Shown: positions 1 through 64,000 of the stretch, piece after piece
Layout: every line of letters begins with the position of its first letter
Position numbering within the stretch: position 1 is the stretch's first letter
IMG/VR virus record: IMGVR_UViG_3300031957_002643
Span: 62,001 to 126,000 of that record
Reading direction: 5' to 3' (one strand)
Length of the DNA: 64,000 nucleotides
Translations under genes and position numbers: made by a program
The notes under the pieces: model-generated
Database searches by the model: none
What the model saw: only the letters and a program-made list of their open reading frames with translations
Told to the model about the DNA's origin: nothing

Positions 1-205
1 CTTCATCGTTCGAAAGTGCAGAATCCGCCACCTGATCTGTCCAGACCTCAAGGACCATTTCCGCGATCTCATCGAAATGATTATCGAGAACAGTCATCAG
101 GGCTTCCTGCGTGCTACGCTGGCGAGTTCGTTGCAGATTGTCGATACGAGTAGCAATGAACTCTGAAAGCTTGCTCTTCATATCCGGTTGACGAGTTCCA
201 AACAT
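1..205 (-). CDS. hypothetical protein, runs off the window edge
   Basis: Own translation: ATG at 205 with AAGGAG upstream, MFGTRQPDMKSKLSEFIATRID..., open to position 1. Confidence 0.6.
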   Translation of the reverse strand, partial: MFGTRQPDMKSKLSEFIATRIDNLQRTRQRSTQEALMTVLDNHFDEIAEMVLEVWTDQVADSALSNDE

Positions 206-211
206 TCCTGA

Positions 212-409
212 TTACTCCTTGACAGGGAACATGGTTTCGGGCGGATGACCAACACCACACCAACCGACCATGGCTTGCTCGCAGATGTTGGTTGCTTGAC
301 GTTCAGTATAGCGACCAGCTTCACGCATGTAGTAGGTATAGCCTGCTTTGTTCGGCTTCCACCATGCCTTGTGCTCATCACTCCAAATAAGGTAATAACG
401 CTTGGCCAT
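212..409 (-). CDS. small phage hypothetical protein (YLIWSxEHxAWW...GYT...EAGRY type)
   Basis: ORF 212..424; start moved to MAKRYY, which follows a GAGGA RBS. Confidence 0.7.
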   Translation of the reverse strand: MAKRYYLIWSDEHKAWWKPNKAGYTYYMREAGRYTERQATNICEQAMVGWCGVGHPPETMFPVKE

Positions 410-431
410 TACTAATTCCTCCATGATCTAT

Positions 432-460
432 AACATACACGAAAAAAGTAATAGTGTCAA
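432..460 (-). promoter_or_regulatory. sigma70-type early promoter
   Basis: TTGACA-17nt-TATGTT on the minus strand. Confidence 0.65.
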
Positions 461-462
461 GT

Positions 463-732
463 TTATTCTTGAGCGCAAATAGGATTTCCGCTTTCATCTA
501 ATCTTGCATGAATTGCAATAGAGTAAGAGTCTTGAAGTATGAAATATTGGCATCCGTTATCTAGGTCAGTCATTATACTAACATCCAAAAAACTATACGG
601 ATCATCGAACGCATGAGAAAGTTCAACGCGCCGAACATAATTCTCGGTTTCGGTACTTGTTACGAAAATTCGATTTGGGTCTTCATAACAAGCACTTAAA
701 AGGATGCACAGGGATAATAGCAAATATTTCAT
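463..732 (-). CDS. small lipoprotein
   Basis: Signal peptide with lipobox LSA-C (MKYLLLSLCILLSAC). Confidence 0.7.
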   Translation of the reverse strand: MKYLLLSLCILLSACYEDPNRIFVTSTETENYVRRVELSHAFDDPYSFLDVSIMTDLDNGCQYFILQDSYSIAIHARLDESGNPICAQE

Positions 733-1436
733 TATAATTCTCTTTCGATCTCTACAACTCTATCTAGTCCCAAAGCGAACTCAAATACACGAGTCTCTTC
801 GGAATAATCGTTGCGGATCGACATGGACGCGATTTCTCTCCAACCTTTTTTGGTATGTGCTTCAAGGTCCAGTGTGCTTTCTGAATAGCTTGGCAGTCGA
901 TCAGATTCAACAACACGAATTTTCTTGCCAAGAATTCTGGCAAGCATCGGTTCGACCTCCTTGATCACTGCATCACGATAGTCGGCCTTGGTTCCAACAG
1001 AATAGATACATTGCCATTCTGCTTGATAGAATTCATTAAAGCGAAGCTTGGATGGAGATGCACCATCAGCTTTCTCACGTCTAAAGCTTTTGCCAACCTG
1101 ATACACACAGAATGGGAGCTTTGCACGCTTGTTTGTTTTTTCCAAATGACGTGCAGCGGTATATGATGATGCGGTTGTTTCGCCACGCAAAACAAGTTGC
1201 TCACCAGCCGCTTCGTGGTTGGTTTCGAAAATATCATCACCAGTATATTCGGGCGAAACAAATGAGCGAGGCGTAAGAATTGGCCCTTCGATCTGGAAAA
1301 ACTCCCATGCAGGATTTTTGGCAAGGAGTGCTTTTTTAATCATGAAATTCGTTCTGGAAGAAATCATATCACGCACAAGGATTTCTTCTTCTGACCAGAA
1401 ACGAAGTCCGTCAGTTGGGTATAATGCAGTGCTCAT
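732..1436 (-). CDS. class II aminoacyl-tRNA synthetase catalytic domain, GlyRS(alpha2)-like, no anticodon-binding domain
   Basis: LRGETT (cf. LRPETA), motif 2 QVGKSFRRE...LRFNEFYQAEWQ, motif 3 EFALGLDR at the extreme C-terminus. Confidence 0.8.
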   Translation of the reverse strand: MSTALYPTDGLRFWSEEEILVRDMISSRTNFMIKKALLAKNPAWEFFQIEGPILTPRSFVSPEYTGDDIFETNHEAAGEQLVLRGETTASSYTAARHLEKTNKRAKLPFCVYQVGKSFRREKADGASPSKLRFNEFYQAEWQCIYSVGTKADYRDAVIKEVEPMLARILGKKIRVVESDRLPSYSESTLDLEAHTKKGWREIASMSIRNDYSEETRVFEFALGLDRVVEIEREL

Positions 1437-1441
1437 AAGGA

Positions 1442-1903
1442 TTACCAGTCGTCGTTATCGTTGTATGGAGGGATGATTTCTACAAGGGTATTGCCTATGT
1501 ATCTATCAATCACGGGTTTAAGAAACTTCTTCCCATCGGGTTCATATGATGAGATTTTCAATTTCTTATACCCCTTGTTTTCGGCAAATGCAACAACCGC
1601 AGGAAACAAAGATGTTGCCATCCCCATATTTCGGAATTCAGAATCAACAGAAATGAATTTCATCCATAGCATTTCTGGATCATTAGGATTTTCCTGCAAT
1701 CCAGCAGCGGCTACCAGCTTATTTTTAACTTCTATGTAAAGAATGGTTTCTTCCCAATCCCATCCATAGACCAGATTGGGGGAAAGATAATCGATACGGT
1801 CATAAACATCACTTCCTTCGTATTTTTCAACGAAATCTCTTCCTCGTAATGTTTTGACCTTCCATGACATGAGATTATTTATGTTAAACAATAAATGTTG
1901 CAC
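1442..1903 (-). CDS. GNAT-family acetyltransferase
   Basis: Acetyl-CoA motif ISVDSEFRNMGMATSL. Confidence 0.8.
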   Translation of the reverse strand: MQHLLFNINNLMSWKVKTLRGRDFVEKYEGSDVYDRIDYLSPNLVYGWDWEETILYIEVKNKLVAAAGLQENPNDPEMLWMKFISVDSEFRNMGMATSLFPAVVAFAENKGYKKLKISSYEPDGKKFLKPVIDRYIGNTLVEIIPPYNDNDDW

Positions 1904-2306
1904 CTGCGTTATCGATCAGCCATTGTTTTATAATCGTCAGATTTTTAATTATCTTGTCATCAGAAATGCCACAAGTATCAATATCGGGCATTCCAATATC
2001 GTATAAGGAGTTCACCTCGATAATACCAATACGTTTAAATCTATGTGGGGTTCTAAGCCGTTTTTCCTTTGTTAATGAATAATCGAATACCCAAGATGCT
2101 TCTTCAAAATCAAGCGTTTCGGTTTCATAAATCGACAACCGTTCATATGATGACAGGTCACCAAGTGCAAGGAAACATTGAATAGGTGTTGGCGCTACTG
2201 CGATAAATGGTTCATCGTCTGGATCGCCATTATCAAGACGGACATATCTAGGTTCCATATTTAAGTATGGCGATGTTGAGCTATCTGATAGATGATACAA
2301 TTTCAT
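1884..2306 (-). CDS. hypothetical protein
   Basis: The ORF-track start (2357) lies inside a tRNA; MKLYHLS at 2306 is the plausible start. Confidence 0.65.
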   Translation of the reverse strand: MKLYHLSDSSTSPYLNMEPRYVRLDNGDPDDEPFIAVAPTPIQCFLALGDLSSYERLSIYETETLDFEEASWVFDYSLTKEKRLRTPHRFKRIGIIEVNSLYDIGMPDIDTCGISDDKIIKNLTIIKQWLIDNAGATFIV

Positions 2307-2327
2307 ATTAATACCAGATTTTAAGAA

Positions 2328-2404
2328 TGGCGACCTCGGCAGGACTCGAACCTGCAATCTTCGGATTAGAAGTCCGCTGCATCATCCAGTTATGCTACGA
2401 GGCC
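2328..2404 (-). tRNA. tRNA-Arg (anticodon TCT)
   Basis: GGCCTCG/CGAGGTC acceptor stem, anticodon loop CTTCTAA, T-arm GGTTCGAGTCC, encoded CCA. Confidence 0.93.
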
Positions 2405-2504
2405 ATTTTATACCATGTAAGATTTAACCCAAGCGCCGATCAATGTCAACAGTGCTACTATCATGGCTGTATAGGAAAGCATTGAAAGTATACTAGGTTT
2501 CTTT

Positions 2505-2612
2505 CTATCCATAATATGTAACGGTTATGGCATGAAGTAACGAAATCAGAGCACCAATGGAGGCAATATAACAAATATAAGCACCGATGCCCGGTCTGTC
2601 GGAATTATTCAT
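2505..2612 (-). CDS. 35-aa membrane peptide
   Basis: MNNSDRPGIGAYICYIASIGALISLL... after a GAGG RBS; the longer ORF overlaps a tRNA. Confidence 0.45.
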   Translation of the reverse strand: MNNSDRPGIGAYICYIASIGALISLLHAITVTYYG

Positions 2613-2630
2613 TATATACCTCAAAAGATT

Positions 2631-2707
2631 TGGCACCCCCAGAAGGATTCGAACCTCCGACACGCAGGGTAGAAACCTGCTGCTCTTCCGGGCTGAGCTA
2701 TGGGGGC
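2631..2707 (-). tRNA. tRNA-Arg (anticodon TCT) with atypical loop
   Basis: GCCCCCA/TGGGGGT acceptor stem, anticodon arm GCAGG-TTTCTAC-CCTGC, GGTTCGAATCC, encoded CCA. Confidence 0.88.
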
Positions 2708-2713
2708 ACACGG

Positions 2714-3010
2714 TTACAATGAGTATTTAGCACTGTGTGCTGTTTCAGTCAAGCTGACAAGAAGAGCCTTCAAATTTGGCGCGATGCCTGCGATCTTATT
2801 AAGCAAGTCTAACTGTGCCGCCTTGATCATGTTCTCAGACAAAATTGATACACTAAGAGTTTCGCCATAACCCGACTGAATAATTTCGTTATAAACTCTT
2901 GTGATGGTTTCTTGACTGATCGCAATCCCCTCATTACTCACATCATATTCAAATTTCAATGTTTGATCATCATCAAACGAGAACTTGCACATGTATGCCG
3001 AAGCAGTCAT
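2714..3010 (-). CDS. hypothetical protein
   Basis: 98-aa ORF with AGGA RBS, in a tightly packed operon. Confidence 0.65.
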   Translation of the reverse strand: MTASAYMCKFSFDDDQTLKFEYDVSNEGIAISQETITRVYNEIIQSGYGETLSVSILSENMIKAAQLDLLNKIAGIAPNLKALLVSLTETAHSAKYSL

Positions 3011-3020
3011 CGGTTAATCC

Positions 3021-3245
3021 TTAAACTGTGAAGGACAAGAGCAGCAATACAGTTGCCCATCCTAATTTGAAGAAGGCATGCATTGTTCTGAATCGGTCAT
3101 AAGACCCACAAACATTTAATGCTTCTCTTTCGCTGCCTGCACGTTTTACGATGTATTTCCATGCAGTCAAATCACTGACCAAAATGTATCTCCAAACAAC
3201 GAAGATACAAATTGCCCAAACCGTGTAGTACCAAAAAGTGCTCAT
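3021..3245 (-). CDS. small membrane protein (two TM segments)
   Basis: Hydrophobic N- and C-terminal stretches. Confidence 0.6.
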   Translation of the reverse strand: MSTFWYYTVWAICIFVVWRYILVSDLTAWKYIVKRAGSEREALNVCGSYDRFRTMHAFFKLGWATVLLLLSFTV

Positions 3246-3308
3246 GCATCTTTGGTATCAGGGGGTTCACCATATTGCAACCCCCTGATACTAAAATCAG
3301 CAGATCGC

Positions 3309-3542
3309 TTAGGCGTAATGCGGAAGCGTATAAACTGCGACAGGATAGCCACGAGTGTTGTTACGAGTCGTATTCGTAACAATGGTGCCATTATTGACCA
3401 TCTCAGAAAGACGGGTGGACACCGTGCCACGGTTCAATTCGTAACGATTTACGATTTCCTGACAGGTGCGGCCACGGCCACGAGCGATGGTGAGTTCAGA
3501 AATGATGCGATCCGCAACAGAGTTGATAGTTGATTTTGCCAT
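3309..3542 (-). CDS. winged helix-turn-helix DNA-binding protein
   Basis: TCQEIVNRYELNRGTVSTRLSEMVNNG followed by a beta-wing; AAGGAG RBS. Confidence 0.75.
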   Translation of the reverse strand: MAKSTINSVADRIISELTIARGRGRTCQEIVNRYELNRGTVSTRLSEMVNNGTIVTNTTRNNTRGYPVAVYTLPHYA

Positions 3543-3577
3543 GATAATCTCCTTTAGACTAAATCAAATGCTTGAGA

Positions 3578-4804
3578 TCACATCATAGTACAATCGTGCG
3601 CGGTTTTCACATCACACGCGCGGTCTCTGATATTTTTTGCAGCATTTAAATCTGCATTTTCAGAATGACCACATGAAACACAGTTGAAACTGGATTGGGA
3701 CTTGCGGTTCTCTTTAGCAATATGGCCACAGGCCGAACACTGTTGAGACGTGAACTTTGCTGATACCTCGATAACAGAGCCACCCATAGGTTCTGTCTTG
3801 TATTTTAGCTGTTGTTTAATCGTGTACAAACCGGGCCGCAAAAGTTCACGGTTCAGTCCAGACTTTGCTTTCACGTTCTTTCCCGGTTCTTCAACGGTGC
3901 CTTTTGCCGATTTGGTCATGTTTTTTAACTTCAAATCTTCTACCGCAAAAGTTTTGTTCTTTTTAACCAGTGCAGCCGTGATCTGATGTCGAGATGCCTG
4001 AGTTGCACGTGTTTTGCGCGAATTCAGCTTTCTCTTTTCTACCAAGACTTTCTTGCGTCTATTAGAACCTTTTTTCGCGCGAGACAGCTTGCGTTGTGAC
4101 TGTTTAATACGGGCGTCGAGAACTTCGTCTTTATGGATTTGGTAAACATCACCATCAGATGTCATGATGGTTTTGTTGATACCCATATCAATTCCAATGA
4201 TCTCTTGTGAATGTGGAATCACTGGTTTTGTGACTGTGATTGTTTCAGTCACCGCCAAATGCCATGTTTCTGCTGCCGGGTCATAAACAATACGAGCATT
4301 CGCACCAAGTGAACCTTTGATTTTGGTCCACTTCTTATATTTCACCCATCCTAATTTTGGAATCTTGATACTGTTTTGTCCGAATCTAACATAAACGGTT
4401 TGGCCGCGCGCCTTGCTCACACCATTAATGCGAATATAAATGCCAAATTTATCAAAATACTCTCGTTTGGTAGGATATTTTGCTTTCAATTTGGGATTGA
4501 AGAAATTAGAACGTGCTTGCTCTAGGTCACTCCATGCAGTAAGAATTGAATCTGACGGGGCTTCACGAAGCCATTCGTTGCCATCTTTCTTCTTATATGC
4601 AGTGATGTCAGAAGATTTTAGCGACAGGTATTTGCCCTTACGTTGATCTTCCGGCAAGGGCAAAATCGTATCACGATAATGTTGGTCGTATACATCTAAG
4701 AAATGATTATAGATGTGGCGACATGCGCCTCTCCATTTGAACAATGTTTTTTCTTGTTCGGGAGATGGATACAATGGGAATTTGATACCACGACTGATTT
4801 GCAT
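3578..4804 (-). CDS. tnpB: CRISPR-associated TnpB/Cas12f-like RNA-guided endonuclease (408 aa)
   Basis: N-terminal HTH (KFPLYPSPEQ...GACRHIYN), RuvC-I IGIDMG, RuvC-II AVEDL, zinc finger CSACG/CVSCG, RuvC-III NADLNAAKNI. Confidence 0.93.
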   Translation of the reverse strand: MQISRGIKFPLYPSPEQEKTLFKWRGACRHIYNHFLDVYDQHYRDTILPLPEDQRKGKYLSLKSSDITAYKKKDGNEWLREAPSDSILTAWSDLEQARSNFFNPKLKAKYPTKREYFDKFGIYIRINGVSKARGQTVYVRFGQNSIKIPKLGWVKYKKWTKIKGSLGANARIVYDPAAETWHLAVTETITVTKPVIPHSQEIIGIDMGINKTIMTSDGDVYQIHKDEVLDARIKQSQRKLSRAKKGSNRRKKVLVEKRKLNSRKTRATQASRHQITAALVKKNKTFAVEDLKLKNMTKSAKGTVEEPGKNVKAKSGLNRELLRPGLYTIKQQLKYKTEPMGGSVIEVSAKFTSQQCSACGHIAKENRKSQSSFNCVSCGHSENADLNAAKNIRDRACDVKTAHDCTMM

Positions 4805-4822
4805 TGTTCTTCTTCCAGATAT

Positions 4823-5252
4823 GTTTCAGTTATCATACAAACCAATAGCTGCCCGATCCTATCACCGAAGACAGACTGCTAGGGCTGTTTCAGTTACCAT
4901 ACAAACCAATGGTTACTCGAACAGAACGTGCTTCGCTTCTCGGTGGAGTACTGTTTCAGTTACCATACAAACCAATGGTTACTCGAACTGCTGGACCGCC
5001 ATACTTCGTTTCGCGCTCGTTTCAGTTACCATACAAACCAATGGTTACTCGAACCAACATCAACCGATCTTCATACTCGAACCAGTTTCAGTTACCATAC
5101 AAACCAATGGTTGCTCGAACTTGTTCAAGAAATTGTGTGACCGGATGTAAGTTCCAGTTACCATACAAACCAATGGTTACTTGAACGGTCCTCGAAGTCG
5201 AACCACGGGGTCACATGTTCCAGTTACCATACAAACCAATGGTTACTTGAAC
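4823..5252 (-). CRISPR. CRISPR array: 7 repeats of 36 nt, 6 spacers (one of 28 nt, five of 30 nt)
   Basis: Plus-strand repeat GTTTCAGTTACCATACAAACCAATGGTTACTCGAAC starts at 4823 (6 mismatches), 4887, 4953, 5019, 5085, 5151 and 5217, with unique spacers. Minus orientation is inferred from the degenerate end repeat, the GAAAC 3' end and the promoter. Confidence 0.97.
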
Positions 5253-5480
5253 TGAAACCATAGCATCTCACTAGAAACATTCACGAAACTAGCTATGTAG
5301 CAACCATTAATATGGTAATCGAGCGGATCACAAGGACCTTCCGTGCTCATTTTAACGCTTCATTTGAAAGGCTTCCACCATCTTGTATCATGTTGCCATA
5401 ACCAATCCGGCTTCCACAAATCATCCACGTCTATGACGATCTGAAACAACCGCCATGTGTTCGTGTTGGTGAACACGAAT
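5253..5480 (-). ncRNA. putative tracrRNA/leader scaffold with anti-repeat
   Basis: Non-coding; 5299-5318 AGCAACCATT-AA-TATGGTAA matches two blocks of the reverse-complement repeat; hairpin TTCGTGTT-GGTG-AACACGAA at about 5460-5479. Confidence 0.55.
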
Positions 5481-5482
5481 GC

Positions 5483-5510
5483 ATAATGGTATATTTTTTT
5501 CATTAGTCAA
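5483..5510 (-). promoter_or_regulatory. putative sigma70 promoter for leader-array-tnpB
   Basis: TTGACT-16nt-CATTAT on the minus strand. Confidence 0.5.
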
Positions 5511-5543
5511 CGAGAAAATGCACAATAAATACCTCTGACGCAT

Positions 5544-6479
5544 ATGGAGCATTTTATGTCAGCTAAGCAGCAAAATCCACTATTGGACGATCTAGACAAT
5601 TTACCTCACATCACAATCACCTTGCCATCAAAGGGATTATTCTATGATGAGGATATGTTTGTAGAAGGAACCGATCCTACTGAATTGGAGGTTCATCCAT
5701 TTACGATGTGGGAAGAGGTTCATCATAGTAATCCGTTTGCCATCATGAGTGGCAAGGCTACTCGCAAAATGGTGAATACCGTTGCACCTGAGATCAAGAA
5801 TCCTGATGGTCTATGTTCTTATGATGTTGATATTCTAATGCTCGCGGGCCGAATGGCTTCTTATGGCGACAAAATGAAAATCACATTGACCTGTGGTAAT
5901 CCCGATCATGTTCGAGAAGTCGAAGAGAATGGTCAAAAGAAAAAGGTCAAATGCGAATCTAAAACGGATATGGATGTCAATATTCGCGAATTGATCAATG
6001 GTTATCCGATGATCGAAAATACGGATGATTGGAATGTGGAATTGCCAAATGGGCAAAAGGTCACGTTCCGACCAACATTGTATAATGATATGTTGAGTGC
6101 AATGAAAATTGGTGTGTCTCAGGAGAAGATCAATCAGATTATCAGAACCATGAAGGATTTGCCTGAAGAAAAGATATTCGAACTATCTGACCAAAGTGTT
6201 GATAACTTGATGAATGTGAAATTGGTCACGACTGTTTCAAGTATTAAATCGGTCATCACATCTGATGGTTCTAAAACGATTAAAGATCGGGACATGATTG
6301 TGCAGTGGTTGAGTCGTCTGAATGCCGATTACATCGATATTATCCAAGACAAGTTGGACGAATTGTCGGCACCATTCGAAAACACTGGTCGCGTTTCATA
6401 TGTGTGCCCTGAATGCGGATACGAAAACAAAGGCATTAATCTGGTTCAGGATCAATCGCGTTTTTTTACTCGCGGCTAA
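5544..6479 (+). CDS. T4 gp26/gp51-like baseplate hub or tail assembly chaperone
   Basis: ITLPSKGLFY, DVDILMLAGRMASYGD, C-terminal CPECG...FF; lies upstream of the tape measure; start probably 5556. Confidence 0.8.
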   Translation: MEHFMSAKQQNPLLDDLDNLPHITITLPSKGLFYDEDMFVEGTDPTELEVHPFTMWEEVHHSNPFAIMSGKATRKMVNTVAPEIKNPDGLCSYDVDILMLAGRMASYGDKMKITLTCGNPDHVREVEENGQKKKVKCESKTDMDVNIRELINGYPMIENTDDWNVELPNGQKVTFRPTLYNDMLSAMKIGVSQEKINQIIRTMKDLPEEKIFELSDQSVDNLMNVKLVTTVSSIKSVITSDGSKTIKDRDMIVQWLSRLNADYIDIIQDKLDELSAPFENTGRVSYVCPECGYENKGINLVQDQSRFFTRG

Positions 6480-6718
6480 GAGAAGCCGATACCCCGCAAG
6501 AAGTTTATAAAATAATCGAAGACTCTTTTAAAGACACTGATAAACTAGTTGACTCTTTTGCAGAAATCGCTATAATATCAAAGGGAGGTATTACTTACGC
6601 TGAACTTAAGCAGATGCCGCCACGAGAGTTCTTGGTTGTCCAAAAGGCACTATCTAGATATCTCAAGGCAATGGCAAAAGCTAACGGTGCAAAAGATACC
6701 TTCGAGATTGGAGGCTGA
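6461..6718 (+). CDS. -1 frameshift extension of the tail chaperone
   Basis: T TTT TTT at 6461-6467; the -1 frame is open for 83 codons (YSRLREAD...KGGITYAELKQMPPREF...GG*) with no early start codon. Confidence 0.75.
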   Translation, partial: FFYSRLREADTPQEVYKIIEDSFKDTDKLVDSFAEIAIISKGGITYAELKQMPPREFLVVQKALSRYLKAMAKANGAKDTFEIGG

Positions 6719-6719
6719 T

Positions 6720-6863
6720 ATGCTGTCTTGGTTTGGAATTTCATCGAATACTGCGTACTTCGCATGGTGCGCACCGTTTCTTCTGATTTATGCCTTTTGG
6801 CATCTGATGCAAATCGGGCGTCAAATGGAACTCGAAGAAGCTGCGAAGAAAGAAGAACAGTAA
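6720..6863 (+). CDS. 47-aa membrane protein
   Basis: GGAGG RBS, then MLSWFG...; one TM segment and a charged tail. Confidence 0.6.
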   Translation: MLSWFGISSNTAYFAWCAPFLLIYAFWHLMQIGRQMELEEAAKKEEQ

Positions 6864-6884
6864 TTTCTTTAGATAAATAGCTGT

Positions 6885-9278
6885 ATGGCTATTTCTGATA
6901 AAGACTTACGAGAACTCGCACAAGCTATGCAAGAAGTAATCGAGAGCAATAAAAAAGCTCTCGATAGGGTTTCCGATGGTCTTTCACAAATTGCTGAAGG
7001 CATGAAAGACGAAAGTCTAAAGTCAGACAAATCTGGCAACAATGCCAAAAATGCAAAGACCGATGATGACGGACAGGGAATTCGTCTTCAATTCAGCAAA
7101 GAGAATATCGAACAATTAGGTGAATCCATCGGTCGTCACATCGCACGTAATGGTGGCATGTCTGGTGAAGGCGGTGGTGAAGGCGGTGGTGGTGAACCTG
7201 CTGGTGGAAGAAGTGCCGCTGAAGCTGCCCAGCAAGCTAAGAACGTTTCAAACATCACCGGTCTACAAGAAGATTTGATCAAACAATTAGCGAAGTTTGG
7301 TGATAATCTTCAAGAAGATATTCAACAGTATACGATCAGACAGATGCAGAGCGTTGTTCGCCAGATAACAACTGCGATGTCTGAATTCTTTTCAGGACAG
7401 GATGCTATTCGCGGGTTCACTGATAGGTTCGAACTGGCATTGGATTCTACGTCCAGAAATCTTGGAAGTTTCGTTGATGCACTGCATCATGACTTCACAT
7501 TAGTACGAATGTCATTCCGCGAAACCATGAGATCGATCACGGACGATTTGTCATCTGGTGGTCGTGCTTTCGCTATATTCGGCGGAACTATGGAAGAATA
7601 TTCCGAAGAACTTAGAAGCTTGAGACAAAATATTAATCAGGGCGATGTCGATATGTTCAGAACCATGGCGCTGGCTGAACAAAATGATTACCTTAACAAG
7701 ATGTACCAAACCATGGTCTCTCAAGGGATCACAGAGCGGTTGAATTCTGAAGAAGTTCGCAATTACGCGCGCAATCAATACATCGCATTGACAGATATTC
7801 AGAATCTTACAGGCTTGAGTCTAAAAGAGCTTCAAGAAATGAATAGTGCCAACCAAGTTGTAATTGATGAACTGGTTGCGCGTGGTAGGTTCACAGAAGA
7901 ACAGGGCGCAGAATTGACTGCCGCTACAACCGCTATCACTGCGGTGATGCCAGAGGAATTGAGAGGCTTATTCAATCAGGGTCTTCAGCAGGGCATTGCA
8001 CCGGCACAGATTGCCTTCATGGACAACAATGCTGCGACCATGGCAAATCTTGGTAATGCAATCGATGCCATGGAAGCCGCTATTTCTAATGGAATGACTG
8101 CCGATGAGGCTCGCGGCATTTTCATGAGCACCATTGATTGGGACGCATTGAACAATATTCCCTTGACCGCAATCGATGGACAAATGCAATCGATGCTTAA
8201 TAGTTTCAGAGCATCTTACGATGAACGTGAAGCCCAACGTAATGGTTTCCTTTCTGAAATGAGTAGACGGTTCGATGCATTATTTGCGGAATTCCCGGTG
8301 CTTGGCGTTATCAGAGATGTTGGTTCGGGAATCTTTGGTGTCTTCAACTCAATCGCCGCACTAAATGCAGCGATTATAGCAAATACCACCGCAGTAACCG
8401 CAAATACTGCTTCTCAACTTGGCGGATTGTTTGGCGGTCGAGGATTATTCAGGGGATTATTCCGGGCAACCGGTATCTCTGGTGCTATGTCTGGTATCAT
8501 GTCTGCTGCTAGGGGATTAGGAAAAATTCTCCCCGGTCTTCTCAGATTCGGTACTGTTGTAGCTGGTGCGATAAGCATCATCACAGATGGTATTGATTTG
8601 TTTAGAAACTTCGGAAATATGGATTGGACCGAAGTGGGCGGATCAATCCTTACCATGATTGGGAAGGGTCTTCTAATAGCCGGTGCAGTTTTGGTTGGTG
8701 GTATTCCGGGTGCAGTTATCGCGGCCATTGGTGCGGCCTTTTTTGGACTTGATGCTCTGTTGGGAGGCCGGTTGACCGATTGGGTTGAAGATGGTTTTAC
8801 GTGGTTATTGAGACAAGCTGGAAACATTGGAGTGATGCTATGGAATGGTTTCAAAGCATACATGAGTTTTGTTACAGCACCATATAGATTCCTTTTCACT
8901 AAGATCGGAGAGTTCTTTACATGGCTATGGGAAAGTTCGCCAATCAGATGGATTAGACAAAGATTAGGTCTCATGAATGACACCGCAGCCGCAGAAACCC
9001 AATCTGCTACTGATCAAATCAATCGCGAGACACGACAGATTGTTCAAAGAACTGGTGAATTGAGAACTGCCGAAGCTAGAAGATCAGAAGCAGCACTTGA
9101 TAGGGAAGCAGTCGAGGCATCACTATCGCCACGCGATGACACTAGAGAACGCGATGAAGACAGAAGAGAACGTGCCAGACAGACTCGTTTATTAGAAGAA
9201 ATTGCATCAGCAAGTCGTGGTACTAGAGAAAACACAAGACCAAGTACCGTATATAATACAGAAGCAGTAGCATATTGA
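6885..9278 (+). CDS. tape measure-like protein
   Basis: Long helical Ala/Gly-rich protein with hydrophobic segments and spaced Trp/Phe; follows the frameshifted chaperone. Confidence 0.7.
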   Translation: MAISDKDLRELAQAMQEVIESNKKALDRVSDGLSQIAEGMKDESLKSDKSGNNAKNAKTDDDGQGIRLQFSKENIEQLGESIGRHIARNGGMSGEGGGEGGGGEPAGGRSAAEAAQQAKNVSNITGLQEDLIKQLAKFGDNLQEDIQQYTIRQMQSVVRQITTAMSEFFSGQDAIRGFTDRFELALDSTSRNLGSFVDALHHDFTLVRMSFRETMRSITDDLSSGGRAFAIFGGTMEEYSEELRSLRQNINQGDVDMFRTMALAEQNDYLNKMYQTMVSQGITERLNSEEVRNYARNQYIALTDIQNLTGLSLKELQEMNSANQVVIDELVARGRFTEEQGAELTAATTAITAVMPEELRGLFNQGLQQGIAPAQIAFMDNNAATMANLGNAIDAMEAAISNGMTADEARGIFMSTIDWDALNNIPLTAIDGQMQSMLNSFRASYDEREAQRNGFLSEMSRRFDALFAEFPVLGVIRDVGSGIFGVFNSIAALNAAIIANTTAVTANTASQLGGLFGGRGLFRGLFRATGISGAMSGIMSAARGLGKILPGLLRFGTVVAGAISIITDGIDLFRNFGNMDWTEVGGSILTMIGKGLLIAGAVLVGGIPGAVIAAIGAAFFGLDALLGGRLTDWVEDGFTWLLRQAGNIGVMLWNGFKAYMSFVTAPYRFLFTKIGEFFTWLWESSPIRWIRQRLGLMNDTAAAETQSATDQINRETRQIVQRTGELRTAEARRSEAALDREAVEASLSPRDDTRERDEDRRERARQTRLLEEIASASRGTRENTRPSTVYNTEAVAY

Positions 9279-9327
9279 TTTTATGGGTTTGGCTGTAAAT
9301 ACCATACGGTCAAGGAATATTTTTTGA

Positions 9328-11505
9328 ATGCCTAAGTTTAAGTCGCAGTTACCATCACCGAATTCAGCACGAGTTACCCAAGCTAACCGTAGAGTTGGTT
9401 CTATGGTTTCAAGTCCATTGGATTGGAGCAATAGGTTAGATGCTGAAAATTACAATTTCTCCGTTCTAAACCAAATCTTTTATGGTGGTAGAAGAGATAG
9501 AATTCAGCGATATGATGTTTATGATGCAATGGATATGGACTCAGATGTCCATCGTGCATTGGATATTATTGCCGAACACTGCACCCAAAAAGACCCTAAG
9601 ACCAAAACACCATTCCAAATTCTGATCGAAGAAAATGCGATTTCTCACGAGGACACAGAAGTTCTATTCCAGATGCTTAAAATTTGGAACAGACAGTGTG
9701 ATTGGGACAACCTTGCATTCAGAACAATTAGAAACGTCATCAAATATGGTGACTTCTTCTTTGTTCGTGATAGTGAATTCAATCTTCATCCATTAAGTCC
9801 ACGAAATGTTTCTGGTGCCTACATTGATGAAGAGACATATGAAATTCAAGCATACCACCTTGTGGACTTGAAAAGGAAATATGACTTCATGCAAGAAGTC
9901 ACCGAAGCATCACCACAGGTTTCTATGTATGCGGCTGGACGAAGAGCGGCCAACCAACAACAGGACAAGGGTAAAACCTACGCGGGTATTATCGAAGCAC
10001 AGCACATCATTCACCTTTCAATGAGTGAGGGCATGGAAGTTGGTGGTAACGGACAGAACGGTGACATCTGGCCATTTGGCGATTCCATGCTTGAGCGCGT
10101 CTATAAGGACTACAAAGCAAGATCACTTCTCGAAGAAGCAGAAGTTATTCACCGTATCCAACGTGCTCCATCAAGACGTGTATTCTATATTGATGTCGGC
10201 AAGATGCGCCCCGATAAATCAGAAAGCTATGCCCGCAAGGTCAAAAACGAATTACAACAAAAAAGAATACCATCGGCATATGGCGGAACCTCATCTGTAG
10301 ATTCTGTATATAACCCCATTTCTCAAATGGAAGATTTGTTCCTAACTGTTACATCTGATGGACGTGGAACTAAAGTAGAAACATTAGAGGGCCAAGCATG
10401 GGCGGATGAGGGTCCGCTAACTTATTTCAATAATAAATTGAACAAAGGCTTAGGTGTTCCCAACTCATATATGCAGGGACCAGAAGATGGTGGATCGACG
10501 TACAATGATGGTCGAGTAGGTACCGCATATTTACAAGAAGGTCAGTTCGCCAAAATGTGTGAGCGGATTCAGGACCTTAATGATAATCTTCTCGATAATG
10601 AGTTCAAATTATATTTGGATTTCCGTGGTATTCAAATACATAGTAGTTCATTTGATTTGAAATTCATTGAACCGATTAGTTTTGATGAATATCGAGAGAT
10701 GGCTTTGAACCAAGAACGCCTTGGCGTGATGGGTTCTGCTTCACAGTTCCCATGGTTTGCTAAGCGTTTCTTGATGAAGAAGTTCGGCAATATGTCAGAG
10801 GATGATATTATTGAAAACGAACATCTCTTCATGGAAGAAAACATGTCTGCAATTGCTCGCCAGTATGACCAAGAAAATGAACTTGGTGGTATGGGCGTTG
10901 GTATTGGTGGCTTGAGTGGCAACATGTCTGGCGAATTTGGTGGCGACTTCATGGGTGGCGACGAGTTCGGTAATGAATTTGGTGGCGAAGGCGCTGAAGG
11001 TGGTGTTCCGGGTGGTCAATTCGGCGGTCCAGCCGCAGGCGGTGGTGCATTCGGTGGTGCACCGGGTGGCGGAATTGGTGGTGCGGGAGCACCGGGTGTT
11101 GAAAGCTTTATCGGTAATCCAGATAAACTACTAACTGAAGCTATGCGTTCTATTCAATACGCAGAAGGTGATCAAGAAGCATTGAAAGAAGCAATGATGA
11201 AATACATTCGTTCTGTTGGAAATAGAACAACTTTGAAAGAAGATGTTCCAGAAATTGATCCAAATGATTTGATCGCTGTTGAGAAACAACCACAGGATAA
11301 AGAGCCTGTTCCAAATGACGGAATGTTTGGTGCTGGATATAAGCAGGAAGAAGATACAAACATCCCAATTATTCCAATGTCTCACATCAGAAAGCTTCGT
11401 TTGGAAAGAGAGAAAAGCCGTAAAGACCTCATCAAACGACTGTTCATGTTCGGAACAATTTATAGTTCCGCAGGACAGGACACCGGTGGATTTGGCGGCT
11501 TCTAA
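9328..11505 (+). CDS. portal protein (T4 gp20-like) with C-terminal extension
   Basis: MDMDSDVHRALDII, LLEEAEVIHRIQRAPSRRVFYIDVG, EDLFL...DGRGTKVETLEG. Confidence 0.93.
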   Translation: MPKFKSQLPSPNSARVTQANRRVGSMVSSPLDWSNRLDAENYNFSVLNQIFYGGRRDRIQRYDVYDAMDMDSDVHRALDIIAEHCTQKDPKTKTPFQILIEENAISHEDTEVLFQMLKIWNRQCDWDNLAFRTIRNVIKYGDFFFVRDSEFNLHPLSPRNVSGAYIDEETYEIQAYHLVDLKRKYDFMQEVTEASPQVSMYAAGRRAANQQQDKGKTYAGIIEAQHIIHLSMSEGMEVGGNGQNGDIWPFGDSMLERVYKDYKARSLLEEAEVIHRIQRAPSRRVFYIDVGKMRPDKSESYARKVKNELQQKRIPSAYGGTSSVDSVYNPISQMEDLFLTVTSDGRGTKVETLEGQAWADEGPLTYFNNKLNKGLGVPNSYMQGPEDGGSTYNDGRVGTAYLQEGQFAKMCERIQDLNDNLLDNEFKLYLDFRGIQIHSSSFDLKFIEPISFDEYREMALNQERLGVMGSASQFPWFAKRFLMKKFGNMSEDDIIENEHLFMEENMSAIARQYDQENELGGMGVGIGGLSGNMSGEFGGDFMGGDEFGNEFGGEGAEGGVPGGQFGGPAAGGGAFGGAPGGGIGGAGAPGVESFIGNPDKLLTEAMRSIQYAEGDQEALKEAMMKYIRSVGNRTTLKEDVPEIDPNDLIAVEKQPQDKEPVPNDGMFGAGYKQEEDTNIPIIPMSHIRKLRLEREKSRKDLIKRLFMFGTIYSSAGQDTGGFGGF

Positions 11506-11618
11506 GACGAAATTTATAAAAAACGTTAAAAATCAACCAAAAACGGGGGCTTTGTAAGAAGTCCCCGTAACTATTTGTGTCGATATAGGTTCGACCTTGA
11601 AAAATTGGAGTAGCTATT

Positions 11619-12308
11619 ATGGCTAGAAAATCTGCATTTAGCGAAAATATTATTCGCACCGCTGAAAAAATGATTCAGCTATCAGAGTCTTCCGACTCTG
11701 CTGTTCGTGATGCCTTGGCAGAAGAAATCGAACAAGAATTTACTCGTGCAACAATCACAATCGCTCGTCAAGTTGCTGAAGAGCTTGGTCTTTATGAGAA
11801 TGAAGGCGTCGAAAGCTATTTGAGTGATGAAGATGACGACTTCGAAGGCGAAAGCGATGATGTCGCAATCGATGACGAAGATGAAGGTGAACTTCTTTTA
11901 GGTGATGACGAGTTTGATGACGAAGGTGATGACTTGGACGATGCCCAAGACGAAATCGACGGTGAACTTCTACAGATGGACGACGATGAAGACGAAGCAC
12001 CATCTGATGAGGGCGACGATGAAGATTTCGGCGCTGATGACGAAGGTGAAGAGTCTGACGAAGGTGACGACGAAGACTTCGACATCGAGCTTCCATCTTT
12101 TGATGATGAAGGTGACGAAGAAGGTGATGACGAATTCGGTGAATTTGATGACGAAGGTGAAGAGTCTGATGACGAAGGTGACGATGAAATCGATGCCGAC
12201 GACGAAGGTTCTGATGCTCTAGACATTGATGGCGTCGATGAAGCTCTATCACAGCTTTCTTCTGATGAAACCATCGAAGAAGACGACTTGGATTTGGATA
12301 ACTTCTAA
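11619..12308 (+). CDS. highly acidic prohead core protein
   Basis: Asp/Glu-rich low-complexity protein between portal and protease; GGAG RBS. Confidence 0.7.
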   Translation: MARKSAFSENIIRTAEKMIQLSESSDSAVRDALAEEIEQEFTRATITIARQVAEELGLYENEGVESYLSDEDDDFEGESDDVAIDDEDEGELLLGDDEFDDEGDDLDDAQDEIDGELLQMDDDEDEAPSDEGDDEDFGADDEGEESDEGDDEDFDIELPSFDDEGDEEGDDEFGEFDDEGEESDDEGDDEIDADDEGSDALDIDGVDEALSQLSSDETIEEDDLDLDNF

Positions 12309-12940
12309 TGACTAAGACAGCGCTCATCGAAACAGTTCAACCAGAATTCGCTAACGTTCATCTTATTGAATCAGCGGACGAGAAGAAGGCTGTTGTTCTA
12401 TCTGGTATCGCAATTCAGGGCGATATCAAGAACAGAAATGGGCGTGTCTATCCAAAAGCAGAGATCGAGAATGCTGTAAAGCAAATGAAAGAACGTTTAC
12501 AAAAAGATGGACCAATTCCGGGTGAATGTGATCACCCTGATAATCTTGGTTTGGATTTGGCTCGCGTTTCTCACTTGATCAAAGACGTTTGGATGGAAGG
12601 TGCAGACGGCCATGCAAAATTTGAAATCATGCCGTTTGGTCTTGGTGAAATCATCACTGGTCTTATCAGACATGGAATGAAGATGGGCGTTTCGTCCCGT
12701 GGTTCAGGAAATGTTGATAGTCAGGGTAATGTTAGTGATTTCGAAATTCTTACAATTGATGTGGTTGCAAATCCATCTGCACCAGATGCGTATCCGCGTC
12801 CAATTGTTGAAAGCCTTCATTCTTCACGTTCTGGACGTGAAGTAATGAGCCTTGCCGAAGCAGTTCGACAAGACCCTCAAGCTCAAAAGTACCTCAAGGA
12901 AGGACTTATTGAGTTTATGAAAAATGAATTAAAGCTATAG
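12308..12940 (+). CDS. prohead core protease (T4 gp21-like)
   Basis: NRNGRVYP, GECDHP, GVSSRGSG, DVVANPSAPDA. Confidence 0.95.
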   Translation: MTKTALIETVQPEFANVHLIESADEKKAVVLSGIAIQGDIKNRNGRVYPKAEIENAVKQMKERLQKDGPIPGECDHPDNLGLDLARVSHLIKDVWMEGADGHAKFEIMPFGLGEIITGLIRHGMKMGVSSRGSGNVDSQGNVSDFEILTIDVVANPSAPDAYPRPIVESLHSSRSGREVMSLAEAVRQDPQAQKYLKEGLIEFMKNELKL

Positions 12941-12951
12941 GACTTAGAACC

Positions 12952-14034
12952 ATGGAAAAATTTCTTGATCAGCTTTTGAATTCAGACCTTTTGACAGAGG
13001 ATTCAAAAAACGAACTACGTGAATCTTTCAAAACCGTTCTAGAGGAAGCACAGGAAGCAGCTCGTGAAGAAGCTCGTGCAGAACTTGCAGAACAGTACAA
13101 AGAAGATCGTGGTCGTCTTATCGAAGCTCTTGATAAAATGGCACGTGAGTCAATTACGGCTCACCTAACTGAATTCAAGCAAGATGTTGACCGTCTACAC
13201 GTTGCAAAAGCAAAGGCAGCAAAAGCCATTGCTGAAGCAGATGATCGTGCGGCGAAGAAAGCTAGAGCAGTCATTAAGACGCTCGAAGAGTCTAACCGTA
13301 AAGTCATCAAGCGTGAGATTGGTGAATTGGTCGAGGACTTCAAGCTTCAGCGTGCACAGCACGTTAAGCTAATGAAGGAAGGTCGCGCTAAGCTTGCAAA
13401 TGAGAAGAAGGCTCTTGTCTCTAAGATGGCGAAAGTCCTCGAACACCTCACTCGCAAGCAGTTGAAGTCAATTATGGAATCTTACAAGGAAGATATCATC
13501 CGTGCTCGCCAAAACAACTTTGGCCGCAAGATGTTTGAAGCCTTTGCTTCCGAATTTGAATCTTCATACTTCAGCCGTGATCGTGTTCTCGACACCATTA
13601 AATCTGAACTAGCAGAAGCAAAGAAGGCGAAAGCTGTTACTGAAGCTGCTGCTAAGAAAAAGATTGCCGCACTTACCGAGAGTAAGAAAAACATCGAAGG
13701 TAAACTTGAAAGAATTACTGAGAGTGTTGCCCGCACTCGTAAGGTCAATTCGCTTCTCAAGCCTCTTACCGGAAATGCGAAGGCACAAATGAAGGAACTT
13801 CTAGAAGGTGTTCCTGCCGAAAGGTTGGACGGTACTTTCAAGAAGTATCTGCCGCATGTGACTGAAAGCGTTAGCAAGGGTCGCAAGCGTCTATCAGAAT
13901 CTAAAACTTCTCAGCGCAGAAGCTTAGGTTCGTTTCACTCTGGCTCTAGAGAGGCCATTTTAGAAGACAAAGCAGTCGAAGTTGAAGAAGTCGATAGAGA
14001 TATCGAAGCTCTTCGCCGCAAGCTGCCGCGTTAA
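12952..14034 (+). CDS. prohead scaffolding protein (T4 gp22-like)
   Basis: Coiled coil, FGRKMFEAFASEF, several L/IxE cleavage sites; between protease and capsid genes. Confidence 0.85.
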   Translation: MEKFLDQLLNSDLLTEDSKNELRESFKTVLEEAQEAAREEARAELAEQYKEDRGRLIEALDKMARESITAHLTEFKQDVDRLHVAKAKAAKAIAEADDRAAKKARAVIKTLEESNRKVIKREIGELVEDFKLQRAQHVKLMKEGRAKLANEKKALVSKMAKVLEHLTRKQLKSIMESYKEDIIRARQNNFGRKMFEAFASEFESSYFSRDRVLDTIKSELAEAKKAKAVTEAAAKKKIAALTESKKNIEGKLERITESVARTRKVNSLLKPLTGNAKAQMKELLEGVPAERLDGTFKKYLPHVTESVSKGRKRLSESKTSQRRSLGSFHSGSREAILEDKAVEVEEVDRDIEALRRKLPR

Positions 14035-14064
14035 TTATTAAGCATTATTTTAGGAGTATAGAAA

Positions 14065-15285
14065 ATGCAAAATATTCAACAGAAATGGGCGCTTATCAAA
14101 GAGACAATGACCGATGGCCTCAATGAGCAGCAGTCATCCGTCATGAACGTCTGCCTTGATAACGTTCTAAGAGAATCAGGAAGGTTCCTTAATGCAATGC
14201 GTGGCAACACCATGCTTATGGAAAACGCATCTGGCGGTGCAACGGCAGCAGGTAACATCGCTGCGTTGAACCAAGTTGTTCTTCCTCTTATCCGCCGTGT
14301 TCTACCGGGCGTCATCGCTAACGAAATCGTTGGTGTTCAGCCGCTTTCCGGTCCATTCGGCCAAATCCACTCACTACGTGTGAAGTATGCAACAACTGCT
14401 GCTGGCGCAATGGCTGGTCAGGAAATGTTTGCACCACGTCATGTCAATGATGTCGCTGCTGCATATTCCGGTAACGAGAACGCTGGTTCTCCGGGTGCCG
14501 CTGCTAACACTGCCGCTCTCGAAGGTCTACCGGGTAATGCCGTTTCCGTCGAGATCGTCAAAGAGCAGGTTGAAGCTAAGCCACGCAAGATGTCCGCACG
14601 TTGGACCATCGAAGCTACGCAGGACGCTTCAGCACAGCACGGTGTTGATCTTGAATCAGAAATCATGGCAGCTATTGCTCAGCACATGGTTCTTGAGATC
14701 GACCAAGAGCTTCTTCGCACACTACGTGCACTTCCGCCTGCTGCTACGGCAGACAACACGTTCGACCAGACCAAAGTTTCTGGTAATGCAACGTTCGTTG
14801 GTGACGAATTCGCATCTCTTGCAATTCTGATCGGTCGCGAAGCAAACAACATCGGTGCTCGTACCCGTCTCGGCGTTGGTAACTTCGTCGTTGTCTCTCC
14901 TGATGCGTTGACGATCCTTCAGTCTGCAAAGACTTCTGCGTTCGCACGTACCACGGAAGGTGACTTCGAGGGTCCAGTCAACGTCAAGTTGGTCGGTACC
15001 TTGAATGGTGCAATGAAAGTTTACTGCGATACCTTCGCACAGACTTCAACACCAGTTCTCGTCGGTTACAAAGGTTCAGAAGTTGACGCTGGCGTCTACT
15101 ACTGCCCATACATCCCTCTAATGAGCACGGATGTCGTAATGGACCCGAACACCTTCGAGCCAACGGTTAGCTTCATGTCGCGTTACGCTACTGTCGCTCT
15201 AACCAACAAGGCAACGTCTCTTGGTAACGCAGCAGACTACTACGGTCTGGTCGGTATCAACTCCGCTAACCTTTCATTCCTATAA
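14065..15285 (+). CDS. major capsid protein (T4 gp23-like)
   Basis: LIRRVLP...IVGVQPLSGP, RKMSARWTIE, EIDQE, YYCPYIPL, FEPTVSFMSRY. Confidence 0.97.
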   Translation: MQNIQQKWALIKETMTDGLNEQQSSVMNVCLDNVLRESGRFLNAMRGNTMLMENASGGATAAGNIAALNQVVLPLIRRVLPGVIANEIVGVQPLSGPFGQIHSLRVKYATTAAGAMAGQEMFAPRHVNDVAAAYSGNENAGSPGAAANTAALEGLPGNAVSVEIVKEQVEAKPRKMSARWTIEATQDASAQHGVDLESEIMAAIAQHMVLEIDQELLRTLRALPPAATADNTFDQTKVSGNATFVGDEFASLAILIGREANNIGARTRLGVGNFVVVSPDALTILQSAKTSAFARTTEGDFEGPVNVKLVGTLNGAMKVYCDTFAQTSTPVLVGYKGSEVDAGVYYCPYIPLMSTDVVMDPNTFEPTVSFMSRYATVALTNKATSLGNAADYYGLVGINSANLSFL

Positions 15286-15318
15286 GAATAAGGTTGAAGA
15301 CGTTAGGTCTAAAGATTT

Positions 15319-15350
15319 GGGCCGGGGCTTTCGCCTCGGCCCTTTTCTTT
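15319..15350 (+). terminator. rho-independent terminator after the capsid gene
   Basis: GGGCCGGGGC-TTTC-GCCTCGGCCC-TTTTCTTT. Confidence 0.85.
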
Positions 15351-15354
15351 GTTC

Positions 15355-16953
15355 TTACATATCAGAGATCGATGCGTTGATCTCTTCTTCCTTGCGACGA
15401 ACAGGCTCCACAACCTTTTCCTTGGCGGTATTCATACCAGAGATGGTCGCAACCGTATCCTGCTGAGAATGGTCGGCCAGCGCACGATGGTCAGTACGCT
15501 TCTTCTCGTATCCCAGAGCTTTGTTGCGGGCAGTGATGAGAGATTCAGCAACACTGCGCTGCATGTTTTCAAGCTCTTCACGAGTTTCCAGACGGAGAAC
15601 ACGTGCACGTTCGGTAGTTTCAATACTGGCCATGGTGGAGTTGATAACTGCCTCGTTTGCGATGCGGATAGCATCCTTAGAGATAATCGATTTCTCGACG
15701 TTCTCATAAGCCTTCTTCTGCATTTCAGCAATCTTCGTAGAACCATCACGCACCAGCGTGTCAGTGAACGAATTGACGGCTTCCATGATGGTGAGAACAT
15801 CTTGGGTCTTGGATGCTTCCACAATCTGCGCCAGTGTGGTTTTCCACAGCGGAACAGTATGGGTCATCGTCTGGTTGATCTTGTTGATCATTTGCATGTC
15901 GATATCCTTCATATTACGAAGTTTCGACATGTCCTGTGCGGCCAGCGTTTGCGTTTCGACCAGTGCCATACGCTGGCGATCCAGAGCGTCACGCTGCTTC
16001 ACAAGGTCTTCCAGCATATACGGGAGGCCCTTATCTTCAGGAGTAGCTTCGATTTGATTGTTCATCTCATCGATTTCAAGCTGCTTCTGTTCGATAATTC
16101 GATCCAGTGCACAGATATGCATATAGACTTCACGATAGAGCGTCAGAGTGCCTTCATAGAGGTCTTTGATATTCTCCATCGAGTCGATCAGATCACGATG
16201 GTGCTCCATGAGCTTGTCTTGGACCGAGTCGATATGATCGCTGACATCATGAAAGCCATCAATGAAATGCTTCAGCGGTTGGGCAGTCTTGCGAAGCACG
16301 AGACGTTCGAACCAGTTCGGATCATCATCAGGATTATACCCCTGTGCCGTTGACACAAGTTCCTGAAGGTCTTCACGAATGATGCTGAGGTCACGGGTCT
16401 TCACCTTGTCGAGAAGATTGTCCGAGACCGCACTTGTCTTCTTTTGGGCGCTGATGCCAAAAGACATAACCGAAACCATATCAGCCGGATCGAGGCGATT
16501 GACAAGTTCGTTGACAATCTCTTCGTCTTCCTCGGTCAGCTTGTTGCTCATAAGCGCACTGGTCCGACGATTCTTCGGGATTTGGACAATGCCACGTCCC
16601 ACATCCGAATCTTCAAGTGTCGCACTCTTCATGGTTCTCTCCAATTGTTGTTCCTCGTTCTGATGCCGTTCATCAGAATAATCAAAATCTGTATTGTCGG
16701 TACTTTTGGCGTGATAACCACCGCCTCCAAAATCACCTTCCACAGCTTTCCTCATAGCTCTTTCTTCGTCGTTGTTTAGTGGCCGACGATAGCCATACTT
16801 GTCTTCCAATCGATATCTGAAGGAATAGTTTTTGTACTCGCGCTTAAGGTCTCTAATGTATGAAAGATATGTGTTTCTGTCATCCATCATCATATTCTCA
16901 AGCAGCGTTATTTCCTTCATCATTTTCAATTTGTGCACGAACCCGCTCCGCAA
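15355..16953 (-). CDS. telA: toxic anion resistance protein (TelA/YaaN family); start uncertain, probably 16632
   Basis: MSFGISAQKK...SDNLLDKVK, INKINQTMTHTVPLWKTTL; long coiled coil. Confidence 0.8.
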   Translation of the reverse strand: MRSGFVHKLKMMKEITLLENMMMDDRNTYLSYIRDLKREYKNYSFRYRLEDKYGYRRPLNNDEERAMRKAVEGDFGGGGYHAKSTDNTDFDYSDERHQNEEQQLERTMKSATLEDSDVGRGIVQIPKNRRTSALMSNKLTEEDEEIVNELVNRLDPADMVSVMSFGISAQKKTSAVSDNLLDKVKTRDLSIIREDLQELVSTAQGYNPDDDPNWFERLVLRKTAQPLKHFIDGFHDVSDHIDSVQDKLMEHHRDLIDSMENIKDLYEGTLTLYREVYMHICALDRIIEQKQLEIDEMNNQIEATPEDKGLPYMLEDLVKQRDALDRQRMALVETQTLAAQDMSKLRNMKDIDMQMINKINQTMTHTVPLWKTTLAQIVEASKTQDVLTIMEAVNSFTDTLVRDGSTKIAEMQKKAYENVEKSIISKDAIRIANEAVINSTMASIETTERARVLRLETREELENMQRSVAESLITARNKALGYEKKRTDHRALADHSQQDTVATISGMNTAKEKVVEPVRRKEEEINASISDM

Positions 16954-17785
16954 TCTTCGCTACACTTTCTTCCATTATAGACTCTGCTACGCGCATGTCA
17001 ATAGCAAAAGATTTGACTTCTTCTTCAAGAGCGTGCTCCTTCATTGATGCAATATGATCAATGATCTTGTCTAGAAAGTCAGAATACTTCCCGTCAAGTT
17101 CGGCAATATCTTCACACGAGTCCGTTTTTACTTTACGTGCACGGACTTTCGTGTAAGACAGGAATGCCTTTAGATATTGCGCTGAGTCGATCAAAACGAA
17201 CTTTTTGACCAGTGCGTCATGAATATTGTTTTCAATGTAATCATCAATGACGTTGATCACGCTTTTGAATGCCGTCTTTGCCTTCGTCTTCAACTCTTCA
17301 GTGGAGAGATTGTTGACTTCATTTTTCAATGCGGCCTTGATGTCAGATCGGTTCTTTTCGATTTTATCTTTGGTAGACAGTTGAACAACTTCAACTTCTT
17401 CGGCTTTGCCGTCGATCACGTTAGTTTGATCAATAAAGAGATGGCGATTCTCATGAACCCATTGTTCTTTTTTGGAATTGTATTTGAAAATCGTCGATGC
17501 CGAAACCAGACCAGCCGTGATAGCTGCGGCCCCAAACAAAAACATGCTGATGGGTGGCGGCATTAAAACTGCCACGACCGCGAACGGAAGACCAATTGCG
17601 GCACCGGCACCCACGCCATGCACTACCCCATTATTCTTCACATAGCCGGGAACATTTTCGATTTTGGACAAATCGAGAGCCTTTAGAGAAAAGGAACCGC
17701 CACCAGCGCCAGTTGGGGTTATGTATTTTGGCATTTTTTGCAATCTCTTTACTGGTTGTCTATCAGTAAGGAGATCATATTGCAT
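16898..17785 (-). CDS. XpaC-like membrane protein (TelA partner)
   Basis: Two N-terminal TM segments plus a helical domain; directly upstream of TelA. Confidence 0.5.
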   Translation of the reverse strand: MQYDLLTDRQPVKRLQKMPKYITPTGAGGGSFSLKALDLSKIENVPGYVKNNGVVHGVGAGAAIGLPFAVVAVLMPPPISMFLFGAAAITAGLVSASTIFKYNSKKEQWVHENRHLFIDQTNVIDGKAEEVEVVQLSTKDKIEKNRSDIKAALKNEVNNLSTEELKTKAKTAFKSVINVIDDYIENNIHDALVKKFVLIDSAQYLKAFLSYTKVRARKVKTDSCEDIAELDGKYSDFLDKIIDHIASMKEHALEEEVKSFAIDMRVAESIMEESVAKIAERVRAQIENDEGNNAA

Positions 17786-17946
17786 CTGTCTTTATCTGTC
17801 AAGTTATTAAAATAGATAAATGCGGCCCCAAATTGATTGGGTGTCATTCGTGAAATTTCATCTAATACTTTAGCACTTCCAACTTCTGCCGTTTCGACGC
17901 CAGATAATAAACGATCTACACTTTTGTGAATACGGGTACGGTCCAT
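17749..17946 (-). CDS. hypothetical protein
   Basis: 65-aa ORF with GGAGG RBS. Confidence 0.55.
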   Translation of the reverse strand: MDRTRIHKSVDRLLSGVETAEVGSAKVLDEISRMTPNQFGAAFIYFNNLTDKDRCNMISLLIDNQ

Positions 17947-17949
17947 GGG

Positions 17950-18480
17950 TCAACCTCCAACAAGGGCGTATATAAGATATACAATAGAACAGGATGAGAC
18001 AAAACCCAAACAGGAACCCACAACCAATTTCATATTATATAGTGATTGCATGTATTGATCGATGGCACTAGTGCTGCCCGTCAAAGTTTTAAACTTATGA
18101 TTTTGTTCTGCGGCAATGGAGTCACATTTTCTCTCAAGTTCTAGTTTTCTTTTTTCGAGTTTCTTCTTTGCTTTACGAACTCGTTCCTTGGTTCGTGCCA
18201 TTGAATTTCGAATCAATTTACGTTTTTTGTCTTTTATGTCATCGACTATACGACTGATTTCATATGATATTTCCGCATTCATTGCGGCAGAATTTGCGCG
18301 TGTTCCGCCGTAATACCCATTTAGTGTATTCAATTTACTTTTGAGTAATTCTTTGTCTAGATGAAGACGACGAATATCTTCCTTTAGTTCCGCATCGATA
18401 CACTCTCTTTCGTTGTACACTCCAAGGTGATACATCGTCCGGGGGTTCGGAGAATGAGAAGTGTAGTGATATCCAGTCAT
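17950..18480 (-). CDS. coiled-coil protein with C-terminal TM anchor
   Basis: ORF 17950..18510; the first ATG lies inside a terminator hairpin, so MTGYHY is preferred. Confidence 0.55.
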   Translation of the reverse strand: MTGYHYTSHSPNPRTMYHLGVYNERECIDAELKEDIRRLHLDKELLKSKLNTLNGYYGGTRANSAAMNAEISYEISRIVDDIKDKKRKLIRNSMARTKERVRKAKKKLEKRKLELERKCDSIAAEQNHKFKTLTGSTSAIDQYMQSLYNMKLVVGSCLGFVSSCSIVYLIYALVGG

Positions 18481-18482
18481 AT

Positions 18483-18518
18483 AAACAAAAAGGGAGACAG
18501 CACAGGCCATCTCCCTTT
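18483..18518 (-). terminator. terminator after the AAA ATPase gene
   Basis: Minus strand: AGGGAGATGGC-CTGT-GCTGTCTCCCT-TTTTGTTT. Confidence 0.7.
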
Positions 18519-18544
18519 CCCTATTCGAGTAACACTATTACGTG

Positions 18545-19711
18545 TTACAAATTGGTCAAACCTGCTGATGTGGAAGTAATAGCAGATTTTGCCATGGTGT
18601 CCAAGCGTTTATGTGCACTGTCGAAAGACATATCATAAACAAAGACAGAGATGACCAATTCTTTGAGGTGAGCGATTGAGAATTTCTCAGTGCGTTCAAC
18701 CCAATAGTCCAGAAGGACTTTATTATCATCGACCTGATTAAGTTCCGTATCCAGCTCTTTTAGTTCGTGATTAAACTCATCGAGTTTGGCTTCGAGACTG
18801 GTTAGCTTGGTTCTGTTGCGTTCAATTGCAACATCGCTATTCTCCTGACCTTCTAGGTCGGAAATCTCACTACGAAGGGTGGCAATATCACCGGTGACTT
18901 CGCCAACTTTCACGTCAATCACGGAGATACGTTCGGTGATTTCCACCTTACGGGCTTCATTATCGTCGTTAGGATATGGCAGATCACACAGATCAGGATA
19001 CTTGAACTTCAAGAATGCCCGGCGCGCTTCCGCATTCGGCATATCAATCTTCTGAACCACGTCGAAACGGGACGGACGATTGACTAGACGCTTGTCAAGG
19101 CGTTCTGGATAGTTGGTTGTTGCAACGAAGACAACATTATCGATTTGCAGTTCACCATCAAGAAGAGCAAGTAAATTACTTTCACTATCATGACGGCCAG
19201 ATGCAAGAGTATCGATATCTTCAAGCATGACCACGACCGGACGATTCGGTTCGATCTTACGAAGATAGTCTAGACCGATAGCAGTTCTTTCCGGGTCTTT
19301 CACATAAATGGAAATACCACCTGCCTGAATGATCTGCTGACTCAACTGCTGTACAGTCGTGGTTTTACCAGAACCCGGAGGACCCCAAAGAAGGACACCA
19401 CGTTTGTGTAGAACCTCCATCTTCTTATAAACGTCCTTTCGATCCCAGAAGTCTTGAATGTGCTTGATGATGCGTTCGGATTCATCATCAGGCAGAGGAA
19501 CAAGGCCATCCAGAATGACATTTGTGCGTTTAAAATATAGACCTCTGTCTTGAGACAGTTCTACAGTATATTGGCCGGGCGGAAGAGAACTTTCGGTTCT
19601 TTCACACGGCATATAGCAATCACCAGCAACGGCCCACATGGAGGCGTTCTTAGGATTTACGGCAGTGCCGGAATTTTCATCATTGGATAGGGATGCCATT
19701 GTTTTCCTCAT
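18545..19711 (-). CDS. AAA+ ATPase with coiled-coil insertion
   Basis: GPPGSGKT, MLEDID, TTNYPERLD...RPSRFD. Confidence 0.9.
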   Translation of the reverse strand: MRKTMASLSNDENSGTAVNPKNASMWAVAGDCYMPCERTESSLPPGQYTVELSQDRGLYFKRTNVILDGLVPLPDDESERIIKHIQDFWDRKDVYKKMEVLHKRGVLLWGPPGSGKTTTVQQLSQQIIQAGGISIYVKDPERTAIGLDYLRKIEPNRPVVVMLEDIDTLASGRHDSESNLLALLDGELQIDNVVFVATTNYPERLDKRLVNRPSRFDVVQKIDMPNAEARRAFLKFKYPDLCDLPYPNDDNEARKVEITERISVIDVKVGEVTGDIATLRSEISDLEGQENSDVAIERNRTKLTSLEAKLDEFNHELKELDTELNQVDDNKVLLDYWVERTEKFSIAHLKELVISVFVYDMSFDSAHKRLDTMAKSAITSTSAGLTNL

Positions 19712-19783
19712 TCAAATAGCTTGTGAAGAATACGTATGACAAACTAACTGTCAGAACAATTTACGTTTTGAAACAAAATCCGC

Positions 19784-20242
19784 TTAGTCGGTTTTTTCGT
19801 CTAGGACGCGCTGGACAAATGCCTTGAGTGCAACGAGATATTTGTACGTGGTGTCACTGTATAGTCCGACACCGCCTTTATCCATTTCACGTCTGGACAT
19901 GATATCATCAATGCGACCTTGAAGGGTTTTTAGGTCGCGTTGGTCCAAAGCTGCAATTGTTCTTGGGTGAATTGTGGTATTTTTGGAGTGCTCGAAGTCG
20001 GTAACATAAGCGTCCGAAGAAACTGCACTCCAAAGGTCATCATCAACAACCGGCTCTTCTGGTTCGCCAACATCCATCATTGGGTCATCATCGGCCATAC
20101 CATCTTGCATCCCTTGTTGGAATGTAGGATCGTTCATGGCATCACCGCCCTGCATTTCATCCGCAGGCGGTTGCTGATCATCAATTGTTCTCGTTTCTAA
20201 ACGACCTTCTCCGGGTTCTTCGAACAGACTGATAATTCGCAT
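19784..20242 (-). CDS. acidic putative internal head protein
   Basis: Leader MRIISLFEE; in a late operon. Confidence 0.6.
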   Translation of the reverse strand: MRIISLFEEPGEGRLETRTIDDQQPPADEMQGGDAMNDPTFQQGMQDGMADDDPMMDVGEPEEPVVDDDLWSAVSSDAYVTDFEHSKNTTIHPRTIAALDQRDLKTLQGRIDDIMSRREMDKGGVGLYSDTTYKYLVALKAFVQRVLDEKTD

Positions 20243-20243
20243 A

Positions 20244-20588
20244 TTACCACTTCACAATCCAGTTGAAAGTATCAGTACTTTGGTGCTGTGCTCTACGTAC
20301 TGTGTAGTTGAGACGTTGGAAATAACCAATGACTTCATTCATTTGTGCACGAGCTATTTTGTGTGCATCGGTCTGATAATTCAGTGGATCAGAATATGCT
20401 TCATAATGAGTTGATGAGTTCGTGAAACCCGAAACCACCGGTGGTGAAGAACCGGGACCAATTGTAGCTTCACGACTTCCAGCACCAGCCGCAGTCATGA
20501 CTGCTTCTTCAATCCTGTTGACTTCAAGATTGATGTCTGTTCGGCTATTTGAAATAGCAGCAGCTTCTTTTGCGGTATAAAATGACAT
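20244..20588 (-). CDS. hypothetical protein, probably virion-associated
   Basis: 114-aa ORF translationally coupled to its neighbours. Confidence 0.7.
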   Translation of the reverse strand: MSFYTAKEAAAISNSRTDINLEVNRIEEAVMTAAGAGSREATIGPGSSPPVVSGFTNSSTHYEAYSDPLNYQTDAHKIARAQMNEVIGYFQRLNYTVRRAQHQSTDTFNWIVKW

Positions 20589-21748
20589 TACTTTTTGTCT
20601 CTTTCGCCGTCTTCATCATCATTTTCAAAATCTAGGTCATCACCCAAGTCTTCATCACCAAGGTCCGGCTCGCCTTCGATTTCTTCTGGCTCACCAAACT
20701 CATCATCGCCCGCACCCATTTCCATGTCATTGCCCATTCCATCATCTGGTTGGTCAAAATCAGGAGCTTCATTTTTGCTTCCAGAAATCATTTCATCTAG
20801 ATATTTTGCAAATTCCACCTTGAGATCGGAAAGAATATCAGCAGCACCACGGATGTTGTTTGACACGAGTTGATCGATATGATCGGTCGCATCTTCACCA
20901 AATTCGGCTCTCACGCGCTCACGGACATCGGTAAGAAGATTTCCAGAGGTACGAGCAAGCTTCTCTAGCATGTTATCGATGTCTTCGACGAAGCCTTGCA
21001 TTTTTGTAATAACGGCAGAACGTTCAATTTCGCCTTCGTTCAAACGTCTAATTGTTTCACTGAAGTCTTCGCGAAACTCTTGAACTGATCTTTTTGTCAT
21101 TTGGGTATTCTCCTTAATGGTCTCTCTCAATTTGGCCGGTGCTGAAATTTCCCAAGGCCATTTCCCTTCCCAGAGGGAATTGCAATATGTTTCAATATCA
21201 TCCAAAGCTTCATCAGAAGACTCTGTAATGTGTTCAATCATAAGCGCTTCTGTTGATTCAAACAGACGACCATCAGCTAATTCGAAATAAATCTTTCTGA
21301 AATTGTCGTCAGAACCCCATTCCATGATCTGAAGAGCTTTTAATACTCGCTCATCTTCATTGATGTCTGACCAGAACGCTTTGTCTTCTGAAAGATAATA
21401 GCAACGTCTACCTGTCACCTTACCTTCTACAATAGTTGCATTATAATAATGCATGCCCGGAACCAAAGTGACCGATGCATCTCTGCTGGTTTTGAATTCA
21501 ACCAAGCACGCCAAAGCATCTCTTGTGTAGATATCCTTGACATAAGTCTCGTCCTTCATAAAATCCATGAAGCCCGATTCAAATCTCTTTGAACTAATTC
21601 TTTCTTCCAGAACCGAAATTGCTTCACGCAATGTTGATACTGGTTGCTTCTTGAACTTTGAGATGTCGCGATCCATCGCATCTAGTTTATTTTCTAGGAC
21701 ACGGTAACGATCTATCGGTGACTTGTGGTTGATCGCATTTAAAAACAT
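20588..21748 (-). CDS. putative head-associated protein with acidic tail
   Basis: 386 aa; upstream TAAATA and GGAG; several L/IxE sites. Confidence 0.7.
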   Translation of the reverse strand: MFLNAINHKSPIDRYRVLENKLDAMDRDISKFKKQPVSTLREAISVLEERISSKRFESGFMDFMKDETYVKDIYTRDALACLVEFKTSRDASVTLVPGMHYYNATIVEGKVTGRRCYYLSEDKAFWSDINEDERVLKALQIMEWGSDDNFRKIYFELADGRLFESTEALMIEHITESSDEALDDIETYCNSLWEGKWPWEISAPAKLRETIKENTQMTKRSVQEFREDFSETIRRLNEGEIERSAVITKMQGFVEDIDNMLEKLARTSGNLLTDVRERVRAEFGEDATDHIDQLVSNNIRGAADILSDLKVEFAKYLDEMISGSKNEAPDFDQPDDGMGNDMEMGAGDDEFGEPEEIEGEPDLGDEDLGDDLDFENDDEDGERDKK

Positions 21749-21804
21749 GCACTTTGCTCCATATATTAGTAGTATTTATGACTTTGTAGAATTCTTATGC
21801 TCTC

Positions 21805-22479
21805 TTATAATGCGCCCATTTTAGACCTAATGCCTTCAAGCATCAGCTTTTTCTCACTGATCTTATTTTTCAAAATATCTCTACGTTTTGTGTTGCCCGG
21901 ATCAACCTGTTTATAGTGTTGCACCAGTTTGGCAGTTTCCATCATAATACTCTCTTCAGTGTTGCACCATTCGATGATTCTACTAACACGTGGATCGTTA
22001 GTATTGTTGCTTTCATTGAGTGCTGCGGCCACCATGCTCGCGGCATTAGCATGACGGAATTGATAATCGAATTTCTGTCCCGTTTTAGCATTGGTCACGC
22101 GGAACCGTTCGACTTCTTTACCAACACGGGTTTCTTTTAGAATTGTCTGAAGTTGCCAATCGCCATGAACAACCGGCTTTGTATTACCAGTCATATATGG
22201 CATGTTGCGAGCTTCATGTTCTGCAATTTGTCCAATCGGATTGCTTCCGTCCCCAAAGAACATATCTTGTGCAGCTTGTGTGCCAATATTGGTTGCTGCA
22301 TTAGTCAACATGCTTTCCATGGAATCCTGAATACCAAATGCTTCCATCATGGCTTGGCGCTGAGTGCGACCGTCGCCAGTAATATCCGCAAGCTTCTTCC
22401 GCAGATTTTTATCCGCAGATTTCATTTTTTGCTTTGATTCTAGCTGTAATGCATATGCATTAATTTTTTCATCAGACAT
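21805..22479 (-). CDS. hypothetical protein
   Basis: 224-aa ORF overlapping the upstream stop (TAATG). Confidence 0.7.
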   Translation of the reverse strand: MSDEKINAYALQLESKQKMKSADKNLRKKLADITGDGRTQRQAMMEAFGIQDSMESMLTNAATNIGTQAAQDMFFGDGSNPIGQIAEHEARNMPYMTGNTKPVVHGDWQLQTILKETRVGKEVERFRVTNAKTGQKFDYQFRHANAASMVAAALNESNNTNDPRVSRIIEWCNTEESIMMETAKLVQHYKQVDPGNTKRRDILKNKISEKKLMLEGIRSKMGAL

Positions 22480-23066
22480 TAGAATTTGCCTCCACGTGCT
22501 TTCTTCAATCGATCATTGGCTTTCTTCAACCGTTTACGACCAATGATATTGGTTAGTTTTGTCTTTTGGCGCTTCTTCGCGATAGCACCTTTGTTCTTTC
22601 TAGATGAAACTTTTCGTGCAGTGCGACGTGCATAGGATGGCGGTTCCATGCATGTAGCTACGTCTTGAGTTCTTTGACCATTCTTCGGTCCACCCAAACA
22701 TTTCATTGCAGGAACCAATTTATTGTCTTTGCGAGTAAAGACTTTTACTACGGCTTCATCAAGATTAGATATTTCTACATTGCTAAGTTCGAGAATCAAT
22801 GTTTCAGCGCCAGAACGCTTAATTCTGACCATGCCAATTTGTTTTAACCAATCACGAATAACAGCTTTCAAATTTGCTATGTCTGAAGACTTTTCTACTG
22901 CATTCGTGAAATTACTAAAAACAACGACAACACGATCCAAGGTTTCTTTATCTTTTTCAATATGAATAGATGACAATGAAACCAAGCTAGGCACACGTTT
23001 TTTGAACTCTGAAGCTTGCGTTTCAGAGAGTTCGTTCCAAGCTTTTTCGATCTTTTTATACAACAT
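22479..23066 (-). CDS. hypothetical protein with basic C-terminal domain
   Basis: K/R-rich tail after LDE; upstream TATAAATA. Confidence 0.7.
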   Translation of the reverse strand: MLYKKIEKAWNELSETQASEFKKRVPSLVSLSSIHIEKDKETLDRVVVVFSNFTNAVEKSSDIANLKAVIRDWLKQIGMVRIKRSGAETLILELSNVEISNLDEAVVKVFTRKDNKLVPAMKCLGGPKNGQRTQDVATCMEPPSYARRTARKVSSRKNKGAIAKKRQKTKLTNIIGRKRLKKANDRLKKARGGKF

Positions 23067-23100
23067 AGCTATGTATTTATAGTAAAGCCTTATTTTCTGT

Positions 23101-23135
23101 AAGAAAGAAGGCCCGGTGTTTCCACCGAGCCTTCT
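23101..23135 (-). terminator. rho-independent terminator
   Basis: Minus strand: GAAGGCTCGGTG-GAAA-CACCGGGCCTTC-TTTCTT. Confidence 0.8.
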
Positions 23136-23161
23136 AATTACTTCACTCTAATTCGTTAGAA

Positions 23162-23608
23162 TTATGAGTTCTGTGCAACACCATTTAGGGTGACTGTGAT
23201 AGCTGTGACGCCGTGAGCATCAGAACCAACATATGCCTGAGCAAGCTCATAGGCATTTGAACGACGAGTTTTCGTCATGAACTGTGGGTCACCAACAGTT
23301 GAGTCTGCCCATAGGCCGTCCTGCTCATACTTAAGAGTAATAGCCTGATCGCCATCTGAAGCAATCGAAACAGCCTGTGCATACTGCTGGAAGTACTGAA
23401 CGATGTCAGAGAAACGCTCGTGGCGTGCCTTGTCGTCCGCATCTTCTGCAAAATATGCAGCAAGATCAGCCGCAGCCTTAACAGGGTTCGTCGCAGTTGG
23501 GTCACCAGCAGCGGTAACCGTTAGAACTAGCGTATCACCGGCAGCAGGTCCGCCACCTACAGCGCCCGGAAAAGCCAGAGCTTTATAATTGTCAATCCAA
23601 TCTACCAT
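23162..23608 (-). CDS. probable abundant virion (decoration-type) protein
   Basis: Has its own TAAATA promoter, AGGAG RBS and terminator; Ala/Thr/Gly-rich. Confidence 0.6.
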   Translation of the reverse strand: MVDWIDNYKALAFPGAVGGGPAAGDTLVLTVTAAGDPTATNPVKAAADLAAYFAEDADDKARHERFSDIVQYFQQYAQAVSIASDGDQAITLKYEQDGLWADSTVGDPQFMTKTRRSNAYELAQAYVGSDAHGVTAITVTLNGVAQNS

Positions 23609-23638
23609 AATAAAAATCTCCTATATATCTGGTATTTA

Positions 23639-23800
23639 TTAGCTCTGATTATCCGCCTTTGTATGTGCTTTCTTTCTGCGCCGTTTAACGGAGGAACGCT
23701 CTCGTTTGATCGGTGCGTTGATAGCTGCGATATTTCCAGCACTGGTAGCACCAGAACTAGCCATCTCAGCCAAGCAGTCATGTAAAGACCGTATAATCAT
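23639..23800 (-). CDS. 53-aa basic protein with capsid N-arm-like motif (not in the ORF track)
   Basis: MIIRSLHDCLAEMASSGATSAGNIAAINAPIKRERSSVKRRRKKAHTKADNQS; preceded by TAAATA-N5-ATG. Confidence 0.7.
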   Translation of the reverse strand: MIIRSLHDCLAEMASSGATSAGNIAAINAPIKRERSSVKRRRKKAHTKADNQS

Positions 23801-23813
23801 GCTTATATTTAGT

Positions 23814-24548
23814 CTAATGGTCTGATTTGGTGTGTTTTAATGGAAAAAGCTCAACTTTTTTGCCTAAAGAAGTTGGGTCTTGTAACAGCATGAGATAATA
23901 ACGAGGATGGGGATCGTATTGACCAAGGTAGCGTTCAATTCTGTTTTGAAATTTCTTCAATGCTTTTGCAGGGTCCTTATCGCGTGAAATAGTTTCCCAA
24001 TCACCATCTGCTTTTGTGGAAACAAAAATCTTACCCCTAAATGCGTTCACCGCTACATCAATCTTTTTCCTGATGCCATTAAATACGCCTTCCAATTCGA
24101 ATTTCTCGCTGACGAATTCGATCCCGTTTTCATTTTGACCATGTTGGACCTTTGATGGCAAACAAATTCCTTCGAATCCTGCTGCCTTAGCCATATCCGG
24201 AATGTTTTGTGTGATTTTCCTAAAGCTTCTCACATAATATAATTCATAGACGAATGTTTGTTTGAACCATGATAGAATGCTTTCTTCCTTGTCCACGTGA
24301 ATAGTGGATGGAAAATAAATATTGTCGCCCCACTGATTTGTTACATATGGCCTGATTTGGAAACCATAGTGGTTTTCACGATCATGCGGAATGACAGTGA
24401 TGTCACATCCACACATATCATCTGTTGTCAATGACCATTCTGCCATTCCATCGGAATCAAATGTTTTTTCAAATTCAAAACACTTGTCGGATAGTAACGT
24501 TTCTATCGTCCTGATTATGCGATTCGGGCGCTTTTGCACAGTATTCAT
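23814..24548 (-). CDS. hypothetical protein
   Basis: 244-aa ORF coupled to the upstream gene. Confidence 0.7.
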   Translation of the reverse strand: MNTVQKRPNRIIRTIETLLSDKCFEFEKTFDSDGMAEWSLTTDDMCGCDITVIPHDRENHYGFQIRPYVTNQWGDNIYFPSTIHVDKEESILSWFKQTFVYELYYVRSFRKITQNIPDMAKAAGFEGICLPSKVQHGQNENGIEFVSEKFELEGVFNGIRKKIDVAVNAFRGKIFVSTKADGDWETISRDKDPAKALKKFQNRIERYLGQYDPHPRYYLMLLQDPTSLGKKVELFPLKHTKSDH

Positions 24549-24958
24549 TACTTCGCTGATGTCTTCTTTTTAGATACAATTTTCTTTTTAGGGGGTGATT
24601 TGACTTCAGTACCATCTGTCATGATTGGTTTTGTTGGAGACGTAGGCTTTACTACTTCAATATTTTTATCCATTTTCAAAATACTTGAAAAGGCATTTCC
24701 TGTCTTGTTTGTCTTCTTGGAAGCAATAAGCATTTTGTTTGATTGTGCCAAACAATGCTGATCTAATCGGGTCTTGAACTCATCAGCATCGGCTTCGCCT
24801 GTTGCTTCATCAAACGGAATTGCGACATCACGTTCCACATCAACATTAATTGTATCGGCATCACTATCACGATATGGATTGATGAACCTAACTCGTGCAA
24901 CGCCTCGGTCCTCAATAATGGAAAGGATTTTGTATTCTACTGGTTTTAAATCTGACAT
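24548..24958 (-). CDS. hypothetical protein, possibly fibre assembly
   Basis: 136 aa, AAGGA RBS, downstream of fibre genes. Confidence 0.65.
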   Translation of the reverse strand: MSDLKPVEYKILSIIEDRGVARVRFINPYRDSDADTINVDVERDVAIPFDEATGEADADEFKTRLDQHCLAQSNKMLIASKKTNKTGNAFSSILKMDKNIEVVKPTSPTKPIMTDGTEVKSPPKKKIVSKKKTSAK

Positions 24959-24999
24959 ATCATATATCCTTGTTTCTATTTACTATTTGAAAAAATATT

Positions 25000-25533
25000 T
25001 TATATCCCGCCGCCATAAGTCGTTATATTAATGAAATCAAGTAACGCACCACCGTCCGATTCGTTGGTAACATTAATGGTGCCACCGATAGATGGTGTTC
25101 CAGATTGTAACGTATCTGCATAATCTATGCGCAATGTATCATTATTGACGCAACTGACATCCAAATTACCAGAACTTGGTACATTTCCTTGAGAAATTGA
25201 ATTTTTGTATACAGTAGCCGTTCCATTTGTATATGATCCGGCAAATCTGACCGTGATGGTTTGATTGATTCCAGTTACGGTAACTGTATTACCCAACGTG
25301 TCGCCCGGACCAAGGTTATTAAAGTTGATAGAATCTGGGGTGTAATCTGCATTAGAGGCACCATAAAAATCTTCTAATGATATTGCGCCAGACGTAGGAA
25401 CACTATTATTCGCAGTAATATCTGGAACAAGTCCCCCGCCTCGATAATAATCTGTCAAAGATTGTGGTGCTGAACCTCCAAATTCAGCAACCAAATCATT
25501 AATTGAAATTGTGCCACTAGCTTGAAGAGCCAT
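25000..25533 (-). CDS. tail fibre tip or adhesin-associated protein
   Basis: N-terminus MALQASGTISINDLVAEFGG...SLTDYYRGG...SGAISLEDFYG, a type commonly found after S74 fibres. Confidence 0.7.
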   Translation of the reverse strand: MALQASGTISINDLVAEFGGSAPQSLTDYYRGGGLVPDITANNSVPTSGAISLEDFYGASNADYTPDSINFNNLGPGDTLGNTVTVTGINQTITVRFAGSYTNGTATVYKNSISQGNVPSSGNLDVSCVNNDTLRIDYADTLQSGTPSIGGTINVTNESDGGALLDFINITTYGGGI

Positions 25534-28500
25534 TGATTTTCTCCATCAAGTTCTGAACAAGTACTTCAAGCCTTTCTATTTTATTTTCCAATGCTTCACG
25601 TTTTTTCTTTTCTTCATAGAGGGCGGCTACTGCATATTTTCCATAATCAACCGAAAGAATGCCATCCGTTCCCGTTATTACTAATTCCGGTGCAGTATTT
25701 TTAACTTCTTGTGCAATGATACCGATTGAGCGGCCACGTCCGTCCTTCCAATCGAATTCAATAACATTCAATTCATCAATTAGTGAGGGCCTATCGATGA
25801 CTCCAATAATGGTCTTAAGTGTAATATCAGAATTCGCAGTCACGTTACCAGTTGCAGTGAAATTTCCGTTACCATCAAACTTAATATCATATGCCGTACC
25901 ATCATTCGTTGAAAAATGCATTTCCGAACCAGACGATTGTGACCAGATTTTAGATACTGCTGTATCACTAAAGGATATACCACCGCCATACGAGCCTGAC
26001 AAACGCAAAGCAGAGTTAGCATTAACTGTCGGATTGAAAATGGAAGAATCTTGGGCGATTATAAATGATCCATTATCATCAAATGTATACTTCGTAGTGG
26101 TCCCATCGCGGATGTAAAGATTTCCCGCATTCATATCCATATAAGTGTTTGAACCGTTGAAGAAAATCTCAAAGTCATTTCCAGTTCCAAATGAACAAAT
26201 CACACTATCATCGAATTTTAAGGTTCCAGCCGATTTAATTGTACTGGTATCTGATCTTAGGAATTGCGTCGCTTGGATACCATCAACTGTATCTGCATCT
26301 AAGCCGGAACCAGCACCATCATTCCCCGGATGCCAAACAACATTCCCGCCGACCGAAATGGTATTACCAACATATAGCTTACCATCAACAGTGAGTGACA
26401 TCGCTCCTTGTGCATTGGTATGATCAGTATGACCCCACCAGAAACCACGATCAGTATCGTTGTTCATTTGGAAGGTCATCGCATAATCATTATTCAAATA
26501 GCCATAAGTGAAACCTGTCTGCATACCGATTGCATAGTTTCCAGAGGACCATACTCTGATTTTATCTCTACTTGACGTGTTGACCGAAATATATTGATCC
26601 GCAGTCATAGTTCCGGTGGTTGAAATATTACCAGTAAACGCTGCACCAGACAAAATTGCGACCGGAGTACCACTTACACGCGGAGTCACATTAAAATTAA
26701 AATATGATCCATCGTCCGAATAAATTCGATGCGAAGTCCCATCACTAAAGCCGATATATCCTGTTCGAGTACCAGTAGTTGCTGCAAAAAATTCGAGGTA
26801 ACCAGAATTTGAACCATTTGTATTAGTTCCAACGTATCCATTAGTTCCATTCTTAAAACCAACATTCCCGCCGCTAAAGTTCATAGCTCCCGACAAATTG
26901 ATTGTGCTACCAGTCATAGTAATGTCGCCAACACCGGTCAAATTGACATCATTGATATCCACCGCACTGGATGTCAGTGTAAGAATTGGTGCTGACGTTA
27001 AAATGCCACCGGTACCAATAACGAACGTTGAACTATCGGCAGCACCGATTGACCAATCAGCGCCGTTGTTCCCAACATCAAAAGTAATAGTCGGATCGCC
27101 CGCCCCTCCATGAATTTCAATAGATGTATCCGCACCAATGTTTCGTCTAAATAGAGCAAGACTACCACCACCACCACCACCATTAACGGTCAATCCTGTT
27201 CCAGAAGTAGCTGTATCATCAACTTGTAAAACAGAAGCGGCATTAGAGAACGCGCCATCGCCACCAACACGCAACCAGCCATTAATATCTGATCTCGGGT
27301 TTTTAGCCAAATCAGCAATAATCACGATAGGGCGCAAATTAGATGGTGTTATATCTAACGAGGTTTTAAGATCGAGATCAATACCGTACAAGGTTCCAAT
27401 AGTTGAACCAACCTCAACATCTGGATAACCTTCAAAAATTCTAGCAGTCGTAACGGTTCCGGCATTAACATCTAATAGTCCTCTTATACTATATGCATTT
27501 GATAATGTTTGATCAACATCTCCCGTAACTAATGCACTGGCAAAAATACCATATAGACTGTTTGCCTGACTGCCAGCATTATCCAATCTGGCGCGGGCAT
27601 ATACTCCATACGCGCTAATTGCTTCTGCACCGGCCCCACCAAATACATAACTTTCAAAATATCCAGCATATATGTTATCAGTATAACCAGAAGAAACGTC
27701 AGCTCTACCATAAACGCCGATTGGTCGTAACTGATATGTATTTGCTGAGGTTGAACCATCCGTCAAATCAGAATAACCATAAACACCAATTCTGTTTCTA
27801 TCAGCGGCTAAATTATCGGTTCCAAATGTTGAATTGGTGTATCCATAAACTGCTGATTGATCTGAATCAGCCGACCTATCGGCTTCATAATATGTATAAA
27901 CTACATGATCGGCGCTTACATTACTGGCACCATTACCAAACTGTGCATAGTCAAAATTATAAATATTGTGTTGGTTACCAGTAATATCGGCATTGGCAAC
28001 AATATTACCATCAGGACTTAATGTTAAATTACCGCCACTGCCGGAAATGGTACCAATAGTACCATTTCCGGCAGCATAAATTTCATTATTATCAAATGCC
28101 CAGCCAATTGTACTATTACCAATTCGAACCCAACCATTGTTCCATGTTGATCCAGCAATAGTTCCAACACCAGTAGGAACTTCAAATTCAGTATTATCTG
28201 CAAGTACCAACTTGTTGGTTGATAGCTGATATTGAATTTTTGTATTGCCCTGTGATTGAATAGAAATATTTGAATTGTCACTGTTATTGATTACTAATCC
28301 AGAACCACTGGCGGTTATTGATGCTCGTGCCCCAGTATCACCAATAGTAAATCCATTAGTGGTCGTATTGAAATAATCGCTGGCAAATGATACGCCGGTT
28401 TCCATGGTTAACGCAGAACTGCTCAATACCATTTTATCGGCATTTGATGCCCGGAATGTCATGTCTCTGTCGGTGTTAGAATATATAAAACCACCATCAT

Positions 28501-31273
28501 AGACTTGGCCCGTATCACCAAAATACAATGATGCGGTGCCTGCTGTGCCACCAAGAAGAAGACCACCAGCATTACCGCCAGAGTTATTGTCTTGAATAAC
28601 AAAATCGAATGGCGTTAATGATGGTGTTCCTTCGCCTGAATTTACAGTTACGTGCAATGGTGCACCCGGTGCTGCTCCGATTCCTAAAGCATCAGCAGTC
28701 AATCCATCATTATCAAAGGAACTTACAACAGAACCATTATAAAATACTTGAACTCCGCCCGATCCGTCATTTATTCTAAAACCATTATCCTGTGTTTTAG
28801 AAAGCATAAACCAGTCTGAAGTAGTTCCATCTTCATATATTGAAAGACGGTCTGAATATGTGTTGGTGCTGGTATTAAAGTCTAAAGAAGTTCCACCAGC
28901 AATGACTGAACGTGTCGGGTATTGTGAAACATTACCAAGTTTTATAGGAACATGTGCTTCGTGAAATAAAATTTCCCCAAGCTGGAAATAATCACCCGCA
29001 CCGGCACCAAATGTTGTGAAAAATCTTACTTGAAAACTTCCATTCGCATATGGAGAAAGATCAATTGACGCCGTTCTCCAACTACCAGCAAGTGCAACAG
29101 TGGCCGCTGCGTCATCGCCGTAATCTCTCCACACTTCTATCCAATTAGTACCATCGTAAACTTCACAGACTGCTTGTTCAGTAATGCTATCATTTGAATA
29201 ATTTCGATACGCAAATGTCATGAAGATGCGGGTTTGACTATATGGATCGTCATCATCAATAGATACATCTGGATCAAAAACACGATATGACCCAATATCA
29301 ACAACCGGAGAAGTAACACGAGTGTCCAATCGGATTTGAATGCCTTTGTCTGTTTGCCATTCAATTAAAGTAGACGGAGTAACCCCATCTAGTTGAAAAT
29401 TGGTACCGCCATTTCTTTCATCAGCCGCCCATTCACCAAGATCACCTGTAATGTTTCCCGGCGATGTCGAGAGACCATCTGTGTTATTTGGAAAGCTTTC
29501 GGAATAAATTATACGTCCAACATTTAAGCCTTTAGCTTTGAAACTTAAATCAGTTTCGACATGACCAAGAGATTTGACCCTGAGACCAGTAAAGTTATCA
29601 CCGCTGTAATCGGCGCGAAGGTCCATAATATAGCGTGCTGCTGCCCTATCGGGATCACGCACTTCAATATGAGTAATCCCATTAGTTGTTGATGGTTCGA
29701 TTAATAATTGCGGATTACCACCTGTATTCATTAAAATCTGAGAACCTTGAACATCAAGTGTTCCAATAATATCAACGCCCGCAGAATCCACATTTATGAT
29801 TTGTGCACTGGAAACCGAAATACCGAAATTGCCAGCAGAAGGCCAATATACACCAGTGCCTTGGTCGGCATTCGCGTTCAATGCCGGACTTGCAGCGCTA
29901 CCATTTGCAAAACGAACTTCAGCGGTTCCGCTCAGTTCAAGGCGAGATGTAGTGATATCAAAAACTTCAGTTCCATTTAAATCAATATTGATTCTGTCAT
30001 CAGCAATAGAATATATTCTAGAGTCTTTATCAGCATCAAGATAAATGCTACCACCGTTTGTGTACAAATTAGCATTTCTATCAATTTCTAATAAGTTTGC
30101 AGTAAAGACACCCGCATCTGTTCTGGACTGTAGTACAAATGTTTCTCCATTTGCAGTTATTGTCCAAAGTTTTTCATCAACGCCCGCGTCTGTTTCGCGA
30201 ATATAAATCTGATTACCAGTACCTTCAAAATAATTGGTGCCGGTCCAAGTATTATTACTTGTAAGTCTACCAGTCGTGTTATCAACATATGCCTTAATGG
30301 ATTGTTGTGTAGCGAGAGCAAGTGAGGAGTTAGATACAAGATTATCTTCATCCAAAATCGCATCAACTCCGATTCCTGATGTGAGAGACAGTTTGCCAGA
30401 GGAGTCAACATTGAGAGCATCCGTTGCATCTACCGTAACAGTAAGTGCATTGCTAGTTTGAATCTTCCAAGGACTATTAACATCGGCCCCATCAGGTTGT
30501 TGAAAGTTAAGACTTCTGGACGCAGCAGAAATTAAAGAAAGTACAGAAACATTTGTCGTGGTATTTGTTGCTGTAATCGTACCAGTGCCCGTTACGTCAA
30601 CACTGGTAAGGCCGACATTCAATACTTCTGTTAAGCTCGAACCTGTATAAAATTTAAACGGTCTGGCATTGCTTTCAGATTCAAAAATAAAACCGGAATT
30701 GTTTTGTGCAATTCTGGTATTATATCCAGAGGTCACATCTTCAACATCGATACGAATTCGACCAACGGACCCACCATCATCATTTGAAATAATGATACCT
30801 TGACCAGACAGATTCCCCAACCCATGAGAATTGTCACCAACAGCAAGACTGCCGATTAACACATTATTACCAGCTTCATCAATGACAAACCGATTTACGT
30901 CACCGCCACCATCGTTCGTGGTAAACGTAGCTTGTCCTTGTGATGTAACAGCAAGCCATGGAATACTGTTGACATCAATTTCCAAAGAATTATCGACAGC
31001 CGTGATTTGAACTGCGGTAGAATTCGTTGTGTTGCCAAGAGTAAAGGTATTTGAATTATCAGTGTCAACAATCGTCAACTCACCATAGATATCAATACCC
31101 TGTGTGTAAACATGTGCGAACCGTTTGGTTGCGGAACCCAATGAGTAAGTGCCATCAACATCAGGAATGAAATCTGAATTGATTTGAGTATCCAAAGTGA
31201 TATCATTTTTGAAGCGGGTTGTTCCCGTTACAACTAGATCACCGAAAATTATTGTATCTGTTAATTTAGCCAT
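25517..31273 (-). CDS. long tail fibre (1918 aa) with C-terminal intramolecular chaperone (peptidase S74-like)
   Basis: Beta-rich G/S/T/N composition, GSGLDAD motif, C-terminal SDITLK...GIIAQEV...SVDYG plus coiled coil. Confidence 0.88.
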   Translation of the reverse strand: MAKLTDTIIFGDLVVTGTTRFKNDITLDTQINSDFIPDVDGTYSLGSATKRFAHVYTQGIDIYGELTIVDTDNSNTFTLGNTTNSTAVQITAVDNSLEIDVNSIPWLAVTSQGQATFTTNDGGGDVNRFVIDEAGNNVLIGSLAVGDNSHGLGNLSGQGIIISNDDGGSVGRIRIDVEDVTSGYNTRIAQNNSGFIFESESNARPFKFYTGSSLTEVLNVGLTSVDVTGTGTITATNTTTNVSVLSLISAASRSLNFQQPDGADVNSPWKIQTSNALTVTVDATDALNVDSSGKLSLTSGIGVDAILDEDNLVSNSSLALATQQSIKAYVDNTTGRLTSNNTWTGTNYFEGTGNQIYIRETDAGVDEKLWTITANGETFVLQSRTDAGVFTANLLEIDRNANLYTNGGSIYLDADKDSRIYSIADDRINIDLNGTEVFDITTSRLELSGTAEVRFANGSAASPALNANADQGTGVYWPSAGNFGISVSSAQIINVDSAGVDIIGTLDVQGSQILMNTGGNPQLLIEPSTTNGITHIEVRDPDRAAARYIMDLRADYSGDNFTGLRVKSLGHVETDLSFKAKGLNVGRIIYSESFPNNTDGLSTSPGNITGDLGEWAADERNGGTNFQLDGVTPSTLIEWQTDKGIQIRLDTRVTSPVVDIGSYRVFDPDVSIDDDDPYSQTRIFMTFAYRNYSNDSITEQAVCEVYDGTNWIEVWRDYGDDAAATVALAGSWRTASIDLSPYANGSFQVRFFTTFGAGAGDYFQLGEILFHEAHVPIKLGNVSQYPTRSVIAGGTSLDFNTSTNTYSDRLSIYEDGTTSDWFMLSKTQDNGFRINDGSGGVQVFYNGSVVSSFDNDGLTADALGIGAAPGAPLHVTVNSGEGTPSLTPFDFVIQDNNSGGNAGGLLLGGTAGTASLYFGDTGQVYDGGFIYSNTDRDMTFRASNADKMVLSSSALTMETGVSFASDYFNTTTNGFTIGDTGARASITASGSGLVINNSDNSNISIQSQGNTKIQYQLSTNKLVLADNTEFEVPTGVGTIAGSTWNNGWVRIGNSTIGWAFDNNEIYAAGNGTIGTISGSGGNLTLSPDGNIVANADITGNQHNIYNFDYAQFGNGASNVSADHVVYTYYEADRSADSDQSAVYGYTNSTFGTDNLAADRNRIGVYGYSDLTDGSTSANTYQLRPIGVYGRADVSSGYTDNIYAGYFESYVFGGAGAEAISAYGVYARARLDNAGSQANSLYGIFASALVTGDVDQTLSNAYSIRGLLDVNAGTVTTARIFEGYPDVEVGSTIGTLYGIDLDLKTSLDITPSNLRPIVIIADLAKNPRSDINGWLRVGGDGAFSNAASVLQVDDTATSGTGLTVNGGGGGGSLALFRRNIGADTSIEIHGGAGDPTITFDVGNNGADWSIGAADSSTFVIGTGGILTSAPILTLTSSAVDINDVNLTGVGDITMTGSTINLSGAMNFSGGNVGFKNGTNGYVGTNTNGSNSGYLEFFAATTGTRTGYIGFSDGTSHRIYSDDGSYFNFNVTPRVSGTPVAILSGAAFTGNISTTGTMTADQYISVNTSSRDKIRVWSSGNYAIGMQTGFTYGYLNNDYAMTFQMNNDTDRGFWWGHTDHTNAQGAMSLTVDGKLYVGNTISVGGNVVWHPGNDGAGSGLDADTVDGIQATQFLRSDTSTIKSAGTLKFDDSVICSFGTGNDFEIFFNGSNTYMDMNAGNLYIRDGTTTKYTFDDNGSFIIAQDSSIFNPTVNANSALRLSGSYGGGISFSDTAVSKIWSQSSGSEMHFSTNDGTAYDIKFDGNGNFTATGNVTANSDITLKTIIGVIDRPSLIDELNVIEFDWKDGRGRSIGIIAQEVKNTAPELVITGTDGILSVDYGKYAVAALYEEKKKREALENKIERLEVLVQNLMEKINGSSS

Positions 31274-34200
31274 TTATCGCGTCAGAGATTTGTCTTACTA
31301 CTAAGCTACCATCAAATGATCTCTGCATTGCAGAGTTGTTCGATTGTAACTTGTACAAAGTATTTATCTCTTTAGCCGATAGTGCTCTAGAAAAGATCAT
31401 ACATTGACTAACTGATCCATCTAATCCTTCTGCGCCCCACGACGCATCACCAATTCTAACGTTCTCATCGCCAGTCGTCACGAAAGTTATAGACTGTGAT
31501 GCGCTGTTGTCCTCAGCCCCATCCACATAAATTTTGTAATCTGTTCCATCGTATGTGATGACGAGATGATACCAGTCTGTTGTGTCTGGTGAAATACTAC
31601 TAGTCACGCCCTTCCATGTGGCACTGTTATCATCGTAACTTTGAGCATTAAATTTACCACCGGTCGTATGACAAATAAAGAAAACGTTCTCCCACGCAAA
31701 AATTGTTTCTCTTTCAGAGATGGTCTGTTGGTCCAATTTCACCCAAACACTAGCGGTCAATTCAGTTGTAATATTGCTATAAGGAAGAGCATCATAGTCA
31801 ATATAATAATCACTGGCACCACCGGCAGTGTTGTCAAATCTATATGCACCACCATTCGACATATTATTGATTCGTGTTGGTTCTCCATTCCCAGAAAATG
31901 TAACAGTATAATCTGACACTGTTCCCGAAATCTCCCTAACGCCAATATCGAGAGGCGTCCAAAAAATCAGTTCATCTGTATCATCAATTCCGACTTCGGT
32001 TATCTTCTCAACATGAATAACCCCTGCTCTTGTGGGGACTTCGAATTCCGCGTATGAAACCGAATGCAATTCGGTTGAACCATAAATCAAGTTTTCATTT
32101 CCACCAGAGTCATCAACATATGCAAGCATCGGATCAGAGCAAACAAAGTGCCATCCTGCGGTATTGAGGTACGTCCCATCGGTGGTGATTTTTAAATGCG
32201 TCGGAAATGCTTCTCCATCAGTATAGACACCACCACCAGTTACATTTTCGGTCCCAATCAATGTGCCAGATGGATTATAAACCGAAACAGTTGCACCCGA
32301 CTTTATTCCAACAAATGCTACAAATTCAACAGTTTCCGCCAACACGAATTTGGTCGCCATTGCAGTTCTCGGAGCAAACAATGATGATTCGCTTCCATCC
32401 CCATCCCCTTGCGATTTTGCTGAGATAGGATAATCGGCTATGATCTTTAGAGACGGGCCAACGAAACTTCCGCCACCAGTCGGAATACTGTAAGATGCAT
32501 TTGCACTTATTGTGGTTGTCGAGACAGTTCCATCACTCTCATATAAAGTTACATTGGTAGATTGATTTCCTGCTGTGATAAATCCACTAGTCGGGATACC
32601 ATACAACTCTTCTCTTGCAGGAAATAATGCCATCGAGTCATTATTCGCGTTAGCAATAACATGAACCAATAACGGTTCGGTGGCTAAAATTAGATATGAC
32701 CCTGTTGAAGTAATGGAGAAGGTTTCCATAGTAAATGATGATATACTTCCAGATGTTGTTAGCGATCCATTTAAATATATTTCGTAATCAGAATCGTAAT
32801 CCAATGCGAATAGTTTGAATTCACCATTTAGATTTCTACCAAAGTAATATAAAAACTCTCGACCTTCCCAAGAGGTGGGTATCAAGTTTGCGTAAGTGCT
32901 AGGACCAACGAATTTTTTGTCTGCTGTGATGATATCACCTTCAACAGTACTGATGCTTTTTGTTGTATAGGCTGTTGTGGTTGTTCCTTGCGAAACGCCA
33001 TTTTTGAAAAATTCAGTGTTGTCCTCATAACTGACAAAATCATATGTGCTGTCTGCAAAGACCACATATTCTTTGTTGTCTACTGGTTTCCTTAATGGTT
33101 CCATGCGTATTGAATTGGATCGAAGAGAACTATCGGAACTAAGCTTGGCTCTATTCGTGTATATTTCAGTTCTAGCATCGCCATCTAAAATAGATGCATA
33201 AATTCTTACATCGCTCAAATCACCAGTATAATATCTTAAACTCGATGCATCTCTACCTATGTAAAAAGTGGATGCGACCTCGGTTTCAGTTGTATATGTC
33301 TTAGATGTATTTTCAATTTCTACATTATCCAGATATGCAGTTAGTGTTCCATCGGATTGACGGCTTACAATCAAATTATGCCATTCGTTTAATGATGGTG
33401 ACGCCAATACTTCATTGACGTTAACACTATAAAATCTCAAATCATTATTATCATCAATAACAATACCAAAAGAAAATGCATCGCCAACATTATTAAGTGC
33501 AAGTAATGCATTGAACACACTTCCTTGATCGTCATGACCGGCAGTTCTAAACCATAAAGAAATAGTGAAATCGGCATTCACTATTTTTTTCAACCTGTTA
33601 ACATCAACATCTGCTATGGAAATACTACTGGAAGAAGCAGAATTAAAAATTCCATATCTGTAATTGACTGCCGAATCTATTTGTCTGGTTGGCGTTGACC
33701 AATCAGTACCAGTGGATGTTCCATTCTGACCGTAGCCTGAGCAATCGTTGGGGGATTTTTCAAGCTTCCAATGGCCAACAAGACCACGAGCAATATCTTT
33801 GATTTCTTGAATATTTAAAACTGAAGGATATACTCTGAAATCATTAAACAATATCTCAGCATCACTATTAAAAAGTCTTATTTTTCTTGATGGATATGAT
33901 GGATATACTATGTCACTTCTATTGGAAACTTCGTCTCCATTGACGTAAACGATCAATATATTGGCATTTTTAACAATCGTAATATGATACCATTCATTCA
34001 ATATGAAATCAGTTCCCGATCCGCCCTCTCCGAAATCCGCAGGACCCGAGTTGACGCCTGAAGTGATTCCGATGTCCGTATATCTCAGATGTAGTTTTTG
34101 TCCGATTTGTGCTATAAGGGGTGATCGATATTCTGATGTATTGTCCGATGATGCCAAAAATAATTGTTTATATGATGCAGATGATGCATTCATTTTCATC

Positions 34201-34397
34201 CAAAAGCAAATTGTATGGTGGTCATTGTTAAGAGCATCGCTTTCTTCAAAATCTACATATCCACTAGTTTGAACATTAACGGCTGAACCAATTTTACCGT
34301 CAACATAATTCATTGATCCTGAAGCTATAGGGTCACTTAACAAACCTCTGTTTTCTAATGCTTCTTCTGTAAATGCCCAAATGTATGGAATACCCAT
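31266..34397 (-). CDS. LamG/concanavalin-A-like multidomain virion protein
   Basis: Three LamG-like repeats (NEWYHITIV, NEWHNLIV, DWYHLVITYDG...IYVDG; FSRALSAKEI). Confidence 0.8.
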   Translation of the reverse strand: MGIPYIWAFTEEALENRGLLSDPIASGSMNYVDGKIGSAVNVQTSGYVDFEESDALNNDHHTICFWMKMNASSASYKQLFLASSDNTSEYRSPLIAQIGQKLHLRYTDIGITSGVNSGPADFGEGGSGTDFILNEWYHITIVKNANILIVYVNGDEVSNRSDIVYPSYPSRKIRLFNSDAEILFNDFRVYPSVLNIQEIKDIARGLVGHWKLEKSPNDCSGYGQNGTSTGTDWSTPTRQIDSAVNYRYGIFNSASSSSISIADVDVNRLKKIVNADFTISLWFRTAGHDDQGSVFNALLALNNVGDAFSFGIVIDDNNDLRFYSVNVNEVLASPSLNEWHNLIVSRQSDGTLTAYLDNVEIENTSKTYTTETEVASTFYIGRDASSLRYYTGDLSDVRIYASILDGDARTEIYTNRAKLSSDSSLRSNSIRMEPLRKPVDNKEYVVFADSTYDFVSYEDNTEFFKNGVSQGTTTTAYTTKSISTVEGDIITADKKFVGPSTYANLIPTSWEGREFLYYFGRNLNGEFKLFALDYDSDYEIYLNGSLTTSGSISSFTMETFSITSTGSYLILATEPLLVHVIANANNDSMALFPAREELYGIPTSGFITAGNQSTNVTLYESDGTVSTTTISANASYSIPTGGGSFVGPSLKIIADYPISAKSQGDGDGSESSLFAPRTAMATKFVLAETVEFVAFVGIKSGATVSVYNPSGTLIGTENVTGGGVYTDGEAFPTHLKITTDGTYLNTAGWHFVCSDPMLAYVDDSGGNENLIYGSTELHSVSYAEFEVPTRAGVIHVEKITEVGIDDTDELIFWTPLDIGVREISGTVSDYTVTFSGNGEPTRINNMSNGGAYRFDNTAGGASDYYIDYDALPYSNITTELTASVWVKLDQQTISERETIFAWENVFFICHTTGGKFNAQSYDDNSATWKGVTSSISPDTTDWYHLVITYDGTDYKIYVDGAEDNSASQSITFVTTGDENVRIGDASWGAEGLDGSVSQCMIFSRALSAKEINTLYKLQSNNSAMQRSFDGSLVVRQISDAING

Positions 34398-34398
34398 G

Positions 34399-36954
34399 TT
34401 AACCTACGAAGTTAAAGTCCAAGCTGTCACTAACAGCATTATATACGATCTCAAATTTCTTATTATTTGAAGTATCGTCAATACTTACCTTCTCAGTCTG
34501 AACTTCATTATCAATATGTGCCGTTGTAGCAACATCAAGGGATGATCCAACATTCAAAGCACCAGAAAATTGCCAATACCCGTCATCTGCATCGAATCTC
34601 AAATCTTTCGCTGTATCAAATGCACCACCATCATATGGGATTATTGAGAAACGGTCTTCTACGGTGTCATGCACCATTTTTACAGCACCCTCACCAGAAC
34701 CCCATGTTATCTCAATTCCAGTGGTGATAACATCATTTGCATCTGATCGAAGAAATTGAGTTGAGTCCAAGGAGTCCAAGGTATCGGCATCAATACCATT
34801 GCCAGAACCTTCATCGGCAGTTGTTAGGACCCGAGACCCATTTGCTCTGACTTCGCCTGTCCCACCCGTAGTCAACAATATATGGCCATTGGTGATTTCA
34901 TTTTCGATGGTTAAATCATTGCTTGCTGCACTAACGTAACCAATACGACCTGAGCGCGTGGATAATGATGCATCTCTCGCATAAAATCCAAAATACACAT
35001 GATCACTAGAACCATCCGTTCTAAAGCGAACACCTATTGGTCCACCATCGAAATAGTTGTCTTCAGTAAAAGTATTAAGTGAAACAAGACGAGAATACCG
35101 TGTATCATTGTAATCACGATCACCAACATGAGAACCTAATGTTGGGTCAGTTGGTGATGATAGGAAACCAGACAACGTGACATTTCCAGTAACGTTTAAT
35201 GCACCACCAATATTTAACTGGTCATCAAACGCCCATGTTCCGTCATCCGCATCAAAGAAGAATTCTTTTCCGGTATCATATGCACCACCATCATATGGTC
35301 GGAAATATGTCGCATTCTGCGCGGCGACATGCTCGATGGACACGGCACCTTCGGCATTCCCACCGAAGAATAGTGTAATATCGGAAACGATTGTTGAATC
35401 ATTGTCACGTCTTACAAAGACACCACTGTTCAAACCATCCAGAAGATCGGCATCAAGTCCTGATCCTGATCCATCAACCGTTAAGAGTTTGGCCAACACA
35501 TCAGCAGCCGTGTAGGACGCTGCTGGAAGGTAATACGATCCCTCTTGGCCATCTAGGGTATCAGCATCCAATCCGTTACCAGAGCCTTCGTCAGCAACAG
35601 TGAGAACACGATTACCACTAATGACAAGCTGCTCTCCCGAAATATCAAATGAGAATACGGTAGTGTACCCTGAATTTCTAAATGCGATACCAGAATCATT
35701 TAATGACGTGATGGTTAACGCATTAGTATGATCAATCCACAATGCACCACCCGAAGAACGATACAATTTGGTACCATCATCAGCGCCCAGATTGTTTTTG
35801 AAAATAATTTCAACCGCATTGTCTATATTAAAATCACCAGTAAGAGTATCACCAGAAGCATTCAAATATCGAGCATCATTATATCCCCTATCACCAATAT
35901 GATCATCTGATGTTGGATCACCCACATTGCCGATAAGCGAACCGCTTGGCGTCCAATAATCATTGGTTTCGTCCCAAAGCCAAGTTACATTGGTTTCGGT
36001 TCCGCGCTCAACTTCTAAGCCTGAGTTTTCTGTCGGCGTTCCAGTAACGTCATTGTTGAGAAGAATGATGTTGTCACCGGTAGAAATAGTCGTGGTATCA
36101 ACAAAGGTGGTCGATCCATTAAACGTCCAATCACCAGTGATTGTTGCATTCTCGTCTTTTCGTGGAAATGCGCTTGCATGATATGTATCGAGAGTATCAG
36201 CATCAAGACCCGATCCTGATCCATCATTGGCAGATGTCCAAACGGTTGCGGCAGAGCCACCTTCAAACAATTCCAATGAATAATCATTCGCGCCATTTCT
36301 CGTGAACCTCATTATAAGGTCTGAAGAATCAGAAGAATATTTTAAAGTATGTTGGTTAGAACCATCTAGACCAGAAAGTCTAGTAGCAGTATTTGATAAG
36401 GTAACTTGTCCAGAAAATTGCCAGTTTCCCGTAATTCCAGCATTTTCCGATTTGCGAGCAAATGCAGATGATGTGTAACCATCCAGAGTATCAGCATCAA
36501 GTCCATTGCCTGATCCAGTATCAGCAGTTGTTAGAATACGACTGCCACCAAGATAACCTTCACCAGCATTGTCCATTCTGAAACCAACATCTTTGGTTCC
36601 ACCAATGGTAATGTTTAGAGAACCATCCGACCCATCAATCCAAAATCGCTTGTCGGTAAACGTTGAACCATCGTAAAAGGCTAGACCACTCGTGTTTCCA
36701 TAATTGGTTAGATGTAAATCGCCATAAACCGTTCCAGAATAATCTGAACCGATGATCAAATCATCCCTTGCCTGAATTCGTTTCGTGACATCAAGAATGT
36801 TATTCGTTTCGGAAATGTTGACGAGAAGTCCGTCAGTCGTTCCGACAAATTGAATGTCACCATTGGATGCGACTTGAAGTTCTGTGGTCGAAGATACGGA
36901 ACCAGAGAATTCAATTTTAGCCTGACCCGGAATTATTAGAATATCGTTAGCCAT
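34399..36954 (-). CDS. tail fibre protein with G(S/N)G(L/I)DADxLD repeats
   Basis: Five such motifs; SGLEVERG module. Confidence 0.8.
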   Translation of the reverse strand: MANDILIIPGQAKIEFSGSVSSTTELQVASNGDIQFVGTTDGLLVNISETNNILDVTKRIQARDDLIIGSDYSGTVYGDLHLTNYGNTSGLAFYDGSTFTDKRFWIDGSDGSLNITIGGTKDVGFRMDNAGEGYLGGSRILTTADTGSGNGLDADTLDGYTSSAFARKSENAGITGNWQFSGQVTLSNTATRLSGLDGSNQHTLKYSSDSSDLIMRFTRNGANDYSLELFEGGSAATVWTSANDGSGSGLDADTLDTYHASAFPRKDENATITGDWTFNGSTTFVDTTTISTGDNIILLNNDVTGTPTENSGLEVERGTETNVTWLWDETNDYWTPSGSLIGNVGDPTSDDHIGDRGYNDARYLNASGDTLTGDFNIDNAVEIIFKNNLGADDGTKLYRSSGGALWIDHTNALTITSLNDSGIAFRNSGYTTVFSFDISGEQLVISGNRVLTVADEGSGNGLDADTLDGQEGSYYLPAASYTAADVLAKLLTVDGSGSGLDADLLDGLNSGVFVRRDNDSTIVSDITLFFGGNAEGAVSIEHVAAQNATYFRPYDGGAYDTGKEFFFDADDGTWAFDDQLNIGGALNVTGNVTLSGFLSSPTDPTLGSHVGDRDYNDTRYSRLVSLNTFTEDNYFDGGPIGVRFRTDGSSDHVYFGFYARDASLSTRSGRIGYVSAASNDLTIENEITNGHILLTTGGTGEVRANGSRVLTTADEGSGNGIDADTLDSLDSTQFLRSDANDVITTGIEITWGSGEGAVKMVHDTVEDRFSIIPYDGGAFDTAKDLRFDADDGYWQFSGALNVGSSLDVATTAHIDNEVQTEKVSIDDTSNNKKFEIVYNAVSDSLDFNFVG

Positions 36955-36994
36955 TCGTTACCTCTATGGTTTATTTATCAAATGGCCTTCGCAC

Positions 36995-37026
36995 AAAAGA
37001 AAACGGCCCGGATGGTCCGAGCCGTT
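36995..37026 (-). terminator. rho-independent terminator
   Basis: Minus strand: AACGGCTCGGA-CCA-TCCGGGCCGTT-TTCTTTT. Confidence 0.75.
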
Positions 37027-37048
37027 CTCAATTCATATGAAGTTATTA

Positions 37049-38992
37049 TTACTTCAACTTACGTGCAACACGCTTCTTCCAGTTGCCACCCATGGCAACC
37101 AAGTCCATACAGACCTGATAGTTACGGATAGAGAACGGTTCATTCGCCACACCTGTTGTGTAAATTTCACGAATGAAGTTGAGAAGGTCTTCACGAGTTT
37201 CCATATCGACGTGATCGTGTTTGAATTTGTCGATAATGGTTTCGACGAAATCAATAACCTGATTATTGGTAACACTAACGTTGAAGATGGTAGCACGAGA
37301 ACGAACAGCATCATCCAACTGATCTTCCGTCAGGTTGGAAATGAAGATGATGCGACCTTCGAAGTGAATTTTGTTTGGAAGCTTCACGCGACCAGCATCA
37401 AGAGCCTTCAAAATCTCATTTTGGAAATAAGATTTAAACTTCTGCCAATCGTTTCGTTCTTCCTTGTTTTCTTTATCATACGGGTTCACGATATCAGGAT
37501 CATCGAGGCTGTCCAAGGAGTCAAAGAAATCAGAATATTGTGGGAATGCCTTTTTCAGTTTTTCTTTAGCCCAATACAGAGGATCATCGTAGAATGAGCG
37601 AATGAGATAAAGTTCGCGTTCACGATCTTCATAGGACATCTTAGCAGTATCAATAGTTCCTGCCTTATCACGAGAAATTGCACGAACACCACCGCCAGTT
37701 TGAAGAGCAGCCTTCAGGATGTTAACAGCTTCCGGGTCTTTCCACATGCTATCACAATCATCAAACACGATGAGCTTGTCATAAGAGACAAAGAGGCGTT
37801 CAAACAGCTTGGTTGTGGTCGTACCACCTTGAATGACGACGAAATCTTTACCTTCTTTGAGGCCGTATCTATTTTCAATTTCGCCCATGACAGTATAAGA
37901 CTTACCAACACCCGGAGCACCAGTCAAAATAACAGAGTGAGCTGTCTGTGAAGTACCACTAATGATACCACCAACATACGCCTTCATTTCATCCATCTGT
38001 TCTTCCATGTCACCATCATCGCCATCATCCAGACCAAGCTGAAGCTGACGATCAAGCATCATTTGGATTGCATTAATGGAAGCACCAACATCAACACCAA
38101 GTTTCTTGATAGAAAAGAATTTACCGTCCTTGATACCAGTAACGATCAAGCGGCCCTTTTCATTGAGCTTACCCAACAGGTCCATATCGCGCTGCATGCC
38201 GCGAAGACGGGTTGCACGGTCGCGAATTTCTGGGTCTTCTTCGTCTGTCTCAGGATTGTAATCATCGTCAACGTCACCCCCACCTTCGGCACCAGCAGCA
38301 CCAGCTACATCATCATGTTCACGTTGACGTGCAGCTTCTTCTTCCGGTGTAAGAGCGCGTTCACCCGGAGCAAGTTCACGAGAAAGGTTCCAATATGATG
38401 TACGATGAGGAGAATAGTTCCTGCGAATTTCACCGGGAACCTGAACATCAAAAGCAGCAGCAATGCGTTCGATTTCAGCCCAAGAAAGACGATCAACCTC
38501 CATCAGTCCAGTATCATCGTGTTGTGCGATGAACTCTTTGGCCATTTGAAGGAACTCACGAACAGAAGTACGTTTAGCCATTTCGGAAATAACTCGCGAT
38601 TCTTTAAGATTGAGATCGTATTCGCCCGGTTTTGGGTTTTGTATTTGACGAACAAGCATCTTTATAAAGTATTTTGAAGAAATGTCAACCGGTAATTCAA
38701 TAGTAAAGTCTGGTGCCCATGGTCCATCAAAGGTTTTCCAAACATAAACCTTTGAAATTCCAGCAAAACCATGAACTGATCCTGCGGAAAGGCCAATCAT
38801 ATGACCATCATTTACGGCAAAGATGGCGACCAGTTCTCGTGGGTCTTCGGCATTTTGCAAAACACGATTGGGACCACCATAGCGGGTCAAATAAAGGCCT
38901 TGCTTGCTAAGCATTTTGACAGTTTCGCCAACTGACTTTTGAAAACCTGCTGTTGAAATCGTGTTACCTGAAACGAACTCTCTTAAGCGCAT
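37049..38992 (-). CDS. multidomain protein with C-terminal AAA-type ATPase
   Basis: GAPGVGKS, IVFDDCD, IIFISN...RSR; start MRLREF after AGAGGA. Confidence 0.85.
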   Translation of the reverse strand: MRLREFVSGNTISTAGFQKSVGETVKMLSKQGLYLTRYGGPNRVLQNAEDPRELVAIFAVNDGHMIGLSAGSVHGFAGISKVYVWKTFDGPWAPDFTIELPVDISSKYFIKMLVRQIQNPKPGEYDLNLKESRVISEMAKRTSVREFLQMAKEFIAQHDDTGLMEVDRLSWAEIERIAAAFDVQVPGEIRRNYSPHRTSYWNLSRELAPGERALTPEEEAARQREHDDVAGAAGAEGGGDVDDDYNPETDEEDPEIRDRATRLRGMQRDMDLLGKLNEKGRLIVTGIKDGKFFSIKKLGVDVGASINAIQMMLDRQLQLGLDDGDDGDMEEQMDEMKAYVGGIISGTSQTAHSVILTGAPGVGKSYTVMGEIENRYGLKEGKDFVVIQGGTTTTKLFERLFVSYDKLIVFDDCDSMWKDPEAVNILKAALQTGGGVRAISRDKAGTIDTAKMSYEDRERELYLIRSFYDDPLYWAKEKLKKAFPQYSDFFDSLDSLDDPDIVNPYDKENKEERNDWQKFKSYFQNEILKALDAGRVKLPNKIHFEGRIIFISNLTEDQLDDAVRSRATIFNVSVTNNQVIDFVETIIDKFKHDHVDMETREDLLNFIREIYTTGVANEPFSIRNYQVCMDLVAMGGNWKKRVARKLK

Positions 38993-39016
38993 TGTTATTC
39001 CTCTGATTCTTTGTAC

Positions 39017-39045
39017 TTGACAAACACCATTTGTACGTATATACT
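39017..39045 (+). promoter_or_regulatory. sigma70-type early promoter
   Basis: TTGACA-17nt-TATACT. Confidence 0.75.
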
Positions 39046-39097
39046 TAGCACAGGAGTGGAATATCATGGAGTCAGAAATGACTCAGGAGAATGGAAA

Positions 39098-39319
39098 ATG
39101 TTACATCCTGTGATCGCAGCCGGTCTTTCGGAAGAACATGCCAAGGTATTTGATCAGATTGCTCTGAATAATTATCGTGATGGCGTGGACAAAACGAAGA
39201 TCAAAGACCTTGAATTGAAGCGACTTCTCGAACGAGACGAGATCGACAATATTCGTATACCATTGGCAGTTTTTAGCGAATGGGCCAATTACGATGACGA
39301 TGATCTCAACACAGACTGA
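39098..39319 (+). CDS. small early hypothetical protein
   Basis: MLHPVIAAG... after AGGAG, downstream of the promoter. Confidence 0.55.
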   Translation: MLHPVIAAGLSEEHAKVFDQIALNNYRDGVDKTKIKDLELKRLLERDEIDNIRIPLAVFSEWANYDDDDLNTD

Positions 39320-39579
39320 TCATATGTATAGTCGTTCTGGCTCATGAATGATCGAACATGAATAAACACATTCGCCCAATGTGATTCATCCGCGTCTTCA
39401 CGTGATACCAATGCATACACTTTTAGTTTTTCATTGTAATAGATAGTGAACTTGACAGAACCGTTGACTGCTTCTTTGTCGCTGGCCATCCAGTTCTTTC
39501 CTTTGGTGAACATCGAATCCTTTGCCTTATAGGGCATTCTTTTTTGCATGTCCCGATAGGCATCATGATCGTTTTTCAT
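39289..39579 (-). CDS. hypothetical protein
   Basis: 96-aa ORF, ATGA overlap with the upstream gene. Confidence 0.6.
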   Translation of the reverse strand: MKNDHDAYRDMQKRMPYKAKDSMFTKGKNWMASDKEAVNGSVKFTIYYNEKLKVYALVSREDADESHWANVFIHVRSFMSQNDYTYDQSVLRSSSS

Positions 39580-39899
39580 TTTATTGCTTCGGCCTCATCA
39601 ACAATATTGTATCCAGCATTAGACATCTTCGTCTTAATTTTATTCATCGTTCTATCCCACGAATCTTCACCAAGTTCATCTGATATAAGCTTTACAAAAT
39701 ATATCTTGTAGTTGGTTTCAAAAACTACGGAAAATTTAATCATTCCACCATGAAGGGTTTTATTCAACTGAAACCAATCATTTCCTTTCTTGAATTTTTC
39801 ACCGCTTATTCTAATCGGCTCGTCATTTCTATTGGTCTGATCTATTTCGAAACCAGTTTCATTTAATATTGAACTAATTTGTTGTTTCACATTTTTCAT
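39576..39899 (-). CDS. hypothetical protein
   Basis: 107-aa ORF coupled to the fibre gene. Confidence 0.6.
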   Translation of the reverse strand: MKNVKQQISSILNETGFEIDQTNRNDEPIRISGEKFKKGNDWFQLNKTLHGGMIKFSVVFETNYKIYFVKLISDELGEDSWDRTMNKIKTKMSNAGYNIVDEAEAIK

Positions 39900-39900
39900 T

Positions 39901-42900
39901 TCATTTCACCTTTTTGTATTCCACCTCTAATTTGTCTACATCTTTTCTCTCTGCAAACACATGATAGAAGAAATCCCAATTCTTGATTAGATTCTTGCTC
40001 TTTATATAGACCCTATTGTTTTCGATCTTCTCGACATAAATGTCTTGTGCCTTGCCCATTGGTGTTAGTGAAACAGTGATACTATCCGCATCAACTAGTT
40101 CGATCCAATAATCTGGAAGCTCGATTACATGTGACTTTGAGCGACCACGAACATAGACGCCATTTTCTGGTCCTTCCAATGAACCATATCTTAATTTGTA
40201 GTTCTCTTTGGTCGGGTGATCAATAACGAATGATTTTTGAGTTGCATTCAGTGCGCCCGTGATCGTAATACCGGTGCTGTCTACTTCTGCAATGTTCGTG
40301 CTATTAATGATTAGATACAAGGTGTTATCTGCACCTTGGCCAATACCTGTGACCGGATTTGACCTATTCGGAACAAGTGTTGGATTGGTTGATGATGGTG
40401 TCTCGTTAAGAAGTGCCGGGCCTTTTGTTGCCTGCATTTCGAAGCCAGCGGCGGACAAAATTGCCACCGAAGAACCATCAATAGCCATTCCTAAATTGCC
40501 TGTTGCGGCATAAAAACCAGTATCAGGATGATCCTGTAGCGAAACCCCCGGAGCAGCAGCCGATCCATCAGATGCTAGAATTTGACCAGCAACACCAATT
40601 TTTCCAATGAACCAAGAATTCTCTTGAACTTCAAGATTACCAGTCTTGGTCACTACGTTACTATATGATCCGGCACTGCCACGGATTTCGAGAACGTCAG
40701 TATTTGTCCAATATCCGGTTCTCGTGTCATCACCAGTATTATCATACGTGAATACTGCCGGATCATCGATCATACCAATAGTTGAACCAAACCTTGGTGA
40801 GATAGAGTAATTCGTGATGATGGTGTCAGTTATAATGTTGGCACCCTCAATACCATCAACCGTATCGGCATCTATGCCATTGCCGGAACCTTCGTCTCCA
40901 ACAGTTAGAATTCTACTGCTGGAAACAAATGCTTGACCCGTTGAGGTATTCACTTCAAAAATAGAAGTATCGGCTGAATCAGTTACTTTGAATAATGTAT
41001 CTGCTGCATTCTTTACAAGTATATTTCCATTATTTTGAATTAGAAGATCGTCGCCCGTTGTTCTCTTGATGAAGGCATCGGTTGCTGGAACAGAGCTTTT
41101 GAACACCAAGCTCACATCGTTTGCAAAATTCTTGTTTGCTGTTACATCATTACCAGTGGCATCCAATTGGAAATATCGAGCATCATTGTAGTCTCTATTG
41201 CCAACATGGGTCCCGGCAGACGGGTTCGTTGATGCTGTGATCGCTGCTGTGAATGAAGCTGTACCAGTGACATTCAATGCACCGCCGATGTCTAGGCGAT
41301 CTTTGAATTCCCAATATCCAAGATCAGCATCATACGTGAAATCGCGAGTAGGCTGATATGTTCCACCATCGTATGGTGTCATTGCAAATCTATGTTCGGC
41401 ATCGTCATGAAGGAAGCGAATTGTCCCCTCATTCGCACCGAAATAAAGGATGACACCCGTATCAATATTTGAAGTAGCATCCGTTCTCACGAATTGGGAT
41501 GCGTGAATACTATCAACCGTGTCAGCATCGATACCATTACCAGAACCTTCGTCATTTGTCGTCAGGATACGATAATAATTTGATCCATCATTTGTGAGAG
41601 ACCAATAATCAGATGTCTCATTCCACAATACTGAAACATTTGCAGATGTACCGCGTTCTACTTCAATACCAGCATCTTGTGATGGCGTGCCAGCTTCGTC
41701 AGAATTCAAGACAATGATGTTGTCGCCAATTTCCACAGTGTTAGAATTGACAGTTGTCGTAGTTCCTTGAACTGTCAAATTACCAGCAACAGTAACCCCT
41801 GTCCCGTTCACAGTGAGTGCAGCAGTTCCATCACTCCTGATGATTGTTTCAGAACGACCAATTTCCAAAACAGTTGCAGCAGTATCACCAGAATTTTCAG
41901 CTTGGATCAATAATTTACCAAGATGATTTCGGTTGATCATATAAGTGTTGTTGTCACCGGAATCATAATAGATGGAGAAATCCGTATCATCACCAAAGCT
42001 CAACTGGTTGTCATCGTAATATGTGTGTGATGCTTCAATTGCTGAAAATGAAATACGACTGACTAGATCAGACCCATCGATCCCATCCAAAGTATCAGCA
42101 TCAATACCATTACCTGATCCATAATCGGCAGTCGTTACAATTCCAAGATCGCTCTTAAGATTTGTGAATGATCTCTTTCTCGCAGTTCCACCTGTTGAAA
42201 AATCTGAAAACAAGAAGAGGTCTTGTACGGTTGCAGCCTGATCCGTGATTTCCGATGGATCAAATGACAGCGTGAAGTTTTGATTTAGTTGTCCAGAACC
42301 GATACTAGCAGCCAAACCGAGACCCGGTGTGATGGTTCTGGTTGACGGAACACTGTTGGTGTTTCTCGCTACCGGTGAAACAACAAGATCAGTAATTGTT
42401 CCTGTTGAAAGATTGGTTGACCACACGTAAACGTAATTCGTTGCGGTTTCATTCACCAAGGATGCTGATGCGAAGAAAATTCTCCACTGATTGGAACCAT
42501 CACCATTGAAAGCTCCAAGGTTAGTTGCTGTGATGGCTGAAGTACCAACTGCAAGATTGACACTCGAACCCATTCCAGTGTGATTGATTAGGATTTCTAC
42601 ACCATCAGCCGTATCACTTTGAACCGGATCGAATGCGAACGAGATTGCACCCGTTACTGTCGTCTGTGTTGGAACCGCATATGAACCACTAAATGATGCA
42701 ATGACCGCATCATTACCTGCTGGACCGGTTGGACCTGTAGCACCGGCAACACCATCACTTCCTGCTGGACCGGTTGGACCGGTTGGGCCTTGAGCACCGT
42801 CATTACCTGCTGGTCCCGTTGGTCCTGTCGCCCCTGTCGCACCATCATCACCGACAATAGAAGTCGCTGCGCCCCACGCGCCTGCGGTCTTAGGTCCATA

Positions 42901-45663
42901 TAGATCATAAGTGTCTGTATCTAAATAGAAATCACCATCCACACCATCAGCAACATCATCTGGTGCGCCAGAACCATTGAGCACGGTTCTACCATCCACA
43001 CCATCATTACCTGCTGGACCAGCAATGCCCTGTGGTCCAATTGGACCGGTTGGACCGGTTGGACCCTCAGCACCGGTTGGACCGGTTGGGCCAGTTGGAC
43101 CCTGAATACCTTGTTCGCCCTGAGCGCCCTGAACTCCTGCTGGACCGGTTGGGCCAGTTGGACCTTGAGCGCCCTGCGGACCAGTTGGACCCTGAATACC
43201 TTGTTCACCCTGAATACCTTGGATGCCTTGAATGCCCTGCGGACCGGTTGGACCGGTTGGTCCTTGGATGCCTTGTTCGCCTTGTGGACCGGTTGGACCG
43301 GTTGGGCCGGTTGGACCCGGAAGTCCTGAAGATGAGACGTTTAGAATTTGAATGGCATCATCAGCATCTTTAAAGTAGATATTGCCATCTTTATAGTTCA
43401 AGAACAGCTCACCATAGGCCAGATCACCAGCCGCAGGCTGAACACCCTGCAAGCCGCTGCTCTTGACGGTAATAAGCATGTCATCACCATCAGCAATCAA
43501 CCCATCAAGTGATAGACTTGCCTGATTGGTAGTTGCCAGATCACCAAGTTCCAATGCAGTTCTAGCATCTGCCGCAGTAGCGGTTCCTGCTAGAGTTCGA
43601 CCAAAAGCTTTCAAGTCATACAAGGCGGCAGTATTAAGTGCAGTGGTGTATATTGCTTTATCGGCGGCAGTTGTAAGCCCGGAAATACTTTGCAGCAATG
43701 CGCTGTATGCTTGAACATCTGAACCAATAGCAACACCAAGATTAGTTCTTGCTGAATTTTTATTAGACAAATCGTCAAGGTTTAATGATGCTGTCAGTTT
43801 TCCTGCAAGAGAATTGGTAATGGTCGTTGCAAAGTTTGGATCATCACCCAACGCAGCAGCAAGTTCATTTAGTGTATCTAATGCAGATGGTGCACCACCT
43901 AACAGATTGGAAATTGCCGTGGAAACAAATGCGGTTGTTGCAAGTTGATCTGTATTAGTACCAGCTAAAGCTGTTGGTGCTTCAGGCTCGCCTGTGAAAA
44001 CGGGAGTATCCAGTCTGGCAATAGAAGATGGAATATCACCATCTACCAATGTTGTACCAGATGATACACGTCCATATGAGTCAACCGCAACTTTGGTATA
44101 TGTTCCCGGTGTACCAATTGTTGGAAGATCGCCTGATTGAAGTGCTGCACCCGCAGTAACAATACCACGGTCGTTAACAGTTACCTTGCCATAGGTGCCA
44201 GCAGAAACGCCAGATGCAGGAAGATCAGAATTTGAAAGCGTTGTCGCGCTCGTTACGATACCTTTGACGTTGACAGTTAACTTTGTGTATGTGCCAGCGG
44301 TGACACCGGAATCTGGAAGTCCTTCATTATCCAACGCCTGACCATCGGTAACACGTCCATATTGGTCAACGGTCAATGAATTATAGGTGCCCGGTGTAAC
44401 AATACTTGGAAGCAGTGTTGCATCGAATGATTGTGCAGCCGTAATGATACCTTTGTCGTTAACAGTGACCGCACCATATGTTCCCGGCGTGACTCCTGAA
44501 ACTGGCAAGTCTGAATTGACAAGCTGTCCCGCACTCACAGCACGACCAGTTGTATCCAATTCGATTTTTGTGTAGGTTCCAGCAGAAAGACCAACAATAG
44601 TTGGGAAATCCGCAGTTTCAAGAGAACTAGTTCCGGTAACAATACCTTTTGAATTGACGACCAGTTTTGCATACGTTCCCGGCGTGACTCCTGAATCTGG
44701 AAGATCAGAATTGATTAAAGTGGTTCCAGCAGTTGCCCTACCATATGTGTCAACAGTGAGCTTGGTATATGTTCCGGCAGAAATTGCTGTTGGCGGCAAG
44801 TCACTGTCTTGAATATTAGCAACGGCAGTAATGATACCTTTATTGTTTACGGTGACTTTAGAATATGTACCCGGTGTAATAGCTTGTGCGGCAATCGCAA
44901 TGTCATAACTTGAACCAGCACCATTATCCAACAGATCGAAGTCAGCAGAAAAATTAATGCTTCTTTCGTTATTGAGCGTTGCGGTATTTCCAATCGTGAG
45001 AACAGGAATATCAATGAACGGATCAGTGATATTTTTGACCCATTCAGTCGTTGGAACAACCCTACTATCTTCACCAGCCGCAGGCGTGTCCGTTAAAATG
45101 AGTGTTGAATCAATACTATCGTCAAAGGTTTTGTTGCCTCTGATAAACTGATCTCCAACAAGTGCGACAAATCCTTCAGTTAAGGCTTCAGCCGGGTCCT
45201 TGTTCACCCAATTGGATGAAAGCGCGTCATAAACAAGAAGTTGCTTATCCCCAAGGGAAGTCAGATTGGTATCCGCAGCATCAGCGATAGATGCGGCTGG
45301 ACCCGCAGGACCGGCTGGACCCTGAATACCTTGTTCACCCTGATCACCCTGATCACCTGTTGGACCCAACAGGCTTGAAATGAAAACCCATTCACCATTC
45401 ACTCGGTAAAAAATTTCACCGGTTGACTTCTTTAGGTAATAATCGTCCTCATTGCCGACATTTGGATCAGGATCGGTATCACCATTGTACCATTTGGATG
45501 CAAGGTATGGATTTTGGGCACGAAGATAAATTGGAGGAAGATCAGGAAATGAAATCTTGGTACCAGCATTTTCGCCATCTCTGATATACTCGATGGTCAT
45601 ATCCTCGATGGAAAATGATGTGGAAGTTGTTCCTAATGTATTCGTTAAACGTGATTTAGTCAT
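39901..45663 (-). CDS. giant tail fibre (1920 aa) with collagen-like and [13 protein letters not shown] repeats
   Basis: Nine GTY-type repeats of about 33 aa, [27 protein letters not shown] tracts, C-terminal KSFVIDHP...GSLEGPE domain. Confidence 0.88.
42720..43320 (-). repeat. collagen-coding tandem repeats (GPTGPT/GIQG)
   Basis: Repeated ggaccggtt 9-mers inside the fibre gene. Confidence 0.9.
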
Positions 45664-45711
45664 GTGCCAAACATTTTGCTGTTCAGATATTTATTGAACT
45701 AAGAGCAAATG

Positions 45712-46230
45712 TCAGTCGATTGAAATGACTATTCCATTTTGAATTGATATGGACTTACCGTCAGCAGTTTGAAAGCTACCGTTAATTCCCGAACCAATGT
45801 CCAATCCGGGCGCTCCTTGTGGTCCCTGTGGACCAATTGGACCAGTTGCACCTACGGGTCCTTGAATGCCTTGAAGTCCACGTGGTCCTTCTGGTCCATC
45901 CAAACCAATTCCAACTGGACCAACTGGTCCAGTTGGACCCATTGGTCCACCCATGAAACCTTCATTGTTCCAGTCCCCGATATTATCTTTCTGATAGAAT
46001 TGGCTTGTTTGTTTATCAAGATACAAATCGCCAGAATTGCCCTTGGAGTAATCTGGTGGACCGGAACCAATATGCCATTGTGTCGCCACCATTGGCTGGT
46101 CAAACCGAATTTTCACATCTTGTTTGTTTGGATATTTGAAAACAATTTGCTCACCATCTGTCGTGATGGTGAGTTTTCCTATTTTGAATGTTGGGCTTGT
46201 CGTGCCGGAAATACTAGAATTTGCGCTCAT
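45712..46230 (-). CDS. short collagen-like fibre protein
   Basis: G-X-Y tract; N-terminus paralogous to the downstream fibre. Confidence 0.8.
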
Positions 46231-46238
46231 GCAAATAT

Positions 46239-46541
46239 TTAGAGATATCCATGTACCGAAAGGTTAGATTTGCCGTCGAATGCGGAATCAATTATATTAG
46301 CAGTCGTACTCAAATCTGTGCGCTTAACTTCGATCACCGCATATGCAGCATTCTCTTTAGTTCTGCCGTTATATTCATAGTTTTCCAATATTCCAAGTTC
46401 ATCCAATTCACGTCTAACAGCAGTCAGTTTCTTGCGGTCTTCATTGCTTTCACTGGTGACGTAAATTCTACGTGTGTTGTCTTCCAGATACAATGAAAGT
46501 GAATCGATCTGGATATCATCAAACATTTCTTTACTGCTCAT
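46239..46541 (-). CDS. hypothetical protein
   Basis: Likely start MSSKEM, overlapping the upstream gene end. Confidence 0.6.
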
Positions 46542-46800
46542 CTTTCTTTCCCTTAGTTTTCTCTTCCAGTTTGTCCACACCTAAATCGAATTTTCTAAAA
46601 TTGTTGCTCTTAATCGAATTGAAAAATCTCTTCTTAAGATCGTCAGCCGTTTCCTTATCACAATTTTGCTCAATATCGATCATCAACTTTTTGACAGCAG
46701 TGAACACACGTTCTCCGTGAGTTCGCAAGCGAACCGGATAAGATTTAGGTGGAACATAGTTTTCCAGTTCTTGTAATAAGGAATGTTTTTTCTCGGCCAT
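46531..46800 (-). CDS. small hypothetical late protein
   Basis: SLLQELE...LKKRFFNSIKS..F.KF; preceded by TAAATA-N5-ATG. Confidence 0.7.
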   Translation of the reverse strand: MAEKKHSLLQELENYVPPKSYPVRLRTHGERVFTAVKKLMIDIEQNCDKETADDLKKRFFNSIKSNNFRKFDLGVDKLEEKTKGKKDEQ

Positions 46801-46861
46801 GGAGATATTTATTTGTCCTAGTGTGGATTTTATTGTTTTGGATCATATTTCCACCGAATGA

Positions 46862-47374
46862 CTAACTCTCAAGCGTAATAAATGGTTTTGCTCGTGTCAG
46901 TGCTTCGGTAACAATGGTATCCGCTATAGCCCCATATGCTGGTTCACAGAACCAATATCCTGAAATTCTCGGACGGTTCCCCAATTTTGGAAAACCACGA
47001 GAAAATTCCGAAATCAGAAAAGCCATATCTCTACCAGTTGCAAGTTTGAACTGTCCAATCGCCGCATTCAAATAGGTCCGACCATCGCCTTTGGTCTTGC
47101 TATAATTCCAAGGCTTTTTGTTGAAACCATAAATGTCTTCTTCTATGTCAAAATAGAAATAACTCTTCCCATCATGAAAGTCCGCACAGGTGCCCGGTTT
47201 CATCTTCCGATCTTGGGCGACGAGAATGGCTTCTCTGGAATCGACAAATTTGTAAGTTGGCGCAACAGAATCTTTCCCTTGTCTACACAAATACCCATTC
47301 TTATCAGATCGAACCAATCGACCAACAATGCCCTGTTCGAAAGTTGCCACGAAAATTTTCGGTTTACTGCCCAT
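46862..47374 (-). CDS. hypothetical protein
   Basis: 170-aa ORF overlapping the helicase end. Confidence 0.65.
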   Translation of the reverse strand: MGSKPKIFVATFEQGIVGRLVRSDKNGYLCRQGKDSVAPTYKFVDSREAILVAQDRKMKPGTCADFHDGKSYFYFDIEEDIYGFNKKPWNYSKTKGDGRTYLNAAIGQFKLATGRDMAFLISEFSRGFPKLGNRPRISGYWFCEPAYGAIADTIVTEALTRAKPFITLES

Positions 47375-48728
47375 CTTCTTTCTCTTGTCTTTGTTTTAGA
47401 AGGCGTCTCACTTCACCAATCTTATCGCTCTGGAAGTTAATCTTCTTCTTTTTGTCTTGTGTTGGTGCACTCTTCTTATAGAACCACTCTTTTTGTTCAT
47501 CTGATGCATCATACATTCTCATAGTATCAACATCATAGCCCAAACACAACACCTTACCAACACCGGAACTGGCACGAGTTTTCAAAAACTGAATTCTATA
47601 CAACCCGTGTTCTTTCAAACTTGCATTTGTTGCCAAAGTCGCCACCACGTCTGCGGTATTGATTTTGGAAATACCACCAGCGATGTGTGCTTGGCTGTGT
47701 TCCTTTTGACCTTCGGCCAGAGAATTCACCGCTTCACGGTTCAACTGTGATGCCGTCCAGCAGTGATAATTTTTCTCGCCCATCAAAGAACGAAGCTGCT
47801 CGGTGACCATTTTGTCCTTAGTGAAATGGTCACTCATGCTGATATTTGTATCATTTGGCGCAACAAGGTCGAGATAATCGACCACCACCAAATCAAATTT
47901 CACACCAAGCTTTAGTTCCAACTCGTTAAGATAGGCTTCAATGTCTTGCACCTTCGATTGCGGCGGAAGGTATTTGACAACAAGTAGCCCTGTTTCTCTT
48001 GAATACTCTTTAACCTTTAGTGATGTTTCTTCCATGTTCCGCATCACGTCTTGTGCGGTAAAACCGGAAACCATCTGATCAAAACGCTTACAAACATAGG
48101 CCTCTGACAGTTCGAGAGAAATGTAGACAACGTTTTTGCCGCGCTCGATCCAGTTCATAGCCAAATTGGCGAGGAAGAACGATTTACCACCACCAGAGTT
48201 AGCAGCAACAATGTTGATACCACCAAGCATCGTTCCGCCAAACAAGGCGTCATCGATATCCTTGAAACCGGTGGCCTGAAGGTCTTTGACTGCCATGCTT
48301 TTCAATCGTTCAAGAGGATTTTCAGCATAGATTGTTCCAAGGTCACGATGAAGCGAAAGCAATACAGCTTCTTTGATAGGATCAACAACCCCACCATAAT
48401 TCTCGCTCATGATATGGTCAGCAGCATCCGTGATCGCCTTGATGGTGGCATGCAACCGGCAATGTTTTTCTACTTCATCGCACGTCCAATCGAATTTACG
48501 CTCTGCGTCTTCGGGTTTTTGGAGTTCTACGCCCGTCTCGGCTTCAATCTGTTGAACACTTGGAATGTCATGGTATTTCTCATTGTAGTTGATCAAATAC
48601 TTGATGATCGGAGCATGTTCCTTCATGAAGTATTCTGGTTTAATGACCGTCTTGCACAATGAGAATGCCAATGGACTGGCAACCATGTATTCAATCAGGT
48701 TCTTTTCAATTTGTTCGTTATTCTTCAT
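47364..48728 (-). CDS. replicative DnaB-like helicase (T4 gp41-like)
   Basis: ANSGGGKS, YISLEL, VVVDYLDL, WTASQLNR; start MKNNEQ after GAGG. Confidence 0.93.
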   Translation of the reverse strand: MKNNEQIEKNLIEYMVASPLAFSLCKTVIKPEYFMKEHAPIIKYLINYNEKYHDIPSVQQIEAETGVELQKPEDAERKFDWTCDEVEKHCRLHATIKAITDAADHIMSENYGGVVDPIKEAVLLSLHRDLGTIYAENPLERLKSMAVKDLQATGFKDIDDALFGGTMLGGINIVAANSGGGKSFFLANLAMNWIERGKNVVYISLELSEAYVCKRFDQMVSGFTAQDVMRNMEETSLKVKEYSRETGLLVVKYLPPQSKVQDIEAYLNELELKLGVKFDLVVVDYLDLVAPNDTNISMSDHFTKDKMVTEQLRSLMGEKNYHCWTASQLNREAVNSLAEGQKEHSQAHIAGGISKINTADVVATLATNASLKEHGLYRIQFLKTRASSGVGKVLCLGYDVDTMRMYDASDEQKEWFYKKSAPTQDKKKKINFQSDKIGEVRRLLKQRQEKEDGQ

Positions 48729-48729
48729 C

Positions 48730-49719
48730 TTATCCTCGCATCGCTTCTCTAGCGGATACAAGGACACGGGCCTTCGTATAGTTCTGATGACAATTGTTTA
48801 CGATATCTTCAATCGTATACAATCTACCGTATCTATTAACTGCTTGCATTGCGTCCTTAATGTCATAGTCCCAATCGGGCGTGGAAATAAACCATTGATT
48901 TTCTTCAGTTATATCGATCAAATTACTTCCATCGCTTTCTTGATCAGGTACAACAATTATCTGTTTACCACTCAAATTTAATAGATTGATCTGCTTCTTA
49001 GTTAGCTTCGTCCCCTTGGAACTAACACCATCCAGAGCAATCCCATCCAGACACCCTTCCGCTAAAATTACGGCACGGCCATCCTTGTCCAATGTATCTT
49101 GCCGGAATAGATAGTCGGGTGGTGATTTTTGAAACATCTTGGTTTTGCCTTTGATGGCTCTTCCAAGATACCCAACGACCTGTCCGTAATTGAAGAATGG
49201 TATAATCAAACAGGATGGCAAAGTGCGAGACCAATAAAAATCGTAAGAGCCTACGACTTCTTCGGATCGGCCAATCGCATAATTCAATACATCTAGATAA
49301 CGTTTATCTTCCAGCACATCATCTGGTGGATTTAGAAGAGGAAAAGAATCTTCAGGCAAATCCATTTTTGGAAAATGTCGGATGATCTGCGGTTCGTCAT
49401 CACTCTTCTTCTCGATTGACTGCTTGAACAGCATATCAAGGGGAAGGTCTTTCAGATTACCGCCTAGAAGCTGATACAAGCGCCGTGGACGGCCACCAAG
49501 ACCATTTCCCGGTTCCCATCCTGTCGGCTGATCATTGAAGTCACAGCCGCCATTTCTGCAAGTGTATCGAAATCCACCAGATGGTGTCTCCATGAAAGCA
49601 CCACGACCACGACTGTCGCCACAAGATGGACAATCGAAAGTCAACCAACCTGTGCCGGTCGATTTATGTGATGGCAGAACATCAAGGAAAGACTGTAATA
49701 TTTGCTGGTCTCTATTCAT
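48730..49719 (-). CDS. DNA primase (T4 gp61-like)
   Basis: Zinc finger CPSC...CRNGGC, TOPRIM AEGCLD, PDQESDG, IKD. Confidence 0.88.
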   Translation of the reverse strand: MNRDQQILQSFLDVLPSHKSTGTGWLTFDCPSCGDSRGRGAFMETPSGGFRYTCRNGGCDFNDQPTGWEPGNGLGGRPRRLYQLLGGNLKDLPLDMLFKQSIEKKSDDEPQIIRHFPKMDLPEDSFPLLNPPDDVLEDKRYLDVLNYAIGRSEEVVGSYDFYWSRTLPSCLIIPFFNYGQVVGYLGRAIKGKTKMFQKSPPDYLFRQDTLDKDGRAVILAEGCLDGIALDGVSSKGTKLTKKQINLLNLSGKQIIVVPDQESDGSNLIDITEENQWFISTPDWDYDIKDAMQAVNRYGRLYTIEDIVNNCHQNYTKARVLVSAREAMRG

Positions 49720-49751
49720 GAAGAAATGAGTACTCTAGTATAAATAGATTC

Positions 49752-50270
49752 ATGGATAGCCAACTCACCAAGCCAGCGCTTCACAATGTATTATATGACA
49801 TTCCAAGGTTTGTCGTAGGTGCACCCGGATCGCAACACAGATCGTCTAATGGCGATATGAAGCTTCATGCTGGAATTGCACAGCCACTAGATTTTCGTTT
49901 TATGACTAAGGACGGTGTTCCTTTGAATCTAACGAATTTTGATCTCTATTTGATCTTCTGGACTAATAATCGTTTCGATATGGATTATGGTCCTAATGGT
50001 TATACCCTTGATAACATTGATGATATTTCATTGCGCAAATCTCTGGATTTGATTGAAGCCTATGAGGGATCAGCTTCGACTCTTTTGACAAATGAAGATA
50101 CCGAGAAGCTTGCACGTGATGCCCGCAACAATTCTATGCGTTGGGGGTTGTTCATGGTTAACAGTGACAAGCAGGTATTTGCCATGTCTGTTACTCAAAC
50201 TGGTGATGTTTCTGGCAGCGTGATCATTAATACTGGTGATGTTCCTCCATACGAAATGATTATTGGATAA
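49752..50270 (+). CDS. late hypothetical protein, possibly structural
   Basis: TATAAATA-N5-ATG; beta-rich. Confidence 0.7.
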   Translation: MDSQLTKPALHNVLYDIPRFVVGAPGSQHRSSNGDMKLHAGIAQPLDFRFMTKDGVPLNLTNFDLYLIFWTNNRFDMDYGPNGYTLDNIDDISLRKSLDLIEAYEGSASTLLTNEDTEKLARDARNNSMRWGLFMVNSDKQVFAMSVTQTGDVSGSVIINTGDVPPYEMIIG

Positions 50271-50273
50271 CCT

Positions 50274-50669
50274 ATGGCCTCTGAAATTGATGAAACTGAA
50301 ATCGATACATTGATCGATACATACCCTTTCCTGTCGGCCATTTCTTATAGAGAAGAATGGTTCGTGGGGATTATTCAAAACATCGAGAACCAATTTGTGT
50401 GGTTCTATGATCTTCAAAAACTAAAGACGCCTGATGAAAAGAGGCGGTTCTTAGAATACGGCAGCGAATGGCATTCGTTCTCGAATATGGAAATCCCAAT
50501 CGAGATGTTTATCGGAGACCGTTTCGAAGAATTCCAGCATTCATTGCGTGGTTTTGCTCGAAAGCAGGTTGAAGACATTCGTGGACATCAAGTCAATCTC
50601 AGTGAAACCTTTGAACGCCGGATCAAGAAAAAGAAAATTGATCTTGTCATCATCGAAGAGTCTGAATGA
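50274..50669 (+). CDS. hypothetical protein
   Basis: YPFLS...VGIIQN...FLEYGSEW...IPIEMF. Confidence 0.7.
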   Translation: MASEIDETEIDTLIDTYPFLSAISYREEWFVGIIQNIENQFVWFYDLQKLKTPDEKRRFLEYGSEWHSFSNMEIPIEMFIGDRFEEFQHSLRGFARKQVEDIRGHQVNLSETFERRIKKKKIDLVIIEESE

Positions 50670-51255
50670 CACCAGCTTCAATCATTGATTTGAGTTGAAC
50701 GGTGATCATCATGGCGAATGCAATAGCGTGAGACTTTTTGAATGTGTATTGATCTCCGTCATTGCGTTTCCAGATGTTGTCCTTGACGATATCCCACTCT
50801 TCACCAATCAAATGTCTTTTGCCCGGTCGAATTATTGCGATCAGGCACGCCAGTTCGTCTATGTTTTTTGGTTCATAGGCTTGAAGAATTTCGAAATGAC
50901 CATTGATGTGTTGGAGCTTTTGAACCACCTCTTCTCGATACAGGAGAGACCAGTCCATTTCTCTTTCTAATAGTTCATCCATGTGTTTCGGTGATCGCAC
51001 GTGTTCATATGCTGTGTTCGGAATCATGTCGATTTTGTAGAACCCCATCAGGTCCGCAATATCGTCAGATTTTTTGCCAGATGGAAAAACAGCTAGACCA
51101 CTAATTGGATCGACTGGCATTTTTTGACAGAAGATACCAGTTGGGTGTTTGCGCAGTTCTCCATCTTGAACCATTGACGCTTTTACAAAGGTCAAACCGG
51201 ACAGTGCTTTGTTTCTATCAGCTACGTCAATGTCGATATCTGGAAGATCGATCAT
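50650..51255 (-). CDS. miniature DNA polymerase III alpha (DnaE)-like protein
   Basis: PDIDID, KHPTG, YKIDMI, LACLIAIIRPG, YTFKKSHAIAF. Confidence 0.85.
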   Translation of the reverse strand: MIDLPDIDIDVADRNKALSGLTFVKASMVQDGELRKHPTGIFCQKMPVDPISGLAVFPSGKKSDDIADLMGFYKIDMIPNTAYEHVRSPKHMDELLEREMDWSLLYREEVVQKLQHINGHFEILQAYEPKNIDELACLIAIIRPGKRHLIGEEWDIVKDNIWKRNDGDQYTFKKSHAIAFAMMITVQLKSMIEAGVIQTLR

Positions 51256-51932
51256 GTTTCAAATCCCAACTCATCCAAAACCTCTTTGATTTCGGATACT
51301 GTATCCTTGGCACGCTTGAACCGGGATTCCCAATACGTGATATCAAGAATGCTCGCCAGATAGTTGATGCTGTCATTCTTCATTCTGGAAAACAAAGCGT
51401 CTGCCGATGCCGTATTCAACAGAAGCCACGGTGACAGCCGCCCGGATTCGATCCAGCGAATAGCTTCTGGCACGCTGATCTCTTCGAAGAATTCTGCAAT
51501 CGGAATATTCTTTTTATCACAATAGTGAGCCATTAGTTCTAACGTCTTTACGGTTCGATCAAGACCCATTCCTCTAGTGTGTTCAATTTTCTTATATCGA
51601 TTGATCGTTGAATCCCATGTCCACTTCTTTGCGGGAATACGATTATCAGACAGCCACACCAAAAAGTCACGAGAGTCATGAACGAACATACTCGTAACCC
51701 GTTCGGTAAATTCGGCAAAAATACTGAAATACGGAGACTTCAGAAATTCTTCAAACCCCTTACCCTCATTCTTTTTCTTCATCCCATTATATCGGAACCA
51801 AAAATTGAAGAGATCATAGGCGATACGAAGTTTGAGATCACCAAGAATTTCGGCAATCTCCTTGTTTTTGCACATATGCTTGGCGAAGCCAGTATTGGTT
51901 TTGAATTCCTTGCCACAGTAATTGCATTTCAT
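51252..51932 (-). CDS. zinc-finger-containing hypothetical protein in the replication block
   Basis: CNYCGKEF...KHMC; GRLSPW. Confidence 0.7.
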   Translation of the reverse strand: MKCNYCGKEFKTNTGFAKHMCKNKEIAEILGDLKLRIAYDLFNFWFRYNGMKKKNEGKGFEEFLKSPYFSIFAEFTERVTSMFVHDSRDFLVWLSDNRIPAKKWTWDSTINRYKKIEHTRGMGLDRTVKTLELMAHYCDKKNIPIAEFFEEISVPEAIRWIESGRLSPWLLLNTASADALFSRMKNDSINYLASILDITYWESRFKRAKDTVSEIKEVLDELGFET

Positions 51933-52447
51933 CGTAGTTCCGAATACTTCTTGAATTCATCCAACAGGGGTTTCATTGATTTCTTATCCTCGTATAACCC
52001 AGACATAGTTGCAAGCTCCTGAATGTCATCAGGACTGCACTTATTGATAAAATCATCACAGTCTTCATAATCGAAATCTGGATAATAGGTTAACACGAGT
52101 GTATAAAGTCTTGATGTTCTTTTGTTTTCTGGCGGCTTTATGTAAACATGTCGTGTTTTCTGACCAATACCAGTGCTGGCCAGCGCCTTAGATTGCATCG
52201 CTTTGTGTTTCTGAAGATCGAAGAAACCAGAATTGATTTCATTCACGTTCAAAAGACATAGAAGATGTTCGATATCATTCTGTGCAGCAGACATCCATCT
52301 GAGTGCAGGATATCCAATGAAGGAATCATATTCCTTCAGTTTTTCATCTTTGTAACGATCACGGGTGTTCAACTTCTGTCTGTCGAATTCACCCATGATA
52401 TCAAATATATTCAAACGGTCATCAGCCATACCGTTACCATATGACAA
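51929..52447 (-). CDS. putative clamp-loader small subunit (T4 gp62-like)
   Basis: IFDIM...YPALRWMS...NEIN...HVYIK; replication context. Confidence 0.55.
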   Translation of the reverse strand: MSYGNGMADDRLNIFDIMGEFDRQKLNTRDRYKDEKLKEYDSFIGYPALRWMSAAQNDIEHLLCLLNVNEINSGFFDLQKHKAMQSKALASTGIGQKTRHVYIKPPENKRTSRLYTLVLTYYPDFDYEDCDDFINKCSPDDIQELATMSGLYEDKKSMKPLLDEFKKYSELR

Positions 52448-52448
52448 T

Positions 52449-52970
52449 CTACCAGAGAGTCGTCATATCAACGGTGTCTGGAACTCTACAACCCGGCTCG
52501 CCTGCCATGATGCATATTGGATAGTCGCGAAGATTACCATCCGCATCACGTTCAAAGCCAATAGGAATCACCAACAGGTTATCTTTTTCAAATACAGGAC
52601 ATGACCAAGATGCGGTTCTGTGAGAATCCAGAACTTTGATCTTGTGAATTGACGGCATGTATCCTGAGATCGGGTTCAAACAAAATGCATCCATTGATTT
52701 GCCAGATAGGCGCTTAATGGGAGCATATTCAACAATATCAGCATCACAAATCAAAATGTGCCATTTCAAAGGCAAAATGATTTCATATCCACCAATGTTC
52801 AATTCAGCAGCGGCATCATTGTACTCATTGATGCTGGTCAACTTCTTTGCCATATAATCTGGACTTTTAGGTCTAGAAAAATCTAGAGTCATATAATAAA
52901 GCTGTTTGGTTACTGTTTGACCAATATTGTCACTATCCAAAATAGTGTTCTCTTCAGTCAGAAACTTCAT
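52449..52970 (-). CDS. hypothetical protein
   Basis: 173-aa ORF overlapping the UvsW end. Confidence 0.7.
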   Translation of the reverse strand: MKFLTEENTILDSDNIGQTVTKQLYYMTLDFSRPKSPDYMAKKLTSINEYNDAAAELNIGGYEIILPLKWHILICDADIVEYAPIKRLSGKSMDAFCLNPISGYMPSIHKIKVLDSHRTASWSCPVFEKDNLLVIPIGFERDADGNLRDYPICIMAGEPGCRVPDTVDMTTLW

Positions 52971-54381
52971 ACTTAACTTTCTCCATGGAATATGGATACT
53001 TAGCCTCTTTGTAGTACTTTATTCTATTATTTTTCTGACGATTACTGTATTTGGTATTCGCACAAACATCATAAATGTAGGCAAAGTCTTTGTCAGAGGC
53101 ACGTCTTAGGGATCGACCAATACTTTGAATTACCTTAGTGAATGAGTTTCCAGCATCAATAATCACCAAGTTGAAAATCCGTGGAATGTCGATGCCGGTT
53201 GATGCAATTCCATAGGTACAAATGATAACCTGATTGTCTTCTTCATTCATTTTGGCATATTCAACATGGCGATCTTCTGATTTGACTTTATTCTTGCCAG
53301 AACCAGCCATGAACACAGAATCGGGTATCAGTCCTTCAAGTCTTTCACCATATTTCGTATATTTGACCAGAACCAGAGTATTGCCAGTCTCGGCAATATC
53401 GGTAATCATATCAGCAATGAATTTGGTTCTAGGTTCATTATTCAGAAGGACAGTTTCTTCCTTCTTGTAACTATTCTTTCCAAAGTCCGTAACTTCTTCA
53501 ACCGTTTGAATAATATTGATATGACATTCAGCCAGATAACCCTCTTGTTGTAGTTCCCATGCGGCCTTTTCGAATAGAACAGGACCAAGGGCGGCTCTCA
53601 ACTGATTCAATCCAAGGTCATCCTTTGGAAGCGTGCCAGTAAAGCCATATCGATGAGGGACTTCTTTCGCAGCTACAGTCAAGAGGTCAAACACTTCACG
53701 TGCTGTGTATTCATGGCATTCGTCCGCAATCACACAGTCACAGCCCTCAAGAATTTCTGGATAATTCATAAGGGACTGCCACGTAGAAATTGTCACATCT
53801 TCTACGATCTTCTCTTCTGAATAGAATTCACCGACATTCAAGCCGACTTTTCGAAATGACTTGGCTGTTTGCTGTACAAGGTCAATGGTGGGAACAATCA
53901 TGATAACCTTGCCATCACTAAACCGCTCTGCAATGGCAGCAGTGGTCAGTGTTTTACCAGCACCAGTTCCCATAACGAATATACCGCACGGGTTGTCCAC
54001 AATCTCGTTAACTGCATGAACTTGGTAATCGCGAATTTCTACAGGCTTACCATGGTCCCACAGGTAGTCAGCGAACAAATCCTTGTCGATAGGTTCGATA
54101 TCATGCGGTTCGGCATTTCTTTGATCAACGATTTCAAAGTCATAACCATAATTACCAATCAGATCAATAATATCATCATCGAGTAGATTGAGGTAGGTCC
54201 ATCCGTTTTTGAACAGATTAATATAGCCATCCCAGACGCCCAATTTGTACTTGGGCGAATGGAAGTATGACTTATGACGCCATCTAAGGCGTTCGTTTAA
54301 TTTCTTCTTGATCTGATCAGAAATGCCCGTGATTAGGACATTGACTTGATCAACTATCGTAATCTTGCAAGTTTTTGTCAA
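52954..54381 (-). CDS. uvsW: SF2 DNA helicase, UvsW-like
   Basis: RDYQ, TGAGKT, DECH, GFTGT, STGIDIP, QSIGRSLR. Confidence 0.92.
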   Translation of the reverse strand: MTKTCKITIVDQVNVLITGISDQIKKKLNERLRWRHKSYFHSPKYKLGVWDGYINLFKNGWTYLNLLDDDIIDLIGNYGYDFEIVDQRNAEPHDIEPIDKDLFADYLWDHGKPVEIRDYQVHAVNEIVDNPCGIFVMGTGAGKTLTTAAIAERFSDGKVIMIVPTIDLVQQTAKSFRKVGLNVGEFYSEEKIVEDVTISTWQSLMNYPEILEGCDCVIADECHEYTAREVFDLLTVAAKEVPHRYGFTGTLPKDDLGLNQLRAALGPVLFEKAAWELQQEGYLAECHINIIQTVEEVTDFGKNSYKKEETVLLNNEPRTKFIADMITDIAETGNTLVLVKYTKYGERLEGLIPDSVFMAGSGKNKVKSEDRHVEYAKMNEEDNQVIICTYGIASTGIDIPRIFNLVIIDAGNSFTKVIQSIGRSLRRASDKDFAYIYDVCANTKYSNRQKNNRIKYYKEAKYPYSMEKVKYEVSD

Positions 54382-54838
54382 AACCTTTTAACCACACATA
54401 TCCTTCGGTGCACGGTGATAGAAAAACACGATTGGGTTCTTCGGTCGCAGGTTCATAAAGAGCCATACGGATCAACCACTGCAAATTATTCAATACATTC
54501 ATATGATCCAGATTGGCGATATCAATTGACACCGCTTCTTCATCGGTCATGCTTGTAATGTTATTATAGGTCGCGTTGCATACTTTCGTTCTGAAAATAG
54601 AAAGTTCACAAGGAGCATGATCGTATTGTAGATCAATCATATGATCCCAATGATCGATTACGATCCCAAATTCTTCTTCAGTTTCGCGAATGATGGCTTG
54701 AAGAGGAGTTTCCCCCTCTTCAATTTTACCACCCACGCCGTTCAATAAGCCTTTTTGCCATTCCGGTCTGTTCTTGCGGATCATTGCAATCTTGGACAGG
54801 TCTTCATGGAATACGAGACCAACGACATACTTCATCAT
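54350..54838 (-). CDS. NUDIX hydrolase
   Basis: GGKIEEGETPLQAIIRETEEEFG. Confidence 0.92.
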   Translation of the reverse strand: MMKYVVGLVFHEDLSKIAMIRKNRPEWQKGLLNGVGGKIEEGETPLQAIIRETEEEFGIVIDHWDHMIDLQYDHAPCELSIFRTKVCNATYNNITSMTDEEAVSIDIANLDHMNVLNNLQWLIRMALYEPATEEPNRVFLSPCTEGYVWLKGFDKNLQDYDS

Positions 54839-55314
54839 ATTTCAGCATCCATGTTTTCGTGTTCAATCAGCTTGTTGAGTTGTGCAATGCTATATCCACG
54901 TTGCGCCCAAGCATCTGTAATGGCTTCATACAGCTTGTCGATATATTGCATCTCTTCAAGATTGCTCTTCATTGCAATGACACGAGGATCACTTGCAGCA
55001 ATCTTTGCACGCTCGTGAACACCCGGAACGGTATTTGTAGGCGGGTTGTCCAAGATTTCTCTTAGAACAACCGCTTCCGTTTCAGCGACACGATTTTTGA
55101 AATACGCAACCAAGCCTTCGATATCTTTTGCGTTCATCAGATACCGCGACAGGTAATACGCATGATTTTTGGTAATTTGTGACAGATTGCCGTCCAAGAC
55201 CAAATCCTTATGAGCCGATTCTATTTCATCATTGAAATAATCCAATGCCTTATCGAAAAGCTTCTCATCTTTTTTGACCTTATCCCGCCATCTTGGAATT
55301 GGATCATACTTCAT
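54835..55314 (-). CDS. uvsY: UvsY-like recombination mediator
   Basis: Helical 159-aa protein between UvsX and UvsW, ending AWAQRGYSI. Confidence 0.6.
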   Translation of the reverse strand: MKYDPIPRWRDKVKKDEKLFDKALDYFNDEIESAHKDLVLDGNLSQITKNHAYYLSRYLMNAKDIEGLVAYFKNRVAETEAVVLREILDNPPTNTVPGVHERAKIAASDPRVIAMKSNLEEMQYIDKLYEAITDAWAQRGYSIAQLNKLIEHENMDAEI

Positions 55315-55315
55315 A

Positions 55316-55588
55316 TTACATCAACCATCTAACATTCATTAAATCCATAATATGGCCCGGCTCATTGCTTTTAAATTGCCCATTTACCATATAGTGCCAA
55401 TTATGAATTTTTCCGTTCTTATTATGAACCGCCACATACATTGGCGTAGCATACGGTCCCTCAAATTTTTTATGATGGATTTCTAGCAATTCAGCCTTTC
55501 TTCCATCTCTCGTAATCAATCCTGAAGTCCAATCTATCATAAGATCATACTTCATCAGATACAACTTCCTCAATTTCTTGCGCCGCAT
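55316..55588 (-). CDS. hypothetical protein
   Basis: LITRDGRKA...NGQF...DL; start possibly 55555. Confidence 0.5.
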   Translation of the reverse strand: MRRKKLRKLYLMKYDLMIDWTSGLITRDGRKAELLEIHHKKFEGPYATPMYVAVHNKNGKIHNWHYMVNGQFKSNEPGHIMDLMNVRWLM

Positions 55589-56660
55589 CTTCAGACATAG
55601 TGGTTTTATCCACGGCCTTCATGATGGACATTGCAAGGTCTTTGAATTGCTTCTTTGTGAAACTGTCTGGGAAATCAGAAGGAACAGTAACACCCTCGGG
55701 CCAGTCAACAGTATATCGACCGAGACCTTTCGCAGTTACAACGAGTCCATCCTCTCTCATGTATTCGAACAATCCACTGAATGGATCAAGACCATTCGGA
55801 TACACCATTTGAACTTCAACTTCCTCGTTCGGCTTAGCAAATCGAGTTTTGTAAAGCTTTACCTTGGCGCGATTACCGACATTCTTTTTGTCATCGCCTT
55901 CAAAATCAGCATTGAATTCCTTCACATGTTCAGCCTTCAATTTATGCTTGGTGAACAGGAATGCGAGAGATGCTAGATAAACAAGACCGCGACCACCAAG
56001 GAATTTCTCATCAGGATCATATTTGTCCTGTGATTCCATAGTGTGAACGACACCTGCAACAATGATTGGGCTTCTGGCAATAAGGTGACCGGCACCCTTG
56101 ATGACGTTTTTGATTTGCTTAGCCGCCTGACCTTGGTCACCAACCATTTTACCAGTTGTTGCTTCCTTGTATTCCTTCTCGGTCATGAGATCAGACCAAG
56201 AGTCAACAACAATCATGATCTTGTTTTTGTCTTCGTATTCGCCTTCTTCGGCCTTTGATTCGGCAACAACTTCCGCGATGATCTTTTTCACATCTTCCAT
56301 GGTTGCCGCGTGCATCGGTGAGAACATGTCTTCTGAGATATCAACCCCAAGAGCTTCCATCCATTCATAGGTGGACGCTTCTTCGACATCGATCCAAATG
56401 ATGTGAGTTCCATACTCTTTTTGGGCTTCTGCCGCCGATGTCGCCAGAACCAAGGATTTACCAGAACCGGACTCACCACCAATGAGCACGGATCGACCAA
56501 ACATAAATGCGTTAAAATAACTACCCGACAACAACTTGTTCATTGCATAGTTGCCACAAGATACCCATTCGAGATTACCACCCAAACCCATGTGAATAGT
56601 AGGTGATCCGAATTTTTCAATGTTCTTTTTGAACTTCTTACCAAATGGTTTTTTAGCCAT
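55545..56660 (-). CDS. uvsX: RecA-like recombinase UvsX
   Basis: GESGSGKS, WIDVE, IVVDS, GGRGLVY, KTRFAKP. Confidence 0.92.
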   Translation of the reverse strand: MAKKPFGKKFKKNIEKFGSPTIHMGLGGNLEWVSCGNYAMNKLLSGSYFNAFMFGRSVLIGGESGSGKSLVLATSAAEAQKEYGTHIIWIDVEEASTYEWMEALGVDISEDMFSPMHAATMEDVKKIIAEVVAESKAEEGEYEDKNKIMIVVDSWSDLMTEKEYKEATTGKMVGDQGQAAKQIKNVIKGAGHLIARSPIIVAGVVHTMESQDKYDPDEKFLGGRGLVYLASLAFLFTKHKLKAEHVKEFNADFEGDDKKNVGNRAKVKLYKTRFAKPNEEVEVQMVYPNGLDPFSGLFEYMREDGLVVTAKGLGRYTVDWPEGVTVPSDFPDSFTKKQFKDLAMSIMKAVDKTTMSEDAAQEIEEVVSDEV

Positions 56661-56689
56661 AATATACCTCTGATGAATATGATAAGTGC

Positions 56690-56727
56690 ATTACGGGAGA
56701 GACCAATAAGCCTCTCCCGTAATTTTT
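56690..56727. terminator. hairpin between the gp32-like and uvsX genes
   Basis: ATTACGGGAGAG...CTCTCCCGTAAT. Confidence 0.55.
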
Positions 56728-56729
56728 GA

Positions 56730-57725
56730 TTAGCCTTTGGCGGCTCTTTTTGCCTTCAGCTTGGCAATGACATCTTGTGCAGAGGTCTTTGTAGCTGGTG
56801 CATCATCGTCAGATGAACTATCAGAAGAAGTAGTTTCCTCTTCCATTTCATCCACCATCGGAGCTTGCTTCTTACGGCTAGTGCCACCGCTACGGGTTGC
56901 ACCTTCTTCGGTCGGCTTCTTGGAACCGAATGGTTTCCAATACTCTTCCCAATCCTTATTCCAAGGCTCACCATTGACATGTGCTTCAACCATTTCCGGC
57001 AGAAGTGCATATGCTTCATCGCTTGGTAGGTTAGGAAGAAGGGACTTCAGGTCAAATGGACCATACTGTTCAAGTGCAGCCAATTCATCATCCGTCAACG
57101 GTGTCGGACGCATGGAGAAACCAGACTGATCATACGAATTGTATTCACCGTCTTTGGTTTTCTTGACCAAGAAGTTCAATCCGTTTTCCAAATCAATCGG
57201 ATTGGAAGGAAGCATCAATTCTTCGTCTTCTTCCAACAATGAGGTAAGAACCTTCTTGTGGAGGGTCTTCGAAAGATCGAATACACGGATTGGATTTTCA
57301 GGAACCTCTTCTTCTTCGAGGTTAGATTTACGGACAAATCCCTGATAGAGATAGCTTCTCTTCACCCAAAGAGCGCTGGCCTTTTTCTTTTCTTCACCGC
57401 CCGCATTATACATGCTGGATAGAGTTTGAAGAACCGGGTCAGTCTTCTCCTCATACATGTTGCGGCACGGAATCTTGATACGGACACTTTCGCCCGGTTC
57501 GTCTGGGCTGGCAAAAGTCCAATCATAGATAGCCTTTTCGCGCCAAAAGTCGAAATTGCTTTCGTCTTTATCAGCGATGAAGCGGAGTGTGGCGGTTTCG
57601 CCAACATTGATATGGAAGAAGGGGTAATATCTGAGATCAAACCCACCGGAGGATTGATTGCTTCCGCCTTGAGTATTCATTTTCTCCTTGAGGCGGGCAC
57701 GGAGTTCTTCTAAGCTTGCAGTCAT
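56730..57725 (-). CDS. single-stranded DNA-binding protein (T4 gp32-like)
   Basis: TLRFIAD, LWVKRSYLYQGFV, PIDLENGLNFLVKK...YNSYDQS; acidic tail. Confidence 0.88.
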   Translation of the reverse strand: MTASLEELRARLKEKMNTQGGSNQSSGGFDLRYYPFFHINVGETATLRFIADKDESNFDFWREKAIYDWTFASPDEPGESVRIKIPCRNMYEEKTDPVLQTLSSMYNAGGEEKKKASALWVKRSYLYQGFVRKSNLEEEEVPENPIRVFDLSKTLHKKVLTSLLEEDEELMLPSNPIDLENGLNFLVKKTKDGEYNSYDQSGFSMRPTPLTDDELAALEQYGPFDLKSLLPNLPSDEAYALLPEMVEAHVNGEPWNKDWEEYWKPFGSKKPTEEGATRSGGTSRKKQAPMVDEMEEETTSSDSSSDDDAPATKTSAQDVIAKLKAKRAAKG

Positions 57726-57841
57726 TTCGCAAATTCCTTTTCAAATTATAACTTCACAAGTGTTCTTCACAAGAACGCGAGACCGCAAGATCGGCCTCAC
57801 AAATATATTTATGACAATCCGCGAAAGTTTATACACCAATC

Positions 57842-59602
57842 TCAGGTAAGAATTGGCATTGGTGCTTCTTCGTAATCATCTTCGTCGTAATACTCTTCTT
57901 CGGTGACATTCATGATGCTGAACTGAATAGCATCATCAATATCTTCTTCATAGTATTTGAGTTCTTCTAATAGATGGCACATCAATACACAGGCCATAAC
58001 TCGGTCATCTTTTTGGCCCGGCTTGGCCTCATATCCCTTACCTCGCTTGACGAAATTTTTGAGTTCAGTGATCAACCCACGTGATCTTGGAATGAAAACA
58101 TTGCGCTCAATATATGCTTTCAGCCTAATAGCATAATCTCGTTTGGACGGATTAGTTGTTCGTATACCTCTAGACTTGTTGCCATCACTATCAACAAGAT
58201 AACCCGGAATGTTTTCTTCGCCCTCATAAATCAAGATGTTCAAAACACCTTGCCCGACGCCATTACATTCAACAGAATAATAGATAAGACTTTCACCAAT
58301 ATGATCTGGTAGAGCCTGTTGTTCATCATCGATAAACTTTAGAATCCTGACAAGCTGTTTTGCTTGTTCAACCATATCAACTTCATTAGCAGCCCATTCG
58401 GCAACTTGAATCATGTCTGGTAATGAAAATACCTGAATACATGCATTATCGCCGCCCACACCTTCAGCCGGATCAAGGATCACGCCATAAATCGTATTAG
58501 ATTGAATTCTCTCGTACCAGATAGTTTTGTGTCTATCGACATAAACTGGTTTCTTTGCATATGCATTTAACGAGAGAAGCTTTCCTGCATCGATCAGAGT
58601 TTCGTCACCAGAGACAAAACGGCATTCAAATTCTCGGTACCATTCGTCCATGGTAGTACCTTCAGCCAATGTTTTCCTTTTGAAATCATCATTACGATCT
58701 GGATGTTCCTTCCAATGCACAAAGAATCGACGGAAACCAGCTTCTACCCCACCATCGTCTTTGTGTTCGGACTCTGCATATCCAAGACGACTCATTTCTA
58801 ATTGGTAATCATTCTTGGCTTGTTCATTTTCGAATAAGGTTTCGTAATTTCCCTTTTTGGAAGCTAATGCTCTTGGATCGATCCCCATTTCATCCAGAAG
58901 ATCATCTTTCCATGCAAATGAGTTTGCGGCATCTTCAGCTTTGAACCAGATAGATGCAAATTTGTCTTCGTCTGTGTTCGGCGTTGATGTGATAATCATT
59001 TGTCCACCGACAGCAGCAAGTGCTGGTGAAACTGAAGTCCACATTTCTTTTTGAATGTTTGGTTCGACGTATGCAAACTCATCGAGATATAGAATATGAA
59101 TGGATTTACCACGACCAGTACTCTTGGTCGTGTTTTCAGCAATAATACGAGTGCCGTTATCAAATTTGATTTCGTGAACGTTATTGACTGCCAAGCCCGG
59201 TTTCATGAACCATGGACATTCAAAATACATCTCTTTAATTTTTTCCATGATCTCTTTTGCCATGTCGCCCTTGTTGGCAGCAATGACAATATTGATCTTT
59301 GGTTGGAAACAAGCCTTCCAAAACAAATATGCCGTGGACGAGGTGGTCTTGCCGGTCTGTCTGGGGAGCATACAAATAACTCTTTTAGAAGAATTATAAT
59401 TATCAAGGAGTCTTTTCTGGAAGTCGAAAGTTTTAAACTTGCCCGGCCCCTTGATCCCTACAATATTGACATAATTTTCAATAAAGTAGTGCATGTCTTT
59501 ACTGCACCGGACTAACTCCATCAACTGATGTGGTGTATAATCTTGTTTATAACCGGCTGGCTTAATTTTGCCGCCATCTTCTTCTGGAATAAATCTTCCC
59601 AT
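57842..59602 (-). CDS. terminase large subunit (T4 gp17-like)
   Basis: PRQTGKT, LYLDEFA, ITSTPN, LDPAEGVGGD, KDDRVM. Confidence 0.95.
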   Translation of the reverse strand: MGRFIPEEDGGKIKPAGYKQDYTPHQLMELVRCSKDMHYFIENYVNIVGIKGPGKFKTFDFQKRLLDNYNSSKRVICMLPRQTGKTTSSTAYLFWKACFQPKINIVIAANKGDMAKEIMEKIKEMYFECPWFMKPGLAVNNVHEIKFDNGTRIIAENTTKSTGRGKSIHILYLDEFAYVEPNIQKEMWTSVSPALAAVGGQMIITSTPNTDEDKFASIWFKAEDAANSFAWKDDLLDEMGIDPRALASKKGNYETLFENEQAKNDYQLEMSRLGYAESEHKDDGGVEAGFRRFFVHWKEHPDRNDDFKRKTLAEGTTMDEWYREFECRFVSGDETLIDAGKLLSLNAYAKKPVYVDRHKTIWYERIQSNTIYGVILDPAEGVGGDNACIQVFSLPDMIQVAEWAANEVDMVEQAKQLVRILKFIDDEQQALPDHIGESLIYYSVECNGVGQGVLNILIYEGEENIPGYLVDSDGNKSRGIRTTNPSKRDYAIRLKAYIERNVFIPRSRGLITELKNFVKRGKGYEAKPGQKDDRVMACVLMCHLLEELKYYEEDIDDAIQFSIMNVTEEEYYDEDDYEEAPMPILT

Positions 59603-59651
59603 TATATTCTACTCACGTATATTACATGAGTATTTACAGTGCTATAGTTAA

Positions 59652-59746
59652 AAATACGCGAAGGGGGCAAGCCATTAAAGGGGAGAGAACGGCTTGCCCC
59701 CTTCTTTTGTCAGAGCGTTCTTAGGGGAGGAACAACACGCTCTGAC
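59652..59746 (-). ncRNA. twin-hairpin anti-SD (cuckoo-like) RNA or terminator
   Basis: 10-bp and 14-bp stems with loops containing TTCCTCCCC and TTCTCTCCCC, followed by TATTTTT. Confidence 0.55.
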
Positions 59747-60177
59747 TATCCTGAGATGTAATCGAAACGGTAAATTGGGTACCCGCTTGACATATTACAG
59801 TATTCAATCATGCGGATCAGTTTGATGCTGTCATCATCGAAATAGATACGCAAAAACTTTTCAAGAGTTTCCGGTGACTCGCGTTCCAGTCCCATTTGTT
59901 TCCGGGGCGGATTGAACCCAGCGGCTTCAGCACTGTCACCATATTTATCATAGTCCCATTGCATCATGCGGTCATGATATGTGGTGGTTTGTCCTTTTGG
60001 ATCACCTTCTGCCTGATACCGGAGAATTGGAGAATACGAATATGGACACTCGTTTCGTAGACGAATTTCTCCCGCTTTGTCCGCATTCTTCGGCGTAATC
60101 GGTGCATCTAGCAAATCCGACCAATAGATATTACCATCAAACATAGCGATTAATCCAGACGGCTCGAATACCGACAT
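59746..60177 (-). CDS. hypothetical protein
   Basis: 143-aa ORF; start possibly MFDGNI. Confidence 0.65.
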   Translation of the reverse strand: MSVFEPSGLIAMFDGNIYWSDLLDAPITPKNADKAGEIRLRNECPYSYSPILRYQAEGDPKGQTTTYHDRMMQWDYDKYGDSAEAAGFNPPRKQMGLERESPETLEKFLRIYFDDDSIKLIRMIEYCNMSSGYPIYRFDYISG

Positions 60178-60575
60178 TCGATATTCATATCAGATTCCTT
60201 GATCACCTTCACGAAGGCGCGACAATACGCTTCCTTGATGTGAACAGACTGAACATTGGCGGCATGACCATGTGGGTTCATATACCACCCCGGCTCGCCG
60301 TACCAGTTGGCACCATACGGAGCATATCCGCTGCGATTGGTGACACCTTCAGCTTCGTTCAAGCGCTTGAAAGAATTGAACAGAGCGCGCTGGCCCGGAT
60401 TGAACTTAACTTCGGCATAGCCGCAAGCCGAATTGTCATCGCCAGCAGCTAGAGCAGCCTGATTGCCAGCTTCGCGTGCAGCAGCGATCAGCGCTTTGAC
60501 CTTGCCGTCGAAGGCCAGCATTTTCGGGTTGTAGGTACGACCCTTAGCAGCTTCACCAGAAATAAAAGTCGGCAT
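60150..60575 (-). CDS. early hypothetical protein
   Basis: MPTFISG after AGGGAGAG; ACGYAEV...QSVHIKEAYCRAF...SRLD. Confidence 0.7.
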   Translation of the reverse strand: MPTFISGEAAKGRTYNPKMLAFDGKVKALIAAAREAGNQAALAAGDDNSACGYAEVKFNPGQRALFNSFKRLNEAEGVTNRSGYAPYGANWYGEPGWYMNPHGHAANVQSVHIKEAYCRAFVKVIKESDMNIECRYSSRLD

Positions 60576-60599
60576 TTGTTCTCTCCCTAAGTTGACTTC

Positions 60600-60628
60600 A
60601 ATATATACGCTCTTTACTTCCGTGTCAA
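60600..60628 (-). promoter_or_regulatory. sigma70-type early promoter
   Basis: TTGACA-17nt-TATATT. Confidence 0.75.
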
Positions 60629-60883
60629 CTTCTTTTCGAACCAAGCGCCTGAAAAAGTTCGGCCAGTGCTGCCATCATTCATCAGACTCGGAGCATCAAT
60701 GGTCACCCATTGGTGATGGCCGACACCGCCTTCTTGGGTCATCGGATTGTATTCGATAAGCTCTTCTGGTACGTCCTCGACTTCGAGCACCGTGAAAGAT
60801 TGTCCATGAAGATGAAACTCATAATGATCAGTTTCGTCTTTTTCGGGAAATGTCACAACATCCCCAACAGCATGAGTTTTCAT
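60614..60883 (-). CDS. hypothetical protein
   Basis: MKTHAVGDVV after GGAG. Confidence 0.65.
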   Translation of the reverse strand: MKTHAVGDVVTFPEKDETDHYEFHLHGQSFTVLEVEDVPEELIEYNPMTQEGGVGHHQWVTIDAPSLMNDGSTGRTFSGAWFEKKLTRK

Positions 60884-60885
60884 GG

Positions 60886-61341
60886 TTATCTCCGTTCCTG
60901 TTTGGTGCCATCGGTTTGATCGTTGTGAACATACCATTGACAGTCTGGTGTGTTTATCGCAGTGTAGTACTGGTCGAGCCACATGACTTCAGTTTTCAGC
61001 CAATCGACGGCAAAAACTTCTTTCATATTTTCCCAGACTTCATCGAACCACACTGGCAAATTTTGCTTGAGGAAGTCACAAAAATGTGAATCCTTGATCA
61101 GTTCAATCTGCTCGCTTCCCCAATTGTGAATATGGCGTTCACCATATCTCGTGATGTCCACGAGCATTTCATATTCCTGCATCAGTGCTTCTGCGTCATC
61201 TTCACTGATAGGACCATCATATGAATCGGCAAGCAGCGCTTCAACATCATCAATGGTAGGGTAATTATCACACAGTTCTTGCAGCCGCGAAACAGCCTCC
61301 GCAGATGTGATGATCTTTTTGTTCAAAAGAGATTTCATCAT
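60886..61341 (-). CDS. hypothetical protein
   Basis: MMKSLL after AGGAG. Confidence 0.65.
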   Translation of the reverse strand: MMKSLLNKKIITSAEAVSRLQELCDNYPTIDDVEALLADSYDGPISEDDAEALMQEYEMLVDITRYGERHIHNWGSEQIELIKDSHFCDFLKQNLPVWFDEVWENMKEVFAVDWLKTEVMWLDQYYTAINTPDCQWYVHNDQTDGTKQERR

Positions 61342-61348
61342 CGATCTC

Positions 61349-61804
61349 CTACGATTGAACCATTCCGAGAACTTGGCATTCCAACCATGCAACATAGTTG
61401 GTTTCGCCAGACTGCTTGAAGCGTTCAACCAGTTCAGCAGTACTCGAATCGACCGGCTTGAGAATGTCCATGACGTTCGTGTAGTTCGGATAGATGGTAT
61501 CCTGCGCCTTGTAGAACCCGGCCTCACGGGCTGTCAAAACAGGCCGACCTTCATTGTCGTAATAGCCGGTGGTTTCGAAACCTTTGTTGAATTCATCGAA
61601 CGGTTCAAAATCCAGTTCGAGTTCATAGTATTCATCTTCGGTGTCACGAAGATCGACCTTCTTAATGCGAACCAGACGAGCACGCATACCAGCTTCGGCA
61701 TAGCATTCCAAATCTTCGGTTTTGAATTCATCATGGAATTCAATATTCTTGCCGACCAGCGCTTGAAGATAATTGCGAATTTCAGAGTTGTCGATCTTGC
61801 TCAT
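61349..61804 (-). CDS. early hypothetical protein
   Basis: 151 aa; GGGAGAG RBS. Confidence 0.7.
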   Translation of the reverse strand: MSKIDNSEIRNYLQALVGKNIEFHDEFKTEDLECYAEAGMRARLVRIKKVDLRDTEDEYYELELDFEPFDEFNKGFETTGYYDNEGRPVLTAREAGFYKAQDTIYPNYTNVMDILKPVDSSTAELVERFKQSGETNYVAWLECQVLGMVQS

Positions 61805-61831
61805 AATGTTCTCTCCCGTTGAACAATAGTG

Positions 61832-61860
61832 TTTATATACGGAAGAAATACATTTGTCAA
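61832..61860 (-). promoter_or_regulatory. sigma70-type early promoter
   Basis: TTGACA-17nt-TATAAA. Confidence 0.75.
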
Positions 61861-62741
61861 CTCATAACAACGACATTATTTCTCATTGATTTCAAAATGG
61901 TCAAAATTGCTTTCTCGCCAACTTTTGCAATTCTGTCCAACCTTGCTTGACCTTTTCTTTTGTTACCGATCAAAGGGTGGCCGTGGAATTCGTCTGGCAT
62001 TTGAAATCTGATTTTTCCAGTTACCAAAAATTGAGTAATGGATTCTGTCATCAACTCATCCACAACAGCCAGATTATTGTTTCTCGCACTTCCAAATGTG
62101 AAGAAGGCATTATAGAAATTGGCAATTTCAGGAGGTTGTCTAAAAACGCCATCATCGGCAGCAAAGCCGGTTGGGGCGCTCCATAGATTATATCCATACA
62201 TCTCGGAAATAATTTTTTCCATCTCTCCAAATACTTTTTTGGTGAAGACGTGCCACACATAATCAAATTCCAACCCTTTTCGCGGGTAGTTAATGATTTC
62301 ATGTGCAAACCGATGCATGAAACTCCAAGGTGTCATTTTGCCCTTGATCATAACGATGACGCCCTCATCATTTAAAACCTCAACATCCAAACCACTAAGA
62401 ATAAGAACAATAGACCCTTTTCGCTTATTGGTAGCTATGAGTTTCTTTAAAGATTCGGGATGTTCGTCTCGGGTATATTTTGTCAAATCCCGATTGATGA
62501 CAAAATAATCAATATCAACTGGTAGTCGGTCTAGGACCTTTTTAACACGTTCCAATAGATCGGAATTCAAAATGATGTCTTTTTGCTCATCATTCCAATC
62601 CGATCCAGTTTTGTGTATAATCTTTTTGTGGCCCAGCAGTCCGAAGAAACGTGGTTTCTTGTAGACGAGTTCAAACGTGTCCGAATCCCAATCGTCACCT
62701 TTGATCACCTGTCCAGCTTCTATCAAATCTTGAATTTTCAT
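61857..62741 (-). CDS. putative packaged internal protein with HRxxH motif
   Basis: Leader MKIQDLIE; MTPWSFMHRFAHE; preceded by TAAATA-N5-ATG. Confidence 0.65.
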   Translation of the reverse strand: MKIQDLIEAGQVIKGDDWDSDTFELVYKKPRFFGLLGHKKIIHKTGSDWNDEQKDIILNSDLLERVKKVLDRLPVDIDYFVINRDLTKYTRDEHPESLKKLIATNKRKGSIVLILSGLDVEVLNDEGVIVMIKGKMTPWSFMHRFAHEIINYPRKGLEFDYVWHVFTKKVFGEMEKIISEMYGYNLWSAPTGFAADDGVFRQPPEIANFYNAFFTFGSARNNNLAVVDELMTESITQFLVTGKIRFQMPDEFHGHPLIGNKRKGQARLDRIAKVGEKAILTILKSMRNNVVVMS

Positions 62742-62752
62742 GAAGATATTTA

Positions 62753-62856
62753 TTGGAAGTATGGCGTTAGATGATCTTTTGCTTCACGAGCGTCATCCCT
62801 ACTCGTTGATCGGTCTATCATTAGAGTTGATAGGGTTAAGGACGCCATACTTCCAA
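62753..62856. other. structured intergenic element closed by a perfect 15-bp inverted repeat
   Basis: TTGGAAGTATGGCGT / ACGCCATACTTCCAA enclosing two internal hairpins. Confidence 0.6.
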
Positions 62857-62871
62857 AGGTTAATATAACGC

Positions 62872-62993
62872 AAAAACGCGAAAGGGCAACCCGTTAGGAC
62901 TGCCCTTTCGAGGTCCGTTCTGTTGCTAAGTGGACAAATCTCCGATCAAGCTGCATGAGCTAGATCAAGGCTTTCATTATCGTTGCCAGTTGA
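62872..62993 (-). ncRNA. tmRNA-like tag-reading-frame RNA without a tRNA-like domain
   Basis: TCAACT|GGC AAC GAT AAT...GCA GCT TGA = GNDNESLDLAHAA* (62987-62946), then GTCC-ACTTAGCAACAGAAC-GGAC and a terminator. Confidence 0.7.
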
Positions 62994-62996
62994 TAG

Positions 62997-63027
62997 TATT
63001 TATATGACACCATAATTCTTATGTCAA
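62997..63027 (-). promoter_or_regulatory. overlapping sigma70 and late promoter
   Basis: TTGACA-17nt-TATAAATA. Confidence 0.75.
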
Positions 63028-63061
63028 CCTATAAATAAAGGAAAATGTGAAGGTATTTTTC

Positions 63062-63871
63062 ATGGCTGATCCACTACGCTTAAAACTGAATGAGATTCTA
63101 ACCGAGTCTGAAGAACTTATGGAACGTCTTGATGTTGCAACGACTGTTCAAAAGATGGGTCCAAAGATTGAAGAGCGTCTTAAGAAAGACAATACTGCAA
63201 ACGGTATCACCGTGGAACAATTCGTCGAACGTGTTATCCAAGTTGATCCCACCCCAAATCAAAAATACGGCATGTGGATCATTCGTGCATATCTAACTGG
63301 TGGAATTCAACGCTACGAAGACCTTTATAAAGTCACTGAACCTCTTGGTATCTTCCATAAGTTCAAAGCAAAAATGGAAATCAAGGACATCAATCAGGTC
63401 AAAAAGCTCATCGATCTAATCCAAATGACCGAACCGTTCAAGGATCAACAAACTGGACGCGAAGGAAAGAAGGGCGAAAAGGACGAACTTATTAACAAAG
63501 GAGAAGCAAAAGTGTTGTATGATGATAAGCGTTTCTCTGTAGTTGTTCCGAAGACCAAAGAAGCTGCATGTCATTTTGGCAAGAACACTCAGTGGTGTAC
63601 CGCTGCAACATCTAGCGACAACATGTTTGACCATTATGCTAAAAATGGTGACCTGTACATCATTCTTGACAAGCCGAACAATCGCCGCTGGCAGTTCTCG
63701 TTTGCCGACCAGCAATTCATGGACGAGCGCGATGAACCGATCAAATTGTACAATTTCTTCAAAGAACATGGAGAACTACTGAAAATTCCAGAGTTCTCCA
63801 CGCACTTCAGTTTCTATACGCATGCTGATGGGGAAGAAGGCTACAAGCTGATTATTCCGCTGAAGTCCTAA
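63062..63871 (+). CDS. putative packaged protein with PcfJ-like domain
   Basis: LNEILTE leader; DPTPNQKY..WI; EAACHFGKNTQWCTA...FDHY...GDLYII. Confidence 0.65.
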   Translation: MADPLRLKLNEILTESEELMERLDVATTVQKMGPKIEERLKKDNTANGITVEQFVERVIQVDPTPNQKYGMWIIRAYLTGGIQRYEDLYKVTEPLGIFHKFKAKMEIKDINQVKKLIDLIQMTEPFKDQQTGREGKKGEKDELINKGEAKVLYDDKRFSVVVPKTKEAACHFGKNTQWCTAATSSDNMFDHYAKNGDLYIILDKPNNRRWQFSFADQQFMDERDEPIKLYNFFKEHGELLKIPEFSTHFSFYTHADGEEGYKLIIPLKS

Positions 63872-64000
63872 TTCACCGTATCAAACACCGTAGGATCACC
63901 CCACGTGGCCCCATTCGGACGCTGTTGATAAACAAGTCGCATTATGCCCTTGCCATCAGCCGGAAGTTTACGTGAAATTTGATAAACATCACATCCCTTA

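Follow-up and report, generated by a model that had tools for sequence, protein, structure and literature searches.

The locus described here is probably a compact type V-like CRISPR module, similar to the TranC systems, that belongs to a jumbo phage of about 335 kb, lacks adaptation genes and carries its parts in a permuted order. It lies in a window of 64,000 nucleotides, the whole stretch of DNA that was analysed, which was taken from the 335,552-bp record IMGVR_UViG_3300031957_002643. The window is phage DNA and encodes a portal protein, a major head protein, a terminase, UvsX and a baseplate hub. The major capsid protein shares about 55% identity with its counterparts in several jumbo phages of approximately 350 kb that infect Gram-negative bacteria, among them Escherichia phage EJP2, Yersinia phage fHe-Yen9-04 and phages of Vibrio, Xanthomonas and Erwinia. 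No nucleotide relatives of the tnpB region or of the terminase region were found among GenBank phages. The features of the module are listed in Table 1.

Table 1. Features of the module and its borders in the window
Feature	Position	Strand	Remarks
Gap between tnpB stop codon and next ATG, 35 nt	3543..3577	minus	alignment with L033, L081 and L082
tnpB-like RNA-guided nuclease gene	3578..4804	minus	408 aa; WED/REC/RuvC/TNB architecture, no C-terminal tail
Junction between last repeat and tnpB ATG, 18 nt	4805..4822	minus	weak purine-rich ribosome-binding stretch GGAAGAAG; read directly
CRISPR array, 7 repeats of 36 nt and 6 spacers	4823..5252	minus
Linker between anti-repeat element and first repeat, about 46 nt	5253..5297	minus
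Anti-repeat-like element	5298..5323	minus	complementary to the two arms of the hairpin formed by the repeat
Conserved non-coding leader block, about 180 nt	5295..5476	minus	candidate tracrRNA or relocated omegaRNA scaffold
Sigma-70-like promoter candidate	5483..5510	minus	TTGACT, 16 nt, CATTAT; consensus match only, 9/12

The nuclease is TnpB-sized and has the TnpB fold. Its match to the NCBIfam model guided_TnpB scores 228.6 bits (cut-off 100), and the Pfam families HTH_OrfB_IS605 (PF12323), OrfB_IS605 (PF01385) and Cas12f1-like_TNB (PF07282) are all matched above their cut-offs. D206, E289 and D385 form the RuvC triad, C356, C359, C375 and C378 are the zinc-finger ligands (CxxC...CxxC), and the columns of the triad and of the four cysteines are invariant or near-invariant in an alignment of 52 sequences. 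The AlphaFold2 model (pLDDT 90.3) shows a TnpB fold without extra domains, and its best Foldseek matches are the TnpB proteins of ISDra2 and ISFba1 (8h1j and 8iaz, TM 0.71-0.81). These canonical IS200/IS605 TnpB proteins are also the best full-length matches in sequence, and the domain order and catalytic residues of the window protein are identical to theirs. Family models, alignment and fold agree with the original prediction of a 408-aa TnpB-like protein with a D-E-D triad and a zinc finger.

Unlike IS200/IS605 TnpB, the window gene has no 3' omegaRNA (only 35 nt are available), no tnpA and no IS ends, and it stands at a fixed site within a phage lineage, where it is paired with an array of several spacers. 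No Pfam match to tnpA, cas1, cas2 or cas4 was found in 20 neighbouring or mid-sized ORFs, and the JGI gene calls contain none of these genes within 4 kb on either side. The ORFs neighbouring tnpB contain no transposase domain, and tnpB is present as a single copy within the window. The absence of transposon context and of adaptation genes, both of which had been predicted, was thus borne out in this neighbourhood. The same holds for the lack of space for an omegaRNA on the 3' side: the protein continues for 16 aa past NAAKNI, the tail-coding extension is absent, and the gap after the stop codon is phage backbone common to relatives that have no tnpB, rather than a transposon right end or an omegaRNA. 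Conservation past the stop codon of the homologous locus L033 was considered as a remnant of an omegaRNA and rejected, because the same sequence occurs in phages without tnpB. A winged-helix gene lies directly downstream of tnpB; it is part of the backbone and is also found in relatives without the module.

The repeats of the array start at positions 4823, 4887, 4953, 5019, 5085, 5151 and 5217 of the plus strand and enclose unique spacers of 28, 30, 30, 30, 30 and 30 nt. Read in the tnpB direction, the consensus repeat has the 5' end GTTCGAGTAACC and the 3' end GGTAACTGAAAC; its terminal ...TGAAAC also occurs in repeats that accompany larger TnpB-like nucleases of phages in IMG/VR (L011). The leader-distal repeat (4823-4858), which adjoins the tnpB ATG, is the most degenerate copy, and repeats 2-6 share 89-100% identity with the reference copy across 38 nt. 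Near-identical repeats of this kind, combined with unique, lineage-specific spacers, are characteristic of an array maintained in use. The direction of the repeat RNA is that of tnpB: in the homologous L033 repeat the hairpin is kept only on the tnpB strand, by means of G.U pairs (-11.4 versus 0 kcal/mol on the two strands). The distance of 18 bp from the tnpB ATG to a seven-repeat array was confirmed (4805-4822). Array and gene are co-oriented and probably form one transcription unit, in keeping with the single array-nuclease unit of the original prediction.

The pairing of nuclease and array is conserved in relatives. The closest homologue, P0002 (loci L033-L034), has 58% identity, occurs in a related jumbo phage and is the only close homologue; its array has the same upstream position and orientation as that of the window. 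The conservation between the two proteins is concentrated in the catalytic motifs, the repeats are identical at 21 of 36 positions, and the spacers all differ. The P0002 contigs break within the array, and the other side of such a locus is provided by L150, which has an upstream array with a co-diverged repeat. The module occupies the same site in two phage lineages. No close relatives emerged when metagenomes were scanned with the protein alignment. The next clade (P0003 and P0004, 39% identity to the window nuclease) carries a homologous 36-nt repeat array. The P0003 locus (L086) is on a non-phage-like contig with the array downstream; the repeat, 23/36 identical to that of the window, begins about 10 nt past the stop codon, and a clear anti-repeat is embedded in the ORF within its final 65 nt (-32.9 kcal/mol, versus -24.7 for the next best site). 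The homologous repeat in P0003 indicates that the repeat family travels with the nuclease family across differing genomic contexts. A primitive array is present in P0006 (L087), and the relatives L003, P0005 and P0023 have the classic 3' scaffold ending in ...TTGAAC.

In the phylogeny the window lineage falls within an eight-member clade (SH-like support 99), and these comparisons place it in an array-rich clade and indicate that the coupling of nuclease and array is not due to chance. The original prediction had named close homologues that never neighbour arrays as evidence against it; the array of P0002 lies in the same place. It had also proposed an independent domestication, which we do not uphold since the clade includes the arrays of P0003/P0004 and P0006.

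The region upstream of the array had been taken for a plain leader, and the conserved structured RNA with an anti-repeat that it contains was overlooked. As judged from sequence comparison, the leader encodes a non-coding RNA that is conserved, specific to one strand and covarying and that ends in a complement of its cognate repeat, and it looks like a guide RNA scaffold, that is, a candidate tracrRNA. The leader block is 75.5% identical, with frame-breaking 1-nt indels, to that of L081, a deletion remnant in which only the leader and the last 150 nt or so of tnpB are left; the flanking genes are 67% identical. The leader also holds an ORF of 47 aa (minus strand, 5360-5503), which was rejected as a small gene because the conservation with L081 crosses these frame-shifting indels. 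The consensus structure contains 35 pairs, 12 of which show changes on both sides, in an alignment of three sequences from which the structure itself was derived; this level of two-sided change was reached in 0 of 500 shuffles, and slid controls gave 0-2. The opposite strand folds far more poorly. The predicted transcription start of the promoter candidate lies close to position 5476, where the conserved block has its 5' edge, and the conservation of the promoter candidate in L081 is not clear.

The anti-repeat-like element is complementary to its cognate repeat. The predicted duplex has an energy of -25.0 kcal/mol, which was equalled by none of 1000 shuffled repeats, and the same element reaches only -11.5 kcal/mol with the L150 repeat. 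Compensatory changes in the element lie opposite repeat positions 9, 22 and 28. The element of the window and its counterpart in L150 were compared at a position set by homology. The pairing of leader and repeat in L150 is modest: the homologous element and its own repeat give -16.2 kcal/mol (11/1000 shuffles), near the non-cognate value of -15.5. In a scan of the entire 2.6-kb region, the energy of the window duplex fell inside the range of shuffled repeats. Moreover, the repeat is quasi-palindromic, so a repeat-like relic would mimic an anti-repeat too. The spacing from the anti-repeat to the first repeat is 46-51 nt in the window, in L150 and in the P0003 locus. Duplex scans and a search for the complement of the repeat centre found no anti-repeat inside or 3' of the ORF, either in the window or in L033.

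With a covariance model built on the leader, a match of 26.5 bits (E about 2e-6) was obtained in P0006, in the tail-coding region directly before the mini-array, and a targeted search gave a match of 10.1 bits (E 0.0015) in the tail of P0003, directly before the anti-repeat; the E-values are rough, and the model gave one probable false positive at 22 bits, in a portal gene. The likeness was found by the covariance model alone, as blastn detected no match between the leader and the tails of the relatives. An Rfam scan of 2800-5800 returned noise only. Covariation, cognate complementarity and the weak covariance-model match, all drawn from three nucleotide sequences, together suggest a tracr-like RNA at 5295-5476.

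From this anatomy we infer the following mechanism. An early promoter near 5483-5510 would give rise to one minus-strand transcript. This would carry first the structured RNA of about 180 nt, ending in the anti-repeat, as a counterpart of the omegaRNA or tracrRNA scaffold that relatives encode in the 3' tail of the nuclease ORF, then the seven repeats and six spacers, and finally the mRNA of a tail-less TnpB of canonical fold. The scaffold RNA and the crRNA processed from the repeats would pair through the anti-repeat and load into the TnpB-like protein, and RuvC cleavage would be guided to DNA that matches a spacer beside a 5' TAM or PAM. Its likely role would be to act, early in the infection, on rival phages or on further mobile elements that share the host.

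It is also conceivable that the nuclease uses a single fixed, omegaRNA-like guide, either the leader read into the first repeat and spacer or an unrecognised RNA in the ORF, with the other repeats vestigial or regulatory and only one target. We regard this as unlikely, although the protein is a canonical TnpB in sequence and fold and the scaffold runs on into the first repeat within a single predicted transcript. A further point in its favour is that synonymous-site conservation in the last 30 codons of tnpB is unusually high (0.70 versus 0.42 overall). However, this excess could be due to an overlapping signal that serves the downstream gene, and the conserved sequence past the L033 stop codon is the backbone shared with relatives lacking tnpB. 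The near identity of repeats 2-6 and the uniqueness of the spacers, which are wholly different between lineages, also argue against a single guide.

The spacers were compared with several collections. Those of the window had no match in GenBank phages, PLSDB plasmids or complete E. coli genomes, three of them searched as exact 20-mers had none in IMG/VR, and no target was found in the window itself or in any of the loci compared. There is consequently no PAM or TAM and no target class to infer. A truncated L033 spacer matches the window tnpB at 3702-3720 in 15 of 19 positions, which was dismissed as chance level (about 0.15 expected per spacer). A degenerate repeat pattern, which is blind to repeats diverged beyond it, had 33 single matches at chance level and no array in 185,579 species representatives; no array with this pattern was found elsewhere in IMG/VR, nor was the L033 repeat found there.

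These searches bear on the view that the array is an orphan phage mini-array served by the Cas effector and adaptation proteins of the host, and that the TnpB gene is a mere neighbour through chance insertion or long-standing synteny. The locus does share with viral orphan mini-arrays a short array on a virus without cas1 or cas2. No cas genes were found nearby, class 2 host systems typically have the 36/30 geometry, the turnover of spacers between phages implies some adaptation machinery, and a position of the array upstream of the nuclease is unusual in Cas12 loci (PMC10691335). Unlike those mini-arrays, the window array has a cognate effector gene attached, and no host array with its repeat pattern was found among the species representatives. 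Homologous 36-nt repeats accompany homologous nucleases in three different contexts, and the leader RNA resembles the guide scaffold of the relatives. Dependence on a host effector is therefore quite unlikely in our judgement.

The module was lost in two related phages and is thus dispensable. Besides the deletion remnant L081, the related phages L082-L084 show no trace of it, having lost it or never had it. Such losses, as well as the failure to find spacer targets in the databases searched, might suggest a decaying relic with no current function. This is very unlikely given an intact ORF with all catalytic residues and zinc ligands, the 58% identity to P0002 with its focus on catalytic motifs, the regular array and the compensatory changes in the leader RNA. 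Finally, TnpB has repeatedly been domesticated as an RNA-guided regulator (bioRxiv 10.1101/2023.11.30.569447; PMC11013384), but a crRNA-guided DNA binder or transcriptional regulator such as TldR or Cas12m, rather than a cutter, is highly improbable here because the RuvC catalytic residues and zinc finger lost in described regulator lineages are all conserved, and the winged-helix gene next to tnpB, which might point to regulation, also accompanies relatives without the module.

The preferred reading, a permuted TranC-like module, has precedents. TranC systems are transposon-CRISPR intermediates (Jin et al., Cell 2025, cited in PMC13639567, bioRxiv 10.64898/2026.03.27.714800), and their guide is regarded as a split omegaRNA whose two parts are the tracrRNA and the crRNA. 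The same preprint (bioRxiv 10.64898/2026.03.27.714800) describes a phage-borne member, CauTranC9 of TranC clade 9, whose proteins average 414 aa, in a Caudoviricetes genome. V-U candidates have been described as well (PMC10691335). Like TranC and CauTranC9, the window locus combines a TnpB-sized nuclease, without expanded REC/WED and without a C-terminal domain, with a short CRISPR array in a phage genome that has no cas1, cas2 or cas4 at the locus. It differs from CauTranC9 in having seven repeats of 36 bp instead of the reported five of 38 bp, and from TranC systems in having the array and the putative tracrRNA upstream of the nuclease. The likeness to the TranC clades is one of description, and the sequence comparison was with LaTranC (PDB), which is distant from the window protein (39 bits, TM 0.69/0.60). 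The locus is probably a rearranged example of the TranC or type V-U intermediates and not a wholly new kind of system; the novelty claimed in the original prediction is overstated, because TranC, V-U candidates and the phage TranC9 of the 414-aa class had been described.

Cas12n (type V-N, formerly c2c9 or V-U4) is, like the window protein, an evolutionary intermediate close to TnpB. Cas12n 9j09 is the second-best sequence match in the PDB, with 108 bits over the RuvC half only (residues 227-394). P0003, the nearest array-bearing relative, has the Cas12n-style layout, in which a tail-coding tracrRNA in the 3' end of the ORF is followed by the array. Unlike Cas12n, the window protein has neither the tail nor the enlarged REC/WED and is nearer to TnpB in fold, and its tracr-like RNA and array are upstream, with no anti-repeat in the ORF. 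Cas12f, Cas12j/CasPhi and the Cas12p 'hacker' likewise join a small RuvC nuclease to an array without adaptation genes, some of them on phages. However, the match to the NCBIfam model CRISPR_Cas12f2 scores 75.2 bits against a cut-off of 450, and the Cas12f proteins in the PDB reach at most 67 bits and a TM of about 0.6. Cas12f and the other miniature phage type V effectors are larger proteins with arrays downstream.

There is demand for TnpB-sized nucleases with exchangeable crRNAs as miniature genome editors, and such nucleases provide the best evidence of how type V CRISPR arose from transposons. The present locus is a phage-fixed example whose protein is still a plain TnpB. A further-reaching proposal, which we put forward tentatively as one possibility, is that it represents an unclassified branch of type V/TranC in which the tail scaffold and the array moved 5' of a tail-less 408-aa TnpB to form one promoter-tracr-array-nuclease operon that became fixed in jumbo phages. 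If so, the protein would be among the smallest natural multi-spacer CRISPR effectors, and the locus would be a natural experiment indicating that a TnpB ORF can be separated from its RNA scaffold and the order of the two changed. In TnpB and Cas12n, the constraints on protein coding and on RNA coding overlap; the apparent split of the scaffold from the ORF sets them apart here. A jumbo phage with a putative interference module and no adaptation genes nearby also raises the question of how spacers turn over. Natural comparators exist in P0003 with the classic downstream layout, in P0006 with its primitive array, and in L081 and L082 as deletion derivatives.

The anatomy described in the original prediction is real: a 408-aa ORF with the D-E-D triad and a zinc finger lies beside a CRISPR array of seven repeats, and both reported gaps are exact (18 nt from array to ATG, 35 nt from the tnpB stop codon to the next gene). 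The array lies directly upstream of tnpB in the direction of the gene. The reported absence of tnpA and cas1/cas2 was also borne out, since no transposase and no cas1, cas2 or cas4 was found in 20 nearby or mid-sized ORFs or in JGI's gene calls. The likeness to TnpB is well founded. The protein scored 228.6 bits with the NCBIfam model guided_TnpB (cut-off 100) and passed three Pfam TnpB domains; no NCBIfam Cas12 family model came near its cut-off. Its AlphaFold2 model was confident (pLDDT 90.3) and matched ISDra2 and ISFba1 TnpB best (TM 0.71-0.81), with lower scores for Cas12f, Cas12p and LaTranC. D206, E289, D385 and the four zinc-finger cysteines occupied invariant or near-invariant columns in an alignment of 52 proteins. 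Over the last 30 codons of tnpB (3578-3670), the synonymous-codon identity to the homologue on contig L033 was 0.70 versus 0.42 gene-wide, a sign that another signal may overlap the coding sequence at the nucleotide level, such as one for expression of the downstream gene.

Features of the nuclease-array locus (window positions)
Feature	Position	Strand	Remarks
Winged-helix-like protein, 77 aa	3309-3542	minus	weak HTH_24 / DUF7343 matches; directly downstream of tnpB
tnpB-like nuclease gene, 408 aa	3578-4804	minus	ORF
CRISPR array	4823-5252	minus	seven 36-nt repeats, six unique spacers (28, then 5 x 30 nt)
Anti-repeat-like element, 26 nt	5298-5323	minus	3' end of leader; complementary to both repeat arms
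Sigma-70-like promoter candidate	5483-5510	minus	transcript start would fall at the leader-block edge

The association of nuclease and array is not confined to the window. Among 5.8 billion proteins the sole close homologue was P0002 (58% identical), which adjoins an array in the same position and orientation as in the window. Both contigs carrying P0002 end inside this array, which lies about 46 nt ahead of the P0002 start codon; the 36-nt repeat is identical to that of the window at 21/36 positions and the spacers differ. A related phage locus reached via the neighbouring hub gene, L150, starts in an array whose repeat agrees with the L033 repeat at 34/36 positions, followed by the leader and the divergent hub gene. 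Taken together, the P0002 contigs and L150 indicate that the hub-leader-array-tnpB arrangement is common to two phage lineages with 58%-identical nucleases. The hairpin of the L033-type repeat is kept by means of four G.U pairs and folds on the tnpB strand (-11.4 kcal/mol) and not on the other, which fixes the direction of transcription and shows that the RNA is under selection.

A tree built from the 120 best hits paired the window protein with P0002 (support 100) within an eight-member clade (support 99) that also holds P0003/P0004, P0006/P0009, P0005 and P0024. P0003 (455 aa, 39% identical to the window protein; L086:3501-5381, ENA ERZ24794639) is followed from about 10 nt past its stop codon by 36-nt repeats, which agree with the window repeat in length, hairpin position and 23/36 nucleotides and end in ...AAC. 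This locus is Cas12n-style or TranC-style and related to that of the window; its contig also encodes an RPA-type replication initiator. P0006 (L087:1500-2000, Logan SRR24908296) has an irregular array of ~25-nt repeats overlapping the ORF end, and P0012, of the sister clade, a 36-nt array where its ORF ends. P0005, P0023 and the locus L003 have a classic 3' omegaRNA ending in ...TTGAAC, so that omegaRNA-type and array-type loci are intermingled in this part of the TnpB tree. Judging from these sequences, the window's nuclease and its repeat family have been passed on together. A degenerate repeat pattern retrieved no array from 185,579 species genomes (33 single, chance-level matches) or from elsewhere in IMG/VR. 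Among 56 other IMG/VR loci with the subfamily motifs NMTKSAKG / PGKNVKAK, three had arrays, all downstream. The mini-arrays of P0006 and P0008 (L089:4739-4895), with repeats of ~21-25 nt and variable spacers, start inside or just after the nuclease ORF and have the appearance of a primitive stage between omegaRNA and array. Many viral contigs in IMG/VR (L009-L030, for example L011:5299-7790, L009:1842-4442 and L021:5302-7509) carry phage-borne type V systems, in which a larger TnpB-like nuclease (564-627 aa) is followed by a downstream array of 4-26 repeats ending in ...TTGAAAC or ...TTGAAGG.

A protein that folds as a plain TnpB should require a large RNA scaffold, and the structures 8h1j and 8iaz are RNA-rich complexes. 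In P0003, an anti-repeat within the last 65 nt of the ORF, in a region coding for a low-complexity C-terminal tail, is a 12-nt perfect complement to the repeat centre (-32.9 kcal/mol versus -24.7 at the next best site). Cas12n has been described with this layout, in which the anti-repeat is embedded in the tail and the array follows the stop codon. Neither the window protein nor P0002 has the tail, and no comparable anti-repeat was found in or after their ORFs. An omegaRNA 3' of tnpB was rejected, because both the 35-nt gap behind the gene and the stretch conserved past the L033 stop codon belong to phage backbone that relatives without tnpB also have.

The only sizeable non-coding stretch at the locus is the leader (5253-5543), which shares 75.5% identity with the leader of the related jumbo phage L081, compared with 67% for the flanking hub gene and 66% for the winged-helix gene. 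A 47-aa ORF within it is probably not real, since conservation spans seven single-nucleotide indels. On the tnpB strand, the three available leaders (window, L150 and L081) share a consensus fold of 35 pairs, 12 of them changed on both sides; fold and covariation come from the same alignment. Twelve such pairs were reached by 0/500 shuffles, and slid controls gave 0-2. The opposite strand gave -9.8 versus -21.2 kcal/mol, and 4 such pairs. The anti-repeat-like element pairs with its cognate repeat at -25.0 kcal/mol (reached by 0/1000 shuffled repeats) and with the L150 repeat at only -11.5; the homologous L150 element pairs with its own repeat at -16.2 kcal/mol (11/1000). At repeat positions 9, 22 and 28, changes in the repeat are matched by changes in the element. 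A relic of the repeat, which is quasi-palindromic, could also pass for an anti-repeat. A region-wide duplex scan for a repeat complement did not rise above shuffled-repeat noise. A covariance model built from the three leaders, whose E-values are rough, matched the part of P0006 that codes for the tail, immediately before its mini-array (26.5 bits, E ~2e-6), and, in a targeted search, the P0003 tail immediately before the anti-repeat (10.1 bits, E 0.0015). Both matches span a motif encoding a conserved tail peptide of these relatives, and a 22-bit match in a portal gene is likely a false positive. The distance from anti-repeat end to first repeat is 46-51 nt in the window, L150 and P0003.

The window locus most likely has a permuted layout, promoter, tracr-like scaffold, array and tail-less nuclease, in contrast to the nuclease, tail-embedded tracr and array of its relatives. 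A single early transcript would supply the scaffold RNA, pre-crRNA and mRNA, and scaffold and repeat RNAs would pair via the anti-repeat. The TnpB-like protein would then load the scaffold/crRNA pair and cut spacer-matching DNA beside a 5' motif; we infer these steps from transcription onward.

Systems of this kind are already known. About 40 V-U groups were listed by Altae-Tran et al. (PMC10691335), and TranC systems with a split omegaRNA were defined by Jin et al. 2025, as cited in PMC13639567. A TnpB-sized, tail-less member of TranC clade 9 from a Caudoviricetes genome, with spacers matching phages, was described in a 2026 preprint (bioRxiv 10.64898/2026.03.27.714800). The coupling of an array to a TnpB-like nuclease is confirmed, and the interpretation in the original prediction is partly supported; the proposed independent, early-stage domestication was overstated, as TnpB-like nucleases with arrays are a described class. 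Altae-Tran et al. note that, where an array is conserved, it nearly always follows the nuclease gene (PMC10691335); the window array is upstream. What is unusual here is that array and putative scaffold both precede the nuclease, with which they are probably co-transcribed, and that the module occupies a fixed place in jumbo phages.

The module is dispensable. In L081 (hub 62% identical; Logan SRR25180568), the array and most of tnpB have been deleted. What is left (L081:5565-5990) is the leader joined, at a short microhomology, to ~150 nt of the tnpB 3' end, which begin at the first zinc-finger cysteines and include the stop codon. In L082-L084 (hub 58%), only 142 nt separate the hub from the winged-helix gene. 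Leader block, array and gene are thus present or absent together. The winged-helix gene keeps its place in relatives without the module and therefore belongs to the phage backbone, not to the system.

No spacer target was found in GenBank phages, plasmids, E. coli genomes, the window or any fetched locus, nor in IMG/VR for the three spacers searched there. The spacer GC content averages ~51%, versus ~42% for the phage, which is compatible with foreign targets and proves nothing. On the tnpB strand, bases 2-10 of spacer 3 (5055-5084; GTTCGAGTA) equal the first nine repeat bases, which could reflect chance or a trace of array recombination or slippage. The 19-nt truncated last spacer of L033 (L033:97-115) matches the antisense of tnpB (3702-3720) at 15/19 positions, about chance level for the comparisons made.

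The source contig of 335,552 bp (IMGVR_UViG_3300031957_002643) is that of a phage, with genes for a portal, major head protein, large terminase, UvsX-like recombinase, helicase and T4-type baseplate hub in the window. The major capsid protein shares ~55% identity with its counterparts in several ~350-kb jumbo phages that infect Gram-negative bacteria, including Escherichia phage EJP2 and Yersinia phage fHe-Yen9-04; no nucleotide-level relatives were found among GenBank phages. Two tRNA-Arg(TCT) genes lie ~300 nt apart on the minus strand (2328-2404 and 2631-2707), near a class II aminoacyl-tRNA-synthetase-like ORF (732-1436) and a GNAT acetyltransferase (1442-1903). Within a 1,920-aa ORF on the minus strand (39901-45663), runs of tandem repeats of 9 and 45 nt of the GGACCGGTT type (42708-45357) encode collagen-like Gly-X-Y repeats, as known from phage fibre proteins.

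Follow-up and report, generated by a model that had tools for sequence, protein, structure and literature searches.

CRISPR arrays have been reported next to TnpB-like nucleases in phages (PMC12607003), and TranC systems are described in Jin et al. (Cell 2025, as cited in PMC13565253) as TnpB-sized, CRISPR-associated transposon-CRISPR intermediates. CauTranC9 is encoded by Caudoviricetes, shows no domain expansions and is accompanied by five repeats of 38 nt, and the proteins of TranC clade 9 average 414 aa (bioRxiv 10.64898/2026.03.27.714800).

Here we describe a short repeat array that, in our view, probably supplies the guides for a minimal type V-like system of TnpB origin, borne by a phage and of the TranC or V-U kind. 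The stretch of DNA analysed (the window, 64,000 nt) is taken from virus record IMGVR_UViG_3300031957_002643, a complete genome of 335,552 bp that has direct terminal repeats and comes from a seawater metagenome, and covers its bases 62,001-126,000. Our best reading is that the system is vertically inherited and adaptation-free within a group of T4-like jumbo phages, and has been deleted in some of their lineages.

Compared by description, the locus resembles CauTranC9 in its TnpB-sized nuclease (P0001, 408 aa), which is TnpB-like in fold and lacks both a REC/WED expansion and a long C-terminal domain, and in the short adjacent array (here 7 x 36 nt), encoded by a tailed phage and lacking associated adaptation genes. 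On this descriptive match it fits the TranC kind. Unlike in TranC, the array lies upstream, in the predicted 5' UTR of the nuclease gene, and a candidate anti-repeat is found in the leader rather than between gene and array, a layout that, judging from the loci compared, differs from that of the nearest relatives. The match of P0001 to the solved LaTranC is weak (E 3e-9, C-terminal part; TM 0.70/0.61).

The HTH, RuvC and zinc-ribbon architecture of P0001 and its catalytic triad are the same as in IS200/IS605 TnpB (ISDra2, ISFba1). Unlike these, the nuclease is present as a single copy linked to a multi-spacer array, with no TnpA and no recognisable right end or omega-RNA locus. With type V-F (Cas12f/Cas14) and V-U systems it has in common a miniature RuvC effector, 36-37-nt repeats, guides that would lie 3' of the repeat in the proposed orientation, and a likely need for a tracrRNA, whereas the Cas12f match is limited to the C-terminal RuvC half and cas1-cas2-cas4 are missing here. 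As a compact jumbo-phage array without an adaptation module and with a presumed role in inter-virus conflict, the locus is also reminiscent of huge-phage Cas-phi/Cas12j, Cas-lambda and virus-borne mini-arrays. Cas-phi and Cas-lambda, however, measure ~750 aa and match P0001 marginally (E 7e-6; TM ≤0.5), and orphan mini-arrays differ in that here an effector of its own adjoins the array.

The array and its phage genome

The source genome is that of a T4-like jumbo phage, in which portal, prohead protease, Gp23 capsid, baseplate and terminase genes were all found. Within ~2 kb of the array are genes for the TnpB-type nuclease, a 77-aa HTH-like protein and a T4-like baseplate protein (Table 1). 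Megablast of the locus against GenBank phages gave zero matches. The locus occurs in two sequencing runs of one study, both as Logan contigs and with no RNA run among them; in both, the array is identical and its depth flat.

Table 1. Features of the array-nuclease locus (window coordinates)
Feature	Position	Strand	Basis and remarks
77-aa winged-helix-like protein	3309..3542	(-)	Weak NCBIfam matches to small HTH regulators; neighbour, not demonstrably part of the system
408-aa TnpB-fold nuclease P0001	3578..4804	(-)	Pfam, NCBIfam, PDB sequence search, AlphaFold2 model
Terminal degenerate repeat (4823-4858) and oldest spacer (28 nt, 4859-4886)	4823..4886	(-)	
Six full 36-nt repeats and five 30-nt spacers	4887..5252	(-)	Starts 4887, 4953, 5019, 5085, 5151, 5217; leader-proximal end 5252
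Leader, possibly a tracrRNA-like scaffold	5253..5476	(-)	Three-way alignment with L013 and L018
Anti-repeat-like hairpin	5298..5323	(-)	Both repeat arms in reverse complement, 4-nt loop
Candidate sigma-70-type promoter (TTGACT, 16 nt, CATTAT)	5483..5510	(-)	Consensus scan, 9/12 matches; putative function

The six full repeats recur with a period of exactly 66 nt, in agreement with the 36-nt repeats and exact 30-nt spacers described in an earlier, sequence-only reading of this DNA. Chance falls far short of explaining six near-identical 36-mers that recur at an exact period. Three copies (4887, 4953 and 5019) are identical, that at 5085 has one private change, and those at 5151 and 5217 have T4>C and C32>T in common. 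The seventh, terminal copy carries 6 substitutions, clustered in its plus-strand 3' third; read on the minus strand, it has decayed over its 5' 12 nt, whereas its 3' 24 nt have undergone a single change. Its seven 36-nt repeats and six mutually unrelated spacers (28-30 nt) give the locus what is generically expected of a CRISPR array, namely near-identical repeats of 23-50 nt and unique spacers of similar length; no second such array is present in the 335,552-bp genome.

In RNAfold the whole repeat forms a 14+8+14 hairpin with two internal mismatches (-8.8 kcal/mol). The variant repeat of 5151 and 5217 is more stable (-10.6 to -10.8 kcal/mol) because U4.G33 becomes C4-G33, position 5/32 still being mismatched. 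Both the 14+8+14 fold and the two substitutions common to these copies, one of which improves pairing, had been noted in the sequence-only reading and hold up. At 4805-4858 (minus strand), the pseudo-spacer following the terminal repeat consists of the nuclease's own ribosome-binding region and start codon; terminal repeat and pseudo-spacer could represent an autoregulatory guide or plain decay.

Several other features of the window were recorded. Two tRNA-Arg(TCT) genes lie 300 nt apart on the minus strand (2328-2404 and 2631-2707). A 234-aa protein encoded at 732-1436 (minus strand) consists of a class II aminoacyl-tRNA synthetase core domain only (Pfam tRNA-synt_2b, 2d), and is adjoined by a GNAT acetyltransferase at 1442-1903. 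A strongly acidic protein of Asp/Glu-rich repeats (11619-12308, plus strand), whose gene is situated between those for the portal and the prohead protease, is probably a component of the prohead core or scaffold, and a TelA-like (toxic anion resistance) protein is encoded at 15355-16953 (minus strand), just after the major capsid gene and on the opposite strand. Long collagen-like Gly-X-Y triplet repeats occur in a 1,920-aa ORF (39901-45663, minus strand) and in the ORF at 45712-46230 (minus strand). The DNA repeat families of these ORFs lie at 42.7-43.3 kb and 45.3-45.9 kb, with ~190-nt repeated modules at 44.1-44.9 kb, and the ORF at 34399-36954 has repeat segments in common with them.

The adjoining TnpB-type nuclease

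On the minus strand, the ATG of the nuclease gene is located 18 nt from the last, degenerate repeat. P0001 matches the Pfam families HTH_OrfB_IS605, OrfB_IS605 and Cas12f1-like_TNB, and over its full length the NCBIfam model guided_TnpB (228.6 bits, cut-off 100). Scores against Cas12f2 (75 bits vs a cut-off of 450), C2c8 (98 vs 350) and the CasX model fall far below the cut-offs. In a PDB sequence search the best natural full-length match was ISDra2 TnpB (4e-28), and Cas12f (E 1e-17 or weaker) and LaTranC aligned to the C-terminal RuvC part only. The AlphaFold2 model (pLDDT 88.4) gave a consistent picture, with ISDra2 and ISFba1 TnpB as the best folds (TM 0.73-0.82), Cas12f at ~0.6 and LaTranC at 0.70/0.61. 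Putative RuvC residues D206, E289 and D385, together with a CxxC...CxxC zinc ribbon, are invariant across 40 homologues. By sequence and predicted structure, P0001 belongs over its full length to the TnpB family and fold, its RuvC triad is intact, and RNA-guided activity is predicted for it.

The sequence-only reading had assigned the array a type II or VI affinity on account of its 36/30 geometry. The gene that adjoins the array, however, encodes a TnpB/Cas12-family nuclease, and the complete 335.5-kb genome contains no match to the Cas9 REC lobe (Cas9_REC model). An array beside a TnpB relative on contig L104 also has the 36/30 geometry, which is therefore not diagnostic of type II or VI. 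Through the adjacent gene the array has in effect the type V association which that reading had named as speaking against its own assignment. Cas1, Cas2 and Cas4 were likewise absent from the complete genome at E ≤ 1.

No named Cas12 resembles P0001 as closely as transposon TnpBs do, and the protein could in principle act as a classical omega-RNA-guided nuclease with the scaffold in its own 3' end, the array being separate in function or a regulatory element of the 5' UTR. The succession of terminal repeat, nuclease ribosome-binding site and start codon would also suit a regulatory role. We consider this explanation very unlikely, because what lies downstream and around the gene is not what it calls for. 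The 77-aa protein, 81% identical to its counterpart in the related contig L010, is a real protein that begins 35 nt after the nuclease stop, and therefore leaves no room for a classical right-end omega-RNA; a gene is still found at the corresponding position in the sister phages L013 and L015, which lack the module. The hallmarks of IS200/IS605 transposons are missing, in that this is the only TnpB-type gene in the phage genome, no TnpA/Y1 transposase gene was found there, the next conserved gene is 35 nt away, and no conserved right-end-like RNA is recognisable. A scan of window positions 3000-7000 against Rfam (E ≤ 1) detected no CRISPR-DR and no TnpB-associated RNA family. An anti-repeat at the 3' end of the nuclease gene was found neither in this phage nor in L010, and P0001 and its closest homologue P0002 also lack the C-terminal tail that overlaps such an anti-repeat in the more distant relative L019.

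Leader, polarity and a candidate anti-repeat

Several observations support transcription of the array on the minus strand, with the leader beyond 5252. A decayed repeat and an off-size spacer occupy the gene-proximal end both here (the 4823 end) and in L010. The repeats keep one orientation with respect to the gene, also in L019 and L104 with their downstream arrays, and across lineages it is the 3' part of the repeat that varies least. In type V Cas12 systems the crRNA carries a repeat-derived 5' handle next to the guide, so that conservation of the 3' part of the repeat is expected. No promoter-like site was found upstream of the array on the plus strand, and the only suitably placed sigma-70-like site is that on the minus strand at 5483-5510, whose -35 hexamer is conserved in the related contig L018 and similar in L013. 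Since array and nuclease gene are separated by only 18 nt, there is no space for a separate nuclease promoter. The derived changes common to the two leader-proximal repeats fit at least one acquisition after those mutations arose. Growth polarity towards 5252, as proposed in the sequence-only reading, is thus backed, though indirectly, by the degenerate repeat and off-size spacer at 4823, by the candidate promoter beyond 5252 and by the derived leader-proximal substitutions.

The leader contains two non-coding blocks, at 5421-5447 and 5321-5362, that are conserved when this phage is aligned with L013 and L018. The first of these is interrupted in L018 by a 1-nt indel, which argues against coding. 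A 47-codon minus-strand frame (5363-5506) was rejected as a gene, being called in no source and broken by the L018 indel. An origin of the leader as a remnant of TnpB coding sequence was rejected for this phage and for L018; such a remnant exists in L013 only. The fold stability of the leader is ordinary (z = -0.23).

Within the leader, the hairpin at 5298-5323 suggests a tracrRNA-like anti-repeat in two lineages, albeit with a duplex energy of only marginal significance. In this phage, the duplex between the repeat and the element reaches -25.0 kcal/mol, a value equalled or exceeded by 11 of 300 whole-leader shuffles. The L018 repeat and L018 element form a duplex of -16.2 kcal/mol; the best site in the L018 leader is at -17.1, and 62/300 shuffles of that leader were as good, so that nominal significance is reached in this phage and not in L018. 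Cross pairs of repeat and element between this phage and L018 reach only -15.5 and -11.5 kcal/mol. Both arms of the leader element compensate for the mismatch in the repeat hairpin, which is A9/A28 here and T9/T28 in L018.

On the opposite side (5524-5531, plus strand), a ATAAATAC motif located ~25 nt ahead of the start of the baseplate gene is largely conserved in L013, L014, L015 and L018 and resembles the T4 late promoter TATAAATA. The array-nuclease unit (early) and the baseplate gene (late) would then be divergently transcribed.

Relatives, losses and the origin of the module

The closest homologue of P0001, P0002, is 58% identical and is encoded on a syntenic phage contig (L010/L011), where a 36-nt array is again found directly upstream of the gene, the contigs ending inside the array. 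Its repeat has diverged and keeps the same ends, GTT...CTGAAAC in gene orientation; in L010 the gene-proximal repeat is degenerate and the gene-proximal spacer measures only 19 nt. Contig L018 preserves the leader side of a P0002-type repeat beside the baseplate gene. Such adjacency could be mere block inheritance in syntenic phages. An association of effector and array with fixed repeat orientation recurs in L010/L011, L018, L019 and L104.

Among the more distant relatives, P0003 and P0004 form the next clade and are ~40% identical to P0001. In L019 they are accompanied by a related 36-nt repeat in the same orientation, which here lies downstream, starting 10 nt after the stop; the final 75 nt of the gene include a perfect anti-repeat of 12 nt. 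In L104 (P0012, 37%), the first repeat of a 36/30 array overlaps the stop codon (L104:1636-1876 and L104:1874-3250). Less regular repeats are present at the 3' end of the gene in L020 and L022, and none in the 208 nt remaining after the stop in L103. Arrays were found nearby in only 3 of 80 more distant IMG/VR relatives. A quick maximum-likelihood tree placed P0001 and four others of the seven array-associated proteins in a clade of 10 rows (SH-aLRT 96); P0012 belongs to its sister clade (SH-aLRT 94 for the join), apart from IS609-type TnpBs, and P0008 groups elsewhere.

Some of these relatives have further features of their own. The nuclease-plus-array module of L019 is flanked by ~45-nt imperfect direct repeats (L019:455-510 and L019:2168-2215), possibly a duplicated insertion site or the termini of a mobile cassette, and a phage-type integrase gene is located immediately beside the TnpB relative and array of L104. 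Two IMG/VR contigs contain arrays of 12-14 repeats (L088:3594-4452 and L092:1609-2612), with a 36-nt repeat ending GTTGAAGG and spacers of ~36-40 nt, downstream of a gene whose product matches P0001 residues 170-392 at 40% identity; these represent a different virus-borne type V-like system.

Two sister phages carry scars of the module. In L013 (L013:5625-5760), ~45 C-terminal nuclease codons are fused to the leader anti-repeat element, and in L015 (L015:7846-7985) only the last 28 nt of the nuclease gene remain, joined to the baseplate promoter region. The scars record independent deletions of the module. Having been lost in two lineages, the module is therefore dispensable. These losses, along with the degenerate terminal repeat, the 19-nt gene-proximal spacer of L010 and the failure to find targets, would suit a decaying relic, in which array and nuclease were once functional and are now neutral cargo heading for deletion as in the sister phages. 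We judge this unlikely in view of the intact ORF with all catalytic and zinc-binding residues conserved, of three identical repeats with no other full copy differing by more than 2 nt, and of the retention of the nuclease at 58% identity over a deep split, which implies long purifying selection.

The sequence-only reading had proposed that the array was captured from, and is still being extended by, a host type II-style Cas1-Cas2. Phage mini-arrays exploiting host Cas proteins are known, and on this account an orphan mini-array from a host type II (or VI-B) locus would be extended by host Cas1-Cas2 and used by host effectors, the TnpB gene being an unrelated IS passenger. The phage indeed has no adaptation genes, the uniform 30-nt spacers imply measured integration at some time, and the leader-proximal repeats have derived substitutions in common; a host adaptation module may be used in trans. 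Capture is nonetheless improbable, as its predicted source did not appear. The exact repeat 22-mer had zero matches in 185,579 species genomes, among which candidate host arrays were sought, the exact 24-mer had zero in IMG/VR, and a degenerate 36-mer spanning both phage repeat types had zero in species genomes, IMG/VR and JGI metagenome contigs; a conserved leader 23-mer was likewise found in no metagenome or viral contig. Related repeats occur instead beside related TnpB-type genes in unrelated contexts, always in gene orientation, and the nuclease gene is accompanied by neither TnpA nor IS hallmarks. Between the phage lineages, nuclease identity (58%) is close to that of the neighbouring baseplate protein (56-64%), a similarity in divergence that suggests vertical inheritance of a module old in the phage group, with no recent capture. 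No Cas9 REC lobe was matched in the genome, and ongoing extension is spoken against by the absence of Cas1, Cas2 and Cas4 from the phage and by an array that is invariant, at flat depth, in two runs.

The spacers gave little indication of what the array is directed against. No protospacers were found in the phage's own genome (≤7 mismatches), in GenBank phages (a single match at E = 2 being at chance level), in plasmids and the relatives' loci compared here, or in IMG/VR, which was scanned with 20-mers of the three leader-proximal spacers. Spacer GC averages ~51% vs 42% for the phage, a weak hint that the targets are foreign.

Direct observation covers how the locus is built, the family and fold to which P0001 belongs, the lack of Cas1/2/4 and TnpA, the conservation seen among relatives and the scars left by deletion. 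For the TnpB-derived, phage-borne guide system that we favour, we propose the following mechanism. The early sigma-70-type promoter near 5483-5510 would give rise to one minus-strand transcript, containing in order the leader (5476-5253), seven repeats and six spacers (5252-4823) and the nuclease mRNA (4804-3578). Processing would yield crRNAs in which the conserved 3' part of the repeat serves as 5' handle and precedes up to 30 nt of guide. The leader element at 5298-5323 may act as a tracrRNA-like anti-repeat, taking the place of the omega-RNA scaffold, which in relatives is encoded at the 3' end of the gene. So guided, the 408-aa RuvC nuclease would cut matching DNA next to a TAM/PAM, the targets most likely being competing phages or other foreign DNA.

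A more far-reaching version is conceivable, and we put it forward only tentatively. In it, an independent TnpB-to-CRISPR transition became fixed in a T4-like jumbo-phage lineage, with the scaffold moved from the 3' end of the gene to the leader upstream of the array. One early transcript would supply tracr-like RNA, guides and nuclease mRNA, making a self-contained, adaptation-free, ~2-kb RNA-guided weapon with a 408-aa effector of the smallest kind, and the terminal half-repeat would possibly place the nuclease start region as an autoregulatory pseudo-guide.

For the reading of such loci in general, a 36/30 repeat geometry is by itself no sign of type II or VI, and it is the neighbouring gene that decides. 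If functional, the system described here would be among the smallest natural CRISPR-type systems, at ~2 kb with a 408-aa effector, and would offer a compact editor candidate with an unusual guide layout, its array lying in the 5' UTR. From an evolutionary standpoint, a functional system would bear on the route from TnpB to CRISPR effectors, and on phages as vehicles for that transition.

Follow-up and report, generated by a model that had tools for sequence, protein, structure and literature searches.

The question raised by this locus is whether the stretch preceding a short CRISPR array in a phage genome (5253-5480) encodes a guide-RNA scaffold for the TnpB-sized nuclease whose gene follows the array. 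The window, that is, the whole stretch of DNA analyzed, covers 64,000 nt of a 335-kb marine jumbo phage contig, IMGVR_UViG_3300031957_002643, which comes from seawater runs. An initial annotation, made from the sequence alone, had proposed for this region either a tracrRNA or a relocated omegaRNA-like scaffold that runs in the direction of the array. This reading is supported in silico, because the region is conserved and non-coding, is structured on the minus strand only, pairs with its cognate repeat and is matched by a covariance model in related systems, and because no anti-repeat exists at the canonical site for such an RNA. The leader probably encodes a tracrRNA for the TnpB-sized nuclease, one that base-pairs with the repeats; its transcription and processing and the activity of the complex are inferred. 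Shown in silico are the conservation of the leader, the covariation of its structure, the covariation of anti-repeat with repeat and of a loop with the repeat end, its homology to the tail-encoded RNA of a sister clade, and the intact catalytic triad of the nuclease.

Array, Promoter and Direction of Transcription

The module is flanked by a T4-type baseplate gene on its divergent side (5544-6479, plus strand) and by a run of small minus-strand genes. The array (4823-5252, minus strand) consists of seven repeats of 36 nt (GTTCGAGTAACCATTGGTTTGTATGGTAACTGAAAC) and six spacers of 30 nt. Two repeat variants, G5A and A33G, are found in the two leader-proximal repeats, and the repeat adjoining tnpB (4858-4823) is degenerate, sharing 31 of 38 compared bases (82%) with the reference copy. 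Its repeats are regular, its spacers all different and of one length, and its terminal repeat degenerate, as expected of a CRISPR array. The degenerate repeat adjoins tnpB both in the window and in a relative (L031/L032) whose nuclease, P0002, is 58% identical to the window protein, P0001. On the minus strand, the repeat reads GTT...CTGAAAC. Because of the position of the degenerate repeat, this reading of the repeat and the G-U pairs described below, which fit the minus strand only, the array is considered to be transcribed on the minus strand towards tnpB; the region 5253-5480 is therefore its leader, as the initial annotation had assumed.

A sigma-70-like promoter was predicted by a consensus scan at 5510-5483 on the minus strand (TTGACT at 5510-5505, a 16-nt spacer and CATTAT at 5488-5483), with a predicted transcription start near 5476. 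The sequence TTGACTAAT is kept in the related loci L060, L055 and L061, and TTGACT is kept in L056-59. No terminator was found between the scaffold and the array, and the resulting order of promoter, tracrRNA, array and gene suggests a single transcript. The earlier claim that the leader is co-transcribed upstream of the first repeat rests on this predicted promoter and the lack of a detected terminator, and remains an inference.

The copy of the array in two public seawater runs is identical to that in the window (DNA contigs, which break inside the array). No cas1/cas2 or other adaptation genes were found among the neighbors examined. The repeat pattern had no match in 185,579 species genomes, so that borrowing of a host array is unsupported in that species set, and a search of IMG/VR with the repeat pattern and two leader patterns returned only the window's own contig. 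The spacers gave no credible match in the phage records searched or among the loci collected; by exact 20-mers, four spacers were without a match in IMG/VR and one was without a match in genomes. When the locus DNA was compared with 50,697 phage records, only weak matches to the tnpB coding sequence were obtained. A comparison with omegaRNA models had been suggested at the outset; an Rfam search (E up to 10) over 2500-6000 returned tRNA only, with no omegaRNA or tracrRNA family.

The TnpB-Like Nuclease

The nuclease gene (4804-3578, minus strand) begins 18 nt past the last repeat and encodes a protein of 408 aa. It matches HTH_OrfB_IS605 (PF12323), OrfB_IS605 (PF01385) and Cas12f1-like_TNB (PF07282) in Pfam, all above gathering thresholds, and guided_TnpB (NF040570) in NCBIfam with 228.6 bits against a cut-off of 100. 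The best PADLOC model is Cas12u4, equivalent to Cas12n (E=1.6e-62), Cas12f models also being strong, and generic TnpB models score the protein as well as the Cas12n-type model does. ISDra2 TnpB aligns over the full length (residues 9-397, E=4e-28; 408 aa vs. a 408-410-aa chain in 8H1J/8EXA). The alignment with the Cas12n structure 9J09 (E=4.7e-30) is restricted to residues 227-394, the RuvC half, and similarity to LaTranC (E ~1e-9) is likewise confined to the RuvC part. D206, E289 and D385 align with the motifs GVDVG, TEHLK and DRDENAA of ISDra2 TnpB, in which the catalytic triad (D191/E278/D361) resides. These three residues and the zinc-finger cysteines C356, C359, C375 and C378 are invariant between P0001 and P0002. 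The RuvC D-E-D triad and the CxxC...CxxC zinc finger are thus intact in silico; cleavage activity is inferred.

The protein ends 16 aa beyond its NAAKNI motif and has no long tail, and the next gene follows its stop codon after only 35 nt, too short a gap for a scaffold. Neither within tnpB nor downstream of it was an anti-repeat detected above noise, in the window or in L031, and no scaffold-like element was found in or after the gene. A metagenome scan with a P0001/P0002 profile yielded no close relative of these two proteins. At the window's module, neither tnpA, nor transposon ends, nor any sign of mobility was found, and the window holds no second copy of the module. Its position is fixed: the window and the L031/L060 phage have it at one and the same site, where L034 retains a remnant.

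The Leader Viewed in the Window Alone

Within the window, the case for an anti-repeat is weak. A Smith-Waterman scan for an inverted copy of the repeat gave the leader a score of 23, which was reached by 25 of 1104 equal-sized segments (2.3%) from the rest of the window on both strands, and RNAduplex energies across the window did not single it out. On this evidence, the anti-repeat is only mildly significant and not unique. Folding the isolated leader against shuffled sequences gave no thermodynamic signal (z = 0.0 for the window and +0.6 for L034), and the co-fold of leader and repeat, which had been proposed as a check, reached only z = -1.9 for the leader plus the first repeat. Comparison with related loci changes this picture, because the anti-repeat proves to lie directly 3′ of a conserved stem and to covary with the repeat.

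Relatives of the Leader in Other Phages

In the P0002 phage, the array lies directly upstream of the gene in the same direction. Its contigs break inside the array, and the leader side was recovered through the neighboring baseplate gene: the leader and first repeats of the P0002-type phage were found on L060, L055 and L061, of which L060 shares its run with L031. In L034, the array and ~90% of tnpB have been lost; the leader is kept with 79% identity, and the remnant includes the last ~45 tnpB codons in frame. The stretch 5455-5295 on the minus strand is a conserved non-coding sequence in these three phage lineages. A 47-aa ORF overlaps it (5503-5360, minus strand), and its frame is broken by 1-nt or 2-nt indels in L034 and L060; the DNA blocks on either side of these indels stay conserved, and the identity runs past the ORF stop.

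The loci L056-59 are very close to L060 and lack the whole unit. Their sites still read KNIRARALNV*, the C-terminus of P0002. L056-59 and L035 were once considered as 'empty sites' marking an insertion that ends inside tnpB. This reading was dropped, because 'NIRDR...' is the normal continuation of TnpB in homologues and L056 retains the P0002 C-terminal residues; L056-59 and L035 are now read as derived by deletion. As inferred from sequence, L056-59 are precise deletions between two copies of AAAAATAT and not pristine insertion sites. Because the module has been deleted repeatedly in close relatives (L034 and L056-59), it is dispensable for the phage. A further idea, that the leader is what is left of the 3′ end of another tnpB copy, found no support by blastx.

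Elements of the Proposed Leader RNA

All sequence blocks listed in the initial annotation are present where it had placed them; its assignments held in part. At the predicted 5′ end, an 8-bp hairpin, TTCGTGTT-CACC-AACACGAA, occupies 5479-5460 (minus strand, as are all elements below unless noted); its sequence is specific to the window phage and is kept neither in L060 nor in L034. P1, the equivalent of 'stem 1', follows at 5454-5435, with the stem GGCGGUU/GAUCGUC and an invariant loop. This loop, GUUUCAG (5447-5441), is exactly complementary to CUGAAAC, the invariant 3′ end of the repeat, with which a pseudoknot is proposed. The stem itself covaries (CG/AU/GC and UA/CG).

The P2-P4 domain (5434-5354) comprises a conserved block, AUAGACGUGGAUG, and the P2 helix enclosing the variable P3 and P4. 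P2 is a long-range helix of the RNAalifold consensus, in which GACGU (5431-5427) pairs with GCGUU (5358-5354). P3 contains the GGAAGCC duplication; the duplicated GGCTTCCAC noted earlier at 5370 and 5409 is present and specific to this phage. P4 (5402-5387) is a hairpin with a conserved CAAC-containing loop, and it includes what had been read as a partial repeat copy, GTTGCCATAACCAAT on the plus strand at 5392-5406; that reading failed, the block being an internal hairpin. The spacing from P1 to the next block is 82-85 nt in the three phage lineages, and the domain is much shorter in the more distant relatives L052 and L067. P5 (5357-5321) is the most conserved block, CGUUAAAAUGAGCACGGAAGGUCCUUGUGAUCCGCUC, formed by GAGC...GCUC and an inner 3-bp stem, with covariation in the inner stem (GU/UA/CG) and at the closing pair (CG/AU/UA). 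Across the three lineages, two blocks are near-invariant, GUUUCAG.UC.UC.AUAGACG.GGAUG and CGUUAAAAUGAGCACG...CGCUC.

The anti-repeat lies 3′ of P5 in two parts. AR-1 (5318-5310), UUACCAUA(U), pairs with repeat nt 21/22-29, and AR-2 (5308-5299), AAUGGUUGCU, pairs with repeat nt 6-15. The two blocks first described as complementary to the repeat, TTACCATA at 5318-5311 and AATGGTTGCT at 5308-5299, correspond to the AR-1 region and to AR-2, respectively. From the anti-repeat to the first repeat runs a non-conserved linker (5298-5253) with a hairpin CAUAGC...GCUAUG at ~5297-5259; the hairpin at this site in L060 is another one. The linker also holds a second GUUUCAG (5258-5252), found in the window only and not in the relatives. 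The claim that GTTTCAGTT at this junction (5258-5250) is the complement of the repeat 3′ end failed in so far as the block, although present, is missing from the sister lineage L060; the complement that is conserved is the other GTTTCAG, that of the P1 loop.

Consensus Structure and Pairing with the Repeat

RNAalifold, applied to the minus strand of the three leader lineages, gave P1-P5 followed by a free 3′ end, the anti-repeat. This consensus has an energy of -21.2 kcal/mol and 35 pairs, with 93% of cells paired. Double changes occur at 12 of the 35 pairs; none of 500 shuffles was as good, and in slid controls 36-52% of cells were paired. The plus-strand consensus is far weaker (-8.9 kcal/mol, 17 pairs). 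When five lineages were aligned by fitting them to the covariance model described below (alignment A11), 91.6% of cells were paired, against 37-51% in slid controls, and 17 pairs showed double changes. The sequences used to test the consensus structure are those from which it was derived, and they comprise three phage lineages and two distant relatives only.

The repeats of the window and L060 differ at 13-15 of 36 positions, and the anti-repeats follow them. Pairing between repeat and anti-repeat is kept in 33 of 34 cells for the two systems, compared with 26-44% in slid controls, with two double changes and three wobble-preserving changes. Opposite AR-1, between the window and L060, repeat position 28 switches from A (facing U) to U (facing A), position 22 from U (facing A) to A (facing U), and position 23 from A to G, with U facing it in both. 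Opposite AR-2, position 9 switches from A (facing U) to U (facing A). The anti-repeat pairs perfectly with the repeat 3′ arm where the repeat's own hairpin is mismatched (A·A or U·U), and the G-U pairs of the duplex fit minus-strand RNA only. For both the window and L060, the lowest-energy structure predicted has the anti-repeat paired in cis with repeat 1 as a hairpin.

The loop of P1 changes together with the repeat end in a similar manner. The loop and repeat end are GUUUCAG:CUGAAAC in the window and L060, and GCUUCAG:CUGAAGC in L067, the third such pair being CGCUUCAAGU:AUUUGGAGUG; in L052, the loop GCUUCAA faces the repeat end UUGGAGU(G). In L052 and L067, loop and repeat end have changed together. 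The A33G variant of the two leader-proximal repeats keeps the loop pairing as G-U. Cognate pairs of loop or anti-repeat with repeat beat non-cognate ones in four systems. The CUGAAAC end (-7 to -1) directly adjoins the footprint of AR-1 (-16 to -8), and a co-fold of the L060 leader and repeat predicts a composite helix of P1 loop and AR-1. AR-1 ends at -8 in both phages (9 bp in the window and 11 bp in L060). In L067, the run found by script ends at -10, and two more tracrRNA bases added by eye bring it to -8; the bases directly after P5 (UCAGACUGCAA) pair there with the stretch preceding the repeat end, partly by direct reading. A pseudoknot from the stem 1 region to the guide-adjacent repeat bases is stated as pairing potential and not as a solved structure. 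A 7-bp pairing to a hairpin loop of 6-8 nt competes sterically with P1 itself.

Covariance Model and the Canonical Sister Clade

The covariance model suggested by the initial annotation was built from the three leaders (R1) and run over ~396 kb of collected loci. Beyond the leaders, it matched L052/L053 only (24.8 bits, E ~1e-5 to 2e-4), and no further match had an E value under 0.8; L067, which was added later, gave 24.2 bits. The matches in these two canonical relatives (24-25 bits, E 1e-6 to 2e-4) are found on the expected strand and at the expected place only. P0006 and P0009, the proteins encoded by L052/L053 and L067, rank among the nearest relatives of the window protein. In both of these systems, the match lies on the strand of the gene, just after the RuvC-III codons, inside a long C-terminal tail, and is followed by an array with repeats of 29 nt in L052 and 36 nt in L067. 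A tracrRNA overlapping a long C-terminal tail, with the array downstream, is the hallmark of Cas12n, and P0006 and P0009 share it.

In a tree of 41 rows with tails trimmed and a midpoint root only, P0001 and P0002 are sister to the P0006/P0009 clade (support 98/97). The R1 matches lie in the two nearest array-bearing relatives, in which loops and anti-repeats fit their own, different repeats. In silico, the leader RNA is homologous to the tail-encoded tracrRNA of this Cas12n-like sister clade.

Proposed Mechanism

In the mechanism proposed here, the minus-strand stretch 5510-3578 would be a compact module of promoter, scaffold (~5476-5299), linker, seven-repeat array and gene for a 408-aa TnpB-type protein. 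The scaffold would consist of P1, the enclosed and variable P2-P4, the conserved P5 and the 3′ anti-repeat. Three contacts would hold the guide complex together: the last seven, spacer-adjacent repeat nucleotides CUGAAAC with the P1 loop GUUUCAG as a pseudoknot, repeat nt 21/22-29 with AR-1, and repeat nt 6-15 with AR-2. The scaffold RNA is inferred to start from the predicted promoter and to be co-transcribed with the array and tnpB, and RNase III or the nuclease itself may then cut the transcript into tracrRNA:crRNA pairs. The complex would cleave DNA matching the 30-nt spacers beside a PAM/TAM that has not been identified. Its targets would probably be competing phages or other mobile elements, although no protospacers were found in the searches made. 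The upstream position of the RNA would be explained most simply as a derived rearrangement of the Cas12n-like layout of gene, tracrRNA and array.

A bolder reading goes further. The locus might be a permuted, self-contained type V cassette of 1.9 kb, in which tracrRNA, array and the tail-less nuclease would all be expressed from one promoter on a single transcript. The tracrRNA might be joined in cis to repeat 1 by the hairpin linker, so that the first spacer would be carried by a natural single guide, and later spacers would be served by the tracrRNA in trans. Such a single guide, which the initial annotation had also envisaged, is topologically possible and is predicted by folding, but it has not been shown. 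The layout might have arisen from a Cas12n-like unit through tandem duplication and loss, with the copies of AAAAATAT (a K-N-I codon stretch) at the unit ends as the scar and also as the substrate of the deletions in sister phages. Taken as a whole, with cassette, cis single guide and origin by duplication and loss combined, this reading is less likely than not.

Alternative Explanations

The most serious alternative to a working tracrRNA is that the scaffold is real by descent and the system is a decaying or idle remnant that no longer supports interference. In favor of this, the module has been lost repeatedly, by a partial deletion in L034 and precise deletion in L056-59; the array is identical in two samples; and neither adaptation genes nearby nor protospacers were found in the searches made. 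However, tnpB remains an intact ORF, its triad and zinc-finger cysteines kept, in two lineages that share only 58% identity, and the anti-repeat has tracked the divergence of the repeat since these lineages split. Such tracking requires selection on the pairing, and a remnant is considered unlikely. It is still less plausible that the complementary blocks are debris of a decayed or inverted repeat without RNA function, an alternative that the initial annotation itself had raised. The repeat is a quasi-palindromic hairpin, of which an inverted copy resembles a direct one, the match within the window alone has p ~0.02, and the junction GTTTCAG (5258-5252) is not conserved. Against this, every system has its anti-repeat immediately 3′ of P5, even L067, in which the anti-repeat sequence is unrelated, and the anti-repeat complements the repeat 3′ arm better than the repeat's own 5′ arm does: positions 9 and 28 of the repeat oppose each other as A·A or U·U internally and form A-U pairs with the anti-repeat. 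The G-U pairs, moreover, make the pairing strand-specific. The conserved position of the anti-repeat and its tracking of the repeat thus disfavor debris strongly.

A cis-regulatory 5′ leader that controls transcription, processing or translation of the array-tnpB transcript, through base-pairing between anti-repeat and repeat 1 and between P1 loop and repeat ends, without any role in a guide complex, is also very improbable. Scaffold and array would form the 5′ UTR of tnpB, because the gene starts 18 nt past the last repeat, and the cis hairpin with repeat 1 is the predicted minimum-energy fold. However, the homologous RNA in L052 and L067 lies 3′ of the coding core and not in a 5′ UTR, and the geometry fits a solved guide-RNA scaffold (PMC12216341). 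The remaining possibility, that the region encodes the 47-aa protein (5503..5360, minus strand) together with promoters of the divergent genes, is practically ruled out. The ORF does begin with ATG, and its core, WRLFQIVIDVD.LW, aligns with a 65-aa ORF in L034. However, the frame-breaking indels of L034 fall between conserved blocks, L060 has a 2-nt deletion inside the 'core', and 21 identical bases continue beyond the stop codon; among 1.84 billion representatives, the protein has no family, its sole homologue being L034's own ORF.

Comparison with Known Systems

The preferred reading, a tracrRNA encoded in the leader, fits a type V tracrRNA in silico on three counts: an anti-repeat beside the array and effector, a multi-stem scaffold 5′ of the anti-repeat, and the potential for a pseudoknot. 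Published guide RNAs of Cas12n and Cas12f have 3-4 stem loops and a final anti-repeat stem, and TnpB, Cas12n and Cas12f share an L-shaped core of stems 1-2 and a pseudoknot (PMC12216341). A close comparison is with Cas12n (type V-N, formerly V-U4; 9J09), which the window resembles in guide geometry, in the best PADLOC model and in the RuvC half of the protein. The tracrRNA of Cas12n is ~170 nt long and overlaps a disordered C-terminal tail; in the RdCas12n guide, nt -4 to -2 pair with -168 to -170 to extend stem 1 as a pseudoknot, the repeat:anti-repeat duplex makes up stem 5, the last stem, and stem 2 varies and tolerates truncation (PMC12216341). Unlike Cas12n, the window protein has 408 aa and no tail, and over its N-terminal half there is no alignment with 9J09; tracrRNA and array precede the gene, and the carrier is a marine jumbo phage. 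The Cas12n criterion of a tail-encoded tracrRNA and a downstream array is met in L052 and L067 but not in the window.

With IS200/IS605 TnpB and its omegaRNA (ISDra2), the window protein shares full-length homology, near-identical size and the catalytic motifs, and the proposed scaffold shares a guide-adjacent pseudoknot, but the window lacks a single RNA of scaffold and guide at the 3′ end of the gene, and its guides come from an array. The criteria for an omegaRNA, namely a right-end RNA overlapping the tnpB 3′ end and a mobile IS200/IS605 or IS607 element, are not met. Cas12f (type V-F) is similar as a miniature effector with a multi-stem-loop tracrRNA of 100-200 nt and a terminal anti-repeat. 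Its tracrRNA, however, lies between the effector gene and the downstream array, and the protein has REC/WED expansions and works as a dimer; the window protein is closer to TnpB than to Cas12f. Among TranC nucleases, CauTranC9 (phage-borne clade 9, ~414 aa) is likewise TnpB-sized without enlarged REC/WED or CTD (bioRxiv 10.64898/2026.03.27.714800). It shares with the window a short array of 5-7 repeats of 36-38 nt, the lack of cas1/cas2 and a Caudoviricetes genome, and TranC guides are split into tracrRNA and crRNA, as in the window, where this is known in silico only. The differences are that no consistent tracrRNA structure has been reported for clade 9, whereas one is defined for the window, and that the use of a right-end RNA is impossible in the window, because it has no right end.

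TnpB-sized nucleases that are associated with arrays and use split guides are thus already known from Cas12n, TranC clades and many V-U groups. About 50 independent transitions from TnpB to Cas12 have been inferred (PMC12669027), and splitting of the guide RNA has been named the key step (bioRxiv 10.64898/2026.03.27.714800). In a large survey, conserved associations of Cas12 with arrays were almost always downstream of the gene (PMC10691335). A recent large screen sought the tracrRNAs of Cas12f and TranC between effector gene and array, and found a consistent structure in two TranC clades only; a tracrRNA placed as in the window would escape searches limited to this gap. As a very small cassette with a defined candidate tracrRNA, the module can be tested as a compact editor and as a phage weapon against competitors. 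What is distinctive here is the upstream array with its leader-embedded tracrRNA, the loss of the tail and the jumbo-phage setting, and the locus adds a case in which a TnpB-sized nuclease would have kept a Cas12n-type split guide, its RNA module having moved in front of the gene.

Boundaries of the tracr-array-tnpB unit

Direct copies of AAAAATA(T) flank the unit composed of the tracrRNA-like leader, the CRISPR array and tnpB; they lie at 5483-5500 and 3612-3625 in the window and are also present in L060 and L031, two phage loci with a related unit, and in L056. The right-hand copies are the K-N-I codons of tnpB. In L056-59, close relatives of L060 from which the whole unit is deleted, the missing DNA is exactly the stretch between both copies.

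The 3′-end of tnpB carries, on the minus strand, a G+C-rich hairpin (GCGCG...CGCGC) followed by a TATGAT-like hexamer (3585-3625), also found in L034, L035 and L056. The hairpin shows compensatory changes from phage to phage, and the element, which overlaps the final tnpB codons, is retained also in phages that lost tnpB. It is probably a promoter or regulatory element for the next gene, which encodes a 77-aa HTH-like protein (3542-3309). The gap from the baseplate gene to this 77-aa gene varies across the phage group (L062:1900-4000 versus L064/L066), and in L062 holds several additional small genes, one of which encodes an HTH_3 protein.

Other genes of the window include two minus-strand tRNA-Arg(TCT) genes (2328-2404 and 2631-2707), 300 nt apart and downstream of the tnpB block. 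Also on the minus strand are a GNAT acetyltransferase ORF (1442-1903) and a 234-aa ORF (732-1436) whose product has the core domain of class II aminoacyl-tRNA synthetases; L034 carries this synthetase-like gene as well. On the plus strand, a structural-module gene contains a long Asp/Glu-rich coding stretch of imperfect repeats (11858-12238), with units of the GATGACGAAGGTGA type.

Repeat-like pieces within spacers

Several spacers of the window (5055-5084, 5121-5216) hold stretches similar to the repeat ends. One spacer, at 5084-5055, begins with TGGTTCGAGTA, versus GTTCGAGTAA at the repeat start; that at 5216-5187 contains GGTTCGAC and TTCGAGG; and that at 5150-5121 ends in CTTGAACAA, the complement of GTTCAAG. 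These pieces may have arisen by chance, or could be a relic of array growth without Cas1-Cas2.

Repeats and arrays near other relatives of the nuclease

Directly 3′ of the stop codon of P0008 (412 aa), a 21-nt hairpin unit, GTTTATCGTGATGGGTAAAC, occurs in three copies (L054:4239-4395), spaced by 50 and about 75 nt and reaching the contig end. These units, which gave no match to R1, the covariance model built from three phage leaders, might represent a mini-array or omegaRNA-array. Among distant viral relatives of the nuclease (IMG/VR loci L009-L030), which share 30-40% identity in the RuvC half, many are followed, about 350-500 nt beyond the gene, by CRISPR arrays; such array-bearing loci are presumably further phage-borne type V systems.

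At L052:1523-1930 and L067:1357-1703, two metagenomic TnpB-like genes, P0006 (486 aa) and P0009 (449 aa), respectively, end in long C-terminal “tails”, which are the translated tracrRNA plus the first repeats of the downstream CRISPR array. The array has about five 29-nt repeats in L052 and at least four 36-nt repeats in L067. From sequence alone, both loci appear to be Cas12n-like systems that have so far been left unannotated.

What the first reader, a model, noticed from the sequence alone, without database searches (positions are those of the whole stretch)
6874..62752. Recurrent TAAATA-N5-ATG: late genes are probably leaderless
Seen: exactly 5 nt separate TAAATA from the ATG, with no SD in between, at starts 6885(+), 23800(-), 46230(-), 46800(-), 49752(+) and 62741(-); the spacing is 7 nt at 23066. 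Other TAAATA sites (near 5527, 9297, 21775, 23635, 36975, 45690, 57808, 59633) have longer leaders. Known: the T4 late promoter TATAAATA is a -10-only element with +1 about 6 nt downstream. Inference: +1 falls on the A of ATG, so the phage uses leaderless translation systematically for a subset of late genes.
Basis: partly seen in the sequence, partly recalled or inferred. Interest (0 to 1): 0.65.

Follow-up and report, generated by a model that had tools for sequence, protein, structure and literature searches.

The report
Late promoters fused to start codons
In this uncultivated marine jumbo phage about a third of the T4-type late promoters (TAAATA) sit exactly 5 bases before the ATG, so those late messages should start at the start codon itself with no ribosome-binding leader; several uncultivated relatives share the layout, but none of the eight cultured phages I tested does.

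Summary
In the whole 335.5-kb phage genome, the TAAATA-to-ATG distance shows one sharp peak at 5 nt: 25 sites, 22 opening ORFs of at least 50 codons, against about 1.5 per other distance.

TAAATA behaves as a T4-type late promoter:
- The phage encodes a gp55-family late sigma factor.
- The hexamer is avoided inside genes and concentrated between them.
- It has no -35 partner.
- It precedes portal, terminase, tail-fibre and virion genes, and also tRNA genes.

With T4 geometry (element at -13 to -6), +1 falls on the A of ATG. Any transcript from these promoters can carry at most 5 nt of leader. The N5 genes lack a Shine-Dalgarno sequence (SD), while 40% of the phage's genes have a strong one.

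Uncultivated relatives (G001, G002 and others) show the same layout at 4-7 nt. PA5oct, T4 and six other cultured phages do not. Orthologues switch between the leaderless and the SD-led form.

No RNA data exist, so the start site and leaderless translation remain inferred. I rate it a new variant of known kinds (T4 late promoters; leaderless late mRNAs of Thermus phage phiYS40).

The parts
6874..6887 (+). TAAATA-N5-ATG in front of gene 6885-9278 (797 aa). This gene is the positional orthologue of the PA5oct virion protein gp335, just upstream of the portal gene.
   Evidence: The close relative L003 keeps TAAATA-N5-ATG with a different N5. In PA5oct the gene in the same position has TAAATA about 42 nt upstream, an SD and a GTG start.
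46798..46811 (-). TAAATA-N5-ATG in front of gene 46531-46800 (89 aa), a virion structural protein.
   Evidence: phrog_11854 aligns from residue 1 of the protein to position 1 of the profile, which fixes the start. No terminator-like site lies between this gene and the co-directional replication genes upstream.
46228..46241 (-). TAAATA-N5-ATG in front of gene 45712-46230 (172 aa), a collagen-repeat tail-fibre-like protein.
49741..49754 (+). TATAAATA-N5-ATG in front of gene 49752-50270 (172 aa). It lies in a 32-nt gap between divergent genes; the primase ATG is at 49719 on the minus strand.
   Evidence: The gap leaves no room for another promoter plus a leader.
62739..62752 (-). TAAATA-N5-ATG in front of gene 61857-62741 (294 aa, N-terminus MKIQDLIE). 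Its upstream neighbour is divergent.
23798..23811 (-). TAAATA-N5-ATG in front of a 53-codon ORF (23639-23800). The promoter starts 2 nt after the stop codon of the upstream gene.
   Evidence: The ORF is short and has no homologue evidence.
1868..1881 (-).
23064..23081 (-). TATAAATA-N7-ATG in front of gene 22479-23066 (195 aa). It has a near-leaderless spacing.
9296..9330 (+). An SD-led TAAATA late promoter of the portal gene (d=26, SD aagga), for contrast.
   Evidence: d=25 in L003.
59600..59636 (-). A leadered TAAATA promoter of the large terminase gene 57842-59602 (d=28). The orthologues in G001, G002 and L008 have d=5.
45661..45693 (-). A leadered TAAATA promoter (d=24) of the 1920-aa gene 39901-45663.
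36952..36977 (-). A leadered TAAATA promoter (d=17, SD gaggt) of the tail-fibre gene 34399-36954.
2707..2729 (-). TAAATA 16 nt upstream of tRNA-Arg(TCT) 2631-2707. Here the promoter serves a non-coding gene.

Best explanation
The window comes from a complete 335.5-kb uncultivated marine jumbo phage of the T4 supercluster. Its nearest cultured relative is Pseudomonas phage PA5oct, at 40% portal identity.

Late in infection, host RNA polymerase carrying the phage's gp55-type sigma factor (genome 6289-6858, outside the window) would recognise a -10-only element, (A)TAAATA, and start about 6 nt downstream on a purine. At roughly a third of these promoters the element sits exactly 5 nt before an ATG: 22-25 of about 70 in the genome, 7 in the window. 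The transcript would therefore begin with AUG. It has no 5' leader and no SD, and would have to be translated as a leaderless mRNA. The other late promoters carry 11-27-nt leaders with an SD, and a few drive tRNAs.

Shown: the motif, its exact spacing, its promoter-like distribution, the sigma gene, the absence of SD, and conservation of the layout in relatives. Inferred: the position of +1, leaderless translation, and the likely benefit.

The likely benefit is that a gene built this way is translated only from transcripts begun at its own late promoter. Read-through from upstream early or middle genes would then yield no virion protein.
For: Spacing. The genome-wide histogram peaks only at d=5 (22 ORF-opening sites; 1 each at d=4 and d=6). 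TAAATA at -11 is the most position-specific hexamer upstream of first ATGs, and one-mismatch variants are almost absent.

Promoter identity. The gp55 homologue scores phrog_234 7e-25 and phrog_12791 1e-26 and matches T4 gp55 at 4e-7. Only 40 of 140 TAAATA copies lie inside genes, and 100 lie in the 16% of the genome that is intergenic. 61 have a co-oriented CDS start and 8 a tRNA start within 80 nt. There is no information upstream of -12. The genes served are portal, terminase, tail fibre, virion proteins and a head-tail adaptor.

Position of +1. T4's element spans -13 to -6. Leadered promoters have a purine at the predicted +1 in 32 of 41 cases (P=2e-4). Four tRNAs here and one in G001 have TAAATA-N5-AT immediately before the mature 5' end, and apart from a second, overlapping TAAATA copy at tRNA-Leu 261049 (d=2) no tRNA lies closer than that.

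No alternative way to initiate. The SD energy is about 0 at N5 starts, while 40% of all genes reach -6 kcal/mol or better against 4% of internal ATGs. The gene at 49752 lies in a 32-nt divergent gap. ATG is used at 68 of 72 short-spacing starts across four genomes. The first 40 nt of N5 ORFs fold less stably than those of SD-led genes (-2.5 against -4.5 kcal/mol, P=0.004).

Conservation. L003 keeps the N5 spacing with different N5 letters. G001 has 13, 18, 6 and 5 sites at d=4, 5, 6 and 7, and G002 has 5 and 13 at d=4 and 5. The pattern beats the reversed control 20:5 and 16:0.
Against: No transcript data exist: only two DNA runs from seawater hold this sequence.

About half of the N5 genes follow a co-directional gene by only 4-13 nt, and in four the TAA of the motif is that gene's stop codon. 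Termination-reinitiation on longer transcripts could therefore also translate them.

TAAATA occupies the place where an SD normally sits.

Nine of the 22 share an M[KR]I..L[FY]E N-terminus and could have spread as one promoter-plus-5'-end module.

In G001 the spacing varies from 4 to 7 nt, which needs a flexible start site or 1-2-nt leaders.

No gp33 or gp45 homologue was detectable by simple searches. No factor that might favour leaderless translation was found either: no S21 and no IF3.

The host is unknown.
Confidence: 0.7

Rival explanations
1. TAAATA is the late promoter, but the adjacent ATGs are translated mainly from longer polycistronic late transcripts. Translation would then go by termination-reinitiation or by SD-independent entry on an A/U-rich site. 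On this reading the N5 spacing reflects gene packing or an RBS-like role of the A/T-rich hexamer, not a 5'-terminal AUG.
For: About half of the N5 genes lie 4-13 nt after a co-directional gene, and in four the motif's TAA is that gene's stop codon. The hexamer sits at the usual SD position. The gene after 49752-50270 starts 3 nt after its stop without a clear SD, so coupling does occur in this phage.
Against: Three to four N5 genes have a divergent upstream neighbour, one in a 32-nt gap. The same exact hexamer stands 16-32 nt upstream of genes that have their own SD, and upstream of tRNAs. One-mismatch variants are absent at -11, which fits sigma recognition better than loose A/U-rich ribosome binding. 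Runs of consecutive genes each carry their own TAAATA: 46800, 46230 and 45663 here, and four in a row beside the terminase in G001.
Confidence: 0.15
2. The enrichment is mostly a by-product of paralogy or cassette spread. A promoter-plus-N-terminal-peptide module (TAAATA-N5-ATG-MKIxxLFE) would have been copied many times, with the remaining sites arising by chance.
For: Nine of 22 N5 proteins share the octapeptide and nothing else detectable. Relatives have similar N-termini, such as MRINDLL, MKISDLD and MKIKELFE.
Against: Thirteen other N5 ORFs have unrelated products, against about 1.5 expected. The sequences flanking the hexamer and the N5 letters differ among the nine. In G001 and G002 the class includes the terminase and many unrelated genes. 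Orthologues keep the spacing while N5 diverges.
Confidence: 0.05
3. The start codons are mis-assigned. On this reading the real starts lie downstream behind an SD, so the transcripts have leaders that happen to begin with AUG.
For: A few N5 ORFs have in-frame alternatives. Examples are genome 209674 (ATG at +35 codons, SD -6.2) and 111752 (TTG at +57 codons, SD -9.5).
Against: Most have no in-frame alternative with an SD within 40 codons. The frame is open from the N5 ATG, and usually nothing lies upstream. phrog_11854 aligns from residue 1. The orthologue in L003 conserves MAISD from the first codon. The conserved N-terminal octapeptide begins at this ATG in nine proteins.
Confidence: 0.05

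Closest known systems
T4-type late promoters (gp55 sigma, gp33 co-activator, gp45 clamp; TATAAATA at -13 to -6)
   Same: The phage has a gp55-family sigma. The core is the same TAAATA, with A preferred at -12 and a poorly conserved -13, as reported for other T4-like phages, and with CTAAATA in Aeh1 (PMC1524935). There is no -35 element. The element stands in front of virion genes.
   Different: T4 shows only a weak excess of TAAATA-N5-ATG over the reversed control (10 against 5), and its late genes have SD leaders; ipII and ipIII, for example, have aaaggaaacat before the ATG. Here a third of the promoters abut the start codon. No gp33 or gp45 homologues were detected by simple searches.
Thermus phage phiYS40 (Sevostyanova et al. 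2007, as summarised in PMC3594737)
   Same: A large myovirus that makes most of its middle and late mRNAs without a leader.
   Different: Its host belongs to Deinococcus-Thermus, where a -10 element next to the ORF is a common cellular layout (PMC12340547). It is not a gp55/TAAATA system. It is reported to shift host IF2 and IF3 levels. Here no IF3 or S21 gene was found, and most non-late genes use a strong SD.
The '-10 region adjacent to ORF' expression pattern of Deinococcus-Thermus (PMC12340547)
   Same: The geometry is the same: a -10-type element a few bp before the ORF, a spacing requirement, and about one third of genes affected.
   Different: That case is a cellular housekeeping sigma with a TANNNT motif. 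This one is a phage-encoded late sigma with an exact hexamer, and it is restricted to the late class.
Pseudomonas phage PA5oct (Arenbergviridae), the nearest cultured relative
   Same: It has 40% portal identity, a gp55 homologue, and TAAATA upstream of orthologous virion genes.
   Different: It has no peak at 4-7 nt, and its orthologues are SD-led. Its omics paper reports only sigma70-like promoters and does not mention late or leaderless ones (PMC7318152).

Membership tests
T4-type (gp55-dependent) late promoter | The phage encodes a gp55-family late sigma factor. | tested here: met
   Genome 6289-6858(+): T4 gp55 match at E=4e-7; phrog_234 7e-25 and phrog_12791 1e-26. Homologues are also present in G001 and PA5oct.
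T4-type (gp55-dependent) late promoter | A conserved TATAAATA-like -10 element. | tested here: met
   The exact TAAATA core has A at -12 in 59% of sites, and -13 is not conserved. It is avoided inside genes and enriched between them. One-mismatch variants are absent at the fixed offset. The full octamer is not enriched.
T4-type (gp55-dependent) late promoter | No -35 element. | tested here: met
   Information content is at most 0.18 bit at every position from -50 to -2 relative to the hexamer, over 66 sites.
T4-type (gp55-dependent) late promoter | It serves late (virion) genes. | tested here: met
   Portal, large terminase, tail fibre, virion structural proteins and a head-tail adaptor. It also serves tRNAs, a GNAT and a PhoH-like gene.
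T4-type (gp55-dependent) late promoter | Transcription starts 6 nt after the element. | not testable with these tools
   No RNA run holds the phage. Indirect support: a purine at the predicted +1 in 32 of 41 leadered promoters, and the TAAATA-N5-AT|tRNA rule.
T4-type (gp55-dependent) late promoter | A gp33 co-activator and a gp45 sliding clamp. | tested here: inconclusive
   T4 gp45 and gp33 find nothing in the genome. Both proteins diverge fast, and no profile search was run.
Leaderless mRNA | A 5' UTR that is absent or only a few nt long. | not testable with these tools
   Geometry only: a transcript from a promoter whose -10 element ends 5 nt before the ATG cannot carry more than 5 nt of leader.
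Leaderless mRNA | No SD before the start codon. | tested here: met
   SD duplex energies at N5 starts range from +1.6 to -4.2 kcal/mol, while 40% of all genes reach -6 or better.
Leaderless mRNA | AUG as the start codon (the 5'-terminal AUG requirement). | tested here: met
   22 ATG and 1 GTG here. 68 of 72 are ATG at d=4-5 across four genomes, against 84% ATG among SD-led genes. The contrast is weak.
Leaderless mRNA | Translation from the 5' end has been demonstrated. | not testable with these tools
   This needs toeprinting, ribosome profiling or reporters.

The most novel reading that the evidence does not exclude
Several lineages of uncultivated jumbo phages related to PA5oct have turned the gp55-type late promoter into a combined transcription and translation start signal. 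Fusing the -10 element to the AUG makes a gene translatable only when it is transcribed from its own late promoter. Read-through from the co-directional replication genes would stay silent, which gives a leak-proof temporal gate. The same module also launches tRNAs with a 2-nt leader. The layout has been gained or lost repeatedly at orthologous genes, such as the terminase and the head-tail adaptor. It may depend on a still unknown change in the infected cell's initiation machinery.
Probability: 0.3. Interest if true: 0.7.

Novelty: new variant of a known kind. Interest (0 to 1): 0.58.

Why it matters
It would be the first case I could find of T4-type late promoters used systematically to make leaderless mRNAs; four literature searches found none. 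The phage's other genes rely on a strong SD, so its host evidently translates SD-led messages.

It gives a simple, testable rule for calling late genes and their true start codons in metagenomic jumbo-phage genomes, where gene callers that expect an SD may misplace these starts.

It suggests how a phage can tie translation strictly to one promoter class.

Orthologues switch between the two architectures, which offers natural pairs for measuring the cost and benefit of leaderless expression.

Tried and rejected
Direct RNA evidence:
- The look-up of sequencing runs returned only two seawater DNA runs held as contigs and no RNA. I did not use read laying, because contigs cannot show 5' ends.

Close relatives of the 797-aa protein:
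- Peptide patterns found none. One helicase-based locus search failed on the server.

Phage-encoded helpers for leaderless translation, or for removing SD-led mRNAs:
- Ribosomal protein S21 (PF01165), IF3 (PF00707) and RegB (PF10715) gave no hit. The RegB search rang in no control genome either, so it is uninformative.

T4 gp45 and gp33:
- No hit.

Cultured phages with the same layout:
- PA5oct, RsoM2USA, Xoo-sp13, GAP32, Phosso, Atu_ph07 and CBB sit near the reversed-pattern control. T4 shows a weak 10-to-5 excess. PA5oct's full histogram has no peak.

Other points:
- Megablast of 8 kb against phage records found no match.
- Rfam found only the two tRNAs in the window.
- TAAATA depletion is not visible against a 4th-order Markov expectation (140 against 145), because its sub-words are depleted too. 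It is clear against the mononucleotide expectation (385) and against hexamers of the same composition.
- I looked at stop-codon recoding because ARAGORN calls CUA and UCA tRNAs. Stop-codon usage looks ordinary.
- I did not identify the host.
- I did not use the large protein searches or structure prediction, because the claim does not rest on them.
Full report
**What the window is**

The window is bases 62001-126000 of a single 335,552-bp viral record with direct terminal repeats, rated complete, at 42% GC. The only public runs that hold it are seawater metagenomes.

Its portal (phrog_213), large terminase, gp32-like SSB, DnaB-like helicase and primase place it in the T4 supercluster of jumbo phages. 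The best cultured match is Pseudomonas phage PA5oct at 40% portal identity, followed by RsoM2USA, Xoo-sp13 and the RaK2/GAP32 group. There is no nucleotide-level match among phage records.

**The observation**

That makes 7 against 1.1 expected, and no shuffle out of 100 reached 7. The 7-nt case at 23066 and the longer leaders at the other TAAATA sites are also as described.

There are 140 TAAATA copies on the two strands. The distance to a downstream ATG has one sharp peak at 5 nt. That peak holds 25 sites, of which 22 open an ORF of at least 50 codons. Distances 4 and 6 have one such site each, and the other distances average 1.5 (Poisson P about 2e-18).

A second, broad group lies at 16-32 nt, with a local maximum at 24. 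These leaders carry clear SD sequences such as ggag and aggag.

I also scored every hexamer at every offset upstream of the first ATG of 410 called genes, without assuming a motif. TAAATA at -11 is the top signal, in 15 genes. It beats any SD hexamer at any single offset, and one-mismatch variants are nearly absent there.

**TAAATA is a promoter, not a translation signal**

- The genome encodes a gp55-family late sigma factor at 6289-6858 (T4 gp55 match E=4e-7; phrog_234 7e-25 and phrog_12791 1e-26).
- Among the 15 hexamers of composition A4T2, TAAATA is the rarest inside genes (40 copies; the others range from 100 to 381). It also has 100 copies in the 16% of the genome that is intergenic.
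- Of those intergenic copies, 61 have a co-oriented CDS start and 8 a co-oriented tRNA start within 80 nt.
- Over 66 such sites, no position from -50 to -2 relative to the hexamer carries more than 0.18 bit. The base just before the hexamer is A in 59% of sites. This is the -10-only anatomy of T4 late promoters, including the weak -13 position noted for other T4-like phages (PMC1524935).
- The genes served are portal, terminase, tail fibres, virion structural proteins and a head-tail adaptor.
- For contrast, a separate set of genes carries a sigma70-like TTGACA/TATAA cassette with a strong SD.

**Where transcription would start**

T4's TATAAATA lies at -13 to -6. TAAATA-N5 therefore puts +1 on the A of ATG. 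There are no transcript data, but three indirect observations agree.

- In the 41 leadered promoters, the sixth base after the hexamer is a purine in 32 cases (P=2e-4) and C in only 2. The four bases after the hexamer tend to be pyrimidines.
- Four tRNA genes here (Pro 232854c, Ser 250713, Thr 257712, Ser 263097) and one in the distant relative G001 have TAAATA-N5-AT directly before the mature 5' end. No tRNA lies closer than that, except that a second, overlapping TAAATA copy lies 2 nt before tRNA-Leu 261049 (the upstream copy is at 9 nt). The other distances are 12, 16 and 18 nt.
- Whatever the exact +1, a transcript begun at a promoter whose -10 element ends 5 nt before the ATG cannot carry more than 5 nt of leader.

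**No other obvious way to initiate translation**

With a simple gene caller (415 genes), 40% of genes have an anti-SD duplex of -6 kcal/mol or better, against 4% of internal ATGs. The N5 starts range from +1.6 to -4.2.

Most N5 ATGs have no in-frame start upstream and no SD-backed alternative downstream. Homology supports these starts. phrog_11854 aligns from residue 1 of the 89-aa protein, and the L003 orthologue of the 797-aa protein begins with the same MAISD.

The gene at 49752 sits in a 32-nt gap opposite the divergent primase gene. The first 40 nt of N5 ORFs fold less stably than those of SD-led genes (-2.5 against -4.5 kcal/mol, P=0.004). ATG is used at 68 of 72 short-spacing starts in four genomes.

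**Comparative evidence**

A close relative (L003, portal 83% identical) keeps TAAATA-N5-ATG at the 797-aa gene, with N5 changed from gctgt to aacgt.

Loci found through the terminase (35-47% identity) show the layout even more densely. I fetched three of the records behind these loci in full (G001, G002 and G005):

- G001 (353 kb, 98% complete) has 13, 18, 6 and 5 ORF-opening sites at d=4, 5, 6 and 7.
- G002 (147 kb) has 5 and 13 sites at d=4 and 5.
- The pattern beats its reversed control 20:5 in G001 and 16:0 in G002.

In those genomes the terminase itself and its three neighbours each have their own TAAATA-N5-ATG.

Seven of the eight cultured phages stay near the control: PA5oct, RsoM2USA, Xoo-sp13, GAP32, Phosso, Atu_ph07 and CBB. 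T4 shows a weak excess, 10 against 5. PA5oct's histogram is flat.

Orthologues switch state:

- The terminase is d=28 here, d=5 in G001, G002 and L008, and SD-led in PA5oct.
- The head-tail adaptor-like gene is d=27 here, d=5 in G001 and G002, and d=32 in PA5oct.
- The 797-aa virion protein is N5 here, while the PA5oct gene in the same position, gp335, has TAAATA about 42 nt upstream with an SD and a GTG start.

The G001 terminase is closer to PA5oct's (53%) than to this phage's (35%). The trait is therefore patchy across the group.

**Caveats**

About half of the N5 genes follow a co-directional gene by only 4-13 nt, and in four the motif's TAA is that gene's stop codon. Reinitiation on longer transcripts cannot be excluded for those.

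Nine of the 22 N5 proteins share only an N-terminal M[KR]I..L[FY]E and may have spread as a module. Thirteen unrelated ORFs remain, against about 1.5 expected.

The 4-7-nt spread in G001 implies a flexible start site or 1-2-nt leaders.

No gp33 or gp45 homologues were found by simple searches, and no S21, IF3 or RegB. The host is unknown.

**A likely function (inference)**

In the window the replication genes (primase, helicase) lie directly upstream of the N5 virion genes at 46800 and 46230, on the same strand. No terminator-like site lies between them.

A gene whose only start signal is a 5'-terminal AUG is silent on read-through RNA. It becomes translatable only from its own late promoter.

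From my own knowledge, T4 solves the same problem for lysozyme and some other late genes with RBS-hiding hairpins in early transcripts. I did not check this here.

**Comparison with what is known**

The parts are known. One is gp55-type late promoters. Another is leaderless middle and late mRNAs in Thermus phage phiYS40. The third is a -10 element next to the ORF in Deinococcus-Thermus.

I found no paper linking T4-type late promoters or jumbo phages of this group to leaderless mRNAs. The PA5oct omics paper reports only sigma70-like promoters.

I therefore rate it a new variant of a known kind. It is well supported at the sequence level and untested at the RNA level.

Noticed in passing
window 61857-62741(-); genome 143787(+), 144280(+), 156697(-), 244226(-), 257989(+), 259365(+), 262666(+), 280540(+): Nine otherwise unrelated small proteins (104-294 aa; no BLASTP similarity to each other, and no PHROG family for the three members I scanned) all begin with M[KR]I..L[FY]E, written with varied synonymous codons, and all sit behind TAAATA-N5-ATG. 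The motif resembles the N-terminus MKTYQEFIAE shared by T4 internal head proteins IPII and IPIII. G001 and G002 have MKTFKEYLAE next to the terminase. They may be packaged internal head proteins with a capsid-targeting, protease-cleaved (L-x-E) propeptide. That is a hypothesis drawn from my memory of T4 biology.
   Followed up: partly
window about 61802-61864(-); genome 53502, 126723, 148226, 149849 (all -) and others: A repeated early-type cassette: TTGACA, a 17-nt spacer, TATAA, a conserved leader whose TCTCCCGT can pair with ACGGGAGAG (the SD), and then an ATG 6 nt on. About eight genes carry it. It looks like a sigma70 promoter with an SD-sequestering hairpin.
   Followed up: partly
window 56693-56728: A perfect hairpin, ACGGGAGAG-loop-CTCTCCCGT, lies just downstream of the SSB gene. 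It uses the same 9-mer as the early cassette and may be a bidirectional terminator.
   Followed up: no
genome 145422-145493(-) and 254867-254942(+), outside the window: ARAGORN calls tRNAs with anticodons UCA and CUA (suppressor-like) among 44 tRNAs. Stop-codon usage (TAA 208, TGA 157, TAG 50) and read-through counts give no sign of recoding.
   Followed up: partly
genome 126887-127266(-), about 900 nt past the window end: A phage-encoded tmRNA with the predicted tag ANDNDFAVEARIAA. It could help to guess the host.
   Followed up: no
window 2328-2404(-) and 2631-2707(-): Two copies of tRNA-Arg(TCT) lie about 300 nt apart. Only the upstream one has a TAAATA, 16 nt before it.
   Followed up: no
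window 25517-31273(-) and 39901-45663(-); genome 189569(+) and 305382(+): There are very large ORFs: 1918 and 1920 aa in the window, and 2957 and 4535 aa elsewhere. Those starting at 45663, 189569 and 305382 have leadered TAAATA promoters. The two in the window were not scanned for families.
   Followed up: no
window 62997-63037: Two full TATAAATA octamers face away from each other in the 305-nt divergent gap between 62741(-) and 63047(+). The minus-strand octamer is followed by no ORF of 45 or more codons within 80 nt and lies 250 nt upstream of the N5 promoter. It may drive a small RNA or a small ORF.
   Followed up: no
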